Below are positions 1 through 64,000 of a stretch of 64,000 nucleotides of DNA, one piece after another (the first letter of the stretch is position 1; every line of letters begins with the position of its first letter). Source of the stretch: Trichoplax sp. H2. Lineage: Eukaryota. Location of the stretch: NCBI GenBank assembly GCA_003344405.1, contig NOWV01000147.1, positions 1 through 64,000 on the forward strand, written 5' to 3'. Below the pieces are notes generated by a model. It worked only from the letters and a program-made list of their open reading frames with translations. It was not told where the DNA came from and did no database searches. Position numbers and translations under genes: made by a program.

Positions 1-2174
1 TAGTCTTGCTATGGTTTATGTGCATATGATTCTTGCGCTTTTTAACTTCCATTTGTAATTTGGCCATAACTTTTACGTCATTTCTAGCTGTATCAATAGC
101 TTTAATCTAGTGCTTACGTTCTTTTCGCCTTCTTTATTATTCACAGGTGACAATTCACGATGGGCATTTTAGAAGCTCTGAAGTAGCCTTTCATTTCCCG
201 CTAATTTATGAGATATTAACATAAATCGATTAACCGCATTGAAAAGTTTTACCGTAATTTGGCACGGAGATTAACTACAGCTAAAATATAAAAGAGCTTT
301 GATTCTCTACTAATTATTCGGATTATTAGTACGCATCAATTAGCTATATTGAAAATTTTTTATCATAATTAGATATCCAGTTAAACTACTATTCATCCTA
401 TAGTATATGATACTAAAGTAGAATAGTTATAATGTTATCCTTCCAGTACAATATTAATAAAATTTATTGACACTGCCTCTTTTCTCCTCTTGTATTGCTT
501 TCATATATTCTTTACTTAGCTCTTCATGATTCTCTTCTTGTTTTTGATCTTCTTGATTTTCTTGATTTTCTTGATTTTCTTGCGATTACTTATTTTCATC
601 ATCCTTCTCCTCTCCTGCATCTTCGCCCAATATCATAGATTGAATCATCTTCTCAGATCTTTTGTTGCCGATCCCATTTATTGCCTCTGTTAGTGATTTT
701 CTTCCATCAAATTTCAATGCGTAGTTCATAAAATCTTCTGTTAGTCGATTTAGTCTAGCTTGTGCACAAGTTCATCTTCTGCCATCTTAACCGAAAAGGT
801 ATATCTTATACCATCGAAATCATTGGAAGGTGGCCTTACCGAATGAAATACTGTACCTTGGGAAAGAGCACTCTGCCCATAACGTGGTCATACCTCTGTA
901 ATATAGTTATTATCATCATCAGCACTCTCAAAGTACGCAGTTTCTTCACCCTTTTGTGCAATCCAATTGGGATTTAAATAAGTTACCATCGTCCATTGAT
1001 CAGTAATCGATAAATAATCGCTATGCAATCGTCTATTAACGTTATTTCGAATCATATTACTTGAGACATCATAAGGGAAATAAATATCACGACTACCGAC
1101 ATGATTAACCACCTGCTGATGAATTTTCCATAAATTGCTATTTGCAAAATCTTGTACAGAGAAAATAGCCATCCATGATACACCGTCACTGCCGTCGTCA
1201 TGAATATATGTGTAGAAATATTCCTTGTATTTCACAAGTTTACGTAATCCTTCCAGTTCTTCAGGAGTAAATAAGTTGTCTAATACATAGATTTTTTTAC
1301 CATTTTCGCCAACATATCGTCGTGTAATATATTTCTCTACATCAATTACTCGATTTGCTGATACAGACGCGATATCATTTAACTTTGTGTTACGAATATT
1401 TCTTCGATGTTCAAATTTTTTCTTATAATATTCGATACCGTTTCGTAACTTTTCACTTGATTTAGTTAATTTAATATGGATTGTTTTGAGAGGATCGTAA
1501 CGATCTATTGCTGGAGGCTTATAAAGATGCTCGATCGATGAATCGAACATAACCATTCTAAAGGCAAGAGGATGGACAGCACTGACAATTTCGTTATTAT
1601 CATCATAGAATACAATATCGCCGTAATCATTCTTTTTCCATTTGCCTGTTAAATAGACGATAGCACTAACATCATCGTCACGAGATGGAGTATCAGTAGA
1701 TTTCTTTGGAATTTCAGATCTTATAACTAATTTAGCAGCGTCTTGATAAATATGATAGTCGTTACCTTGTTTATCGCCTTTAAAATGTTTTACAGCTCTA
1801 ATAAGTTTTTGACCGATCTTTGATTTTTCCATAAACTGAGGATCGAGAAATGTTTTCCATAAGATATGATCAGGGCTTTCTTCTTTATAATCGCTACCAT
1901 TATTATAGTTGTTAAGTGTCATTTCCCACTGTCCAAGACTGGATAAATATCGTCGGAACAGATAGATACTGAAAGGTTGTGTAAAGTTATTATATATCGA
2001 AATTTTTCGATTATCGGACGTATAGAATGAACGGTATAGATTTTCATCGAAGTCATCTCTTATTTTAGTTTCATCGGATTTTTTAGACTTTTTAGCGTCA
2101 CCAAATATCACAATAATAACAACTACGAATAAGTATATCCATTGATTTCTTATATTCCTAGAGAGACGAACCAT
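1..2174 (-). pseudogene. Pseudogene copy 1 of the secreted tandem 2OG-Fe(II) oxygenase family (runs off the window start)
   Basis: ORF 2174-888 is homologous to the three intact paralogs but stops at TGA 888-890 where they have Arg (EVRPRYG). Homology continues past it (PRYGQSALSQGTVFHSVRPPSNDFDGIRYTFSVKMAEDE), followed by a 5-bp frameshifting insertion (766-770), an in-frame TAA (586-588) and a GC at the expected donor (475-476). The exon-2 remnant (200 to <1; ..AHRELS..IKAID..MAKLQ) has two stops (169-171, 107-109) and a frameshift. Confidence 0.88.
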
Positions 2175-3972
2175 AATTGCATTAATGTGGTCCTCGTACG
2201 CGAAATAATTTCAGTAATTGCGTAGAATAACGATCTATGAAAATTGCAAACAAATAAAGCTTCTAAATGAAGTTTACTGCTTTGACGATAGCTTCTTTAT
2301 TCAATCATGAGTTTATGCAAAAGCTATTTTAAGCCCGGTAAAGATCTGATTATATACAGTACCGCAAGTCTTATGTACATTTATCACATATGACGATTGA
2401 ATAGAAAGTCCTCTATAAACAGGAAAGAGAAGGCGTTACTGGAAATTTTAATTACGATCTTTATGATGGAGGATAATGCGGCTTGAACGCTTATTTTCTA
2501 TCCCTAGTACCTTTTGAAGCGCTATAACTACAACAAAGTTAAATGGTGTATTAGGCTTTTTCTATGTCGCTCTTTTTCCTTAGGATATAAATCTACGAAG
2601 AACATCATAATGCCTAGCTACTATAGTTAAAATTAAATATATAATATCGTTTGATGGACGTTAGATTGTAAATAGGCCTATAAGATTACAAGGGCATAAT
2701 ATTGCTATCTCTTTTAGATGATCAATAAATAATGCCAAGTATACTCGTAGGTAATCTCTACCATTAGTGTAAGGGATAAACCCGCCTATATTTGCCCAAA
2801 CTAAGCTTACAGTTGATAAATATATAATTATAATCTAGTAGGTTAGATGGTAGATCATAACATTAACCCTTATCGATAGTTATTCAATGATATTAAATTC
2901 AGGCGAGCTCTATAGCCTGACGGTTATGCTTACAGTTAGTAAATTTAGGCATAATCAAAATCTAATCGATTAGACTATCTGATATAACATTGCTAATCCT
3001 TGCCGAGGATCGTCATGCATATTCTAATAATTTACTGTCGTATCAATCAAATTGGTTTATCCTTACTACTTACATAGAGAACGCCGGTAGTTAACCATTC
3101 GACTTTTATAATATACAAATTAGATAATAACACTGTATGCAACTATATCGTCATCAATTCTAATCAGCTGAAATAACTAAAGACGATTTCGCTGACTTTA
3201 CTTAATATTAGAGCTATACTTATCTTGAAATGGACTTTCATCAAGCATTTTCGATATTTTCAATAAGAATAATATGGAGATATTCAATTACTTATAAATG
3301 AGACCCGATAAAAGGGAAAGTAACAGAGAAGAATTCTTGTTGAATAAGTTAATAATTAAATCATGCTGGTAGATTTTCGAATACGTAGAGATGGTAACTG
3401 TGGCACTTTTTAACACACCTTCAATAATAATATAGAGAACTGTGATGGAATTGCCAAAGAGCGATTAAATTTGCCGAATTTATTGCCTATTGCATAATGG
3501 TGTGCCCTTTCATTGACAATATCTTGATACTAACGTGTAGTATTCACGTATAACAAATTGAATAGATGTATACTTGTAACTATTGCATAGTTCTGCTTTG
3601 ATGGATCTAGCTTAGGAAATTTCCATCAGTGAGATCATTTTCAGTAAATAGGATTAATGAAGACTGTTATTAGTCAAAATAGAAGATAACCTTAATACTA
3701 AATGAGTCATGTTTAAAAATGAGTCCTAGATACATGTTGATATTAGTTCATATATTTTAACAAATAGTATAATATACTCGAATACTTTACAAAGACCAAT
3801 ACAGTATTACGCTAGCTACCTTGACTAACAGCATCTATTATAATCAATTTCTATCATTCTAGATCTACAGAAAATCATTGCCTTGTCATGTTATACATAT
3901 ATCAATTTAACTTCTGTTTATCTATCGATTGATGGTATTAATTGCCAGCAGATTGTTTATTTAGCCTTCGAC

Positions 3973-6041
3973 CTATAAATGTTTACTAATTTGGTCTGCT
4001 AATTTATCGGCTGTTTTATATATCTTCATTTCTATGGAGTTTTGTAGCTTAGCCATCTTGTCTCCGTTATATCTATGCTTTTCAATTGTCTTAATTAATT
4101 TCAGGCGTTCTTTGGCACCTGCTTTATTTTCTATTTCAGGCAGTGATCGATGAGGATGACGATAGGCTTCCGCCAAACTCTCGAATTCTTCATCTAATAA
4201 GGAAAATAACACATCAGTAGGATGAAAGCAATGGATAAAATAGCTCTCTATAATGACCATAGATCTTAGCATAAGTTATTACGGCTTATCCATTAATCAA
4301 GAGCTTTGCAGTTTAAGAAAAATAAACGGTTATTTAGAATAACTTTAGACTAGAGTAAAGAATAAATACCTTTTGCTGCTTTATTTTGATTGTTGGTATT
4401 GCTCTCTTGTGATCGTTGATCATTTCCTTCACCAATTGCGTCTTGATTTTGTTCCTCATTGATATGGAAGCCATTATCAGTTATTAGTTCATCTTCATCT
4501 AAGAGCATACTTAAAGTACTTTTCTCCAGTTTTTTGGAGCCTAATTTGTGTGCAATTCTTTTAATGTAATCATACTGATCCACATTTCCTGCATAAATTG
4601 CATAATCTTCCGATAATCGATTTAATCTAGCTTGTGGTTCATCTTCTGCCATCTTGACAGAGAATGAATATCTTAAACCGTCGAAATCATTGGATGGAGG
4701 CCTTGCTGAATGGTAAATGGTACTCTGAAAAATAACACTTCGACCATAACGTGGCCTCACTTCTATCACATAGTCGTTGTCATCGGTATTTTTTTCGAAG
4801 TAAGCGGTTTCTCCACCCATTTGTGCAGTCCAATTTGGATTTAAGTAAGTTACCATTGTCCATTGATCAGCAGTTTGTGAGCAATCATCATGGACTCGAG
4901 TATTATCGGTATTTTTAATCATATTACATGAGACATCATAGGGGAAATAGGTATCACGACTGCCGACATAGCGAACCACTTGTTGATGGATTTTCCATAA
5001 ATTACTATCGACAAAGTCTTGTAGAGAGAAAGATGCTAACCATGATACACCATCGCTTCCTTTGTCAAGATAACTTTGATGGACATATTCCTTATATTCA
5101 ATAATTCGACGTAAGCCTTGTAATTCTTGAGGAGTAAATACGTTATCTAAGACGTAGATTTTTTTACCACTTTGGGCTACATATTGTCGTGTAATATGTT
5201 TCTCGACATCGATAGTTCGCGGCTGCGATAGAGGAGCGATATCGTTTAATTTCTTATTTCGAGCATCTACTCGATGTTGTGATCGTGCTTTATAATCTTC
5301 GATGGCTTTCTTTAATTTATCACTGGATTTAGTCAGTTTAATATGGATTGTTCTTACTGGGCCATTACTATCGATGGATGGAGGCTTGTAAAGATGTTCG
5401 ATGGAAGAATCAAACATGACCATCCTAAACATAAGAGGGTGAACACCGCATACAATTTCCTTATTTTTCTCATAGAATAAAATATCACCATAGTCGTTTT
5501 TCTTCCATTTGGTGATTAAATAGAGGATAGCGCTGATATCGTTATCATCAGCTGGAGCATCGATACTCCCTTTAGGCACTTCCGATCTTACGACAAGTTT
5601 AGCAGCGACATTATACATGTGGTAGTTATCACTTGCTTGATCACCTTTAAAATGCTGAACAGCGCGAAGGACTTTACGACCAATTTTACTTTTTTCAATG
5701 AACTCAGGATCGAGAAAGGATTTCCACAAGATATGATCAGGGCTATCGTCTCTAAAATCGCTACCATTATTATAATCTTTGAGTGTATGCTCCCATCGAC
5801 CAGCGTCGGACAAATAACGTCGAAGTAGGTAGACATTGGACGGCAGTAAAAAGTCATTATAGACCGAAATTTTTCGATGATCGGACGTATAGAATGATTT
5901 ATAGAGGTTGTGATCGAAATTATCCTTTTGCTCTTCACGATTGGATTTTTCCGAGTTGTCACCATTGCTAAAAGTGATTATCGTCATCGATAACAGTAAG
6001 CATAGGTATAAATTTCTGACACTACATAATAGAATTGCCAT
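3973..6041 (-). CDS. Secreted tandem 2OG-Fe(II) oxygenase (prolyl-4-hydroxylase-like, 2OG-FeII_Oxy_3-type) paralog 2; exons 6041-4370 and 4193-3973
   Basis: Hydrophobic N-terminal signal peptide. The C-terminal domain has VHDD...YLNPNW..GGET...YHSARP...RYS (HxD...H plus 2OG Arg). The N-terminal domain has SAILYL..W....YGD..FY...MVMFDSSIEH. A phase-1 GT-AG intron (AAAG|gtattt ... ag|ATGAAG) joins a helical exon 2 ending QISKHL*. Confidence 0.88.
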
Positions 6042-6142
6042 AGTTCTTAGGGTATTTTTGTACTCCTTCTTGAAGATTTTTATTCGAGCTCGTTTATATG
6101 TCCGAGATATATACTGTAATTATTGAAGTCTCCGTAGTAGTA

Positions 6143-6480
6143 AAGGCAAGTTAAGGCAACGCACCAAACACTTCTCGATATGTATTGATCCTTATTGAAG
6201 GAAATTCAAGTTTCTTTACTCAAGGCAAGTTAAAGCAAGGCACCAAGGGCGTCTCAATGTATACTGATCCTAACAGAATAAAATGGAAATTTCCGTAGCC
6301 AATGGAGCTTCTCAATCTGTACTGATCCTTGTTGAATAAAATGGAAGTTTCTCAATCTGTACTGACCCTTATTGAAAAAATGGAAGTTTCTATAATCAAT
6401 GGAGCTTCTCGATCTGTACTGATCCTTATTGAAGAAAATCCAATTTTCTCTGATCAAGGCAAGTTAAAGTAACGCCCCAG
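6143..6480. repeat. Compound minisatellite upstream of oxygenase paralog 2
   Basis: About 5 copies of the core ctc(a/g)atctgtactgatccttattgaa interleaved with 3 copies of aaggcaagttaa(a/g)g(c/t)aa. Confidence 0.8.
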
Positions 6481-8530
6481 GAGCTTCGAAATATAGAATC
6501 CTCGTACAGTCATCAACTGAATAAACAGTCGACGACCGATTTACAATTAATCTCCTTAGCTGTTTAGGTCACGTAAAATCAACTTGATATCGCTCAACCT
6601 ATAAAGAATATTGAATAGTATAAGATCCTTTAGAGGTAAGGGAAAAGAGGCGCTGATTCTAATTCTACGCTAGCTAAGTGGTTGTCTGTACCCAACATCG
6701 ATATTATACTACAATACAAAAGTCTATTTTAGAAATATAAAGCCTATAATTATTATAATGAATTCTTCTTACTGCCTATTGAAATGGTAATGCCATTGAT
6801 TTTATTCTACTGCCTATTAATATTAGGCATGATAGACAATAACGCAAAAGTTAACATCACGTATACATCGGAATGAATGGAATTAGATCTAGTTTGACCA
6901 GTAGCTCCTACGTGATGATGAAAATAATACTCTGGAATAAAAATATATATACTACCTATGTTTAGTCTTTAACTCTGCTATAGTAAACGTAATTCTCATA
7001 GTTCTTTAACGGCTATTTTAGTGGTTTACTGCTTGCCACAGGTGTCATAATATCCATTCAATCAACGCCATGTTGGCATCCAGTTTTATTGGTAATAGAG
7101 TTATGACTGCCTCAAGTTCATACATTCAGTCGAAATAGTTCTTTCTATCAGGATTGCTTAACCATTCCATGACAGATTGAAAGAACTTTCGACGTACAGC
7201 CGTAGTAAACTTGATTAATTCAGTTTGCAAAGGAGAGTTTAGTGTGCACAGTCAAAATAAATATTAGGTAGAAACGATTGCCGTATATGGATACTACAAG
7301 CGTTTCCTTGAAGAGAATTAATATCGATTGGATAATAAAGACGATAGCCTCCCAAGGAGCTATTTACAAATTTCCATTGGAAATGATTCTGAGTAGAAAT
7401 TACTACTAAATAAGATTTTTATAATTAGTGTTGGACCCACTGTAGCCATTGAATGCAACTAAATTCGTTTTTAATGCTGTTCCTGTGAATTATTTACCGT
7501 TCATTTCAATATGGCAGGGGTTATTCTATAGCTTACTCTGAGTAAATGAGGATGCAAGATATCGGCTAGTAAGCTCGTAAAATAAACATTCTAGATGATT
7601 ACATATTGACAGTAAGTGAGCTGCCAATGAAACAGATATTAGCAATTCCCTCTAAGTTTCGATGTCATAATTCAAACGAGTGGATGTCAGAGAATAGTAA
7701 TTAAACTCTCTGTTAGATATAGATCCTAACAAATGGGAGTTAGAGAGTAGTAATTCAACTCCTCGTTAGAAAGGGGTTCGGATGATTGCAACGAAGGAGT
7801 GACAGAGAGAACAAGTCTTGATCGTTATTGAAATCATATCATTTCATAAGCATGATATTCAAGTTTCTTTTTATAAATCCTTGTCATCATTGTCTTACTG
7901 AGAAAATTGTTTGGATCGCTTGCCAAGTGCTAAAAATCATTCACCATTTTCCATTGCTAATATAATTATAGATAGTATAATTTATCGCCAATGATTTTAA
8001 AGGGTGATATGATATCTTGAAGTACTAGGCAAGAAGGTGAGAAATATTGAAGGAGTAGTTAGAAGATAGATTCCGTTGCACGAACAGAATAGATGACTAC
8101 AGCAAACTAGATATTTTTAATAAAGTAGAAGAGCAAAAACCAATCAAAGAAAGGTATGGAAAGGATGAAGATGGCAAAAGTGCAACCTTGGACAGAAATA
8201 CACTGTTTAGAATGCTATATTTATTTCGAATAAGAATATGAAAGTTAAACAGCTGTTATAGTGGTATACACACAACACTACATTACATTACTTTCAGCGA
8301 TATTATTAGTAGCAAATGAGATTATTACCACCAATGAAAAGTCGCTTAAATCTATAGCATCCAATTGATTGTATTGGATTGAATGTTAATTCCGCAATAT
8401 GAAACAAAATAATGATAAAATTGTAATAGGAATGAATAATTATAGTAGTCGTTATTTCCTACTGGATCAACTTGGGCTACAAACTGGATTGTGAAAGAAT
8501 CATAAAGTAGAGCTGGCATAATAGATAAAT

Positions 8531-10675
8531 TTATAAATATGGAGCAATTTGAGCAGAGACTTTAGCATAGGAATTGTGCATATTCTCTTCTAAGGAGTTT
8601 TGCAATTTAGCCATGATTTTACCGTTATCCCTATGCTTATCGATTGTCTTGATTAACTTGGCTCGTTTTTTAACGCCATCTTTATTGGTAACCTCGACTA
8701 ACTTTCGATGAGGATTGCGATAATCATCCAGCATATATTCAAGTTCCTCTGTAATGAATTTGTAATATGGCGTCAAGAGATAGAATCAGTGTAATGATGG
8801 AATACTCTATGACTACCGAATTTACTTCCTTATAATCGACTTTAATTTTATTTTAGAACGGGGTTACTAATGGAAAGTAAAGCTATAACACCTTGGCACA
8901 CTGTTCTAGACGATCACCACCATGAAAATATATTTAATTATTTCTACTCTACTCTAATAATAATGAATTAAGCCATTCATGCTCAGCATATTCACATTGA
9001 CAAGTTGAATGGACAATTTACCTTCTTCTGCTTCGTCTTCAACAGATTGATCCTTTTGAGCTGGTGATTGGTCTTCTTCCTCTTCATCTTGATATTGCCC
9101 TTTACCTCGCGTTTTGCCTTCTCCTTCGTCATCGACCTGGGGCGCATCTTCGCCTAACAACATACGGAGAACCATTTTCTCTCCTTTTTCCGTCCCCATC
9201 ATACGTCCAATTCTTGTCACACTATCACGCAGGTCAATATTTCCAGCATAAATTGAAAAATCTTCCGTTAATCGATTGACTCGAGCTTGTGCTTCGTCTT
9301 CTGCCATCTTAACCGAAAAGGTATATCTTAAACCATCGAAATCATTGGCTGGCGGCCTTGCTGAATGATAGAGTGTACTCTGGAAAATAACACTTCGTCC
9401 ATAACGTGGCCTGACTTCGGTAATATAAAAATTATCGTCGATATTTTTCTCAAAGTAAGCCGTTTCGCCACCCATTTGTGCAGTCCAATTGGGGTTCAAG
9501 TAGGTTACCATCGTCCATTGATCAGCTACTTGTGAACAATCATCATGGACTCGCGTTTTATCATTACATCGAATCATATTACATGAAACATCATAAGGGA
9601 AATAGGTAGTGCGACTACCAACATGGCGAACAACTTGTTGATGGACATTCCATAAATTGCTATCGACAAAGTCTTGTAGCGAAAAGGATGCAGCCCAGCT
9701 AACACCATCACTTCCTTCATCGAAATTACCATCATGATCGTAGCGCTTATATTCGATGAGTTTGCGTAAATTTTTCAGCTCTTCAGCAGTATATAAATTA
9801 TCCAGGACGTACATTTTTTTACCATTGGGGGCCGTATAAGTTCGTGTAATATGTTTATCGACATCGATGACTTGTCCTGCTTGTATTGGAGCAACTTGGT
9901 TTAGTGTTTTTTCACGAGCTTGGGATCGAAGTTGTGATCGAGCTTTCCATTGCTCGATAGCATTATTGACTTTCTCCTTGGATTGAGTTAATTTAACTTG
10001 CAAGGTGATAACTGGGCCTTCATGATCGACCGAGGGAGTTTTATATTGATGCTCGATAGAAGAATCAAACATGATCATGCGAAATATAAGTGGATGAACA
10101 GCACCGATAATTTCCTTGTTGTTATCGTAAAATAAAATATCACCATAATCATTTTTTTTCCATTTACCTATTAAATATAAGATAGCACTGACATCGCCAT
10201 TACCCATTGGTGCATCTTGACTGCTTTTTGGGATTTCTGATCTTGCAATTAATTTTGCAGCAACATGATAGATCTGGTAGTCATTGCCTTGTTGATCGCC
10301 TTTAAAATGTCTAACAGCTCGTATGATTTTTTGACCAATTTTGGTTTTGCCAATGAATTCAGGATCGGGAAAAATTTTCCACAAGACATGATCAGGACTA
10401 TCTTCTTTAAAATCACTACCGTTATTATAATCGTTCAGTGTAACTTCCCATTGGCCAATGGTGAATAAATAGCGTTTAAGTAAGTAGAGAGAAGTGGGTT
10501 TTAAAAAGTTGTTATAGATGGAAAGTTTTCGATTATCCTCTGTGTAAAACGACTTGTACAAATTGGTATCGAAATCATCCTTTTCTGGGACATTTTTACT
10601 TTTGCTTGATTTCTTACTATCGTCGGCTGAGATTAGGATAGCGCAAAGTATCAAGAGACCGATTGATTTTCGCAT
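8531..10675 (-). CDS. Secreted tandem 2OG-Fe(II) oxygenase paralog 3; exons 10675-9022 and 8748-8531
   Basis: Signal peptide MRKSIGLLILCAILISA; VHDDC...YHSARPP...RYTF motifs; acidic linker; same phase-1 intron (GAAG|gtaaat ... ag|AGGAAC); exon 2 YRNPHR...MAKLQ...QIAPYL*. Confidence 0.88.
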
Positions 10676-10746
10676 CCTGTTGACAATCGTTATCTTGGAT
10701 AATCACTAGAAAAGGGAACGGAAACACAATTTTTCTAAATTGTACT

Positions 10747-10763
10747 TTCTCTCTCTCTCTCTC
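10747..10763. repeat. (CT)n microsatellite about 70-90 bp upstream of the paralog 3 ATG
   Basis: Run of ctctctctctctc seen directly. Confidence 0.7.
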
Positions 10764-13020
10764 AATTACAGATCAAGTAGAAATAGTGTAGTACTCTGGA
10801 CAACTGTATACCAATAGTTCAATGGATTAAATTGAAGGAGCCAATCTGCCTCTATGTGTCCTTTTAATAGACAATCAATATTAAACTTTAACGACTCTTT
10901 TTTAATAGGCAACTTTACGTCATAACGCTAACAACAGGTCGTTACTTCGCAATTATGAGAGAAAGAATTGATGTCGGTAGCTGGAATGGAGTACAATATT
11001 GAATTGTTTTACTATTATGGGGGATTGCCTATTGACATAATAATGGAGGCTTGCACTAATTGCAAAAAGTCACGCCTTCATAAGGCATTGAAGAAGAATA
11101 GTAAGAATATTATTTAAGCTATCTTATAGTTTTAAGACAAATTGAATAGACATGGTGTACAACTACTATAAGAGATCAAATATTGATCGAAGCTTAGACG
11201 TAGGACAACATTGTTGTATAGGAAATTATAAAGAGAGGATAGAAAATGAATATCAATAAATGATCCGTGGGCTAGCTATGACAACATGGATTGCCTTGTA
11301 ATTAAGTCTAGTCTACGAGTACTCGTATCCTAAGAGGAAAGGGATTGATGATGCAATTCTTGCTGTTGGTTTGGGTAGATGGAGGCTGAGATAATGGCTT
11401 CCATCATGGTTTATAAACTATACCAAGATAGGCCATCTTGAGACGGTAGAATAGTACTGAAGGAGAGGCAATATTAAGCATAGCAAAACGATATACTCAT
11501 ATATACGTAGAAGAAAACTTCCCATAGGTAGTATCTACTGTACTCTTCAACCGAAATAATTTACTTAATTGAATAAGCTAGTACTCCAAATAGGATGAGT
11601 AGATTATCATTATTACTCGTATTTGTCAACTTGCCTTTTAAATGAACGGCCCCCCAAAATGCATACTATGCCGGTGCTAGAAGTAGTCAATCAATTGTAA
11701 ATTATAGGAATCATTACAGCACGTTTTTCTATAGTAATTTTCCTACATTATAGATCGATCTTATGTTAACTACGGATACGCCTTAACTCATAAGATTGCA
11801 TTGAATTTATGGCATATTTAACTAAGAAAGTGTTATACTTAAGCAATGAGTTCACTCCGTGAGTAACATTTATAACTGATATTTATCGTTAATGTTCCGT
11901 ATTTCTAGCTACATCAGGTTACACCTCGATACGATTATGATTTATACTTCGCACTACAATTAGTAAATGATCAGTTCACTTTTTGCAATCTACAGTATTA
12001 CAAGCTGTAGTTCAGCCCCAAATATAACTTGGATTACGATCCAAGATTGTACAAGAACAGGTTAAAAATTGTACGTTCGAGTGTAAGATTGTATTAAGTA
12101 TCTATTTTAGTGAATCTAACTACAGTAATTATATAACAGAAAGCAACTATAACGGACTGTTTTATTCTTACCCCATAATGTAAGAAGTAGATCTATATGC
12201 ATATAAACACGACCGATAGATCGGAATCATTAATTAAATGAACAATAAGAAAAATATCTGCTGTGCCAGTACTGAATCTCTCTATATTGATATCTACAGT
12301 ATGGCTAAAACCTGAATTCCGGCAATGTATGATAGCCGGCTAAAGTTCGAATTAGGAGTGCACATCGTCCTATAGTTTAAGAACGACTATTTACTTAATA
12401 GAAAGAAAATCAACTCCGTTTAGTCCTTTCGCATACTGCATTGCTAAACACTTCCGTAAAGCAATAAAATCGATTAATCTGATTAGCATTCTACTTCAAG
12501 CATGAGTATCGCCGGCTAAAGCCCTAAAATCGAATATTTTTGCTTTTCATATCACTGTTCTACTACAGTAGTTCAAAGGACGAAGGACTAAATCTATCGC
12601 AGACTAATGCAGCTTCAATAGCTTATCCATAATTTATAAATGATTTATGCTACTGATCTACGTAGTTTCTTGCTACGATTCAACAGTACAAGGTTCGGCT
12701 AGTATACACTGACGACCAATCCATAACAAGATTGCCGAAATCAAGAATTCTTTATTGGTACCAAACCCACACATATACACCACTCGATGGTAAAGCATCA
12801 AGTGGTTCCTTGCTTACACACAGTTATCCTATTTATCAATCGCTATACTAAATCTAAGCTAACTAGGGATAAAGTTACTAGCTAGTAAAGAATAACTTAA
12901 TAATTAAAATAGTCCAAATTTAAATGATTTACAGTAAAAATGCGATGGCATGATTTACGTAAAATGAGCATCAACATCAGTAAGGTTATAAATACTACTA
13001 AAATGGAATACTATTTATCC

Positions 13021-15029
13021 TCATTGAAGACACTGACTAATTAACTCTATACGTTTTTGGTACGAATTACTTAATTTCTTATCCACAATATCTTGCAATT
13101 TTGCCATCTTTGCCGCATTATCCCTGTTTTGATCGATGATCTTTATCAACTTTTTTCGAAACTTTAGAATCGCTGGATTTTCCGATGTTGTTAACCTTCT
13201 GTGAGGACTACGATAATCCTTCAGCATCGCTTCAAATTCATCTAATCAATGAAAATCAATTCAATTAGACAAACATGTTATAGAGCCCTTCCCCCACCCC
13301 CCCAAAAAATAATAAATTGCCAACTTTTATTGTAAATGAGAAAGTGCATTGCTTTAAAACAATCCAGTAGTTGTGTTCGCGTTAATTTGAATCCCATTTC
13401 TTATATCATACCTTTTGCTATGGCTTCTGCTTCTAAAGAATCTATTTCATCCGATGGGTAGTCGTCCTCTTCTTCTTTTTTGTTTTCATTAGGACTTTCA
13501 TCATCTTCTCCTAAAACCATATCACGCATCCTTTTTTCTACTTTATTAGATGCTTTCCGAGGTAACGTGTCTCTTATTGTGCTTAGTACTTCCATATTTC
13601 CATTGTAGAAATCAAAATCCTCGGATAATCGATTGAGTCGAGCTTGTGCTTCATCTTCCGCCATCTTAACCGAAAAGGTATATCTTATACCATCGAAATC
13701 ATTGGACGGTGGTCTTGCTGAATGATAGATTGTACTCTGGAAAATAACACTTCGTCCATAACGTGGTCTTACTTCAGCAATGTAGTTACTATCATCGGTA
13801 TTTTTCTCAAAATAAGCCGTTTCTCCACCCATTTGTGCAGTCCAATTGGGATTTAAATATGTGACCATCGTCCATTGATCAGCAGCTTGTGAACAATCAT
13901 CATGGACTTTTGTTCTATGGTTATTTCGAATTAAATTACATGAGACATCATAAGGGAAATAAGTAGTGCGGCTACCAACATGTCGAGCAACTTGTTGATG
14001 AATTTTCCATAAATTGCTATTTACAAAATCTAGTACAGAGAAAATAGCCATCCATGATACACCGTCACTACCATCGTCTTGCATATCTGCATAGAAATAT
14101 TTTTTATATTCCACAAGTTTCCGTAATCCTTCCAGTTCTTCAGGAGTAAATAAGTTGTCTAATACATAGATTTTTTTACCATTTTCGCCAACATATCGTT
14201 GTGTAATATGTTTCTCTACATTGAGTACTCGATTTGCCGATACGGGTGCAATATCATTTAACTTTGTGTTACGAATATTTCTTCGATGTTCAAATTTTTT
14301 CTTATAATATTCGATACCGTTTTGTAACTTTTCACTTGATTTAGTTAATTTAATATGGATTGTTTTGAGAGGATCGTAACGATCTATTGCTGGAGGCTTA
14401 TAAAGATGCTCGATCGATGAATCGAACATAACCATTCTAAAGGCAAGAGGATGGACAGCACTGACAATTTCGTTATTATCGTCATAGAATACAATATCGC
14501 CGTAATCATTCTTTTTCCATTTGCCTGTTAAATAGAAGATAGCACTAACATCGTCGTCACGAGATGGAGTATCAGTAGATTTCTTGGGAATTTCAGATCT
14601 TGTAACTAATTTAGCAGCGGCCTGATAAATATGATAGTCGTTACCTTGTTTATCGCCTTTAAAATGTTTTACAGCTCTAATAAGTTTTTGACCGATCTTT
14701 GATTTTTCCATAAACTGAGGATCGAGAAATGTTTTCCATAAGATATGATCAGGGCTTTCTTCCTTATAATCGCTACCATTATTATAGTTGTTAAGTGTCA
14801 TTTCCCACTGTCCAAGACTGGATAAATATCGTCGGAACAGAAAGACATTGGAAGGTGGTGTAAAGTCATTATAGATCGAAATTTTTCGATTATCGGACGT
14901 ATAGAATGAACGGTAAAGATTTTGATCCAAGTTATCCTTTTGATTTACATTCTCGGACTTTTCGGCGTTGCTAACCGTAATGACAGTGCAAATAATAAGT
15001 AGAAATACACACGCCAATAACCTTTGCAT
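13021..15029 (-). CDS. Secreted tandem 2OG-Fe(II) oxygenase paralog 4; exons 15029-13412 and 13241-13021
   Basis: Signal peptide MQRLLACVFLLIICTVITVSNA; VHDDC...YHSARPP...RYTF; intron AAAG|gtatga ... ag|ATGAAT; exon 2 YRSPHR...MAKLQ...ISQCLQ*. Confidence 0.88.
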
Positions 15030-15439
15030 CCTAATTCTCGATATAGCTATTAACCTGTTGCTGGCAATTATTTATGGATTAGTACAGGTATGAAGTACTA
15101 AATATCGTGGATAGTCGAGCTGACAAGATTGTCGGGAAGGAAAGTAAATCAAGTAAAGGTGTAAATTTATCGTCAGTTGTGATTTTAATGTTTCCTATTA
15201 CATATACCATCGGATATGCGTAAATGAATAGGCACGTAGCTATAATAATTATATATATAATAGACATACGCATAATAATTAATCTATTCATGATTGATTA
15301 TCTATTATGATACGCGTATAATTGTTTAGAATAATTCTAATTCTATTGGAATTCAGTTAAACTTCGAAGATCCTAATCAATGCATGTTGGCTATTCCACT
15401 TTAATTACCATTGATTTAGTAGTATGCTATTGATTTGTT

Positions 15440-16790
15440 AGACTACAGAAAGTAATGACGGTTGCAGATATCTAGTATAGAATTGGTAAAGTGATGCAGA
15501 TGTTATGCAATAGGATAAGGCAAATGGTCATACCGGCAGTCTGCGATACTAGATGAACGGATAACGCTAATCTTCAGTACATTAAAAAGACTGTACTACT
15601 GCCAGTAGATATTAGAAAGGAATTATTGTTCGTGTAGAGCTAGAATATAATTACTACAAAGTGGTATAGATATTAGGCTACTCAATGCAAGAAAACGATC
15701 CTAGGGCAAGAATATCATATGAACAGATAACATTAATCTACGTCAATTATCATACTGCATTATTGCCGGTAAGCTATGTAAAAAAATTATCGTTTGTATA
15801 GAGCTAGAATATAAATAATACGAAGTCATATGGATATAAATGATCAGAAGATTAGTATATAATGTAAACGGATGGTATTGATCTACGTTAGCTACTATAT
15901 TATTACCGGTGAGCTGTAGAAAGGAATTATCGTTTGTATAGGGCTAGAATACAATTAATGTAAGGTGATATGGATATTAGGCCGCTTAATGCTAGAAAAT
16001 GATCATAGGATAAGATTATAATATGAATGGATAACACTAATCTACGTTAGCTACTGTATTATTATCGGTAAGCTGTGGAAAGGAATTATCTTTTGTATAA
16101 AACTAGAATATAATTAATTTAGAATGATATGGATGTTACAGTTGATTTCACTTACACTGCCAATAGACTGCCGAAAGAAACTATTACATTATATAGAAAC
16201 TATCTATAAGCTAATAAAGTATAACCTGATACATGAAATGATATTAAGGAGAGCATATGATATAAAAGGATGGCTCACTAATTTACAGTTGACAGCAGTA
16301 CTACTGCCTGTAGATTGCAAGAAAGAATCATTGTTTTTTATAGAATTATCATTTACTTAATAAAGTATAATTTGATACAAAAAATGATAATAGGCCAAGT
16401 TTGTGATATGAGTAGATAGCATTAATCTATATTTAACTATTGCGTTACTACCGATAGACTACAGAAAGGAATTATTGCTTATATAGAGCTGAAATATAAT
16501 TAATATAAAGCGCTACGGAGGTTATGCTGTATAACACGGTACAAGAAGTGATCATAGGGCAAGTTTGTGGTATGAAGGGATAGCATTAATTTCGGTTGAC
16601 TATAGCACTATTGCTGGTAGACAGCAGAAAAGTACTTTGTCCGTTTATATATAGAAATAAAATAGTTAATAAAGTAATAAGAAATGCAATCACTTTCTAA
16701 GATATTGTTCCTGATGAATGGTAATACTACTTAATACAAGAAGTGATAATAGGATCATAGGGCACGTTTATGATACGAGCGCATAATGCC
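15440..16790. repeat. Degenerate tandem repeat, about 8-9 units of roughly 140-165 bp (one short unit)
   Basis: The anchor agaaaggaattat(c/t)gtttgtatagagctagaatataatta recurs near 15615, 15781, 15921, 16081, 16177, 16321, 16465 and 16627, with shared internal motifs (atgatcatagg, ataacactaatctacgttagctact). Confidence 0.8.
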
Positions 16791-17730
16791 AATTTACTCT
16801 TACTCACGGCTTTACAATATATTGCTAAGTCTTATGAACACCAATACGAGATAATATCATTCACTACTTGAACATAATGTAGATTTCTATTCAATACGCA
16901 TTAAAGTCGTGTAGTAAAGTCATCTTAACTTTGTTACGTTCGTATATTGTCAATGTTAACTGCATCTATAAAATTGATAACTTGTAGCATGACCAACCAT
17001 CATTGTCTAGATTGAACTCTATTCTCATTCTACTTGAATCTCCATCACTTATACAAGGTAAAAACACTAATGCTGAAGCCACACCAGTTGTATGAACGTA
17101 CCTTTAATTAAAAACTTTGAAAGACTGACGTCAAACATTCTTACTTTATCGTTAATGATTGAAGATTACAGCTGAGACGGAAAACCTATAGCAATAATAT
17201 ATTCGCTAGGGTTGCTTTGATATAAAATTGTTTTATTTTAACTTAACATTTACAATCTAGTAATCTATGAAAAAACGGCAGGAGTCAGTAGCACATACTT
17301 GTTACTGTGACACCCAAATTGGATACATGTTTAATATTAATATTAGCTAAATGATGGATATTATACAAATAGTTGACGTCATAACTTTGATGGATACATT
17401 GACGCTAATATTATAGCCTATCTTGTCAGCCTATAATATTAACCAACGAGCTGCTATATTTACACTATACAATTATTCGTTGAAAAATATCTCTTTAAAT
17501 TGAGTGATATCCAGTTTCGGACTAATTCAAGCATATTTTAAAAATATAAATTAAATTTCGCAGAGTCATCTAAAGGTGTTATAAAATTTTACAAATTTTC
17601 TTGACTTCTGTTATAACTAAACACAAATAAGTATGTCAAAATAATGACATATTGAACTTCTCGATAGCAGTTTGCGATCTCGTGATACCACATCCCAAAT
17701 ATAGAGCCAGCTAGCTGTCATGTATTGATT

Positions 17731-20700
17731 TTAGGCTGTAATTATCATACCACGCAACATTATTTTATAAGTTTCGGTTCCGTAATCCTTTAGTGTCATC
17801 TGTACAGTGAAAATTAAGAAACAACTCTTTAGGTAATACATTTGAAATTTAGGTTAACTTCTAAAACTTAGTCAAATCATAATAAATTAGTATACTCTAT
17901 AATAGATTGACTACTAGTCGGTGAGATTCTAATGACTACAAACGGCATCAAGAAACTAAAATAGATTTTCATAGAGATAAACTATAGCTCGTATTATCAT
18001 AACAGATGCCGTGTATGATTCATCTACTTTGATAGACAAATAACTGCGAGACACATCAATAGGTATCATTATTTATAAATAGTAGAACAGATAGCACAAA
18101 TAGTTAACGCATAAACTTACAGTAAGGTCGAATTCCACCGGAATATTCGGCTAAAAGACGACAGGAAGAATATGAGTACATAATTTGAAGAAATGGTAGA
18201 TTAGTATTATGCTCGAACTGCCAACGAACGATATTTTTACTACTATTTCATGCAAATAACTAAGTAGTATGATTGATAGGTAATTGTATAATGAGACTGC
18301 CTTACATTGTGGCTAATTGGTGGGGCCCACGTAAATACAATAGTTCTTCGAGCTCCAGGATCTAAGCCTCCCTAAAGAATAGTAATAGCGGAGTTAGCTA
18401 TTTAATACTCCTATGATTAATTGACTAAGAGTTAGCTTATGACATACTCTAGTAGGATCGACTGAAAATCCTTTAGCACTAGCTGAATGCAAATCGTCAA
18501 ACCAAAATTCTCCAATCTATAATTCATATCAGAGATTATGTATTACAAGGTAGTAATGGATTGTTAATTATGGCAAAAAAATATCATAGTTAAACCTAAC
18601 GTAAAGCAACTTATCAGAAGTTAACCTTTTTGGTAGATTGTAACACAGTTCTAACGCAACCAATTTCAATCTCCCTATTAACAGGTACATAACCATTTTT
18701 ACCGTACCAACTTTTGAAGATTAATAATATAGGATGAGCTTTCTTAACCAACTTTTGGTCTGAAAGTGACAAAAGATTTAGTTATTCACATCTTGAAATA
18801 TTTTAATAATGGGATTAATGATACTGTCACAATTTTCCTTTAGACACTAATTTAATGTGTTTAAAAAGCTTCCGCTACCTTCTTCGACATCTGCATTTGT
18901 CGACGTCGATAATGATTCAGTAGTTGGCTCAATTCTGTCGCCACCTAATGCATACAACGTCAATGGCCATGCTTTTCCGATTAATCTTAAATGATATGTT
19001 TTGACCTATATGATATAAAGTTGTCATAGATGCCCCAATCCATTAATTAAGGTTAAATTTTTCAAATATTTAATGATTCGAATTCATGATACTACTTAAC
19101 TAGTGCTATTAATGCGAGTGAGCTATCGTATAATCGTATAATGGTGGAAGCTATTTACTTACACTATCAAATAAGATAATTCTGACCAAATCGGAATAGT
19201 ATTTACTAGGATGATCTGGAGAGAAAATTACGGTAATTTCTTTCGATCCGCCTATATTGCGTAACGATATATCATAATCAGTGCCACATGCACATAGATA
19301 TTAAAGACATTTGCTAATCAGTGCAGTAAAATATAGGATAATAATACCATCACACCGATCTGTATGATCCAGTTGATATTTTATTCCTACCTGGCTTAAT
19401 GGTACCTTGAACTGGGCTACAATCGAAAACACATAGTCCACTGTAATTAGCCGGACCTAAGCAGAAACAAAAATTAAGATTAATACTAAAGAAATAGAGC
19501 ATTAAGAACAACTTCAAATATGATGCTCATTCTGTTTCACGATCAGACGCTTTCGCAGCAGCTTAGAGATATTACCGACGATAGGAGTATTGTCATCGAA
19601 TTTTTTCTCTATGGCTAAATTTGCTAATGGCTTGACGGTTTTATTCCTCTCATAAATGCTATCCTGCTTGATATTAAACGTAACTGGCAGCATAGAAGTG
19701 TTGGTTATCTGTTGATTATTATGATAATATAATTGTCAGCCGTTGATAGCAATTGCTTAAGATAGAATTACTTAAATAGATCAGATTCAGATAAATATTT
19801 ACCAAATAATAAATATAAATTTCTTTAACTATTCCTATTACCTTGAAGGTTTCAGCAATAGCATCACCGGTTAATAAATTGCCAAAATCTAAAATATGAT
19901 TTGGAATTGATAGTTGTATACTAGGCGCGACGCCTTTTCCATGTAATCTTATAGCTAATTTCGAAAGTGGACTGACAATATTCATAACTTCCAAAAACTA
20001 GAAAATTGTGTATGGATACCAAATAAAAGTTACCAATTGCAATAAATTTAGCTACTAGTAACAATTACAACTTACCTCTTTATTTTCCTTAGGAGTAAAA
20101 GAAATAGAAACAGTATGAGAATTTCCTGGTAACAAAACTCGCATAGCGTTAATCATTTCGAATGGGCCAGCAGTGTCCAGTATTGTTGAATATAACTACA
20201 AATAAAGATAAAATGTTAGCTTAATACAGAAGGTACTGAATTTATACGATCACAGATTTAATACGAATAAACCTTGAGTGTTGTGTCAGATATATTCTGT
20301 ATAATAACCGATCTGGTTTCAGATTCACCTACATCGAATACATTCAGTAGTTAATAATGTCTTAATTTACCCGCATAATACGTTAATAAAATGTAGAAAT
20401 GTAGTTACTTACCGACGCTAACTGTTCCATAATCAATAACGTTATCACCATTATTGGAGATTACTATCAAAGCTGGACTAACCACTGTGCCAAGAATTTC
20501 AAGATAAAGTGTATTGTAAATACTACAATAAAACATGTACAAGATTAGCATTTACTTCGCTGCTATCGAAAAGATAATATGTTCAATATAATGAATTCAT
20601 AGTCCTTCCTTTTCATGTGAAATGTTTATGCTCATATTCTTAAAACAATAGCACTAATTCACATCATTTACCTACCTGTACTGTAATTTTTTCGTACTGC

Positions 20701-23700
20701 TGATGCTACCACTTGCAACAAAACAAGGAATTTTATAATTGACCGACTGGCTTACAAAAGAACGAAGGAGAGAAAGCTTTGCTGCGGCGTATTCATCAGA
20801 ACTGCTATTAGCAAATAATAAAGCAAAAAAATTTGAGCCACCTATTAAATCAAATATCAATTTTACCATATTGAACTTACCTTTCGCCCTGAAGATTCTT
20901 ATCAGCTGTATTCGCTTGCTTATTTACTTTAGCTGTAATATTAGAGGGAACTGACGCGGTAGATTTCAATTGAGCCTTGGGTGATATTGGTCTCTTATTA
21001 TATGCTCCTTTCTTTTTCTTTTTCTATAGATATTATTCAATACATCAAATTAGATTGTTAATCCATGTAAGGTATCTGATAAAGTCTGCGACAATATCGA
21101 CAAACAGTAATGGTACAAACATGAGCATTTTCTTCCATCTCTTGACGTAACAGATCTGCTGCTCTACGCTCTTCTTCTTTTCGTTTAGTTTCTTGTCGTG
21201 CAATAGTAATACGTTGACACTCCGCTTCAATATCTGTGCCTTGTAATCGCGGTGAAAACCTAACTTCTGCAACTATACGCTGACCCGGTTCAACAGTGCC
21301 AATATTAGGAGATATTGTAACCGGACAATCATCAGGAACAACAAATTCGAAGGATGTTGATCCAACATCTGCGATGGGTCCATTACCAATCCGAGGTACC
21401 GGATGCGTAAATTGATTTTTATCAAGATGAGTATTTTCCACAAAAATGGTGGAAATACTAACATCATTGATAGCTGTTGCAGCGAAGTTAATGACATTGG
21501 AGGATAATTGTAATGGCGGTAATACACCTACAGCCTTACAAGGTAGTTTAAATTTGCTATAGATGGACAAAATATTCAATAGGAACAAACATTAGTCTGA
21601 AAATACGTTCATAATTAGTCCAGTATAGTGCTACGAAGATAAAGCTAAAACAAAATTTTCCAAATTCAAGGATTCAATACGTCGTAATAATACCGATCGA
21701 CTGTTGTCTTGCATGTCAATTCAAATGAATACTCTCCGGCTTTTTGAGGGCTAAAGATAATGTCAATTTCCAACTTTTCGAAAGGTAAAAGCATTCCAAA
21801 TCCATCGCCTGGCTGAACTGAAATATACTAATACACAAGAAGTATAACAATTACGGGTTTTACATCGACTGGCTCAAGCCCTAAAGAAACTATTTTATTC
21901 TAACTATATTTAATTGATTCCCTAGCAACATATCTTTCATGCGTACATCGTTCAGATTGGCTCAAGCCCTAAATAAATTATTTTATCTCCAACTATATCT
22001 AATCTACTCCCCAGTAACGTATCTGTCATACTTACATCATTTAGGTCAATAAATCCGAATGATTGCGGCAATGATGATTTATTTTCAATGGTGATAGTTG
22101 ATATAACTGACTCATGAATAGTGCAATAGCCGAAATCAACGCCTTCAACTGAAAATTCAATATCTGATACTGTCACTTCGCCCTTAACGTTGAATATAAC
22201 TGGTCTAGTCTAAAAATAGACAAACGAATTAAGAGATTTTACATTATTATTATTTGGCAATAGTCAGTTGTTCAGAACAAATGATAGTCAGGTAAACTGA
22301 AATAGCAACCTGGTCGGCGACTTTAATTGTGATCGGTATATCCATTTCACCGCTTATTGGGTCAACGTACTTTTTACACGTTTCACGAATATCTCTCCTA
22401 ATAAATTATCAGTCACGATGATCAAACTGGGTTCCATTGATGTATTTAAATCAAATTTAAAAAAGATTTCATTCAATTTTTATAGTCATACTACCTTGGA
22501 AGAAATTTTAATTGAGCAGAAAATGAGGATTCTGCTTGAACGATACCATGGCGTGGTAATATTTCAAGATGCTCTTGCATTGGCTTAGGCACATCAAATC
22601 GTAATCGTAAAGCAGATGTCGCCCTGTACGAATTAAAATACAACTTGGTATCTTATTACTGCTTAAATATAAGTTGGAATAGTAGCAGTGAATATTTATA
22701 GTGCACCAATTGGGTTGCTTTCCGTACCTGTTTTGAATGATGACAGAATCTTGATATAATCTGTCAACCATGCATACTTTAAGGTCGATTACCTATTTTA
22801 AAAAAAAAAGATAACAGACGCTTTTAGTCAGCTGAGAGTGTTTTCCAATGCCAGTATCATAGCAAGCGTATCTTGTTAAAATACGCGTACGTATATAGCA
22901 ACGCTAATTAATCTTATTCATTGATGGACTCTGATAGATATGCAATACTTTTATATGACATATCCGTATTACCTGTCTCTTGACCCAAACAGCAACATCA
23001 ATCCCTGTTCCTACAGCAGTAACTACGATCTAGGTATAACGTTCAAATGTAACAGACGAAAATATCAAACATATGCTACATTGTAATAACTGATCATTTA
23101 CCTACATTTTATAAAAAAATAGTAATAATTACTTACCGGCACTGATTCAGGATCAGTAAAAGCTATTTGAAAATCTGAAGTAGCTCTACCCGTCACCAAG
23201 GGAGCAAAGTTTAATTCAATTTCAACACTTGAAAACGAGTTGATATGACCCTTGAATTTCTAGCGAAATAGAGAAATTCTTTCTCAAAAATGATAATTTA
23301 ATGCTGTATTCTTACCAAGAACTGACGCTATAATATATTGCTAAGATAAAATCAGATAATCAAGTAGGTAAGTCAACAAAACTGATTTATCATTTCATTA
23401 TTACCTCTCCAATTTGAAGTGCACTATTTTTATCGATAGCTAAAACATCTGAATCTTCACTGACAGTATGGGTCGAGAGAACAGTACCAGTTGAAGCTAG
23501 AAGCAATATGAATTGTTACTAGCAATCGCATAGCTCGTAAAAAATTATTTAAAGATTTTAACTACCATAACAAGATCATGAAAGCTGTTAAATTACCCCG
23601 GCTTTCTATTTGTGATAAAGAATCTCCTTTATCGGTTATATCGCTAAGTAATAAACTTTTCTTGTCATCTTCAATAGAAATCAAGTCTGGCGGTTGATTA

Positions 23701-26700
23701 TCATTTAATAATTCCTTTTCTGCTAGCGATGTATCGTCCTTAATCGTGACTTGTTTTTCGCTCGTTACTGCAGCAGTATTCGATAATGGGCTGCTCCGAT
23801 CCTTGTCATCCGGTAAGGCATCAGGTGCAACTGTCGATGCATTGGATTTATCATCATTACCAATTTTTTGAGCATCTGTTGAATCTTCAATGCCAGCTTG
23901 CTGATTTAACTTTTCGGTAACTGATAGAGACGTCGATTCCTTCCTTCCAACTGCTTCATAGTTTTTATCATCTTTCTTTATGCTTTGTTGCGATAAAGAC
24001 CTAAAACTGATTGATTTTTGAAAGGTGGATGTTGGCTTTGGTTCTCCTTTGTAATCCAAAGCTAATTTCCCTTTATTGGGATCTTGTTCTGTGATGACAG
24101 TTGTCTAGAAATCATTCATGTTGTGATCGTAAGATCGATTACTATACTTTATTACACCACACTATATTAATAGGGAAAAATAATCGACTCACAATACGAC
24201 CGATAGTTCCTGGTGGACTAGCAGATTTAGGAACCTCTGTTAACCGTCAAGTAAAATTATAGAAAGATACACATCAAAACCTTAAATATATAGCTGGATC
24301 AGTTATTGTTATAAATGATATCAAAACGAAACGAAATAAAAATTATATATAATATTACCGATTATCCTTGTAATCTCATATTCCGTGTCTAGTGCACCAT
24401 CGTTTATCAACGTTAGGTGCATTGTCTTCTTTTCTCCAACACATAGCTGGCCAAAGTCTAAACGTTCGACATTAGTTTTCAATGCGCATTTTTTCTTATA
24501 GATTTTTAATGGGACAGTGAAAGGACCAGTTTGAGCAAGAAATTTAAGTTCCCCTTCTAAATTTTCGTTGATCTAATGATAAGATAATAGGTATAATTTA
24601 TTTAGTTAATACCAGTACTACATTTCGAGTAGCAATATCTAGAGTATCATACGCTTCAAAAACTCATCTAAAAATTTAGAGGAAATACTAATAAATTTCT
24701 TTTATCGATGTGTATAAGCCAAGTAATAAATTTAAGCTTTACTGAATGCTTGTATATCTGCTTGTGATAGACTAAGAACACTAATATGCACGAGGTTGAT
24801 TTGTTATTCAACACTTTATGTCTCTGTATAGTCTAATTGCAGTAAGATAGTCCTTGGTAGTTTATGAGACGAACCTAATCTTATGTAATAAAGTGAAGTT
24901 TACAAGGAATTATAGTTCTTGTTATATTTTTGAGAAGACACTTTATCACAGTCTCACGAGTAAATGAAACTGCAAGTAAATAAGAAACGATAGGGAATAC
25001 ATAGATTTCATTTTCAAATAAGAAACGATAGGGCATACATAGATTTCATTTTAACAATTTGGATACGTAACAATAGCAGTGGGAAGTGTAGTACATTTAT
25101 GATACTTCTTCAAACAGATTACTTGAGATCATGCATAGATGGTGGATTTACTTGCAAATAAACAAAGATTTCTTATAGTTAGAAAATAAAAAATAGTGAC
25201 AATGACTAAGATAATGGTATTAATTTAGTAGGAATAATCAGGTATGATAGAATTAATGACACTTCGCCGTAAAAAGTAATTAAAGTTAGATAAAAGATAT
25301 ACCTTCGGAGTAAATATGACCATCATTTTGCATGTTAGACCGGCAGACATGTATCCAGGAGGGTTAAATCTAAATGGAAAGTTTTAATGATTAATTAAGA
25401 TTTGTAATTGCCGAACAGTAACTGCATTCATTTTATCAATTGCTAGCGCAATTAAGTATTAGCAACTTGTAATAGATTTGATTACTTTATTTCGATAAAG
25501 TCCTTCAACTGTTTTGATACGTCCAAGAATTTAACAGAATTGATGCTGTACGATACATTGGTTAACTGAACCACTTGTTTGTAAGTTTTACCAACACTAA
25601 AGTCCTGCAACCGTAGCCATTGTACATTAGTTATCAAAATTAGATCGAAAATTATCAGCGTTCGTAGACGAAATATCTTACTAACCTTAAAAACTATCAC
25701 TTCTGGATTACTAGAAAAGGCTTTTCCCTAAGTTTTAATCAGAGTAATTCATCAGCCAGAAATTTTATGCATGAATTAAAATGAAAACAACTTGTTAATT
25801 AATAAAATTAAACATATAATGGATTTACTTTAAATTCCCTTCCCGAAACAATTTGTTTTTGTATCATTTTCGTATATTTTTCACCAAGTTGCTCTTGATC
25901 TAGCAGTTGCTAAAATTATTTCGAGAATTATTAGTATAAATGGAATTTTATTACTGAAATAGTTTACAGTGCAATTGAATTGTGTATCAAGTTACTATAC
26001 TGTATACTCTAAAGTCTCACACTTTTGATCAACACAGTTAAGATTGGTAGGATCAATTAATGCAACGCCTCTCTTTGTTGGTAACACTAATTTGAAACTT
26101 TCTTAATACGAATAAAACATACTACGAAAAAACTAATTCCTATTGCAAGTAACCAAACACCTTCGATAGAATTAAGTGGATATCGTGTGCCGTAATATTG
26201 TAATAATCCTCATAATAGGAACAATAAAATGTCGAATTACAACGTAACTGTATAATTAAAATTTGCTAGTTATACCGATTCATCTTCAGCGTCAGCTTGT
26301 TCCGAATTATAATAATGGCCATACAATTTAGAATCATCTCGCTATTGTATCAGCACAATAATTCCGTTAATATTGAAACCAAGCAATATCTTCGCGTTCA
26401 GTGACATAAGGTTTAAAAAGATCTTGTAGAAGGTTTATTTACCTTATCCGCACTTTGACTCCACATTCCTTGAAACTCAGGTATAGCAAAAGCTTCTTTA
26501 TCATCAATAATTTCTCTGGTATAAAACATTGTTAAATTGAGTAATTTAGTGGTCAAATCTTATAAATACTTAAGTAATATTTTTTGTATAAGAGGCTTGT
26601 AAACTAGTTCATACGGTGATATTGCTTGGTTGGCATCATCAATTACATCTTTCATTTCATCTTCATCTGAAGACTGAGTTTGGATCGATACCTATAATTT

Positions 26701-29453
26701 AGTCAGCATCAGTGAATAATTCTACAGTCAATTTTTAAATCGAACAGGAAATTGCAATAAAAATTAAGCAAGGTGTCATTACATCATGATCATCATCGTG
26801 GGGCTCATTGTACAATTCATCCGCAAGTCGAGATATTATTTTTAACTGCTTTTTAGTTTGATCTGGTTTTACCTAGATTTTATAATTGTATTGTTACTAA
26901 GACAGTAAATTGATTTAACTTCAACGTAAGTTACTTTTCCGCACAAACCTGTACATAATTACATTAGATTGCAATACCTTTATCGGTTTAGGTTTGAATA
27001 GATACGGTTGCCGTTTCTGGCGCTTTTTAATGTTCTCTTCTTCTTTAACTAATTTTTCAATGATTGCCACCTGTCGTTATTAGTAAGAACATCATGTCTA
27101 TAAGAAGTCATGCTATTGGTAAAATTCATGTCGTCATTGTTGAAGTCTTATACTCTATAATGGCGCATATAGGCATACATAAAGTATATAGCATATGGGT
27201 TATTGAACATTTTACCTGACGTTGCTCTCTCTCTGCCTCAAAATTTCTAAATTGCATAAAAAATTATTTAAGTAAGATGGAATCAATTAGCGGATAATCA
27301 GACTTGGCTGTAAATTTGCAGCAATGTAATTTAGTTATATATTAATGAATCCTGATGGATTTTATTACGTAATACTCACTTTTTGTCTTCGTCAAATTTT
27401 TTTAATTGTTGCTTGCGCAATATTTCAACATCTGGATTCCCTCCACGTTCTTTGATAAATTGACGTTCTTTCTGTTCCTTTAAATGGTCGTTATATGCCT
27501 TTTGCATATCTCTAGCATGAATTGCACGCATATTTTCCTATGATAAAAAATATTGAAGAAACATTCAAATTACTTTTGAATACCTAACACAGTTTTTCGG
27601 TATAGAAGGTTACATCCATAAAGGATTTAAAACATCCACTCCATAATAACGTACACGAGTAGCTTCAATTCGTTTCTTAAGGGATTGAACACTATTCATT
27701 CGCTTCTGAATCAACATTCGAGATTCATTTTCCTTTTTTAACTCTTCCTTCTTCATTCTAGGTTTAAATAGTTTTTTGGTAATTTTATAATCAAGTGTAG
27801 GTATTCATAAACTGTGCCATTATTGTACCTGGCGAGTGTTTCTTGCAAAAATGTTTGAGCTCGTTTTCTATTTTCTAGTGCATCATTTGCAGTCCGTTTA
27901 ACACGTTCAGCATCCTCACGAGCTTTAACAATTTCCATCCTTTAAAGTAAATGAAGATTATCTTCATTTAGCAAATGCTGATAGAAGATATATTTAAATT
28001 AAATAAAAAGAGCTTTTTAAAGGTAATAACCTTTGTTGCATTTTGAGATATCTAACGGCTGCCTTGCCATAATCTTCCTCCTTGTGGGCTCTGATAGTTG
28101 CTATTTCTGCCTTTCTGGTTTTCAATATTAGCTCTTGCTGTTCTAACTCTTCGTTTAATAAGACGTACTTGCTACGCTCCAACTGGGCTTTTGCTAAATC
28201 TAGCCTATAACAACAATTCATAAACATATGTAAAATCCAATAGTAAGTTTTTAGATACCGACTACTTTTTTCAAAATCTTACTCAGCTCGTTTTAGCTCC
28301 TCCGAAATGGAGGTTTCTACTTCTTGTTCCGAAGATAATTCAACGCACAACTTCGTGTAATGCGATTGCAATCGATAAATGGCAGCTCTAAAAGGATATA
28401 AATTTTTTTTATTTATAGTTTTAAGTATTGATTTTTAAGACTGTTATTTAACAAACCGTAATAAACCAGCATTCAATACGAAGTTATATCTCTTTCTATT
28501 AGCAATCGGCAGTCATGAAAGAGCTGCAAGTCACAACGATAACTTACTTATTATTTCTTTCTTCTAGCTCTGCTATTTCATCAGCAACTGCGTTACATTC
28601 GTCACTGAAAGCTTTCAATCGATCGTGACAATTTTTAACCTCTTCTCTGTATCGCAAAATGAAAGCGATAACCATGTGTAAAGGTTAATATAATTATGAC
28701 TGGGATTGGATCTACCTTTAATTCATGCAATAATTGAATTAATAGGTAGGTTACCTTAATTGAGCAGCTTGCACATCGTATCTTTCGACATCTTCATCAA
28801 GTTTGTTTAAAAACTGTCGAAGAGCCAACATTCTGATTCTCTCCTATGGGGAATAATATTTACTGCCCTATTAGTACCGTTCACTTAAAGATAAGAGAAC
28901 AATTACCGTACCTGTCTACTGATTTTAAAGGATTTCGATTGCTGAATGGGTTCATCTTCGTCATTACTGTCAGAATCGAGATCTTCCAATTCCCTAAGCA
29001 ATCATAATTAATCAGGGACAAGATATTGAACGATATTTAAGATATCTAGTGATAGGATTGTTATTCAATAGCTACGACAATCTAGGTGTTTTAATCATTT
29101 CTGCTAGCAACTGGCTACTAGGAATAGTATTAAAAAGATTGTAGTTTTTAACTTTCCTACCTTAAAATTTCTTCTAATCCTGGTCCATCATCTTCCAAAT
29201 CTTCATCATTGAAGTTGTCAGATTGTCTTGTAATGGCTAATCGGAATATCGATTGTAATATTATTATTATACTTTGAAGCGGTATTAATTCAATAGAATA
29301 GCCAGTATAATTAAACTACTAACACTTTGTACTTGTCGATTTTTCAGTAGTAGGAGAGTCCCCTTTCCGATCACGATCTGGACTTGAAAGACGAAATTCG
29401 TTATGGTTATCACTGTCCATTAGCTGATCCTCGTTTTGTATGGTGTCGCTCAT
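17731..29453 (-). CDS. CFAP74: Cilia- and flagella-associated protein 74 (multi-exon, >30 exons)
   Basis: Exonic peptides resemble CFAP74 as recalled: N-terminal acidic/coiled-coil region, QDFSVGKTYKQVVQLTNVSYSIN, VDRLYQDSVIIQNR, VDFGYCTIHESVISTITIENKSSLPQSFGF, LPCKAVGVLPPLQLSSNVINFAAT, LDFGNLLTGD, and a last exon MTLKDYGTETYKIMLRGMIITA* (stop 17731-17733). Many short GT-AG introns. The start ATG at 29453 is inferred. Confidence 0.88.
21869..22030. repeat. Two-copy ~88-bp tandem duplication in a CFAP74 intron
   Basis: tggctcaagccctaaa..aa.tattttat..c.aactatat.taat occurs at ~21870 and ~21958. Confidence 0.7.
24983..25052. repeat. Two-copy 38-bp tandem duplication in a CFAP74 intron
   Basis: agaaacgataggg(a/c)atacatagatttcatttt occurs twice. 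Confidence 0.8.
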
Positions 29454-29879
29454 GTTGATGTACAGTTATCAATACTTTAGGTCACTAAGTATGCTTAAAC
29501 AGATGGAAGTAACCAATAAAATATAAATTTATACTATCTAAAAATTAAGCTAAAGCAGTTGTTAATATTATGTTGCTATACAATAGCATAAACACGGTGC
29601 TAAAGCTTTTAAATTCTTATTAAAGTCAAGAATTTTTCGTGATATTTATTATACATATGATCGATTATTCATAACTCGTCTATGATGCTATAGTATCTCC
29701 AGAGCATATTGCATATACTCGATATTTATAGTATAATACACTATACTTAGTACGCTAGTAACATTCACTTTAAAGCATATACTACTGTCTATAGAGATAT
29801 GTAAGGTACTCGAAGTAAGTTTGTAAAAAAGAAAGATTAACTTGAAAGAAGTCCATGCAGAGAGTTCATTTACAAAATG

Positions 29880-29894
29880 GTTGCTATGAGCAAC
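29880..29894. promoter_or_regulatory. RFX X-box upstream of CFAP74
   Basis: GTTGCT-ATG-AGCAAC: perfect inverted half-sites matching the X-box consensus, about 427 bp 5' of the inferred ATG of a motile-cilium gene. Confidence 0.7.
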
Positions 29895-30922
29895 GTCGCC
29901 CATGCGCATTACTAACCAATTCGTGCCGGAGCAGCATCCTTGCTATTCTGATCTCTACTACGGTATACTGTACAGCACAGTATAGTCATTTCTATCGATT
30001 TTAGGACATACTACTGTAAGAATATCCAAGCCAATAAGGACTGATGGAAATAGCCATTAATGCCCTCTCGGTTACTAGCAATACGAGAGGATTCTATCTA
30101 CTAGGACGAAGCAATCTCTACGATGAAATAGTGAATGAGTTCATTTCTTATGCTGTATGGCGTACTGTAGACTATAAAATTGATTTACTTCAGGTATTAA
30201 AAATGCCATCATTTGGGCCGAATGCGGAAATTAGAATTTCACTTTTAACGTTTAAATCATGAACGAATATTTGCTAATTTTAATTAAAGCAGATGAAATG
30301 CGAGTTGCTGATTTAATTTCGAATTAGATTATAGCAGTAATAGACTAAAAAGCGCTTTGCATGTATTCATTATATAAACGAGTAATAGAGTTAGCAGCGT
30401 TGAACGGTATTTTTCATCTAGCTTAGGCATACGGCTGCTTTTCGTCAGATGCAAATAGCATATTGCTAGACAACCGCCATGAGCTTTAGCTACGTATACG
30501 CTTTTAGCGCTAAAGTACTCAGTACGATGATTTGCACTAGATTCCCCATTTAATATGAGCATTCGGACCTGATAGAATGCTCCGCACTGTGGAAGAAAAA
30601 GCTTTATTTATTTGTATGTACTAGTTAGCATGCATAAGCTCGTTCTAATTATTACCACTTTTTAGTTAGTCAACTAGTTTTTCAATTGCTATTAAATTGT
30701 CAAGACTATAATCTTGGTTGTCAAGATTTCTTCAGTAATAAATAGTAATAAATCTCTGACTACCTCGTCTACACTATCAGTGATGCTATAATTAGACTGT
30801 AGTATTTGGTCGTTAGAAGAGAATTATTTGGTGCTATAGCTAATCTCGCCTATTTAAGTCAGTAAGAGGCGTTCTTCATAAGCATTGGCGTGCGTAGATT
30901 ACTTTGTCACTAGTGGTGTGTG

Positions 30923-31830
30923 ACAGTACTACACTTACTATATGTACTAACTTGATCTGTTATTCCTTAACGATGTGCTAGCTGCTTTATATCATCATAA
31001 TAATATTCATTTATAGACGTTGCGAATGCAAGTCCTTGACTCAGTAAAAATACGCGTACAATATAAAGGTTACATATACATATACATTCAGCAAAAAGGT
31101 ATGCGTCAAATAAACGAGCAGGGGTCTAGTAAAAGCTACAACGTGGTTGCTTGTATCCAACCCTGCATGCGGCATCCAGTCCACTGGTTCTATGTGCAGA
31201 AGCAGTTAAATGCCTATGCAGTATCTTTACGTTGTTATATGATACTTTAGTTTTAGTTGAGGGAATATTGAACATGTTCAAACTAGTCCATCAGCCTTGA
31301 ACAGGTCTAGTGATATCGTGTATTATCATCGTCTATAAATTCATACTGTACAGTATATATCTACAAATGTATAGTAGAAGTAATATTAAAACCTTCATTT
31401 CTTTATAAGTACAGTATACTTACTACACGTACTAACTTGATCTGTTATTCCTTAACAACGTTCTAGCTGCCTTATATCATCATAATAATATTCATTTATC
31501 GACGTTGCAAATGTAATTCTTTGCCTCAGTACAAATACCCATACAATAGATAGGTTATATGCAAGTACATTTAACAAAAAAGGTATGCATGAAGTAGAAC
31601 GAGTAGGAGTTTTGCTAAAAGCTATAGCAGTTCAATTGCCTATACAATATCTCTACAGTATCTCTACGTTGTTATATAATACTTTAGCTTTAGTTGAAGG
31701 AATATTGAACTCGTTCAAACTAGTCGGTAAGCCTTGAATAGCGTCTAGTTATATCATGTATTATCGTCTATAAATGAATACTGTCTAAATACGCGTATAT
31801 ATGCAAATGTACACTAAAAGTCATATTAAT
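30923..31830. repeat. Two-copy direct duplication (~30923-31390 and ~31411-31830) upstream of the carboxypeptidase
   Basis: Both copies carry tactaacttgatctgttattccttaac...tatatcatcataataatattcattt...gaatattgaac..gttcaaactagtc...agccttgaa. Copy 1 has an extra ~50-bp segment. Confidence 0.85.
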
Positions 31831-32329
31831 TAGTTTTACCTACAATTCTAATCAATCAATCAACTATATACCGTGTATATGCTACGCATACAGTTATCCA
31901 TTTGTAGTCGTAGAGCAGTAACACTGTCCAAGGGATTCTCTACACGATATCACCAGTAGTACACAGTATCAATAATTATAATTAATAATTCTATGGTTGC
32001 TTCTTGGAGGCGGATCATTAATTATGTAAGCAGCGATGGCATCAATACTGTATTGATCCTTTAGCAAAATAATAGCGATTCAACATTGATTGCCAAAGCC
32101 TTGACTAAAACTACTGCTTCTCACTAGTGCATAAGACAGTTTTTACAATCGAAAGAAATGATACAGCAAATTATACCACTGTGTATAGAGATGACTCAAG
32201 AGCCATCTTGCCTTGTCTCCTATTAAGGGGAAATAGTCGTCACTGCTGTGGAAATACAACCTATTCAATCCAAAATAAAATTAGTCTAGCGCAAAATTAC
32301 ATTGAAATCGATCCTTCTATCGAACAACG

Positions 32330-33673
32330 ATGAGTTTATTGATTCAATTATCCGTAGCTATTGCATTCTTACTACTCAATGGCGTCATTGATGGATCCAA
32401 TCCGGGTGATAGTGATGAAGTAACTGCATTGCCAGGACTGTCGATTCCTTTACCTTTTAAACATTACTCCGGTTATTTACAGGGTGTTGATAGCAATACT
32501 CAGTTACATTATTGGTTCGCTGAATCTTATGGTAATCCTGCAAGCGATCCTTTAATATTATGGATGAACGGTGGTCCTGGTTGTAGTTCATTGGATGGAC
32601 TACTAACCGAGCATGGACCTTTTAGTGTCAATGATGATTTAACCATTTCTTTACGTAATACTTCGTGGAATAAATTTGCTAACGTCATCTATCTTGAATC
32701 ACCAGCAGGTGTTGGATTTTCTTACGGACCATCGTCCAATTTATCGGATATTACAACGGCAGAGAATAACTACGCTGCTCTTAAAGCATTCTTTAAAAAA
32801 TTTCCTACATTCGCCAATCATGACTTCTACATTACAGGCGAAAGTTATGCTGGCGTTTACGTTCCTACGTTAGCCACTCGTGTTGCTAATGATAGTACAA
32901 TCCGATTAAAAGCGATTGCTATTGGCAATGGCATTCTAGACAGGACTAAAAATCTCGATTCATTAATGTATTACGGTTACTATCACGGCCTATTGGGTGG
33001 CCAACTATGGAATGGCTTGCAAGTTGCGTGTTGCAGTGGCAGTAGCTGCCAATATGCAAATAGTAATAATTTCCTATGTTCTCATCGAGTTCGCTCTGCT
33101 ACTAATTTAATTTGGGGCGATGGCCTAAACCTGTATAGTATCTATGAGGATTGTTTAAAAGTTCGACAAACTTTAGCCATTAGAAATCATCTACAAGACT
33201 CTAACCAACCTCTTTATGGAACCCCACCTTGCTTTACAGAGAGTATACTATCCAAATATTTAAATAGCGATGCAGTTCTGAAGGCGTTACATATTGCCAA
33301 GCAGGCTCCAAAATGGACGATCTGTAATTTTATTGTCAACCTCAATTATCAAAGGACCTATCCTTCTGTTATCCATTTCTTAAAGAATCTGTCATCCAAA
33401 ATGCGCGTCTTATTATATTATGGCGATGCCGATGCTGTGTGCAATTTTATAGGTGGACTTTGGAGTGCTGAAGCAATCCAAGCCCCCAAAATCGACGACT
33501 ATAAACCATGGTATATTAACACCACATACGGCAAAACAGTTGCAGGTTTTATACAGCGATATGATAACCTCGATTTTGTGACTGTTAAAGGAGCTGGACA
33601 CTTAGTCCCAACAGATCAGCCTGATGCTGCCTTTCGACTGATGGAAACTTTTATAGGCGGTCATAGTTTATAA
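32330..33673 (+). CDS. CTSA: Serine carboxypeptidase, peptidase S10 (cathepsin A / lysosomal protective protein-like), intronless
   Basis: Signal peptide; HYSGYL, LHYWFAES, WMNGGPGCSS, YLESPAGVGFSY; catalytic GESYAG (Ser), GDADAVCN (Asp), KGAGHLVP (His). Confidence 0.93.
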   Translation: MSLLIQLSVAIAFLLLNGVIDGSNPGDSDEVTALPGLSIPLPFKHYSGYLQGVDSNTQLHYWFAESYGNPASDPLILWMNGGPGCSSLDGLLTEHGPFSVNDDLTISLRNTSWNKFANVIYLESPAGVGFSYGPSSNLSDITTAENNYAALKAFFKKFPTFANHDFYITGESYAGVYVPTLATRVANDSTIRLKAIAIGNGILDRTKNLDSLMYYGYYHGLLGGQLWNGLQVACCSGSSCQYANSNNFLCSHRVRSATNLIWGDGLNLYSIYEDCLKVRQTLAIRNHLQDSNQPLYGTPPCFTESILSKYLNSDAVLKALHIAKQAPKWTICNFIVNLNYQRTYPSVIHFLKNLSSKMRVLLYYGDADAVCNFIGGLWSAEAIQAPKIDDYKPWYINTTYGKTVAGFIQRYDNLDFVTVKGAGHLVPTDQPDAAFRLMETFIGGHSL

Positions 33674-34125
33674 TAATAATGTGTTGCCGTGAAGATAGTA
33701 TTCTATCAATTTATTGGCAACATGGGCTCATTTACAGGCCGTAATAACGAATAAAGTAGAAAATGATAATCGAAAAGTTGTTGAAAACGGCAATTTCCGT
33801 AGGATCGTCAAGTCCGATGGACAGGATCTTGAAAATCTTGTGGATATTAGATGCACTTTATTCTATTTGTAAATTATGAAATGACCTAATAATGATATGA
33901 TTATTGGCTATAAAATAGTTGTCCTACGCAAAGATAGAAATCCTTATAAACATTTTCAATTGGAGTAGGATCTGCAGATCATAATCTATCATTGACCCAC
34001 AGGGATATATTTCTCTCGGTGATCTTCCAAAAAATCAGTTAAGTGATAAACTACAGTATGGTCATTTAATGTACATTCATTGTAGATGGTGTAAATGTTT
34101 GATGTACTCGGTTGGACTGTATAGA

Positions 34126-34309
34126 ATTGTTACATGAATCTGTAGATTGATTTTTACAACACTGTGCATCAGCATGTTGTATCCTATATCACTAGTTATA
34201 CCATTAAAAGTAGATTGTTGCATGAATCTGTAGATTGATTTTTACAATACTGTGCATCAGCATGTTGTATCCTCCTATTTCACTAGTTATACCATTAAAA
34301 GTAGATTGT
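34126..34309. repeat. Two-copy ~90-bp near-perfect tandem duplication
   Basis: catgaatctgtagattgatttttacaa.actgtgcatcagcatgttgtatcct...cactagttataccattaaaagtagattgtt occurs twice. Confidence 0.9.
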
Positions 34310-35786
34310 TAGTTTATTGTACATTATTTATGTGACTTAGCATACACATTGCATGGACTTTTCCATTAACTTTCCTGATACGAAATTCATCAATGGACCT
34401 AACGATATTCCCTTTAATTAATTTATTAAATAATTATAACGGCTGAGAACAAACTGTAGCTGATAGGTCAATTACATAATTTATGTTCATATTATCAATT
34501 ATTCTATGTACAAGTATTTAAAGTTATTTTCTGTAGGTATCTTGGCTTTGTTAGTTAGCATTGCCAATATGTGTATATCTTACTATTCAGAGTTCAATCA
34601 AGGAATAAATGAAAGATTAAGACTAATCGGTGCATCAGATTTAAATTACTAATTGATCAATTTTGTGAAACTCGTTCATGAAATATTAGAGCACAGTATG
34701 CTAACGTCTTCAGTCAACGAAATTTTAAATCCTTATTGGTTTTAGTTCATGGAAATGTCTCGTACAGTTAAAAATTCAATGAAACGGGATACGAACATGT
34801 CATGTCTATGGATTAAAACATTTTGTTTACTAACTATACGCATAAGTGCACTTCCTCTACAGTAAGTAAATTAGCTGTAGACTCTGCAGTACTACAGTAG
34901 GTAGTTTTCGAGCGGAGAAGTACAAAAATACCTCGTATAGCTCTACAGTATTGTCAAATCCTACAAAGGTAAACACGAAGCCGATCCAAAAGTTAAAGAG
35001 TAAAAATGCAAAGTTTTATTGCATACAGCCAGTACACTACCAAGGTAAACATGATTATAACAACAGTCACTGAGCAGCAAATTTACAATGTAATTTTAAA
35101 CTTACCAGCTAAAACAGAAGGTCCATTTCCAGCCAACCTATAATTCTAAAATTGTCGCGCTAGGCAGTCGGCTGCAATAAGAGCACAGTCTACTACAGTC
35201 TGCTGCAAGCACTATGCATGTGAGTCAAAAGTTGCCATCGCCGCTTGCTGCAATTTTTGCATTCCTGAAGGTGGAATAACTTCTGAATAAATAAATAAAC
35301 AAAACAACATTATTAGATGATGCTTATAATGATTAGCCGAAAGATGGAGGATCTGGGTGCAAGTAGCATACTGTAAATACAGCGCCATACCTCTTGATCC
35401 AGAGAGATCGGTGTCTTTGATCTTATCTCTGGGGCTAAAATCTCTATTAGTGCTAGGCTTTCCAAGGGTTATGCAGACTTGAAGACGCTAATGTTGAAAT
35501 TGATTAGACATTTTGGCAGAGTACTGTACTGTACTGTACACGAGGACTACTAAAGAAGGCATCGTAATAATTCCAGCTGTACAACTACAGTGTCCATGTG
35601 CGACAAGTCCTTCCATTTTATCTGATGCAAATAAGACAAGTAAGAAAAATTCTCATCAAAATTTGAAAACAGATCTAATATTATTATGATTATCATTACT
35701 AGTTGATAGTGATATATATTCTACTGGATTTCGCTTGCCATTGCCTAATTTGCAATTGTTTACCTGATATAGTTAAAAGAAGCATT

Positions 35787-36680
35787 ATGCTTACACTTTC
35801 AGCGTTCTTGCCTGCAACTTTAACAACGATCATTGCCTGCACGACAATTTTGGTAGTTGTCATCACTTGCTATGTGCAGTCACGACCAAAATGGACAAGG
35901 CCTTGTCCTCCAAAGAAAGAAAATTACGATGTACAGCAAGGCGTTGTATTGCTATTTCAACTGGAGCGGAACTGCACTGTACCTAGTCTAGCGGCTTACG
36001 TTTTAAAACTTGAAACTTATTTACGTATGGCCGAAATCCCGTATAAAAATGATCATAGCTTTACTTTATCCAGTAAAGGTAAAGTTCCTTGGATTATTGT
36101 TAACGGCAAAGAAGTTACGGATTCATCATTTTGTATTGAATACTTGAGTCAGGAATTTGATAAAGACCTGGATAAAGGCTTGAATGAAGAAAGTAAAGCT
36201 GTTGGTCGAATGTTAACCAAAACGATGGAAGAGAATACGTTTTGGGCCACCATTGAACAAGCCAGACTCTATGATGGCTTAGACGAATGGTTGGATCTTG
36301 TAGATGTCAACTCGTCAATGCGATCCTTCTTCAAAAATCAAGGCCCAAAAATCGTGAAAGAATATAGTTGGGGACATGGCATAGGAAGGCATTCCTCGCA
36401 AGAAATACATCATATAGGTGAATTGGACCTACGATCCTTTTCAGTCATTCTTGGCTCTAAGAAATACTTCCTTGCTGATTATCCCACTACGGTTGATGCA
36501 TGCATGTTTGGATTTTTGGCAAATATGCTATATGCTGTACCCAAATCGTCCCCATGCTATCGTTTGTTAACTACGGAATTGACAAATCTTGTGGATTATG
36601 TCGAAAGAATGAAAGCAAAGTATTGGCCAGATTGGGAAGAAATCACCAGCAGGGCACCTAGAGGTAGTCTCGGTCACTGA
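35787..36680 (+). CDS. FAXC: Failed axon connections homolog (metaxin/GST-fold protein with N-terminal membrane anchor), intronless
   Basis: First ATG at 35787; hydrophobic N-terminus; PSLAAYVLKLETYLRMAEIPY, SSKGKVPWI..NG..VTDSSFCIEYL, GHGIGRHS, LGSKKYFL..YPTTVDACMFG, YVERMKAKYWPDW are typical of the FAX family. Confidence 0.85.
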   Translation: MLTLSAFLPATLTTIIACTTILVVVITCYVQSRPKWTRPCPPKKENYDVQQGVVLLFQLERNCTVPSLAAYVLKLETYLRMAEIPYKNDHSFTLSSKGKVPWIIVNGKEVTDSSFCIEYLSQEFDKDLDKGLNEESKAVGRMLTKTMEENTFWATIEQARLYDGLDEWLDLVDVNSSMRSFFKNQGPKIVKEYSWGHGIGRHSSQEIHHIGELDLRSFSVILGSKKYFLADYPTTVDACMFGFLANMLYAVPKSSPCYRLLTTELTNLVDYVERMKAKYWPDWEEITSRAPRGSLGH

Positions 36681-36690
36681 AATAGACCTA

Positions 36691-36953
36691 CAGTAATGAA
36701 CAGGAAAAGAATATTGTAGAATCATGGTGTTTTACGCTAGATGATTATAAGGAAGTCACTAGCAAACGTAGTACTCTACATCAGCATAACTGGATTAGAC
36801 AGGTGCAAGCTAGTAGTCTATCAGTAATTGACAGTAAAGAATATTGTAATATTATAGCATGCTATGTTTGATAATTGTAGAATGAAGTTACTAACTACAG
36901 CAGTCCTGTATATCAGCAGAACTCGACATGTTGTGCAAGCTAGTAGTCCATCA
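36691..36953. repeat. Diverged two-copy ~130-bp tandem duplication 3' of the FAX-like gene
   Basis: cagtaat..acag..aaagaatattgta ... catcagca.aact...gtgcaagctagtagtc.atca occurs twice. Confidence 0.7.
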
Positions 36954-39900
36954 AATTTCGGGAATATTCTATCGATTTTCGTTTAAAGGTTGCTCGTTAC
37001 TCGTTTGTGTTAATTTCGTGATTGAAAAAGGATGTCCACTTCATTTACGGTAACTAGTAATCACATATGTGTTCTTTATAAGCATTCTACAGTCCCTTCA
37101 TTGAAATACTGTATACATAAGTTATTCAAGTCTGCAAATTCTTTCTATTTTCGTTCATGATTTCATTTTTATGAATGATCCAAAAAATAAACGATGTGTA
37201 TATTATAATATGATATTATTTAACTGCACGGGTATATTGATAATCTCCTAACATAAAGGAATTGCGCTACTATGACTTAGTTCGTACTTTATAACCATGA
37301 TTGCTGATACTGTCGAAGCAGTTAAAATAATTGCACAATCAAAATCTTGCTTAGATATTGCATTTTTTTTCTCGTCTGGCAATCAATTGACTTGAAAATA
37401 GATTCGATCTCAGCTGCCTTACGATGAGTATTCTTGAAAGAGGTTGTAATAGTATAACTAATTACTAGGTATATAAGCGTTGCTTTGCATACTGCATTGC
37501 GTTGATACACTACTGCTAAGGTTAGTCAAATAGTTCCAGCATTCGCGTTCCGCAGCAAGTTATTTTTGGTATCGTTGCAGTCAACTTCCAGAGCTGTGGT
37601 ATACTGTATTAATTATAAGAATTTACCTCTTTTCTTGCTAGCCCAACTAAGCCGCAATAAAATCTAGTCTTACCCAGTTTCTGTAATGATAATATTCAAT
37701 ATCGATAGTACCATTTTGTAGCTCATTTACAAGGTGTAATGGCTAAATTTTATGAGCGAAGGTATCCGCGTAGACTATTCTTGCTATTTGCAACTTGAGA
37801 TAAAAGGCCTAGAGGAAATTTTTCAAGGTTGGAATTAGCTGAAGTTAGCTTTTAGATTACTGCGTCGATGTTCTACTATCAGCTCTGTTCTGCTCACGAA
37901 AACATCGACACAGGAGACCAAAATCATGACAAACAAATTTTGATCTGGTCTATCGGTCAATGAGTATTGTGGGACAAAAATCTGCATTCTCACAAGTAGA
38001 TACCCTATAATAGGACAGTAGTCCTGCAGATGTGATAAGTTGGTGCTAGACCAGATTTTAGACAATCTGGTAAATTACTATGACTGCATGATCACACTAT
38101 TGCAATTATACAAGGCTGAGCTCATGCCAAAGTATCCCATCTTTTAGCCCTAGAACTGCAAGATCTGCCAAAATGACGGCGTAAAAATTGGAAGATTACT
38201 GGACTCATCGAGATAAAAGAACGTGTATAGTTGCAGTATACTGGAGGTAATTATGGTAAGGTCTGTGTGAGCAATACAATCCGCTCACTTAGAAAATTTT
38301 ATATATAAAATTGCGAATTTAAGTTTTCCAAGTATATCAGCATTTGCAGTACCCATAGGCTATAGTATTAGCAATGTCCTGTAGTACTTAAAAGAGCCCA
38401 TAGCAATGACATAAAATTGAGTTGATAACTAGACAGGCTTTAAATGCAATTTCATTTTCCGTTCTAAGGATTTGTATATACAACTATTCCAATGGTATCT
38501 TATAAAAAAGTATGATTATATGATAGAATCATTTAAACAGGATCCATTATTCCAACTAACCCTAACAGTATATATCATAGGTACAGTATGATCCTTTTCC
38601 AATCAGATGAATCAGTACATATTATATGCGGGCATTTTTTTACGAAATCCGGTAAATTTTTTATATGTGGAAAGAGTAAGCTCTCATATCGATTGGTGCA
38701 TATATCATGTTACATTGGTTAATACTAAAGTGTTTAACTTCATATTAAAGAATTGGAAACGAAAAAGATCACGCTGTATATATTTTATATCACACACTAT
38801 TGTTATGTCAATTTTAAGTCAAGGGTAATGGATTTCTTAAGGTAGTAGAGATTATAAACGAGTAAAACACAACTAGATGAGCACGATAGACCATTCGTAG
38901 TACAGAATTTGATGTAAGCATACAATATTCTCCAGAACGAATTTCATACGCGTGCTATACATCAACAGTTTCTTGTCTCTACAAGAGATTGAACTGAAAG
39001 TCATCGGTGATCGAATTATTTCCAGTATCGAGGAAAATCCCTTAGTATTATCTTACTTTCTATCGTTGTTTAAGTGCATCTATTTAGTAATAAGTGCCTG
39101 GTAAAAACCTTTTATGCTTATTTTATATTTATACAGTACATGAGCGCCGATAACAACAGTCCTCCTATTTTCTCTAAGCTACGTATATAAACAAATTAAA
39201 ACACGCTTTCATTCAATATTACTACACTATATCAATTCGGGTTATATAGTCCCAAACTCTTCATCTTGGACTACTGTACAGACTACTGAAGAAAAAAACT
39301 CCAATCTATCATCTCGCCAGTTCTAAATATTACCCACTTTAGCGTAGCACTAATAGTTCATTTTGCTACTTTGGTGAGAAAAGACCAGTGTTATTTGTAG
39401 TTGCCCTGTGCCATTGATGAAAAGCAACGGTGGTACAAACTATTTTTAATGATAAAATACGTTTTCCTATTTTATAAACTAATAACGAAAACAAGGATTT
39501 ATTGAAAGCATCGATTTGGAAAACAGAATAGAGTAATAATGTATGAAACCTCGGTGCTGATTGCATTGATATTATACACTTTCAACAACATTTACTTCCG
39601 TAGAAATTATCATAACACATTATAGAATGGGGGAAAATCTTAATAGATATCATAGTATGATAGTAGGGATATCTACACACTAACTAATTCGTATTCTGCC
39701 ACTCCAACCATACTATCAGTCTATCTATCAGTCGTTTGCCTTTTCTATCCTGTAAAATACGAGATTACAATTGATAGCTAGGAATTAAAAGAGCCGTAGA
39801 GAAGGCGTCAATCTCGGTTCTAGAAAAGCTTTCCTTAATACGTGATATATCAACCTGGGAAAATAATTGATTTCTTTTATTTCAAGAAGAAAAATATAAT

Positions 39901-40151
39901 AAAATTGAAAAATGAATGACAGCTAAGAATGTTATTGTCGTGAACAATAATGGTGATGAATAAATTGAAAGTATTGTCTTTTTTAATTATAAGTTTTACT
40001 TCTATCTATCTATCTATAGTTTATAGTCGAGTAGGCGATGTTAAATTGTTTAAAGTCAATAAAAGCTTAATACCGAGATTGATTTTTTTCATCTATCGAT
40101 CAACGAACGACTTGTTGATTGTAGCCGTATCTGTAAAACAGAATACAAGTT

Positions 40152-43100
40152 ATGTCGAGTTTCTATCGTTTCATGACAACTGTCCTTGTGGCAGTAATCC
40201 TATCTAACGCGCCATACTGTCAAGGTGATAATGATGATCATCCTCGAGGACATTTCGACCGCCTTGGTAGCCACATTGATTCTGATGGTCATGTCGAAAT
40301 ATACGATGAAATCCCAACAGCCCAAAAGTTTTGGGAAAAGCACGTTCGACATAGGTTACCAGCCGTATTTCGTGGCGCAGCTAAAAATTTTGAAGCTTTC
40401 AACTTGTGGACAGATGACTATTTAAGGAAAAATTATGGTGACCTCGAAGTAAAACTAGAAGCAAAAGCAGAAAAAAAAAATGTACCTATTGGAACTAAAG
40501 GCAAAGGAAGGGATACCATTGCCGATTTCTTGGACAGCTATGTCAAGAAAGATTCTTATATCGTCTCACAATTGCCTGATCCGATGTCTCCTGAAATCGG
40601 TGTTTTACCTTGTATAACCTGTGGTTCTTTTAAAAATCGCATCTTGGAAGCTAATTTATGGCTCAGTAGTGGTGGTACTAAATCTCTCCTTCATAAAGAT
40701 GCAGGTAAAAAAGTTAAGCTATCGATACAAGGTTACTATCTTTCAATTTTTCTAGTCGAAGTTTTATTTATTGAAACTGAACTTTCCAATTAAAATATTT
40801 AGTTGATTAAGGTAAATTTCAAATTGTCAACTCCTTTTTTGGTGCTCGGTGCCATAACGCTTAGTTTAGAAGTAAAGCTAGAAAATTTTAGCCTAACTTA
40901 ATGTTACCATACTATAAACGTATAAGCTGATAATAGCAGCGATTTCTCATTCGCCATGACCTTATAGCCGTTTATGTTAAGATCGATGTTTAGTATCCGC
41001 TAAATTAGGCACTTGAGACATTTAACAGCTTCATAGATATTCTCTATCATAGACTTTTGTGGAATAGAGTTCGAACTGAAAACCTACATTTTACTTTGCA
41101 ATTTTTCAATTTATAAACGCTACCTTGACTCTTGAATAGCGAATAAAGATAATTTATAATAAAAATCTATACTTAGTACTTGTTCAAAGTATGCTACGAT
41201 ATGAATTGTTAGCATCTTTATAATGATATTAATTCAATGTTATTCATACACGGGAATGAATAGACAACGCTATTAATTGCCTCCTGAATGGAACCAAAGA
41301 TTGGCTTTTAATCCACCCTAAATACGAAAAATTCATTCCAATGGCCAAAGAAGCCAAATCAGAAGTTGGCGGATTCTCCACTATTAACGTGGATAAAGTC
41401 AATATTAAAAAATATCCTAACTTTAAGAAAGTCCATTACAACCATGCTAATCTATCACCAGGAGATTGTTTATACTTGCCTTATGGTATGTCAGCTAGTT
41501 GAGCTTTAAATAAATCTTTCTATTCACTTTATTCCACTATGGGAATATTGAACTCATTTAACCGAAAATGTCGATTAATTTAACTTGGTTATGTTCGAAA
41601 ATAGATTTGTTTATGGTAGAGAGATTTAAGCACTTCAATGACCATAGTTGTTGATTAAATCAAAATGAAATTACGAAGAGGCTAATAAGGTTTAAAATAT
41701 TATGTGTTCAACTAGCTTATTTGCATCAAGTTCGATCTTATGGCTCGAAAAATATGGCTGTTTCTGTACTCCTTGCAGCCGGACTCACTCACGAAAAGAC
41801 TTTTAATAATGAGGATTGTGAATCCAAAGACTACAAAGTTTTTCCAAAACTGACTGAAGTCAACATGGTGTGGACTTATCCAGGACATGGTCCACAAACA
41901 CTAGGTAGCATGGATCCAATGGAACTGAGGTAAATTTGTTTCAATATTATTAAACTAGAATAATCTACTTGCGTTGATAATAACTAGATGCAAAATAATA
42001 CAAGCCTATGGCAGGTGTATTATTTCTGGATAGTCATGATATTCTACAATCTTCATCAATCTTGTAAATGCTTTTAAATACAAAATACAACAGGGATAGC
42101 ATTTTGAAACTCTTTAAGAAAAAGGATAAAGTGCCGAGCGACAGATTCTTGCAAGAAGTTACAGCTGTAAGGAATCAAAAATAATCATATAAGATCAATT
42201 TTGTTTTAAACACAAAATGACTTTGAAAGAATCTTAGTTAAGCTGGATATTTTTTGCTGCAGATGGATGATGAAGAAGATGAAGGTTCCGGCATGATTAA
42301 AATTCAACATAAAGCTGTAAGTCCTTATTAGTGTAATATTATTAGAGTAGCAAAGTAAAGGCCCGTTCATAATAAATAACCAATTGATGACCTCTACTCC
42401 AGATGCTATAAAAGTAATCATTTCTACTTTGGATAAAATTTTAGTATACAAAACATTTTGGGCTGGATAAGAAAAAATATGTAACTGCAGAAGAGGTTAA
42501 TAAAATTCCATTTGAGCAATGGAAAGCATTAGCTGTTGATATGGATCCCGATCCAGCAAATACAGAAGAATATGAATACGCCTTATTTGATGTTAAGCAA
42601 TTTCAGTATGGCATAGAATTAACTATATAGCATTTTGATATTGAAGTAACGATATTCACACCCACATCTAGGAAGTTTAAAATAACAAAATAGCCACTCG
42701 TGTCTGTAATGTTTACACGAAATGGTGATTCTACTACAGGAATTTACTTATTTTTCTCTCTCTCGCTTTCAATGTAAATAGAAACGTTGTACGGAAATCT
42801 ATGAACCAGAAAAGTGGAGAATTAGATTCTGAAAAGTTTATTAAAAATTATATGGTAGACAATTAAAAATTACATAAGAAATTTTATTGCCATCCCTCAG
42901 TAGCTATACTCGTATATGTGTAAATCATAATTAATTAGTGATCAATTATACTTTTTTGAAGATGTTATTATAGTATTGATGTTTAACTAGAGTAGTATCA
43001 TAGAAGACAGTAACAGCTTTATATCCACTTTTGTTATAATCTTACTATCATTGCTATGATAAATTTATAGTACTTTTCTTTTTTTAAATGTAGAAAATCG

Positions 43101-43645
43101 GTGGTTCGGAAAAGATTGCAAATGATGTAAGTACTAAGACAGTAATTAATTTCACAAAGAATTAAAGTGAACATAGATTATGTGAGCTTACTTATAAATA
43201 CCGAGAAAATACGATTTCGATACGGATATAGTATGATAATCTTTTTCAATTTTAAATAAAGTTGAAAAGCTTAAGATGTTAACAATTTTAATGCAAGTAG
43301 CTAAACAAGCTAATCGTTAATTGCGTTTATGACATGTAGCTGCTGGAAAAATTCGACAGTAACAACGACGAAGTTATTGACGGGAATGACTTGGAGAAAA
43401 CTGCCGAAAAGGTTCTCAGTCTTTTTAAAGAACATTCTATGCCCCCAAAGAAGGTCGAGGTTAAAGATGAAGACTATCTCAGAGAAGAAGCAGAAACAGA
43501 AGAAGAAGGATTACCAGGTGATGAAGGAGATGATTTGATGGGTGATGAATCGGAGGGCGAAGGTGAATATCGTGAAGGCGAAGAACCTGAGGAAAGAGCT
43601 CCAAGAGATGATGATGAAAACAGAGATTATCACGATGAACTTTAA
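40152..43645 (+). CDS. ER-luminal JmjC (cupin-8) protein with EF-hand, acidic tail and HDEL; paralog A, 9 exons
   Basis: Signal peptide; FWEKHV..RLPAVFRGAA, LWTDDYL, NLWLSSGGTKSLLHKDA|DNAINCLLNGTKDW, GDCLYLPY|AYLHQVRS (HxD...H plus Lys). Exons 40152-40704, 41264-41485, 41716-41929 and six more with GT-AG borders. EF-like loop DSNNDEVIDGND; ends DYHDEL*. Confidence 0.87.
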
Positions 43646-45123
43646 GCAAGTTATTTAATCATAATAGGACAAGTAATAACATCGACAATATTATTAATTC
43701 GAAGTATTTCCTTTCAATATATCCATACACTAATGCAACATTAATATACCTTTAGGACTGCAGGCGATAAAAATGCAAAGATAACCAAATCAGCATGATT
43801 AAATGCAAGTCCACACGATTCAATGCCAAACATAGCCAATTAATGTGACTTTAAAGCGATAAAAATTAATCTTCGTACTGAAAACTTCTTGTCTTGATAT
43901 GTTGAATAGCCTAACCTGATATACTATACAATAATTTAATTTAATTTCGTAAATAAAGCATTTTCTTATTTAACCTATTTGTTATCAATGCGAGTAATAT
44001 TTATGAGTGATATTTTAATTAGCATCGAATGAAAATTTCAGCGCTATATTTTTATCTCATGAATGAGTTACCGCATGATGGAGTAGACCGCGATCCAAAA
44101 ATCGCGAAATTAAATGCATGCTGTTAGATTATATTTAAAAACCAAAATATTTACGAGTGGAGATAGAATCTCTATTACTAACCGAAATTGTCATGCAAGC
44201 AAATATCTCGATATTATTTTACTATATATTGCAAAGTTGAACGGCTAGGAAGAGTAATGAATTATAATAATAGCAGGAATATTATATTTCATGGCAGTAG
44301 CAAAGAAAAACTGTAAAGTACAATTATAAACATTGCCAATTTTTAAATATTGAATTAGATTAATTCTGAATACATCTCTCAATAACATAAAAAATCTGGA
44401 ATATGTTTCTTTCATTGATTTGTTTATTACAGAGCATAGTAAATAATAATTAATTGACGGTGTGTAAATAATAGACTACCGATTACTGCAATAACAGAGC
44501 AATCGTAGCCAAGCTAACTGTAGGGCTTAGCTCTAAACTACAGCAAGACATTTAAATCAATTCTAAGTGAATTTAGAGTTTATCAAGTTTCCATTTTATT
44601 TAAAGTGATTAATGATCTATAAATTTAAATTACAGTTATCCTTGTTTGTGCAACAGTGCAACTTTCCAATTTTTACATCTTAAAGGTCTGCATAATATGC
44701 CTATGGGATACAATCTTGCAGTAGCCATTCCAAGAAACAAAGCTAGATTTCGAACATAGTTTGAACACTAATGTCATGGATTAAAAAGTAAATACGCGGA
44801 AGTAGCGCTAACTTGACTCCAGATTGTAAATAAACAATAAACAATATAATCACATGTTTGTAAATAGTCATGGTAATTGAAAGTATATTAATAAATAGAA
44901 ATAAATGATTTCTTAATCGAGGTGCACAATGTTAAAGATGTTTATTCCATTAGGAAATCGTATTTTCTCTGACATTAAATCTTATAATACTGATCAGAAA
45001 ACTTAGTTCGCTGATAAATGCTGCCATCCGTGGATAATCGGCATTAAGGTTAAGTTAATATTATTTCACTAAACATTTTGATTATTTAAAATTTCAATTG
45101 AGTGGTTGAACTTGATTCAGGTA

Positions 45124-48100
45124 TCACAGCTCATCTAATATTCGTCCATCTTTTCTTTGTCTATTAAACTCTAATCTGTCGTTATCATCATCGTCAGATT
45201 GCTCTAATTCCTCATCTTCCAGCTTGTTTTCATCTTTTTCATCTATGATGGAGTCATTTTCATCTTCGTTCCGATCATCTTCTGGCTCATCTGCTTCATT
45301 ACTATTATTTTGTTCATATTCCTCGTCTAGAATATCTTTATATATTTCTAAAGCTTTCGGAAGATTTCTCTGCACTTCATTTTTATCTATAATGTTATCC
45401 TTATCTTCGTCCAAGGTATTAATAAACTATTTAAAAAATTACATCGAAAATGACTCAGATTATCGAGACACATATTGTGTTCATGTTTTAAACATTAAAA
45501 ATCTTGCGAGATACCTACCTTTGAAGCGAAATAATCGGAACCACCAAGTTTCTAAAAGTTATCAAGTACATAATTATTCTATCAGTACCAAGAAATTTGA
45601 TATTTTTAAAATCACTCGTATATCCTGGATTTAAATTGTCATGATAGAAATACTTAAAGTGACCTTGTATTTGTCAGTAAATTTTTGTTGATCGAAATAA
45701 CCTTTACTTTCTATAGACACTTTAGCAATTCGTCTAGAAATAGAAAGTCAATTTCAGTATTAATCACAGTAATAAAATGTTGAAGTTTCATAATAGCTGC
45801 ACTATTCCTCCTTATCAAGAAGTAATTAAAAATTATTATAGGCAATGGGTTTGTTATAATATCCATTAACGAAACCTAACGGAGAAGTAGTCCAAAACCA
45901 TTGCCTCGTAATTCAAATCATTTTCTGGGTTAGTTGCTAGCTCCTGAAGAGTTCTGATCTCATTGTAGACATTTACTGGAATTGAAAGTAGCTGTTGATA
46001 GGTAATATATTTTTGGCTGAAATCAATCCATTTCTCAAGCTATGTCAAATATAAGCATAATAAACCATGCCTGTTAATATTGTAAAGTATTCTTAAAGGT
46101 ATAGTATCATCTTATTAGATTTTATATAACACGATATGAAACCAGTATCCGATCGTAGATAATCCAAATTTATAATATTAAATTCCGTATCGATATCAAA
46201 TTCGCCATTGTCACTGTTTAGCATACAGACTTACAATCTTAATAACAGCCTGAAATATCCTCACTTTGCGAGATTCCTAGTATGCAAAAATGTACATTTA
46301 GTCAACTACAACCAATAGAGTTAGCGAATCTGATTCTATAGTCGTTTATATAGTTTACTGTACTGTATATTACATTTGCACTCTTAATATTAAATGCAGT
46401 ACTTAAACCATATCAGTTCGAATGATGTTGATGAATATAGAAATTATTGACTGTCGGTAATCTTCGCTTACTATTTTCAGCCGCTTTCGAAATACTGCTA
46501 AATCTATTTTCTCTGGCTTACCATGGAAAAATAATTGTAAGAATTGGTTACTAGATGGTAGATAAATTGGAAAGAAAATGTTACCTTTAAACGGCGCTAC
46601 TCTACTTATTTTAGTGCAACAGGTGAACAGAACATCTTTCATAATATTGAAATTTTGATACTTTTCACACACACACTCATGGGATACTTGAAACTATAGC
46701 ACTAAATCTTATTATAGCAGTAGGCAAGAAATAAATAAATACAAATGGGATTGTACTAGTGGATTACTCGGCACTGAAATATGAGCCATTCCACTCCTAT
46801 AACAAATTCTATGGCATAAAACATCCATTAAAAAAGATTGGGAAAACAACTAATATCACATTTGTAACCAACGGCAATAGATTAATTTCTGTATTTTATT
46901 ATAGTAACTTAATGCACAAATCTGGCTACAGGTTATATCATGCATAGAGAAATATTCAGCAGAAACTCTTCCAGTTAAAGAAGTACATATAATTTTATCT
47001 CAGAAAAAATTGCGTAGATTCGGAGAAACGTAAAGGTGTATTTTTTTAAAAACTTAAAATGAAATAATCATTTCGATACGGATAAACGGCACAGGCACTT
47101 ACGCGCTTTCTATTTGCAAACGGTTACCGAAGGTCATATGCCCGTAGCCAGGATATCGTAAAGACATTGGCACATTACTTAAAGTAGCACTTTCAACGTG
47201 ATCGCAACCAGTTTGGTTAAATATCTTAAAATCTTTCTTACTAATATCGAAAAGAATGGTGTAAGCCAAATTTTTCGATCCTATGGAACTTACTTGATGA
47301 AAGTAACCTATAAAGGGAATGAGACAGCTTTTTTATCTCTTGTCGCAATTATTTTCAGTTACACTTATATGGTGGACATCAGCAACGTAAACTCTTTACC
47401 TTTTCGGCGAAAATTACTACAATTTATTTAGACGTATGTTACCTTACTTAGATATACTGTACTAGTACGGCAACCTATTTTATTCTTATAGGTATACTGT
47501 ATGTCCTTCTGGTTGAAAATTCGAGTTAATTTTTTTACCTCTAGGCAGGTAGATGCAGTCGCCAGAAGTAGCATTAGCAAAACGCCAAGGAACTTTACCT
47601 ACTTTAGGATATCGATATAGATCTACTTTATCGACATTAATTGAGCAATGTCGACCCCCTATGCCATAACTACTTTCTACACCTAAATATTTACTGTACT
47701 TTGGCTCCATAAAAAGCCAGTTTTTCTGTCCAACCAGCAAACAATTCAGTGTAAATACTAGAATAAAGTATAAAGTTATTCGATTGTAACAACACACAAT
47801 TAATCCCATCACTATTGACAACCTATCAGAATATTTGAAACGATCACCATACAAGAGTTTACATTTTAGCTCAGAACAACAAACTAAGTGAGCTAAACAA
47901 ATCGAATCGGAGTTCTACTCCACTTACTTGGGTCACTATGTAATCGACTTCGGGTACTGCCAGAACTAAACCAAAGATGACTCTCCCTAATTCGGTTAGA
48001 AATAGATCCACATGCCATAAATGACGGGACAAGAATATCCTTGTGCATTGGAGCAGGCATCTCTGATACTATATAAACTTTTCTATCTTCGTATGTATCT

Positions 48101-48468
48101 AGGAAGTTGGAGAGTTGATCGAATCCTAGCCCCAAACTTCCGATCGGTTTCCTCTGATCTTCGGTTTTGCCTTCAATTTTAAATATAAATTTACCAAAAT
48201 TGCTCTTTAAATAGCGATCATTCCATAAATTAAAAGCGGGCGAAGAGCCAATAGCATTTTTAATCAAAACGGGTCTTGATTTGCTAAGATAATTTTCCCA
48301 AAACTCTCTTGGCGTCGGCAAACTGGTTAATGTGTCAATATGCCCATCAGGGTCACGTTGCATTCCTAATGGCTGGTTATGTCCACGCAAATGATCACTG
48401 GTTGTGCATACATTGATACTAAGAAATAGAAATAGGGTCTTCATGTAAATAGCATAACCTATGGCCAT
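45124..48468 (-). CDS. ER-luminal JmjC + EF-hand + LDEL protein; paralog B, 9 exons
   Basis: Signal peptide; GHNQPLG, SRLHSDP|IFTLNCLLVGQKNW, GDCIYLPRG|YFHQVSS; same exon phases as paralog A; EF loop DEDKDNIIDKNE; acidic tail ending ILDEL*. Confidence 0.85.
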
Positions 48469-49863
48469 GGCTCCTCTTAATTTAGTTAATCAACCACCAC
48501 GGTATATTGAAATATATATATAGAAAAATTTCTTTCGACAACGGTACCAAAATTAGTTTATTAGTGGCTAAAGCTACCCATTAAGGCGATCTTTTGACTC
48601 TAATAACATTTATTCATTTTCAAGGAAATCAAATAGGTCCAAATTCATGAATTATCTTGGTATAAAGTATAAATACAGCTAAAATGATAACTCAACAATA
48701 ATTACTTCGTTATCTATTGAATTATTCTCAGGGCAACCGAAAGTGATGAGCAATTTGACGAAAGTATCGCACGGTACAAAGGAGTAAGTAGATCATCTTA
48801 TCTGCCTATTCACACTATTGCCTTATAGTCTGAAATTGCTGTCTTTCTATCCCTCTTTATTGGGCTAATAACAAATACTATACAATTAATCATAAGTAAG
48901 CATCATTGCGAGCATTATTATTCATATATTCCTTTGTTAATTATTATACAGCAGCGAGATTGTTGTAATCTATTATATTAATAAACTAGAGACCACATCG
49001 GTAAGGCTAAGTGTCCATACCATTGATTAGTAGAAAGAAGCTACGACTCTTAGATTTGCATACTAGTTTATAGACTTCTAGATGCCTAAAAGTCCATGAG
49101 AAGGAACATCTAGTAATCTATATAAAAGTTGACGCCTCCATACTGGGGATGTCGTTGAATAAATTAGGCCATTTGACTATGGCTGATAGATGACAGTGTA
49201 GAGATTTTGAGCAATGTCTTATAGATTTGAAGACATAAGTATCTCCTATGTAATGTATCATATTACCTTTATAACTCATTACATCGAAATTTTAGGTCTT
49301 TTGCAGAAATGAACTAGCAAAACAGGACGCAATTAATATAATAAATTGAGAAGTTATTTATTCAGATACTAGAGGTGTCGTTAACTGTATTTTAGAGAAA
49401 GATTTTAATTTCAATCTAATATTGGTAAACATAGGACTAAGATCATATGGAATAAATATGCATGTAGTTATTGTTTACTATCATATTTTCTATAGTAATA
49501 GGATTAACTGACAACACTTTTAGTTTGGAGATGAATTACTTTAAAAAATCTTATTATTACTGAGTAAATGCAGTATTCAGTACTTTCCGAAGAGTATCGA
49601 TAAATAGGGTGATTGATAGTACAGGTAATAATTGTAGTAAATTACGCTATAACATTGTCAATAGTAAATAAAAATCTCACTATAATTTTAAGTGTTACTA
49701 ATATTCTAGTCAATGCAGTAAATGATTTCATCTCCATTAGATATTACTAGTATTTTCAAATGTCTTATCTATTTTTTGAATTTTAAAATTTTAAGTTCAT
49801 ACCAAGTCCAATATTATATAAAAAGATATTTACTGATAAAATATTACTAATATTTAAATCCGC

Positions 49864-52800
49864 TCATAGTTCATCGCGGCGTCGCAATAATTTTATTAAA
49901 TCTTCTTCATCGATATTTCGTAAATTTTCAGGTAATTCTTTACTTCTCAACAATTCTCTTATACGTTCAAACTCGTCATCTTCATCATGCTCACCACGAT
50001 CATCATCCTCTTCTTCTTCTCCTCGCTTATATAACAAATTTCTGACGTCGTGTGAACTGTCATTATCTTTCACGGTTTCGCTATAAGGCTCTACTGTCTT
50101 ATTTAAATTGTCTTTTAATTCGTTTATATCGATTATACCATCTTTATTTCCATCCAATGCAGATATTATCTGTGATAGTAATACAAATAAAGAATTCTTT
50201 CAAATAATGGACGACCCAAGAATTGGAGTAGAACAATTTATTTGCTTTCACCATTAGCTACAGTTTTGCATGCCATTGCTACATGGAAAAGGCATAGCAT
50301 AATCATCGAAATTTTCTTACTAACCTCTTGAGCGTACTTATTAGACCCACCAATTTCCTGAAATGGATGGATTATGTAGTTAGCATGCGTATGGCTTTTC
50401 TTATTATTATATAATAATTAAGTTTCGAACTCAGCTGATAAGTGATATATCTTACGTCTTATATAATTTACCTTATAGGCATTCGTAAACTGATTCTTAT
50501 CAAGTTGCTTGCTGCCTTTATCATAGGCGGCTTTAATAATTTCCCTAGCATCATCCAATAAATCAAAAAAATATAAGCTCATAGTAAGTTTATTATCAAC
50601 AACGATTTAATAAAATTAGTATAATTTAAGCAAAAATTATAGTGATTAGTGCAGCTTATCACCAGTACTCTACTGACCTGATCATTTTCCTGTGAAAATG
50701 AAGACGTTCATAATTAATATTGTTATGAGGCCGAGCATCTAATTCTAATATGGTTTGAATTGCTTTCCAAGCTGGTATTGGAATTGATTGTATTTGCTCT
50801 TTGGTAATGTTACCACTAAGGTCGATATGTTTTTTAAACTAAAAAAGCGAAATCGAATTAAATATAATAAGATGATAGACCATATGGTGCTATACTGCGA
50901 AACGATGTATGATCTATCTAGTTCAATGTAAGGTTAACTGAGAATCTCCCTCACCAAATCTATAGCTTTATTTACCGTAACCGTTGAAGTGGCAAACTGG
51001 AGAAAAAGTGAATAAAAAGAATTTAAATGAACAATGAGTAATTTTATATAGCAGAGTATATATAATATTCATCACTTACTATTCTAAAATAAAAAGACAA
51101 GCTTGATATAAATCAAGCGCTTACAGATTAATTTTAATAGACAACTAAATCGATGTTTTAGTTCATTAGCTACTAGTGTCCTTGACGATCGCTACTGTAT
51201 TGGAATTTTTCGAAGGATTTGATGTTACCTCATTAAGCAGCAGCTTAAGATTTTCTAAATCGCTTGGAAGCCCTCTCGATTCGAGTTCGTGTACAAAATT
51301 TCCCCTAATTAATAGATATTTTACAGGATTATATCTCTTTGGAATTGAACGTCAATACAAGTACAAGTTATAAATAATTTGTTACTTCCAGCTATACAAT
51401 TTACTAACATACCGGCTTTGGACAGGATTAATATTACCCATGCTCATGTGGCCATTACCTGGATAATCCCAAACTAATTCAATACTGTTTAAATTTTTAA
51501 TTTTTGCCTTTTTGCAATCTTGACGCTGCAAGTATTCTAGATCGTGATAGTCAGTTCTATCTAGTAGTACTGAAAACCCTACATTGTGCTTTCCTTTGAA
51601 ACTTACGATTTGAGAATAACCTGCATTGAAAGAGTAATAAGTAATCATCAAGGGTCAATAATTTAAAATCGTGACAAACTATCGCCGAACTAAAGTTTAA
51701 AAATCAGTTACGAGCATACAGCAAGAATAGCACCCTAGGGTTATAACAGATATTAAGTTGTAAATAGAGTAAAAGCCTGATAGAACGTATATCAGATTAG
51801 CTGAAATGAAATTTCTCGTTAGCCCTGTACAGCGTGTAGGATAATTGCTACGATACAAAAAAATTTCAAGATGATAATTTAATGGTGAAATTTATCAGAA
51901 CTTTAGATGCTATCACTATGAAACGCGATAAAAATTATTTCCTAAAGTGTTGCATTCTATAAAACTGATTATAGAATTTGTAATGATGAAACTTTACTCG
52001 TTTTGCTAATAAAATTTCACGGTTGACAAACATGTTAAGAAAATTATTATAATTCAGACGCAAGATAACGGTTCGTATTTCTTTTCTGTTAGCAGTTACA
52101 TTAAAGGTTAGGAATGCATACAATAATTCAATATAAAACACAAATGCCGCTGGTAACTTTATACATATTAAATAAATTAGTTTACTTGCATCTTGAAAGG
52201 AAATCTAATCCTGATAAAGAACTACAACGTGTTGGTTTTAATCATAGCGGTAAAAGAAAAAAGCTTTTTCTTTCAAATTGCTTATTCTATTACCTCTATG
52301 GCTTTCACATGCTCATTTGGGTTAGAATGACTTTGATTAGCATCATTCTGATTTATAATAACGGCTACTTTATCATTAATGTTAACTGTAGTAACGATAA
52401 TTTCATTTTAATGTCTTTCAAGATTATTTACCATGCGGAACATATAAACAATCGCCTCCTTTCACTTCGGCATAATGCCAGGGGACGGATGTTTCAGAAC
52501 GCAAACATCCTCGTATTTCATCATCGTCGAGATAAGCGACATTGGATGTATCGAAATCGGCAATTTCACATTTGGAATGTAATTTCTCGTTATATTTAGA
52601 TTCAATAAGAGCCCATTCTTCTTTTCCACGTAATAAGCAGTGAAGCATGGATGCTAGAAGTGCGTAAAGATAAGACAGAATTATGAAAGATTATCGTATT
52701 AATGGCAATGTAATTTAACGCCATTCACAAGATGACATATGTAGTCCTATTTGTTACTTACGCGAATCTCGCTGCCACTGGGTATGATGAGCGCCGAGAC

Positions 52801-53329
52801 TGATCAACAAATTACTGGCGAGAATACTACGAGTAATTGGACCACATGTTAAAAACGGCATGACTAAGATATCCTTTTGCATAGCGGTTGGAAGTTGCGT
52901 TTCTATGTACATTCTTTTACGAAAATTTATATCTAAGAAATTGTTTAATGTGTCGAAACCCATGCCTTCGTTTCCAGTTGGTGGCTTCATTCGATTTTTT
53001 TTATCAATAATTTTAACAGTAAGATTGCCGTAAGAATTTTTTAGAAAATTTCGATTCCATGTATGAAAAGCTGGTGAATATACAGCAATTCCTTTAATTA
53101 AAACAGGTTTAAATGTAGTGACATATTGGTCCCAAAATTCACTTGTAGTGGGTACATATTTAAGAATGTTAACAAATTGATTGGCAAGACTTTTCATTTC
53201 AAAAATCGGCTCTTCTTGATGGGCTTTTGCCGTAGCACTTTTCTCCTTGCCATCGGCTAAAGATGGATGACTCCACGAAACTATCAGTAAAAAACCAATC
53301 GCTAATATAGTATTCAGTCCGACCGCCAT
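49864..53329 (-). CDS. ER-luminal JmjC-fold pseudoenzyme + EF-hand + RDEL; paralog C
   Basis: Signal peptide; JmjC core aligns but reads TQWQRDS (H>Q), LRGKEEW (K>E) and PHGYSQIV (H>Q); EF loop DGNKDGIIDINE; ends RRRDEL*; no stops seen in the exons read. Confidence 0.82.
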
Positions 53330-54379
53330 GGTTCTATTCGATCCAGGCCAGGTTATAAGTTAAAGGCGTTTGCAATTTCGAGCTAAATAGTGCTATACAG
53401 AGTATATTGATTCAATGAAATTTTTCACTCATCAATTCATATGTGTAGTAATAGCAAACAGTGGCAATATTAATGGACAATACATGAATGGTAAGCAACT
53501 TACTAGTAGAAAATAAAAATCCTTCAAGATTACTAACGTATTCGTCTGTCTACCAACTCGTGTGTGAGTATAAGAGTAGTCTTAACGCTTGTTTTACGGC
53601 AATCCAACGGATATATTCATTTTAGGCCTTTTTCACTATGGCTAATTAACTGCTATACGAATTGGCAACAGTTTAACCACTCTATTTACTCCTTTCTATG
53701 CTGTATCTGAGAAAGGATATGGAGGCGTGTACATCAATCCAGTCTTTGTAAAGAAAATGAATAAAATGATAAGCCTATTATCATGTTAAATATAGAATAA
53801 TTTTACATTAATAGGACGAGCCATCATAGAAATAGCTTAAAGGCAGATTAACCTGAACGAAATCAAAGTTAAAATGTGTATCCTTGGTGAAGACTGTCTT
53901 ATTCCTCTTGGTCATTGGATATCATTGAGTTTTACGTTATAGACTAAAGCGTTTATAATACGTTTTTCCTCTATAGCCCGTCTCTCCACATTTATTTGAA
54001 TAGTTCTGACGCTCCTCATCGATAAAATATCCATAAATTGAGGTGTATTTCTTGGCATTTTACTGTAAAACAGTAGATTACAGCAGCGGTAATGAAAGTG
54101 GCCATTTTTTCTCCAGCTTCAATTTTAGAGCCATTCTTGGAGAAGTACACGCCAACCACTTGTAAGTGACGTTCAAAAGTCATTCATTGCAGTCACAATG
54201 CATGAGACATGTCAAACAAATAAGTTTCACCCCCTTGGTCATTCTTAGAGAATGGCATTGTTTAATATGTGATGGTTCATCCATTCGCTTCAGCCATACA
54301 ACGATCGTGCGACATTTCAAAATGGCGAGTGTCAACACTTCCTCATTGGTAGTAGTTTCAAGCCAGTAAGAGAAAAATT

Positions 54380-55160
54380 CCTTAAGCTAATTTTCTGCAG
54401 CAAAAGGATCATGTCGGGAAGGATAATTTCACAATGACTTACCTGAGTAGTCATTATCTACCTCTATATCCGCTTGAGGAGCAAGATTGGTTTCTTGAAG
54501 TCAAAACAAAAAATGTCTAAAATCTCCTTTCCTGTCATTTTAGCCAAAGGAAATAATCAGATCGGAAAGGATAATTTTATAATGAATGTAACTCTGTCGG
54601 TCATTCTACATACGTATAGTATATCGCTATGTCGGATTGAGGAAAGTAAGAGTTATTTCTTGAAGTAAATAAAAAAAATAAAAATCAACATAAAATCTCC
54701 TTTCCTGTAGCTCCAAGAGGAGACATGGTTGATCACTTTAAAGGGGTATCTCCATGTTTCAAATGAGTATTGTAAAATCTTACTCATTGCTGGTAGAATC
54801 AAATCAGGAAGAAAAAGCACTAAATCTGACTCTCTCCGGAGAAGTTATCAAATCAGGAAGGGTAATTTCATAGTCGCTAATAGACGTAGCCATTATTTTA
54901 TATCCGATTTAGCAGAGGAAATGAAATCAAGTAGGTCTTGATATCGAAACAAAAAATCATGAAAACCTTTTTTCCTGTAGTATTCGGAGGAGATAGTGCA
55001 GTTGTTACTTAATTTGACGGTATATTTCTACGTTCTAAACCTGTGCTGTTAAAACTTTGCCATTGCTAACAGTATCAAGCCAATCAGAAAAAGGATTTAG
55101 GTAAACTTTTAATAGTAGAAAATCGTCTGGTCGAGAAGGATAGTTTCATAACCTCACGTA
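54380..55160. repeat. Degenerate intergenic repeat between JmjC paralogs C and D
   Basis: Recurring motifs aaaa(t)c.c.tttcctgt (~54519, 54691, 54962) and atc....g.aagg.taatttca.a (~54408, 54555, 54848, 55125). Confidence 0.6.
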
Positions 55161-56129
55161 GCGAATAAGAAAGTTGTTAAAATCGATATAATTTAATTCA
55201 TGCTTACTTATTATGGCATATCTGATTACGATATGTCTTCTTGTATATGTATAAGTATAGATTAATATCTGCTCATACATCAAGTATATTATAAAAGTTC
55301 TAATTCCCCTGTAATTATCGAGGGCTGAACCAGACTGTACAAGGAACGGAACGATCTAGAGTTCTTCGTGATTAGCAATCATTGTGCAACACCAGCTACT
55401 ACAGATCAATGAATACTTTTACAATTATAAGGTAAGAAATCGCTATTTCCACCTATATTATATTCATTTACGTGCCGTATCCAAAATCCTTTCAATTGTC
55501 AAGATCGATTCATTTCATGACTTATAAATTGCACTATAATTTATGATCTTCTGCTGATACCTTGTAAACCTATGACAAGATCTTGAAGATAAAACTTGAT
55601 CTATTATCATTTATACTGGTTAAAGATGAACTATTTGAGCTTAGCAATCAGGTCAAATCTATCAGAATAAATTCTCAAATCCTAACACTCGGATCAATAC
55701 GTATGACAAGTACTAGAATGCACGTAGATTAACAACTTTTCTGTACAGCTGGCTCGAGTTTAAATTGTTTGAGGTTACTTTCAATTTATTGAATGCACTA
55801 TTAAGAGATGCAAGAGGTAGAAAAATCGAATGCTGATATGGCTGGCTACTCAAAAAGATAGGTACTGATGTAACATTGAATAGTCATACAAACAAATGGA
55901 ATCACTAAGCGACTTTGTATAAGAAAGGATTAAGCAATATTTTAATATGCCTAATATTGATCGCATAATTAAATATAGATGTAGTTATTGATTGAAACAA
56001 TTTTTCTCTTTAAGTTATAATTATAATTGGCAAAAATAATATTAATTGTACGGAAAATTTATCTTATGATTATCGCACATGGACAAGATACAATTATAAG
56101 GAAATAATTAGGAATAATTGAACGTCCAT

Positions 56130-59100
56130 TTATAATTCCTCGTGCATTATTTCTTCACGTTCGTCCACAAATTCAGCTCCATCGCCATTACCTTCATCAT
56201 CGCCCCCATCATCATCATCATTTGATCTCTCTTCCTTATTAACCGGTATGCCGGCTCCGTCATCAATTGGCCTATAATTTTCTTCGTAATGATATTCCAT
56301 TTCATCTTCATCGGGTACCTCTTCACGTTCCTTACGATAAACATAAACATCCTGATAGTCATTAGAGTGCTCGTCTGGCACGCTTTTCTCAAACAGACCC
56401 AGAACTTTCTTTATTTTGGCTGCCTTTTCTGATTTAGTAATTATTCCGTCACTATTTTCATCCAGCTTTTGCAGTAGCTAATTATCCACATATGTAAAAA
56501 TATCAGCAGTGAGTCTGAAGCTAACTGCATATGTGAAACCTTCCACTATGATCGTTTTATAGTCTTTCTAATTTAGTAACATTACAGGCTTACACACTTC
56601 GATATACAATTCAATGTATTGCATGAAATTCGAATTACCTCCTTAGCAATCTTTTCTGATCCATGTATCCTCTCCTAGGGTTAAAAATGTGAATAAATTG
56701 ATGACTATCATGCATTTACCACAAAGAATAAAATTTTAATCGAGATTGATTAAATATGGCAATCATATTACTTTAATCAAATAAGAAATTGTTACCAGGA
56801 AGAATCGCGTAGTCTTATCGAAATTTTAACTGATACGCACTGCAATACCCATTATTATGAAATCTAGATGTCGTTTTGCAAGTATTTAAGATTCTGGTTT
56901 AAAATTACCTTATAAATCTTAATAAACTTTTCACTATTAATTCCACCGTCCCTCCTTGTTGAATGATCGAATGCTTGCCTAGATAATGCGATGGGTTAAA
57001 ATAGGTCAGCACGAAATCGAACACGGTAGATTTCGATTTTGGTTTTACGACCGAATATAAATCTTTTATGATTTTTGAGCTGCAGGATAAATGTTGTTAC
57101 TTACTTAATCATAGCTTGAGAAAATTGAAAATACTCATATTGCAAGGTATTTGATGGATCGGTCTCCAGAGAAGCGATTATTTCTTTATATGCACCTAAA
57201 GGTACAGCTGAAAGTTCTGCTTGAGTAATGTATTTTTTATTCTCAAGTTTCAAGTTCCTTTTTAACTATAGATAATAAATTAAAGAAAACTTGGATTAAT
57301 CACCATTTACGATTTCAAAATATCATGGCAGTGAACTAGTAATCTCCATAAGACCACTTATAGTTCGCTACGATCTAGGATGCTTATCTAGGACTAACCA
57401 AAGAAACGGCCAACTTCGATTTCTCTACATCATCGGGCAACATAGTCTATTAATAACGCCTCTAATTAGCAAAATCATCACTGAAATTAACAATATTCTT
57501 AGGTTCCATATGACCACAGCATATTTTTACCCTCTTAACTCTAGTGATTAATAGTTTAGTTGTGATATTATTCTTCCCCTTAAAGGCTTTCAATATGTTT
57601 TTCCTATGAAAATTAATTCAAGAAAGTAGCTAATCAGCTTCTAATTCAATAACCGAAAATTAATTATAATACAGTAGATGTGCTCTTACGTATTCCGTAC
57701 TTACTATAATAAATTGAAAGATTAGTAACGTTAACTATAGTTAAGTATGCAATTCAGGATTGGTGAAATAAGATTAACTGATAATTAATTTCAAGCTTCA
57801 TGTCACAGCTATCAAAGGTAATGAAAGAAAATCTAACACTTATAACTATTCATAGAGCATTCTTCGACAAAAGCGATCATTGGCCACATTTCACATAAAA
57901 TCTAGAGTTAAGCACTTCTTTAAGCAGTGATATAATTTAAGTTATAACACAGGTATATCATATCAAGTATGATATTCATACCGATAGAAGATAGGCTCAT
58001 TTAATCCCATGGTCAAAGAGCCAACACCATCAAAATCCCAAGCAACTAGTGTATCTTTTAGATTCTTATAGACTGGTTTATCGCAGCCTGTATTATCAAA
58101 TTCCTTATTATGCGTTATAGTGCGGGAGAATAAAAATGACACAGCCATGTTTTTGTTACCAGATGAACGGACATGATGTAAGCTACCTAAAATCTCATTA
58201 AAATGGTGTAAGGTATGACAATTAATGGCATACTACAGCAGCTAAATAAGGTAGTCTGTACTGGAATATTTTAGCTAAACCTATTCCAGCTGTATTTATA
58301 GTATTAATTTCCTTTCATCGATAATGTGCTGAATTATCTGTTGTTGTATCTCACCATAAGGTACATAGAGGCAGTCTCCGGCAGTGACATTGGCGTAATG
58401 ATAGGGGCAATCCTTGAATTTGGGATACTTGATCAAATTGACCCGGTCAACGTCTAAAACAGAATAACCACCTCCAGCCAAACTTGGTTCTCTGGCTAAT
58501 GGAACCATGTGTTCATGTTTGGGATTGAACATTAGCCAATTTTTAGTTCCATTAAGTAGACAGTTGAGAATGTTAGCTATAACCATAAAAGGAAGGAATC
58601 AATGACAAGGCTTAATGCAATAACATATATTAGAGTGAATTATATCAGATTCTATACCGGTTCTATATTTACTGGTTGGAAGGTTCTTTACTATAGTATA
58701 TTCTAAAGTCAACTTTCTAGTTTTAAGGTATGATTTCGATTCGATATTTGTCATAAATATTTATTATTTTAATACTCGTTAATCACAAAGTTTCTCATTA
58801 ATGACGCTTGTAAGCAGTAGTAATTATCAGCATTATAAGAATTTATAAAGTCACTGTAAAAGCCAACTACTGTAAAAACAAAATTAACTATAAAAATCAA
58901 GATGATGACCCAGGATGTAAGTCAAATCTCGGAAAAATAGCTACAAAAATGCTGTCTCTTTTTAGTATGAATACCTTTAAATAGAGTTTAAATTCATAGC
59001 ATACTCTTAAGGTACGATGTAAAGAAAGAAAAGAAATTTATGGTAATCAAAACAAATATATTCTATCTTTCATAACCAATCAAGTTTTTTGTCGGATAGA

Positions 59101-60096
59101 TTTAGTTCTTCAAAATAATTAGCAAGATCAGATTGAATTTGAAATAAGGAATTGAAATCTCTGTAGCAATAGAGAAGCAAGAAGAATTGACTACTTGCCA
59201 AAGATTTTGAGTCAGACGATTGCGAACCTAAAGGGTTATAAAACTCAAGCACTACAACAACATAATTATTTCGAATTCTTTCTAAAGCTAAATAATAGTA
59301 CGAAAATGTCAGAACTTGTTAATTCTAGTTGTAAAGCAGACGAAAACAAATTCATCCGGAGGGCTTCAAAAGTGTAACGTTCTAATTTGAATGTCAGAAT
59401 CATCTTTTTAGAGTCAATGTATAGATCTCAGACTATTAATACGAAGTTTTGGAATGCCTACAAGAACATAGCTATCATCTCACTTAATACCTTAAAAATT
59501 TACTTAATGGGATTGCTTTGTGATAAGAACTTACGAGCATCCTTGTGCAATAAACTCCTAGTGCCACCGCTGCTTAGCCAAAAATTGACTTCAATAATGC
59601 TGTCTTTGAAAAGTCCACACGACATACATGGTGGAATAAGAACATCGCCATACATTGGTTTGGGTAACTGAGAAATTACGTATTTATCGTCTTGGACATA
59701 AGTGTTCATAAAATGCTTAATAGTGTCACGGGCTAGACCCATATCACCAACAGGATTGGGATCTTCCTCAAGTTTTCCTTCAATTTTAAGTGATAGATTA
59801 CCATAAGTATCCGATAAGTAAGAATCAACCCATAATTCTTTAGCAGGAAAACTGCTAGCAGCGCCACGAAGTAAAACTGGACGCCTTTTACTGACATATT
59901 TGGTCCAAAACTCTTTAGCTGACAACGGTTCAGTTATAATATCAACATGGCCTTCAGGATCACGGTGTAATCCAAGTTGTTGTAAATGGCCGCGCGGCGC
60001 CTTTTTGGATTGTTTTTTACCATCACCATGATGGAAAAAGGCTATTGCTAAACATAGAGTAAGAATGATACATTTATTGAGTGTTAGAATCGCCAT
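56130..60096 (-). CDS. ER-luminal JmjC + EF-hand + HEEL protein; paralog D, 9 exons
   Basis: ATG at 60096, signal peptide; GHLQQLGLHRDP, NFWLSSGGTRSLLHKDA|PNILNCLLNGTKNW, GDCLYVPYG|SLHHVRS; EF loop DENSDGIITKSE; ends IMHEEL*. Confidence 0.87.
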
Positions 60097-61985
60097 GTTA
60101 ACATTCAAACACTGTAATGGCAAATAGGTGAACTTGTCCTTAAGTAATTGTTAAATCTTTCTTAGATGTGTATAATAGCAGATTTAAGTTTACAAAGACG
60201 GTTGATACATCTATTGGTGGCGATTAAGGAGATCGTAGTTTTCTTTGTATAATTTTATTCATCTCTATTCTTATTCAGATAATTGACAACTTCTACAGGT
60301 AGCTGTTAGTTCTTCAACCATATTTATTGCCATCCGTTACGATAATTCTATTGCGTAAAGACAATGTAACTATGGACTTATTATTTCGACATGATTTAGT
60401 CCTTGATTGACAGTTATTCATAGCACTTAATTAATGTACATCCCGTGATACATGACGCCAGTCAAATAAACTTCTTAATCAAGTATGAAAGTGCCTGCAG
60501 AAAAGTTTTAAGGTTCAGACTATAAATATTAGCTACGGTACGTACCATTCAACTCAATACCTTTTATTTAGCGGTTTAAGCGAGGATCAAAGTGTGGAAA
60601 TGATTGTCACGTTAATGTAAAAATTAATTATAATGCCTTTAGAAGGTAGGGATGGTGCTAAATTCTGCCGTACTTAAACGTTTGTTAAGTAAAGTTAATA
60701 CAAAAACAGCTAAAAGTTATTTTGAACTCCCCATAAAAAAGCAATTTAACTTATTTCCATTATCAAGATGACTAATATCTAACGGTTATTGCTCATTTAA
60801 TTTTGTTTAAAGGCGCTATACTCTCACTATAACAGTTCTAACCTTGTGGCCTAGTTTAGTACTTCGGTAACAAACTCAGATTTCTAAGATTGGCATGCTG
60901 AATTTCGATTGTAAAGAGACTAGAGATGTACACCTGCAAGTCACTGTAACAACTATTATAAGTTTTTATATCAAGTTCTTGATACAGTAATCCTTAGTTG
61001 ATGGATATCGGCATTGGTAAGCACTTTTATTCAACATGCAGGCCATCATAGCGTAATTCTTTTATTATATGACCAGCTAATTCATCAATATGGATATAAA
61101 ATGCTACGTGCCCTTAGCCTGCTAAATATTTCAATGGTGATATTCCATATTAACTATTCATGATAACTCATTGGTAGTCGTTGTTCTGTATATCTGGTTT
61201 ATGAAACTGACTCGTATTTATTTGCAAACTGGTATAAATATGTAAATAACTAGACAGAATATTCATATGTAGAATTCTGATTTATACTCTGATAATTCTT
61301 TCTGTTGTAAATGAAGTTTATCGTTCAATTTCTACTAGAATGTAAGGGAAGGCACGCTAGCTGTCGTAATAGTATGGCAATAATTTAGATATTGCCGCAA
61401 TATCATATAGATAATATACGGGCATATCATGCTATCTGTGCATCAAAAGGTTGCGTGTCGTACGACCTTTAATTTATTTCTACTACAGTGCAACTTAATA
61501 ATCAAACCTCGACTTTATTCACAAGTGAATACATGTAATACCACAATCCCAACCTTACGGTCTCCTTTTACTTTAAATCAACAATTGAAATTTATCAAAA
61601 CATAATTACGTAGAGTACAGTAATTACGTATTTGTGACTCAATTTTTTATACGTCTACTAGTACTAATCATCTGTCATTCCTAGTTGCAGTAATTTTTAA
61701 TTTTACCGTATATAAGTCTAAAAACTCACTTTTAGGCAAAAATAGCTATTACATATCTCTTTTATTGAAAACATCCTTAATTTGCTTTTCCTGTCAGGTT
61801 AACAACATTGATAAATAATTCGCCTGTGCTCATTTTAATTTAGTAGTATACTAATTGAAAAAGATAAGTACCAGTACTGGCAATACTTAGAGATGTTTAG
61901 CAGCTAAACTAAAAATTAGTTTCACTTAATTAATATTATTATTAACTATAGAAGGTGTGGAATAGTTCAATGTAATTGGTCAAAT

Positions 61986-64000
61986 TTATAATTCATCACG
62001 AGTCGCACCTTTCTGCATATTATTATCGTCTTCTGGACCTCTATCATCGTCTTCTGGACTTCTTTCATCATCTCCGGGACCATCCTCTCCTTCTTCTTCT
62101 TCATCTTCCTCATCACCATTACCTTCATCGTCTCTACCGTCTGCTTCATTTCTTTCTTCGTCGTTTTGATCATTAGGATTTCCACTCTCTCCACGCGGCT
62201 CAAATAGGTGGTACCCGTTTTCTACAGAAATCCCTTTTCCGTCATCCAATCGTATATTTTCATCGCTCTCTGGATCCATCGAATCTTTTTCAGGAACTTC
62301 TGGACGTTCCTTACGATAAACATAGCTATCAGCGTAATCATTAACATGCTCAGGTGGCATATCTTGATCAAAAAGTTTCATTGTTTTCTTATAATTATTT
62401 CTCGTCTCCTCTTTGGTTATGATGCCATCCCCATTGGTATCCATTTTTTGTTTAATCTTATTTTAAAAGTAATAATTAGCGATAATTTTAGGTAAAACTG
62501 TTCAAGTTTACAAAATATCGCTGTAATAGTTACTTGCTTCCATTCGCTAGTCTTTATTATTTAGATAAAATGCATATAAGCGATTATGATTCATTTTATC
62601 TTGTTACGTAATATTACGAATACCTCATTAGCTATCCTTTCAGAACCACCTAATGTTCCCTAGAGTTGAAAATGATCAAACAATTAATTGTCTTAGAATA
62701 GAACAAGAGTTCGCATGAAGTTGCATCTTACCACGTAGGCTTCTGTGAATTTCTTGCCATCAAATATGCCTGATTTACCTATGGCTTTCTTAAATATCGG
62801 TCTTGAAAACAGCAATTAAACAATTTAGAAGATAAATATTAGATTCTATATAGCACAACTTTATACCGTCATATTTATGTGCTGTAATCACTGTGCGAAA
62901 AAACAATATCAGACTAACTGTATATGTTGCTAAGCTATAATTATCCAGTTATATGATAATAAAGAGTAATGTAGCTAAATTGTTCGAGCTTTTATATCAA
63001 CTTGTAATACTTTGACACAATCATCAGCATTATAAGCTTTAATTCAGCACATTTAAGAAACAAAGACACATTACAGTCGATCCCTTAAATTTTTGTAAGA
63101 TTACAGAATATTACTCGAATTTAATTGTATGGAATGGTGCCTAAGAAGATGCCTGATTAAATGCATCTAGAGGTAGTCTATCATAATTTCATCATGAAAC
63201 CAATATTTCATACGAATACTACTGTAAAAGTGAAGTAGTTCACTATGAATTAGATATTATGTCAGAAAATTTAAAAATTTAATTCTAATTATTCTAGGTG
63301 CTAGAATTTTTGAACGTGAAATATCTAATAGAAATGCACACGAATGTTAGATAATTTTCTTTTCAGTACAAATATTTAATCTAATTTATCGAATTTTATT
63401 CGATAGCTTGTACGTAATGTTTATTGAAAGATTTCTATAACTGTAACTTACGAGACTTCACTTCGTGTAAATTGACGATATTCATATTGCAAAGTATTTG
63501 CTGGATCCATTTCATTGAATATAATCATATTTTTCCATGACTGCATAGGTAAAGCCTTGATATCATCAACTGATATGGTTTCCTTATCATCAGTTATTTG
63601 CAAGCTATCTTTGTACTAAAGATAAAATATAGAATCAAATTATTGCTTTGGGCTTGCCCAAGTAGATTCAGTACAGAAAATTCATTCTTAAAATTTCAAG
63701 CATGAACATTTATTTTCTTTCTGCTCTTAGTTACAACGTACTATTTTATATCCTTTTTGATACTTCTCTCCTTCAAATTCACCAAGATAATCCTTTAAAG
63801 TAGAAGATATATTAAATATAGGCAAGATAACATCAAGATTATTTATGACTATCATACGCTTTCAACTAATATGATGAGATTAATTCAAATATGTAGTAAG
63901 CTATAATGCAGAAAATAGTTGCATACCCTGACAACATGCTTCAGTAGTTTTTTTGCGGGTAGAATCGACTTCTTTGCTTTTTTAAAAATATGTAGGAAGC
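61986..64000 (-). CDS. 3' part of JmjC/EF-hand family paralog E ending RDEL (5' exons beyond the window)
   Basis: Exons homologous to the 3' exons of A-D (DPANTLQYEYRQF, GTLGGSERIANE microexon), EF loop DTNGDGIITKEE, YVYRKER motif shared with D, acidic tail ending ATRDEL*. The JmjC exons are not in the window. Confidence 0.8.

Follow-up and report, generated by a model that had tools for sequence, protein, structure and literature searches.

According to the available text of PMC4396695, the uS12 hydroxylases were by 2015 the only 2-oxoglutarate (2OG) oxygenases known to have tandem DSBH domains, and OGFOD1 has its catalytic domain at the N-terminus and a domain lacking the metal site at the C-terminus, the two halves sharing 12% identity. 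A search of the full-text literature for 'tandem DSBH' returned this paper only, and no published description of the present family was found in literature searches. The pairing of dead and live DSBH domains has previously been described only for an intracellular enzyme that modifies ribosomes, where the two stand in the opposite order. The Trichoplax gene cluster analysed here encodes an uncharacterised animal family of probably secreted iron/2OG oxygenases in which the dead copy comes first and the live copy second.

Within the window, that is, the whole 64,000-nucleotide stretch of Trichoplax sp. H2 DNA that was analysed, positions 2-15029 of the minus strand contain three intact paralogs (A, B and C) and a decayed copy (D), and four long minus-strand ORFs were found within positions 1-15071 (Table 1). 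The exon joins of A, B and C were based on RNA contigs and canonical GT..AG sites, and the joined coding sequences were 630, 623 and 612 amino acids long, respectively, with a single terminal stop in each. The gene A and gene B products are identical to the annotated Trichoplax proteins P0002 and P0005, respectively, and the gene C product has 99% identity to the annotated protein P0001. RNA contigs cover all three intact paralogs. The introns of gene C (13241->13412, CT..AC on the plus strand and GT..AG on the minus strand) and gene B (8748->9022) were spliced out in all four RNA runs, and that of gene A (4193->4370) in one of the four (X5). Transcription and splicing were observed for three of the four array copies.

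The layout common to A, B and C consists of a signal-like N-terminus, two DSBH modules of approximately 190 amino acids, an acidic linker and a helical tail encoded by exon 2. In gene C, exon 1 continues past the C-terminal DSBH into a helix and the acidic linker, and the exon-2 tail forms helices at residues 531-611 of the AF2 model (block pLDDT 83-94). The acidic linker and helical exon-2 domain expected from a first reading of the DNA were present in A, B and C, and, as also expected, no xDEL was found at their C-termini, the ends of which are given in Table 1. Collagen P4H alpha has no KDEL of its own and is retained via PDI, the beta subunit of its tetramer. Copy D carries an in-frame stop (AGA->TGA at 888-890) and a 5-nt insertion (766-770), HSD replaces HDD (HSDY at 1014-1025), GEET replaces GGET, and its truncated product is P0004. 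From its sequence, copy D is a pseudogene, and the array of double-domain oxygenases in the original prediction stands as three intact paralogs and one decayed copy.

Table 1. Positions of the array copies and their features in the window
Feature	Positions	Strand	Details
Copy D, decayed	2-2174	minus	exon-2 remnant 2-106, continuing beyond window edge
Copy D N-module, intact		minus	STD 1686-1700 region; SSIEH 1527-1541
Gene A, intact	3973-6041	minus	exons 4370-6041 + 3973-4193
Gene A exon 1	4370-6041	minus	SID 5553-5567 region; SSIEH 5394-5408; HDDC 4881-4892; YHSARPP 4695-4715
Gene A exon 2, helical tail	3973-4193	minus	C-terminal end SKHL + stop
Gene B, intact	8531-10675	minus	exons 9022-10675 + 8531-8748
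Gene B exon 1	9022-10675	minus	SQD 10208-10222 region; SSIEH 10049-10063; HDDC 9536-9547; YHSARPP 9350-9370
Gene B exon 2, helical tail	8531-8748	minus	C-terminal end APYL + stop
Gene C, intact	13021-15029	minus	exons 13412-15029 + 13021-13241
Gene C signal-like N-terminus	14964-15029	minus	
Gene C dead N-DSBH	14334-14933	minus	STD 14571-14579; His 14406-14408
Gene C live C-DSBH	13650-14222	minus	HDD 13896-13904; His 13722-13724; Arg 13683-13685
Gene C exon 2, helical tail	13021-13241	minus	C-terminal end QCLQ + stop

Pfam placed PF13640 in two stretches of each intact protein (E 3.4e-16 for A, 4.6e-14 for B and 3.8e-18 for C), with scores of 53.6-66.7 bits against a gathering threshold of 27. 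Taken alone, the N-half of each of the four copies also matched PF13640, at a best E of 1.5e-6, and that of gene C scored 28.1 bits, the cut-off being 27. When the N-half was aligned to the C-half by hhalign, the probability was 100 and the E value 2.5e-40 over 188 aligned columns, pairing Ser151 with His376, Asp153 with Asp378, His208 with His436 and Lys222 with Arg449. Sequence comparison shows a PF13640 DSBH module of approximately 190 amino acids that has been duplicated in tandem within the protein. A Foldseek search with the whole model ranked Tpa1 and OGFOD1 first (E 4.3e-11 to 1.4e-9, 490-584 alignment columns), and one JGI family record is auto-named 'Tpa1-like', both of which favor a place in the OGFOD1/Tpa1 group, as a divergent or rearranged member. 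We give hardly any credence to such a membership: the live and dead modules stand in reverse order, Pfam lists no Ofd1_CTDD (PF10637) match at E<=1, neither OGFOD1 nor Tpa1 occurs among the 49 PDB sequences that the family profile hits at E<=1, and two-domain superposition of the predicted model was poor (TM 0.20-0.31, rmsd 16.9-24 A). Because the two halves are far closer to each other than to any solved protein, a separate duplication is indicated.

The full-length AF2 model (pLDDT 83.4, pTM 0.80) has an identical order of strands and helices in the two halves. The modelled C-module (residues 270-459) matched Pseudomonas P4H (4j25) at Z 16.9 with an rmsd of 3.1 over 167 aligned residues, and the algal P4H, TaPHD, PolD and PHD2 at Z 16.0-16.6. 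The modelled N-module (residues 31-229) matched the Dictyostelium PHD (DdPhyA, 6t8m) at Z 14.8 with an rmsd of 3.6 over 179 aligned residues, and EasH, P3H1, LH3 and AlkB at Z 13.3-14.0. In an independent ESM Atlas model, each half matched PF13640 proteins of approximately 185-190 amino acids at TM 0.82-0.88, residues 35-232 reaching TM 0.87 to a 189-amino-acid PF13640 protein. An N-module modelled alone from an alignment of four close paralogs had a pLDDT of 36.2 and was unusable. A DSBH fold of the N-half had been set beforehand as a test of the original prediction, and it was found by hhalign and in the matches of the AF2 model to DdPhyA and of the ESM Atlas model to the PF13640 protein. 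The HIF prolyl hydroxylases (EGLN/PHD) matched in fold at Z 15.4-16.6, but the family profile reached them in the PDB only at E 0.0027-0.08. In these models, 'prolyl-hydroxylase-like' is a likeness of fold.

It is unlikely, though worth weighing, that a protein of this same architecture uses its live module to oxidise a small molecule or glycan such as a nucleoside, sugar or secreted metabolite. In fold, PolD (9blq; Z 16.0-16.2, rmsd 2.9-3.1) and PasI (9ei7; Z 15.1) score level with the prolyl hydroxylases, PolD is the best solved match of the C-module by sequence (E 0.0045-0.015), and the nearest sequence families are uncharacterised stand-alone oxygenases of approximately 190 amino acids (phrog_274, E 6.6e-31; NF052475, E 9.1e-26). 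However, the top-ranked fold matches are peptidyl-prolyl hydroxylases, the known animal lumenal 2OG oxygenases (C-P4H, P3H, LH, AspH and P4H-TM) have protein substrates, and a dead docking module in cis would suit a macromolecular substrate better.

The N-module reads STD in C and D, SQD in B and SID in A, with SSIEH in all four copies, and the C-module of A, B and C has HDD, YHSARPP and R449. The S-x-D of the N-repeat that had been predicted was therefore read in every copy, and the full HDD...H...R set of the C-repeat in A, B and C, copy D having HSD. Of the two sequons said to be conserved, NGS was present in all four copies and NWT in three, being NWI in copy D. His376, Asp378, His436 and Arg449 were invariant in 17/17 sequences, and the C-module of gene C retains in them its predicted metal and 2OG ligands. 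The H-D-H triad of the C-module was present in 94 of the 95 sequences covering the site, the exception being P0085 with H-N-H. This exception is what one would look for if the whole protein were a pseudoenzyme or binding protein that keeps the C-module motif and has lost productive 2OG turnover. That is very unlikely given the 94 H-D-H sequences, the retention of Arg449 in full-length members, a motif block GGET...PHSARPP that hardly varies, if at all, between sponges and chordates, and a C-module dN/dS of 0.14-0.19 among A, B and C. The N-module gave 0.13-0.21, and all these values are rough because dS among the paralogs (0.76-1.6) is near saturation. On these rough ratios, purifying selection acts as strongly on the dead N-module as it does on the live C-module.

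A full HxD...H triad was found in the N-module of none of 45 family sequences and then none of 89 in a wider set, as predicted for a dead first domain. The distal His was kept only in placozoan and coral members, so that its retention in SSIEH, although true of all four array copies, is not family-wide. The remnants of the triad vary by lineage (H-D-Y, H-H-Y, S-D-H and others). Because lineages keep different remnants, the metal site of the ancestral N-module was probably still complete, and its inactivation probably occurred more than once.

The N-terminus was graded signal-like by a heuristic, an uncharged run of at least 8 residues in the first 45. Such a hydrophobic run was found in 37/45 homologues, and the eight without it include gene models lacking the N-terminal region; the signal peptide of the original prediction is upheld to this heuristic extent. 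The run in Trichoplax terminates in small residues (VSNA/EK, ISA/DD) that we read as typical cleavage sites. Cys364 and Cys379 were both present or both absent in 44 of the first 45 sequences, but in the wider set both were present in 58, one in 29 and neither in 10. This covariation thus fails, and is no firm basis for a disulfide or an oxidising compartment. Its breakdown, together with the absence of an ER-retention motif, is compatible with a hydrophobic stretch that is a membrane anchor or non-targeting, in a cytosolic or nuclear enzyme like OGFOD1 and the PHDs. We hold such a location to be highly improbable, as the short run is followed by polar residues in those 37 homologues, and ends in Trichoplax in what appear to be cleavage sites, and as an NWT sequon is kept in 32/45.

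Named members were found in sponges, placozoans, cnidarians, echinoderms, hemichordates, amphioxus and tunicates, and every one of them is labelled 'uncharacterized' or 'hypothetical' or carries an automatic name, as does the JGI record noted above. With the empty literature searches, this points to a family outside the characterised ones, as had been proposed.

We think it reasonably likely that the array's paralogs belong to an animal family, as yet without a name, of Fe(II)/2-oxoglutarate oxygenases of the secretory pathway, either lumenal or secreted. The C-module would bind Fe(II) and 2OG and hydroxylate a substrate in the ER/Golgi lumen or extracellularly. Since prolyl 4-hydroxylases are the best matches in fold, the likeliest substrate would be a side chain of a protein, proline being the first candidate. 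Like the inactive C-terminal domain of OGFOD1, for which this has been proposed, the dead N-module may act in cis as a non-catalytic partner for substrate docking or as a scaffold. The acidic linker and exon-2 helices are predicted to pack on the catalytic module at the location of the PHD2 C-terminal helix, and structural alignments with PHD2 extend into model residues 550-577 of the exon-2 tail. A bolder reading, possible but rather doubtful, is that tandem DSBH domains evolved among 2OG oxygenases a second time and independently, in an enzyme of the animal secretory pathway in which a live oxygenase is permanently fused to a decayed self-copy serving as a docking or reader domain for putative hydroxylation of secreted or matrix proteins. 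This hydroxylation would occur from sponges to tunicates and have been lost in vertebrates and protostomes. The N-module would still have had its complete metal site in the ancestor of animals and been inactivated separately in several phyla.

If the family is real and active, it would be a second tandem-DSBH architecture, reversed in order and in a different compartment, and would point to an unexplored oxygen-dependent secretory-pathway modification in early-branching animals and invertebrate deuterostomes. It would offer a clean natural example of an enzyme fused with its own pseudoenzyme, and is useful for studying dead-domain retention because the triad remnants of the dead copy differ among phyla.

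Among known systems, the repeat unit is closest in sequence to phrog_274 and NF052475 'FlmC family 2OG-Fe(II) oxygenase', with two stretches each. P0001 falls outside NF052475 because it scores 91 bits against a curated cut-off of 240. Stand-alone PF13640 oxygenases, including the metagenomic P0168, P0172 and P0174, have HxD...WGGET.F...H..RPPS...R.T.A.K in common with the repeat unit over their whole length of approximately 190 amino acids. In contrast to the Trichoplax family, they are single-domain proteins with a full triad and without signal sequence or tail, mostly from metagenome contigs. The single-domain P4Hs (PHD2/EGLN1, TaPHD, DdPhyA, Pseudomonas PPHD, algal CrP4H and viral vCPH) are the best fold matches of each half (Z 14.8-16.9, rmsd 2.9-3.9) and share the HxD...H...R ligands of the C-module and the YLNxxW...GGE motif, but in sequence they are only weakly related to the family (E 5e-4 to 0.02 for the profile searched against the PDB), and they have one domain, are cytosolic except CrP4H and vCPH, and lack a dead partner or acidic-helical tail. 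The ER-lumenal 2OG oxygenases of animals (collagen P4H alpha, P3H/leprecan, lysyl hydroxylases and P4H-TM) resemble the family in secretory entry, predicted here, and in a catalytic DSBH lying C-terminal of a non-catalytic region, with fold matches at Z 13.9 for C-P4H-II (7zsc), 14.5 for P4H-TM (6tp5), 13.6 for P3H1 and 15.6 for LH3. At E<=1, Pfam listed no P4Ha_N, TPR, glycosyltransferase or EF-hand domain in A, B, C or D, and identity with collagen P4H alpha was rejected on the lack in Pfam of its P4Ha_N dimerisation and TPR peptide-substrate-binding domains; the non-catalytic region of the Trichoplax family is instead a decayed oxygenase module. OGFOD1, Tpa1p and Ofd1, the uS12 prolyl 3-hydroxylases, also have two DSBH domains per chain, of which one is catalytic and the other lacks a metal site, and, in the available text on them, an acidic disordered stretch and a prolyl-hydroxylase-type fold. 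As the original prediction held for both OGFOD1 and collagen P4H, the family stands apart: global superposition of the predicted model on OGFOD1 gave an rmsd of 16.9 A over 342-355 residues, and the Trichoplax proteins have a signal-like N-terminus, no PF10637 match, recognisably duplicated halves, and the dead module first and the live module second.

The window is AT-rich DNA of a eukaryote, with a GC content of 0.30-0.38, and four long ORFs were found on the minus strand of positions 1-15071. Their products matched annotated Trichoplax proteins at full or 99% identity, which marks the window as placozoan: the gene C product (P0001) is TRIADDRAFT_57489, and the gene A and B products (P0002 and P0005) are TrispH2_008815 and TrispH2_008816, respectively. 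Copies outside the window include TRIADDRAFT_57485 and TrispH2_007332/007335. RNA contigs from four runs of two studies, three of the runs being recorded as RNA, contained the joints 13241->13412 (gene C) and 8748->9022 (gene B) in four of four runs and 4193->4370 (gene A) in one of four, and the intron skipped by every joint had GT..AG ends on the minus strand. The contigs over exon 2 of gene B extended in one piece approximately 870 nt past the stop codon (7660-8531), an extension that represents a long 3' UTR or else a neighbouring transcript.

Oxygenase array genes and other features of the window
Feature	Positions	Strand	Remarks
Gene C	13412-15029 + 13021-13241	minus	612 residues, single terminal stop
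Gene B	9022-10675 + 8531-8748	minus	623 residues, single terminal stop
Gene A	4370-6041 + 3973-4193	minus	630 residues, single terminal stop
Copy D	2-2174	minus	first half intact, second half damaged
Serine carboxypeptidase ORF	32306-33673	plus	Peptidase_S10, E 6.7e-127; single ORF, signal-like N-terminus
GST_N_4/GST_C_6 (FAXC/metaxin-like) ORF	35703-36680	plus	adjoins serine carboxypeptidase ORF
Second-array gene	40137-43645	plus	
Second-array gene	45124-48489	minus	
Second-array gene	49864-53359	minus	
Second-array gene	56130-60150	minus	
Second-array gene	61986-62462	minus	truncated by window end

The second half of copy D carried an AGA->TGA change at 888-890, a 5-nt insertion at 766-770 and, where the other sequences do not vary, the altered motifs HSD, GEET and FHSVRPP. 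Copy D is a pseudogene in this assembly, and the array therefore consists of three live genes and one dead; the array of paralogs originally predicted holds for A, B and C, which are intact, but not for the fourth copy. When copy D was compared with gene C (888-2174 versus 13650-14933), the N-module was 94% identical with a dS of 0.06, and the C-module was 76% identical with a dS of 0.36, a mosaic that could reflect a chimeric origin or a first half overwritten by gene conversion. No RNA-contig cover was found over 1-2028 in the four runs, although absence of cover proves nothing. A separate RNA-covered piece lay at 2029-2535, immediately upstream of the start of copy D, with a loose end at 2504 identical in all four runs.

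The window also contains a second set of oxygenase-like genes in tandem, with at least four paralogs and one truncated by the window end. Each gene encodes a signal-like N-terminus and an EF-hand-like DxDxDG stretch; its Cupin_8 (JmjC-like) domain is divided between exons, and its acidic tail closes with HDEL, LDEL, RDEL or HEEL. By these features the products look like ER-resident cupin/JmjC proteins.

PF13640, together with PF13661, was matched in two stretches in each of the A, B and C proteins, and the N-terminal halves alone matched PF13640 in all four copies (best E 1.5e-6), gene C being marginally over the gathering score. When a 17-sequence family alignment was split in two, the profiles of the halves matched each other with a probability of 100 (E 2.5e-40, 188 aligned columns, 18% identity). 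In this comparison Ser151, Asp153, His208 and Lys222 of the N-terminal half (gene C numbering) aligned with His376, Asp378, His436 and Arg449 of the C-terminal half; the latter four were invariant in the 17 sequences, whereas no metal-ligand position of the N-terminal half was. The H-x-D...H triad was found in the N-module of none of the 45 homologues of the first search set, and the C-module H, D and H were present in 44 of the 44 that reach the distal His; the remaining one, the copy D product P0004, ends before this residue. In the wider set (98 sequences of at least 400 aa, near-duplicates included), the full triad occurred in 0 of 89 sequences covering the N-module positions and in 94 of 95 covering those of the C-module, the exception being P0085 (H-N-H). 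These findings confirm the proposed order of a dead module followed by a live one. The proposal that the N-module keeps its distal His was correct for Trichoplax, where the remnant is S-D-H, but not for the whole family: the remnant was H-D-Y in hemichordates, a starfish and Nematostella, H-H-Y in sponges, Y-N-Y in amphioxus and the distal His only in corals. The simplest history to account for these remnants would be an N-module site that was complete in the ancestor and decayed on several occasions.

Among A, B and C, dN/dS was 0.13-0.21 in the N-module and 0.14-0.19 in the C-module, and was looser (0.23-0.63) in the interdomain linker, the post-DSBH helices, the acidic stretch and the tail; dS was near saturation, so that these ratios are rough but their direction is clear.

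An AlphaFold model of the full-length gene C protein, built on the 17-sequence alignment, had a mean pLDDT of 83.4 and a pTM of 0.80, and its residues 38-253 and 275-490 showed the same order of strands and helices. The best fold match of the C-module was a Pseudomonas P4H (Z 16.9, rmsd 3.1, 167 aligned), with algal P4H, Trichoplax PHD, PolD and PHD2 all tied at a Z of about 16. In a search independent of Foldseek, the N-module (31-229) matched Dictyostelium PHD (Z 14.8, rmsd 3.6, 179/202 aligned) as well as EasH, P3H1, LH3 and AlkB (Z 13.3-14.0). In the ESM Atlas's own model, each half had a TM of 0.82-0.88 to PF13640 proteins of approximately 185-190 aa. The N-module folded alone, with four close paralogs as the alignment, gave an unusable model (pLDDT 36.2, pTM 0.21). 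The exon-2 tail matched no Pfam family and had no usable look-alike in the ESM Atlas (TM <0.4). The original reading is thus borne out in that the N-terminal half adopts a DSBH fold in the model without a full triad, and no characterised family was found to hold these proteins. The family consists of P4H-type 2OG oxygenases, for which we infer the localisation, the activity, the substrate and what the dead module does.

An uncharged N-terminal run of at least 8 residues was present in 37 of the 45 homologues, the remaining 8 including models without the N-terminal region. The NWT sequon was found in 32/45 and NGS in 12/45, mainly in placozoans. No xDEL ending was found among the members examined (45 homologues and the 98-sequence set). 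Judged from sequence, secretion, ER residence via a partner, or a signal anchor are possible. A Cys364/Cys379 disulfide was considered as evidence of an oxidising compartment and rejected: both cysteines were present in 41 of the first 45 homologues (3 neither, 1 single), but the 97 sequences of the wider set were split (58 both, 29 single, 10 neither).

Of 1.84 billion representatives searched with a profile, 1591 matched at E<=1e-3; 525 of these reached E<=1e-10 and 94 reached E<=1e-30. Organism names were given for about 18 of the 45 homologues of the first search set and for 19 of 30 clusters. The named members came from Porifera (Sycon, Corticium, Oscarella), Placozoa, Cnidaria (Nematostella, Rhopilema, Sanderia, Acropora, Montipora, Oculina), Echinodermata (Strongylocentrotus, Apostichopus, Patiria, Acanthaster, Amphiura, Antedon), Hemichordata, Cephalochordata and Tunicata (Ciona); neither vertebrates nor protostomes occurred among the named matches, which is not proof of absence. 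Four two-module proteins of 719-825 aa (P0075, P0076, P0083 and P0084) were Ala/Gly-rich, had an acidic tail as well as a signal-like N-terminus, and may come from GC-rich non-animal eukaryotes; if so, the duplication would predate animals. Members were named 'uncharacterized', 'hypothetical' or 'predicted', or carried automatic domain names or, in one case, the automatic label 'Tpa1-like'. Literature searches by 'tandem DSBH', two-DSBH/inactive-domain wording, locus tags and accessions found no description of the family, although supplementary tables (e.g. single-cell atlases), outside the search, may list the genes; the text available from broader searches dealt only with PHDs, OGFOD1 and other 2OG oxygenases. 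With no functional names and no description found, the family appears undescribed, as predicted.

The sequence families nearest to the repeat unit were stand-alone oxygenases of approximately 190 aa. P0001 matched phrog_274 in two stretches (E 6.6e-31) and the NCBIfam NF052475 'FlmC family' (E 9.1e-26, 91 bits, below the cut-off of 240), and metagenomic single-domain relatives had the same motif string and a full triad. A search for shorter C-module homologues returned one Trichoplax fragment only (P0087). The 'FlmC' name was discarded as a functional lead: PMC7591256 likens Caulobacter FlmC to a cytidylyltransferase and not to an oxygenase, and a literature search found no paper combining 'FlmC' with '2OG'. 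The label of phrog_274, 'DNA endonuclease V', looks wrong for these members and does not suit a PF13640 protein; along its full length the PHROG family matches PF13640-type 2OG oxygenases, including the metagenomic relative P0172 (E 1.8e-21). A single-protein query of the genomic context of a stand-alone relative returned two loci; the Pseudomonas locus contained a GNAT acetyltransferase, an MFS transporter and an HMGL-like neighbour, and was uninformative.

The best matches of the family profile in the PDB were weak (E 5.1e-4 for Phytophthora P4H, 0.0027 for TaPHD and 0.0045 for PolD), and OGFOD1 and Tpa1 were absent among the 49 PDB sequences reached. Because stand-alone single-domain relatives are nearest and OGFOD1 is not, the duplication is the family's own and not inherited from OGFOD1. 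According to PMC4396695, tandem DSBH domains were known at that time in no 2OG oxygenases other than the uS12 hydroxylases, and OGFOD1 has a catalytic N-terminal domain and a C-terminal domain without a metal site, which is the reverse of the order in the present family. Tpa1 and OGFOD1 held the top Foldseek ranks for the whole chain, yet with a TM of 0.20-0.31 and an rmsd of 18-24 A; a second aligner, applied to the predicted model over both domains, aligned 342-355 residues with an rmsd of 16.9 A, the domains matching singly and not as a pair. The family is distinct from both OGFOD1 and collagen P4H, with the reversed order and, in the array proteins, no match to an Ofd1_CTDD, P4Ha_N, TPR or EF-hand family (Pfam, E<=1).

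Follow-up and report, generated by a model that had tools for sequence, protein, structure and literature searches.

A tandem cluster of Trichoplax genes for putative ER-luminal JmjC oxygenases of the HRJD family

Genes and transcripts

The window analysed here comprises positions 1 to 64,000 of contig NOWV01000147.1 from Trichoplax sp. H2. Between 40152 and 64000 it holds four complete genes (A to D) and a fifth (E) that is cut off, all of which could be modelled with GT..AG introns (Table 1). These models confirm the five paralogs of the original prediction, with gene A on the plus strand and genes B to E on the minus strand. The complete products comprise 551-574 aa and every ORF is intact. 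The exon search for genes B, C and E was constrained by the intron phases of gene A (1,1,2,0,0,2,0,0), and exons 7 and 8 of gene D were placed by length bookkeeping against RNA contig X17 record 21. A sixth full-length paralogue, P0042 (TRIADDRAFT_64017), lies on the same scaffold beyond the window. Tandem duplication within the placozoan lineage is proposed as the origin of the cluster.

Public models cover the locus in part. The truncated model TRIADDRAFT_27062 (323 aa) is 100% identical to exon 1 of gene A, and P0001 corresponds to gene A residues 8-330. P0111, a database entry of 456 aa, matches gene B residues 1-322 and 418-551 at 99% identity and omits the modelled exons 4-6, of which exons 4 and 5 are weakly supported.

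RNA contigs from three libraries of one study (runs X11, X15, X17) were compared with a stretch that does not take in gene E. Single intron-skipping contigs carry the JmjC exons together with the exon for xDEL in gene A (1884 nt), gene C (2243 nt) and gene D (2483 nt), which bears out for these three genes that both parts belong to one mRNA. For gene A the eight coding joints and the 3'UTR joint are found in contigs of X11, X15 and X17, with X17 record 19 covering 40152..43672. For gene C, X11 record 4 (the contig of 2243 nt) maps to 49372-50169 and 52762-53392; in both C and D the unlisted contig middle of 815 nt equals the sum of the modelled exons 2 to 8. Gene D is represented by at least six joints, and its start codon lies within X15 record 18. 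Among the RNA joints listed there are no spliced joints of gene B.

Table 1. Positions of the genes, exons and sequence motifs in the window
Feature	Position	Strand	Remarks
Gene A	40152..43645	+	562 aa, 9 coding exons, HDEL end
Gene A coding exons	40152-40704, 41264-41485, 41716-41929, 42094-42166, 42263-42316, 42445-42605, 42782-42854, 43094-43126, 43340-43645	+	stop 43643-45
Gene A GHFDRLG	40248..40268	+	family GHxxxhG motif, N-terminal
Gene A H181-K-D183	40692..40700	+	HxD, metal-binding; aligned to JMJD5 H..D
Gene A 2OG-binding Lys in LLNGTK	41281-41298	+	aligned to JMJD5 K
Gene A second His, H264 of YLHQV	41724-41726	+	aligned to JMJD5 H
Gene A EF-hand 4 loop	43355..43390	+	DSNNDEVIDGND
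Gene A HDEL	43631..43642	+	C-terminal
Gene A 3'UTR intron	43673-43755	+	joint in RNA contigs
Gene B	45124..48468	-	551 aa, 9 exons, LDEL at 45127-45138; homology-guided model, complete ORF
Gene B exons	48468-47928, 47757-47539, 47307-47103, 46550-46472 (weak), 46276-46235 (weak), 46039-45876, 45733-45664, 45551-45519, 45426-45124	-	
Gene B HSD	47932-47940	-	second His 47297-47299
Gene B EF loop	45376-45411	-	DEDKDNIIDKNE
Gene C	49864..53329	-	562 aa, 8 exons (4 fused with 5), RDEL at 49867-49878
Gene C exons	53329-52762, 52653-52432, 51620-51413, 51304-51187, 50838-50678, 50544-50472, 50357-50325, 50169-49864	-	
Gene C Q186-R-D188	52766..52774	-	in HxD place; second ligand position Q267 at 51610-51612
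Gene C EF loop	50119-50154	-	DGNKDGIIDINE
Gene D	56130..60096	-	574 aa, 9 exons, HEEL at 56133-56144
Gene D exons	60096-59535, 58576-58355, 58186-57982, 57603-57531, 57446-57399, 57265-57105, 56978-56909, 56674-56639, 56477-56130	-	
Gene D HKD	59539-59547	-	second His 58176-58178
Gene D EF loop	56427-56462	-	DENSDGIITKSE
Gene E	61986..64000	-	cut by window end; RDEL at 61989-62000
Gene E last four exons	63615-63452, 62801-62732, 62659-62624, 62456-61986	-	all that the window holds
Gene E EF loop	62406-62441	-	DTNGDGIITKEE

Domains, metal site and C-terminal endings

The proteins A to D share one layout, in which a hydrophobic N-terminus is followed by a Cupin_8/JmjC domain, a four-EF-hand domain, a disordered acidic tail and a C-terminal HDEL, LDEL, RDEL or HEEL. 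The architecture is real and conserved far beyond Trichoplax, as judged for the signal peptide by hydropathy. The Pfam model Cupin_8 matches exons 1 and 2 of genes A and D and scores 101 bits with P0042 and 96.5-119.8 bits with seven relatives. The nearest solved relative by sequence is JMJD5 (E 1e-13). An AF2 model has a pLDDT above 90 across roughly residues 30-485, and its best Foldseek match is the JMJD5 structure 7dyw (E 9.5e-17, TM 0.83-0.85 on target); by the modelled fold, too, JMJD5 is the closest match. Its identity in these comparisons is 23-25%.

Residue conservation was counted in an alignment of 54 family proteins. D181, K194, H260, W168, S176 and N187 are present in all 54 and H179 in 53; within the GHxxxhG motif G31 is found in 49, H32 in 52 and G37 in all 54 sequences. 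That the metal triad and the 2OG residues are invariant or nearly so argues for selection on catalysis. The motif as well as the HxD...H triad and the 2OG-binding lysine are intact in A, B, D and P0042. A JmjC domain had been predicted for all four complete genes and is found in each of them, but it had been missed that copy C is devoid of the GHxxxhG motif and of both metal histidines, which are replaced by glutamine (QxD...Q instead of HxD...H). None of the RNA differences listed falls on Q186 or Q267, with 38 further differences lying outside that list. The product of gene C is likely a pseudoenzyme, and this expressed copy is probably a non-catalytic binder.

The last exon of each of the five genes encodes one canonical 12-residue EF loop (EF4), in agreement with the predicted EF-hand-like loops; the other three loops are, by our reading, degenerate in P0042. 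In a profile search the C-terminal domain matches NCS-1 (E 1.2e-8), neurocalcin, hippocalcin and calmodulin in two stretches, and among the matches listed for its AF2 model (pLDDT 81.6) there are only four-EF-hand proteins, with E from 7.7e-4 and TM ~0.3. The Pfam check turned out as anticipated for Cupin_8 in A and D but not for the EF-hand, which in the Trichoplax copies scores below the gathering cut-offs (P0042 22.7 vs 25 bits; last exons E 2.5e-4 to 0.3); in the starfish relative P0014 the EF-hand models exceed their cut-offs. For the last exon of gene A there is no Pfam EF-hand match. The Asp/Glu-rich tail, likewise correctly foreseen, extends in the window copies over 71-127 residues after the EF loop with 38-46% Asp+Glu; outside Trichoplax it has a median length of 47 residues and a median of 26% Asp+Glu.

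The sole hydrophobic stretch is N-terminal, and no internal TM segment is seen by hydropathy. Among 98 further representatives of at least 380 aa, a hydropathy rule assigns a signal-like N-terminus to 83. Four cysteines are invariant in the alignment (54/54) and are found in A to D as well. Sequons were said to recur, which holds for A (NGT and NLS), D (NGT and NVT) and B (NAT only) and not for C, which has neither; in the aligned family the YANx[ST] position is occupied in 31 and NGT in 35 of the 54 proteins.

The classical KDEL-type retrieval pattern is [KRHQSA][DENQ]EL. It is matched by HDEL of A, RDEL of C and E and HEEL of D, as claimed, whereas LDEL of B lies outside this strict pattern and also outside the broader [KRH]x[DE][LF]. 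Among 94 database relatives 83 end in the broad and 47 in the strict pattern; of the remaining 11 without the broad ending at least one, P0001, can be shown to be a truncated model, and the others are mostly short. The broad ending is also present in 65 of the 98 further representatives. A random C-terminus would match it, by a rough estimate, in a few cases per thousand. As the ending is kept in so many relatives and was found, by a hand check against the tree rows, in all three deep clades, its persistence would hardly be expected unless retrieval is under selection.

Family assignment and possible function

Judged by their sequence features, the genes of the window are placozoan members of the HRJD or 'secreted JMJD5-like' family. 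The assignment rests on published family features, with the planarian HRJDs compared by description; the gene ids of the published HRJD list sit in Supplementary Table S5 of PMC6390904. The orthogroup is not uncharacterised, as had been assumed: a 'secreted JMD5-like family' was described by Iyer et al. 2010, with the GHxxxhG motif in their Table 1 (PMC2938197), Cao et al. 2019 coined the name HRJD and counted 16 Trichoplax copies in their Table 1 (PMC6390904), and follow-ups appeared in 2024 (PMC11295675, with mis-expression in Drosophila, and PMC11077316). A JmjC plus EF hand motif in planarian HRJDs was noted by one 2024 paper. In the main texts searched for this family the words signal peptide, endoplasmic reticulum and KDEL are absent, and an ER-retrieval signal of this family was not found in print. 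The named matches belong to Porifera, Placozoa, Cnidaria, echinoderms, hemichordates, amphioxus, tunicates, molluscs and one brachiopod; within this limited set, all from animals, there are no vertebrates, arthropods or nematodes, in keeping with a family confined to animals and lost in those three groups.

Since the architecture is real, lies on a single transcript and recurs well outside Trichoplax, an ER-luminal 2OG oxygenase is the best reading, and the combination of xDEL, signal peptide, four invariant cysteines and repeated sequons points to protein hydroxylases of the ER lumen. We consider it probable that the window genes encode ER-luminal Fe(II)/2OG protein hydroxylases of the HRJD family, coupled to luminal Ca2+ by the EF-hand domain and the acidic tail, and with copy C catalytically lost. 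By their sequence the proteins would enter the ER through the N-terminal signal peptide and would be held in the lumen by KDEL-receptor retrieval of the C-terminal xDEL. The conserved residues suggest that the JMJD5-type JmjC barrel may hydroxylate secretory or membrane proteins in an Fe(II)/2-oxoglutarate-dependent manner. More speculative is the mechanism by which the four-EF-hand domain, whose Trichoplax copies have a single canonical loop, and the polyacidic tail would couple this activity to luminal Ca2+, which may have a regulatory role, as proposed for P4H-TM, or be bound with low affinity.

Alternatively, these proteins could be secreted or cell-surface-acting hydroxylases with weak or non-functional xDEL-like endings. 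Iyer et al. 2010 called the family secreted and predicted hydroxylation of cell-surface proteins (PMC2938197), and the effect of mis-expressed HRJDs in Drosophila is non-cell-autonomous (PMC11295675). In addition, 47 of the 94 termini lie off the strict retrieval pattern, the same number as fit it. However, the broad ending is kept throughout the deep clades, and variant endings are functional in ER residents: HDEF, HEEF and QEDL work in calumenin, Cab45 and ERp57. Chemistry based on 2OG, Fe(II) and ascorbate is known to operate in the ER lumen, as in collagen P4H, PLOD and ASPH, and is doubtful outside cells. We regard secretion as unlikely.

The idea of nuclear or cytoplasmic histone demethylases acting as epigenetic regulators goes back to Cao et al. 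2019, who report that planarian HRJD RNAi impairs regeneration (PMC6390904). It agrees with a JmjC domain that is paralogous to KDM8/JMJD5 and has conserved ligand residues. JMJD5 itself, however, is known as an arginyl hydroxylase rather than as a demethylase, and the human JMJD5 structures matched carry, according to their entry titles, RPS6 and RCCD1 peptides. The ER-type architecture of the family, with its signal-like N-terminus, xDEL, cysteines and sequons, argues against demethylation, and the mis-expressed HRJDs were not nuclear; that localisation used an N-terminal 3xFLAG and is hence neutral on ER entry (PMC11295675). A demethylase role seems extremely unlikely to us. The polyacidic tails and EF-hands of the window copies would also suit chiefly non-catalytic Ca2+-buffering or chaperone-like proteins of the ER that use the JmjC barrel as a binding module. 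Copy C, expressed and correctly spliced yet without both His ligands, would be a case of this kind, and luminal JMJD8 has a non-standard metal site and is found with folding factors (PMC5684140). Against this speak the nearly invariant catalytic residues and the shorter and less acidic tails outside Trichoplax, and we rate it as very unlikely.

Whether the ER-luminal hydroxylase reading extends to the entire HRJD family from sponges to tunicates, as catalytically competent JmjC enzymes under Ca2+ control, with copy C maybe a substrate-binding decoy, is in our estimate an evenly balanced question. If it does, the phenotypes in regeneration, lifespan and junctions would arise from hydroxylated secretory or membrane proteins and not from chromatin. 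The HRJDs would then be the first JmjC enzymes with a standard HxD...H site to act in the secretory pathway, vertebrates, arthropods and nematodes would have lost them, and Trichoplax would have evolved an added dead paralogue, possibly such a decoy.

Comparison with known systems

The CREC proteins (reticulocalbin, calumenin, Cab45) and the acidic tails of calreticulin, ASPH and junctate are comparable in their signal peptide, in their EF-hands or acidic regions that bind Ca2+ with low affinity, and in endings such as HDEL, HDEF or HEEF. Unlike the window proteins these lack an oxygenase domain, and the likeness of the EF domain consists of generic EF-hand matches only.

With JMJD5/KDM8 the HxD...H, Lys, Asn, Ser and Trp positions coincide in the sequence alignment. 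JMJD5 is nuclear, as cited in PMC11295675, and lacks a signal peptide, an EF-hand domain and xDEL; Fig. 2A of Cao et al. 2019 places it apart from HRJD in a clade with a bootstrap of 100 (PMC6390904). Membership of the window proteins in its orthogroup was rejected due to their signal-like N-terminus, EF-hands and xDEL. JMJD8, like the window proteins, has a signal peptide; it is JmjC-only and was shown to reside in the ER lumen (PMC5684140), but carries HxH and not HxD at the metal site (PMC5684140; PMC2938197 Table 1), and Iyer et al. treat it as a separate family (PMC2938197). Compared by this published description, the HKD of A and D, the HSD of B and the invariant D181 exclude the window proteins from JMJD8, and JMJD8 is not among the named database matches.

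P4H-TM is an ER Fe(II)/2OG dioxygenase with an EF domain that binds Ca2+ at ER-range concentrations (PMC7948501). It differs by its P4H-type fold, by an EF domain inside the catalytic domain and not C-terminal, and by a membrane anchor in place of xDEL. Cupin_8 and JmjC are the only oxygenase models matched in the window family, with no match to Pfam 2OG-FeII_Oxy; membership among the prolyl 4-hydroxylases was therefore rejected and the likeness is an architectural analogy only.

The published HRJDs share with the window genes the JmjC-only oxygenase with KDM8/JMJD5 as closest human paralogue, the GHxxxhG motif, conserved and presumably disulfide-forming cysteines, lineage-specific expansions and, going by the named matches, the confinement to animals. 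Our match P0032 shares its name with the ascidian 'Mina53-like 1', which has been cited as an HRJD. There is no structural difference between the two; what differs is the interpretation, which was histone demethylation in 2019 and secretion in 2010.

Gene models and transcripts of the JmjC cluster

In the window, which is AT-rich eukaryotic DNA (GC 30-38%), stop-to-stop frames revealed five related exon sets within 40152-64000, one on the forward strand (gene A) and four on the reverse strand (genes B to E). Exon 1 of gene A is 100% identical to TRIADDRAFT_27062 from Trichoplax adhaerens. Pfam assigns the JmjC domain (Cupin_8) to exons 1 and 2 of genes A and D, and in a protein-to-DNA comparison a relative from Nematostella matched JmjC exons in the four complete genes (A to D). 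Of gene E only the C-terminal exons are matched by this relative because the window ends; its last four exons were modelled, and no convincing candidate for exons upstream of 63615 was found in the last 385 bases of the window. The last exons of genes A to E end in HDEL, LDEL, RDEL, HEEL and RDEL, respectively.

Contigs which skip introns were taken from three RNA libraries of one study, treated as a single source. Gene A comprises nine coding exons (562 aa); its eight GT..AG coding introns are seen in the RNA contigs, one of which (1884 nt) covers the whole coding sequence, with its start codon at 40152, and reaches into the 3'UTR. For gene D (574 aa) six joints are among those listed in the contigs, and the other two were set by the requirement that exons 2-8 total 815 nt, the unlisted part of a 2483-nt contig. 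The same sum of 815 nt fits a model of gene C (562 aa) with exons 4 and 5 merged into one; the first and last exons of this gene lie on a 2243-nt contig. The original prediction depended on the JmjC exons being spliced to the exons with the KDEL-type ending (xDEL), and in A, C and D they are indeed joined in RNA.

The 551-aa model of gene B is derived from homology, with weak exons 4 and 5. RNA covers its 5' part unspliced or partially and its 3' half almost not at all, which says nothing for or against the model. The database protein P0111 (456 aa, 99% identical to gene B) is without exons 4-6, yet its JmjC part is joined to the LDEL exon; the difference is due to an alternative isoform or to a gap in the annotation. 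P0111 has exon 3 joined directly to exon 7 and so drops the exon in which the EF domain carries its conserved N..E motif (NPENDLNYE in gene B, DPANTEEYEY in the family consensus).

An additional 83-nt GT..AG intron, 27 nt past the stop codon of gene A, was found in contigs of all three RNA runs. Between 40343 and 60059 the contigs show many single-base differences to the window (e.g. at 40343, 40352 and 40691), that at 43342 being synonymous, and the organism label of the libraries differs from that of the best DNA matches. These differences may be due to strain or sister-lineage divergence rather than to editing.

Domain architecture, fold and conservation

The gene cluster and the protein architecture described in the original prediction were confirmed. 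In the complete proteins A to D the sole hydrophobic stretch is N-terminal, followed in A, B and D by a GHxxxLG motif. Then come the JmjC domain with HxD, lysine and second histidine, a helical domain, and an acidic tail of 71 to 127 residues (38-46% Asp+Glu). The last exon of all five genes encodes one canonical EF loop, which reads DGNKDGIIDINE in gene C. Sequons noted in the earlier reading (NGT; NLS, NAT or NVT) occur in A, B and D, and C lacks them.

Copy C deviates in other respects as well. It has glutamine in place of both metal histidines (QRD and YSQIV) and no GHxxxLG motif, and its branch is the longest among the Trichoplax copies in the tree. The gene is transcribed and correctly spliced according to the RNA contigs; from its sequence it reads as a pseudoenzyme.

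Word-indexed database searches yielded 94 related proteins from sponges, cnidarians, Trichoplax, echinoderms, hemichordates, amphioxus and tunicates; molluscs and a brachiopod contributed the more distant members. Among the named matches there is none from a vertebrate, arthropod or nematode. One of them, P0042 (TRIADDRAFT_64017), is a full-length sixth paralogue of 600 aa which ends in RDEL and is encoded on the same scaffold outside the window. An exhaustive profile search gave 467 representative clusters with E values no higher than 1e-30, and the ESM Atlas returned the family's own clusters only.

In the alignment of 54 full-length members D181, K194, H260, W168, S176, N187 and four cysteines are invariant, and H179 is retained in 53. 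The terminus follows [KRH]x[DE][LF] in 83 of the 94 relatives and the strict classical pattern in 47; of the 11 exceptions several are short proteins and one, P0001 (TRIADDRAFT_27062), is a truncated model of gene A. Among a further 137 representatives, 98 have at least 380 aa, and these carry the relaxed ending in 65 cases and a signal-like N-terminus in 83. By a check made by hand, each of the tree's three deep clades contains xDEL-type endings, which are therefore old.

The AlphaFold2 model of P0042, built on the family alignment, has a pLDDT above 90 over approximately residues 30-485 and a pTM of 0.79; the tail is disordered from residue 489. Its best solved match is human JMJD5 (E 9.5e-17, TM 0.83-0.85 on target, 23-25% identity); JMJD7, TYW5 and FIH come next, an order also given by the sequence search. 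When the C-terminal domain was searched alone as a profile, NCS-1 (E 1.2e-8), neurocalcin, hippocalcin, KChIP and calmodulin each aligned to it, in two stretches apart from each other, which indicates two EF-hand pairs. The model of this domain (pLDDT 81.6) gave weak matches, among those listed only to four-EF-hand proteins (E from 7.7e-4, TM about 0.3). Only the fourth EF loop is canonical in the Trichoplax copies; echinoderm and hemichordate relatives have a canonical second loop as well, and a starfish relative (P0014) is recognized by Pfam EF-hand models above their cut-offs.

Cluster evolution and neighbouring genes

A quick maximum-likelihood tree was computed for 71 proteins; it places every Trichoplax copy in a single 32-row clade (support 90). 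B groups with C (support 97) and D with P0042 (support 100), while A is placed without resolution. The five full-length Trichoplax proteins (A to D and P0042) were not recovered as one clade in this tree; an AU test does not reject such a clade (p 0.41, lnL difference 0.97). The sequences fit a placozoan tandem expansion without proving it.

Upstream lies a second tandem family of four single-exon 2OG-oxygenase ORFs (440-589 aa stop-to-stop, the first apparently truncated), which correspond to TRIADDRAFT_57489 and relatives. They have signal-like N-termini, acidic C-terminal parts and Pfam matches to 2OG-FeII_Oxy_3 and Oxy_4, which two of these copies show as two stretches; a sequence search of the PDB with an ORF of this family gave one weak match only. 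Their 55 'uncharacterized' relatives come from sponges, a ctenophore, cnidarians, amphioxus, hemichordates and echinoderms, a spread that resembles that of the JmjC family. Nine of the 55, including several coral proteins with KDEL, end in [KRH]x[DE][LF]; none of the Trichoplax copies does. The window thus contains two expanded families of 2OG oxygenases next to each other, unrelated to one another and both probably acting in the secretory pathway.

Positions of neighbouring genes and of selected features of the JmjC cluster
Feature	Position	Strand	Remarks
2OG-oxygenase ORF	888-2210	-	second tandem family, single exon
2OG-oxygenase ORF	4350-6119	-	second tandem family, single exon
2OG-oxygenase ORF	8954-10702	-	second tandem family, single exon
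2OG-oxygenase ORF	13401-15071	-	second tandem family, single exon
Serine carboxypeptidase	32306-33673	+	Peptidase_S10, E 7e-127; single exon, signal-like N-terminus; between the oxygenase clusters
GST_N_4/GST_C_6 protein	35703-36680	+	between the oxygenase clusters
Gene A, 3'UTR intron	43673-43755	+	GT..AG
Gene B	45124-48468	-	homology model

The published family and its predicted function

The family is not new. Iyer, Abhiman, de Souza and Aravind (2010, PMC2938197) list in their Table 1 a 'Secreted JMD5-like family', described there as an animal-only family that vertebrates, arthropods and nematodes have lost, with conserved disulfide cysteines, a GHxxxhG motif, three subfamilies and lineage-specific expansions; hydroxylation of cell-surface proteins was predicted, and JMJD8 (HxH) is a separate family in that table. 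Cao et al. (2019, PMC6390904) gave the name HRJD to the same phyletic group, with KDM8 as closest human paralogue and 16 copies in Trichoplax. By their account RNAi in planarians leads to regeneration failure; histone demethylation was proposed, and the proteins were said to hold the JmjC domain only. A study of mis-expression in Drosophila (2024, PMC11295675) describes flies with an altered lifespan and a changed barrier function of the gut. In that study septate-junction proteins were affected non-cell-autonomously, and 3xFLAG-tagged HRJDs were cytoplasmic, not nuclear; it also mentions an 'EF hand motif' for planarian HRJDs. HRJDs have been studied as regeneration-linked 'epigenetic' genes, whose knock-down is lethal to planarians during regeneration, their molecular function being described as unknown.

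Membership of the window genes in this family rests on shared features and the name of a database relative (P0032, 'Mina53-like 1'). From JMJD8 and KDM8 they are set apart by motifs, names, PDB matches and two papers. The earlier interpretation holds in part only: the architecture stands, and the family had already been named and partly studied, with its EF hand motif noted in print. The words signal peptide, endoplasmic and KDEL are absent from the main texts of PMC2938197, PMC6390904, PMC11295675 and PMC11077316, and our literature search found no paper combining JmjC, KDEL and EF-hand. The useful new point is the ER-retrieval signal and its conflict with the published functional hypothesis.

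The observed architecture, splicing into one mRNA, conservation and fold relationships are best explained if the window genes encode JMJD5-type Fe(II)/2OG protein hydroxylases of the ER lumen that are retrieved by the KDEL receptor and carry an appendage for Ca2+. Their entry into the ER and retention there, their catalytic activity, the binding of Ca2+ and the type of substrate are predictions from sequence. Of the rival readings, secretion makes the widespread retrieval ending hard to account for. Pure Ca2+ buffering would suit the EF loop and the acidic tail, and the nearly invariant JmjC ligands speak for an enzyme instead. Chromatin demethylation has the JmjC domain on its side and fits the sequence worst of the readings, since the signal-like N-terminus, family-wide retrieval ending, invariant cysteines and EF-hand domain would place the enzyme across the ER membrane from histones.

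For the luminal hydroxylase there are precedents: P4H-TM is described as a dioxygenase of the ER whose EF domain binds Ca2+ (PMC7948501), and JMJD8 as evidence that a JmjC protein can be luminal (PMC5684140). With the predicted luminal side the search for substrates turns to secretory and junctional proteins, and in experimental design a tag would mask the predicted signal peptide at the N-terminus or the xDEL at the C-terminus. If true, a JmjC-type hydroxylase would be added to the small set of ER-luminal 2OG oxygenases, which includes collagen P4H, P3H, PLOD and ASPH, and EF-hand coupling among these enzymes would gain a second example beside P4H-TM.
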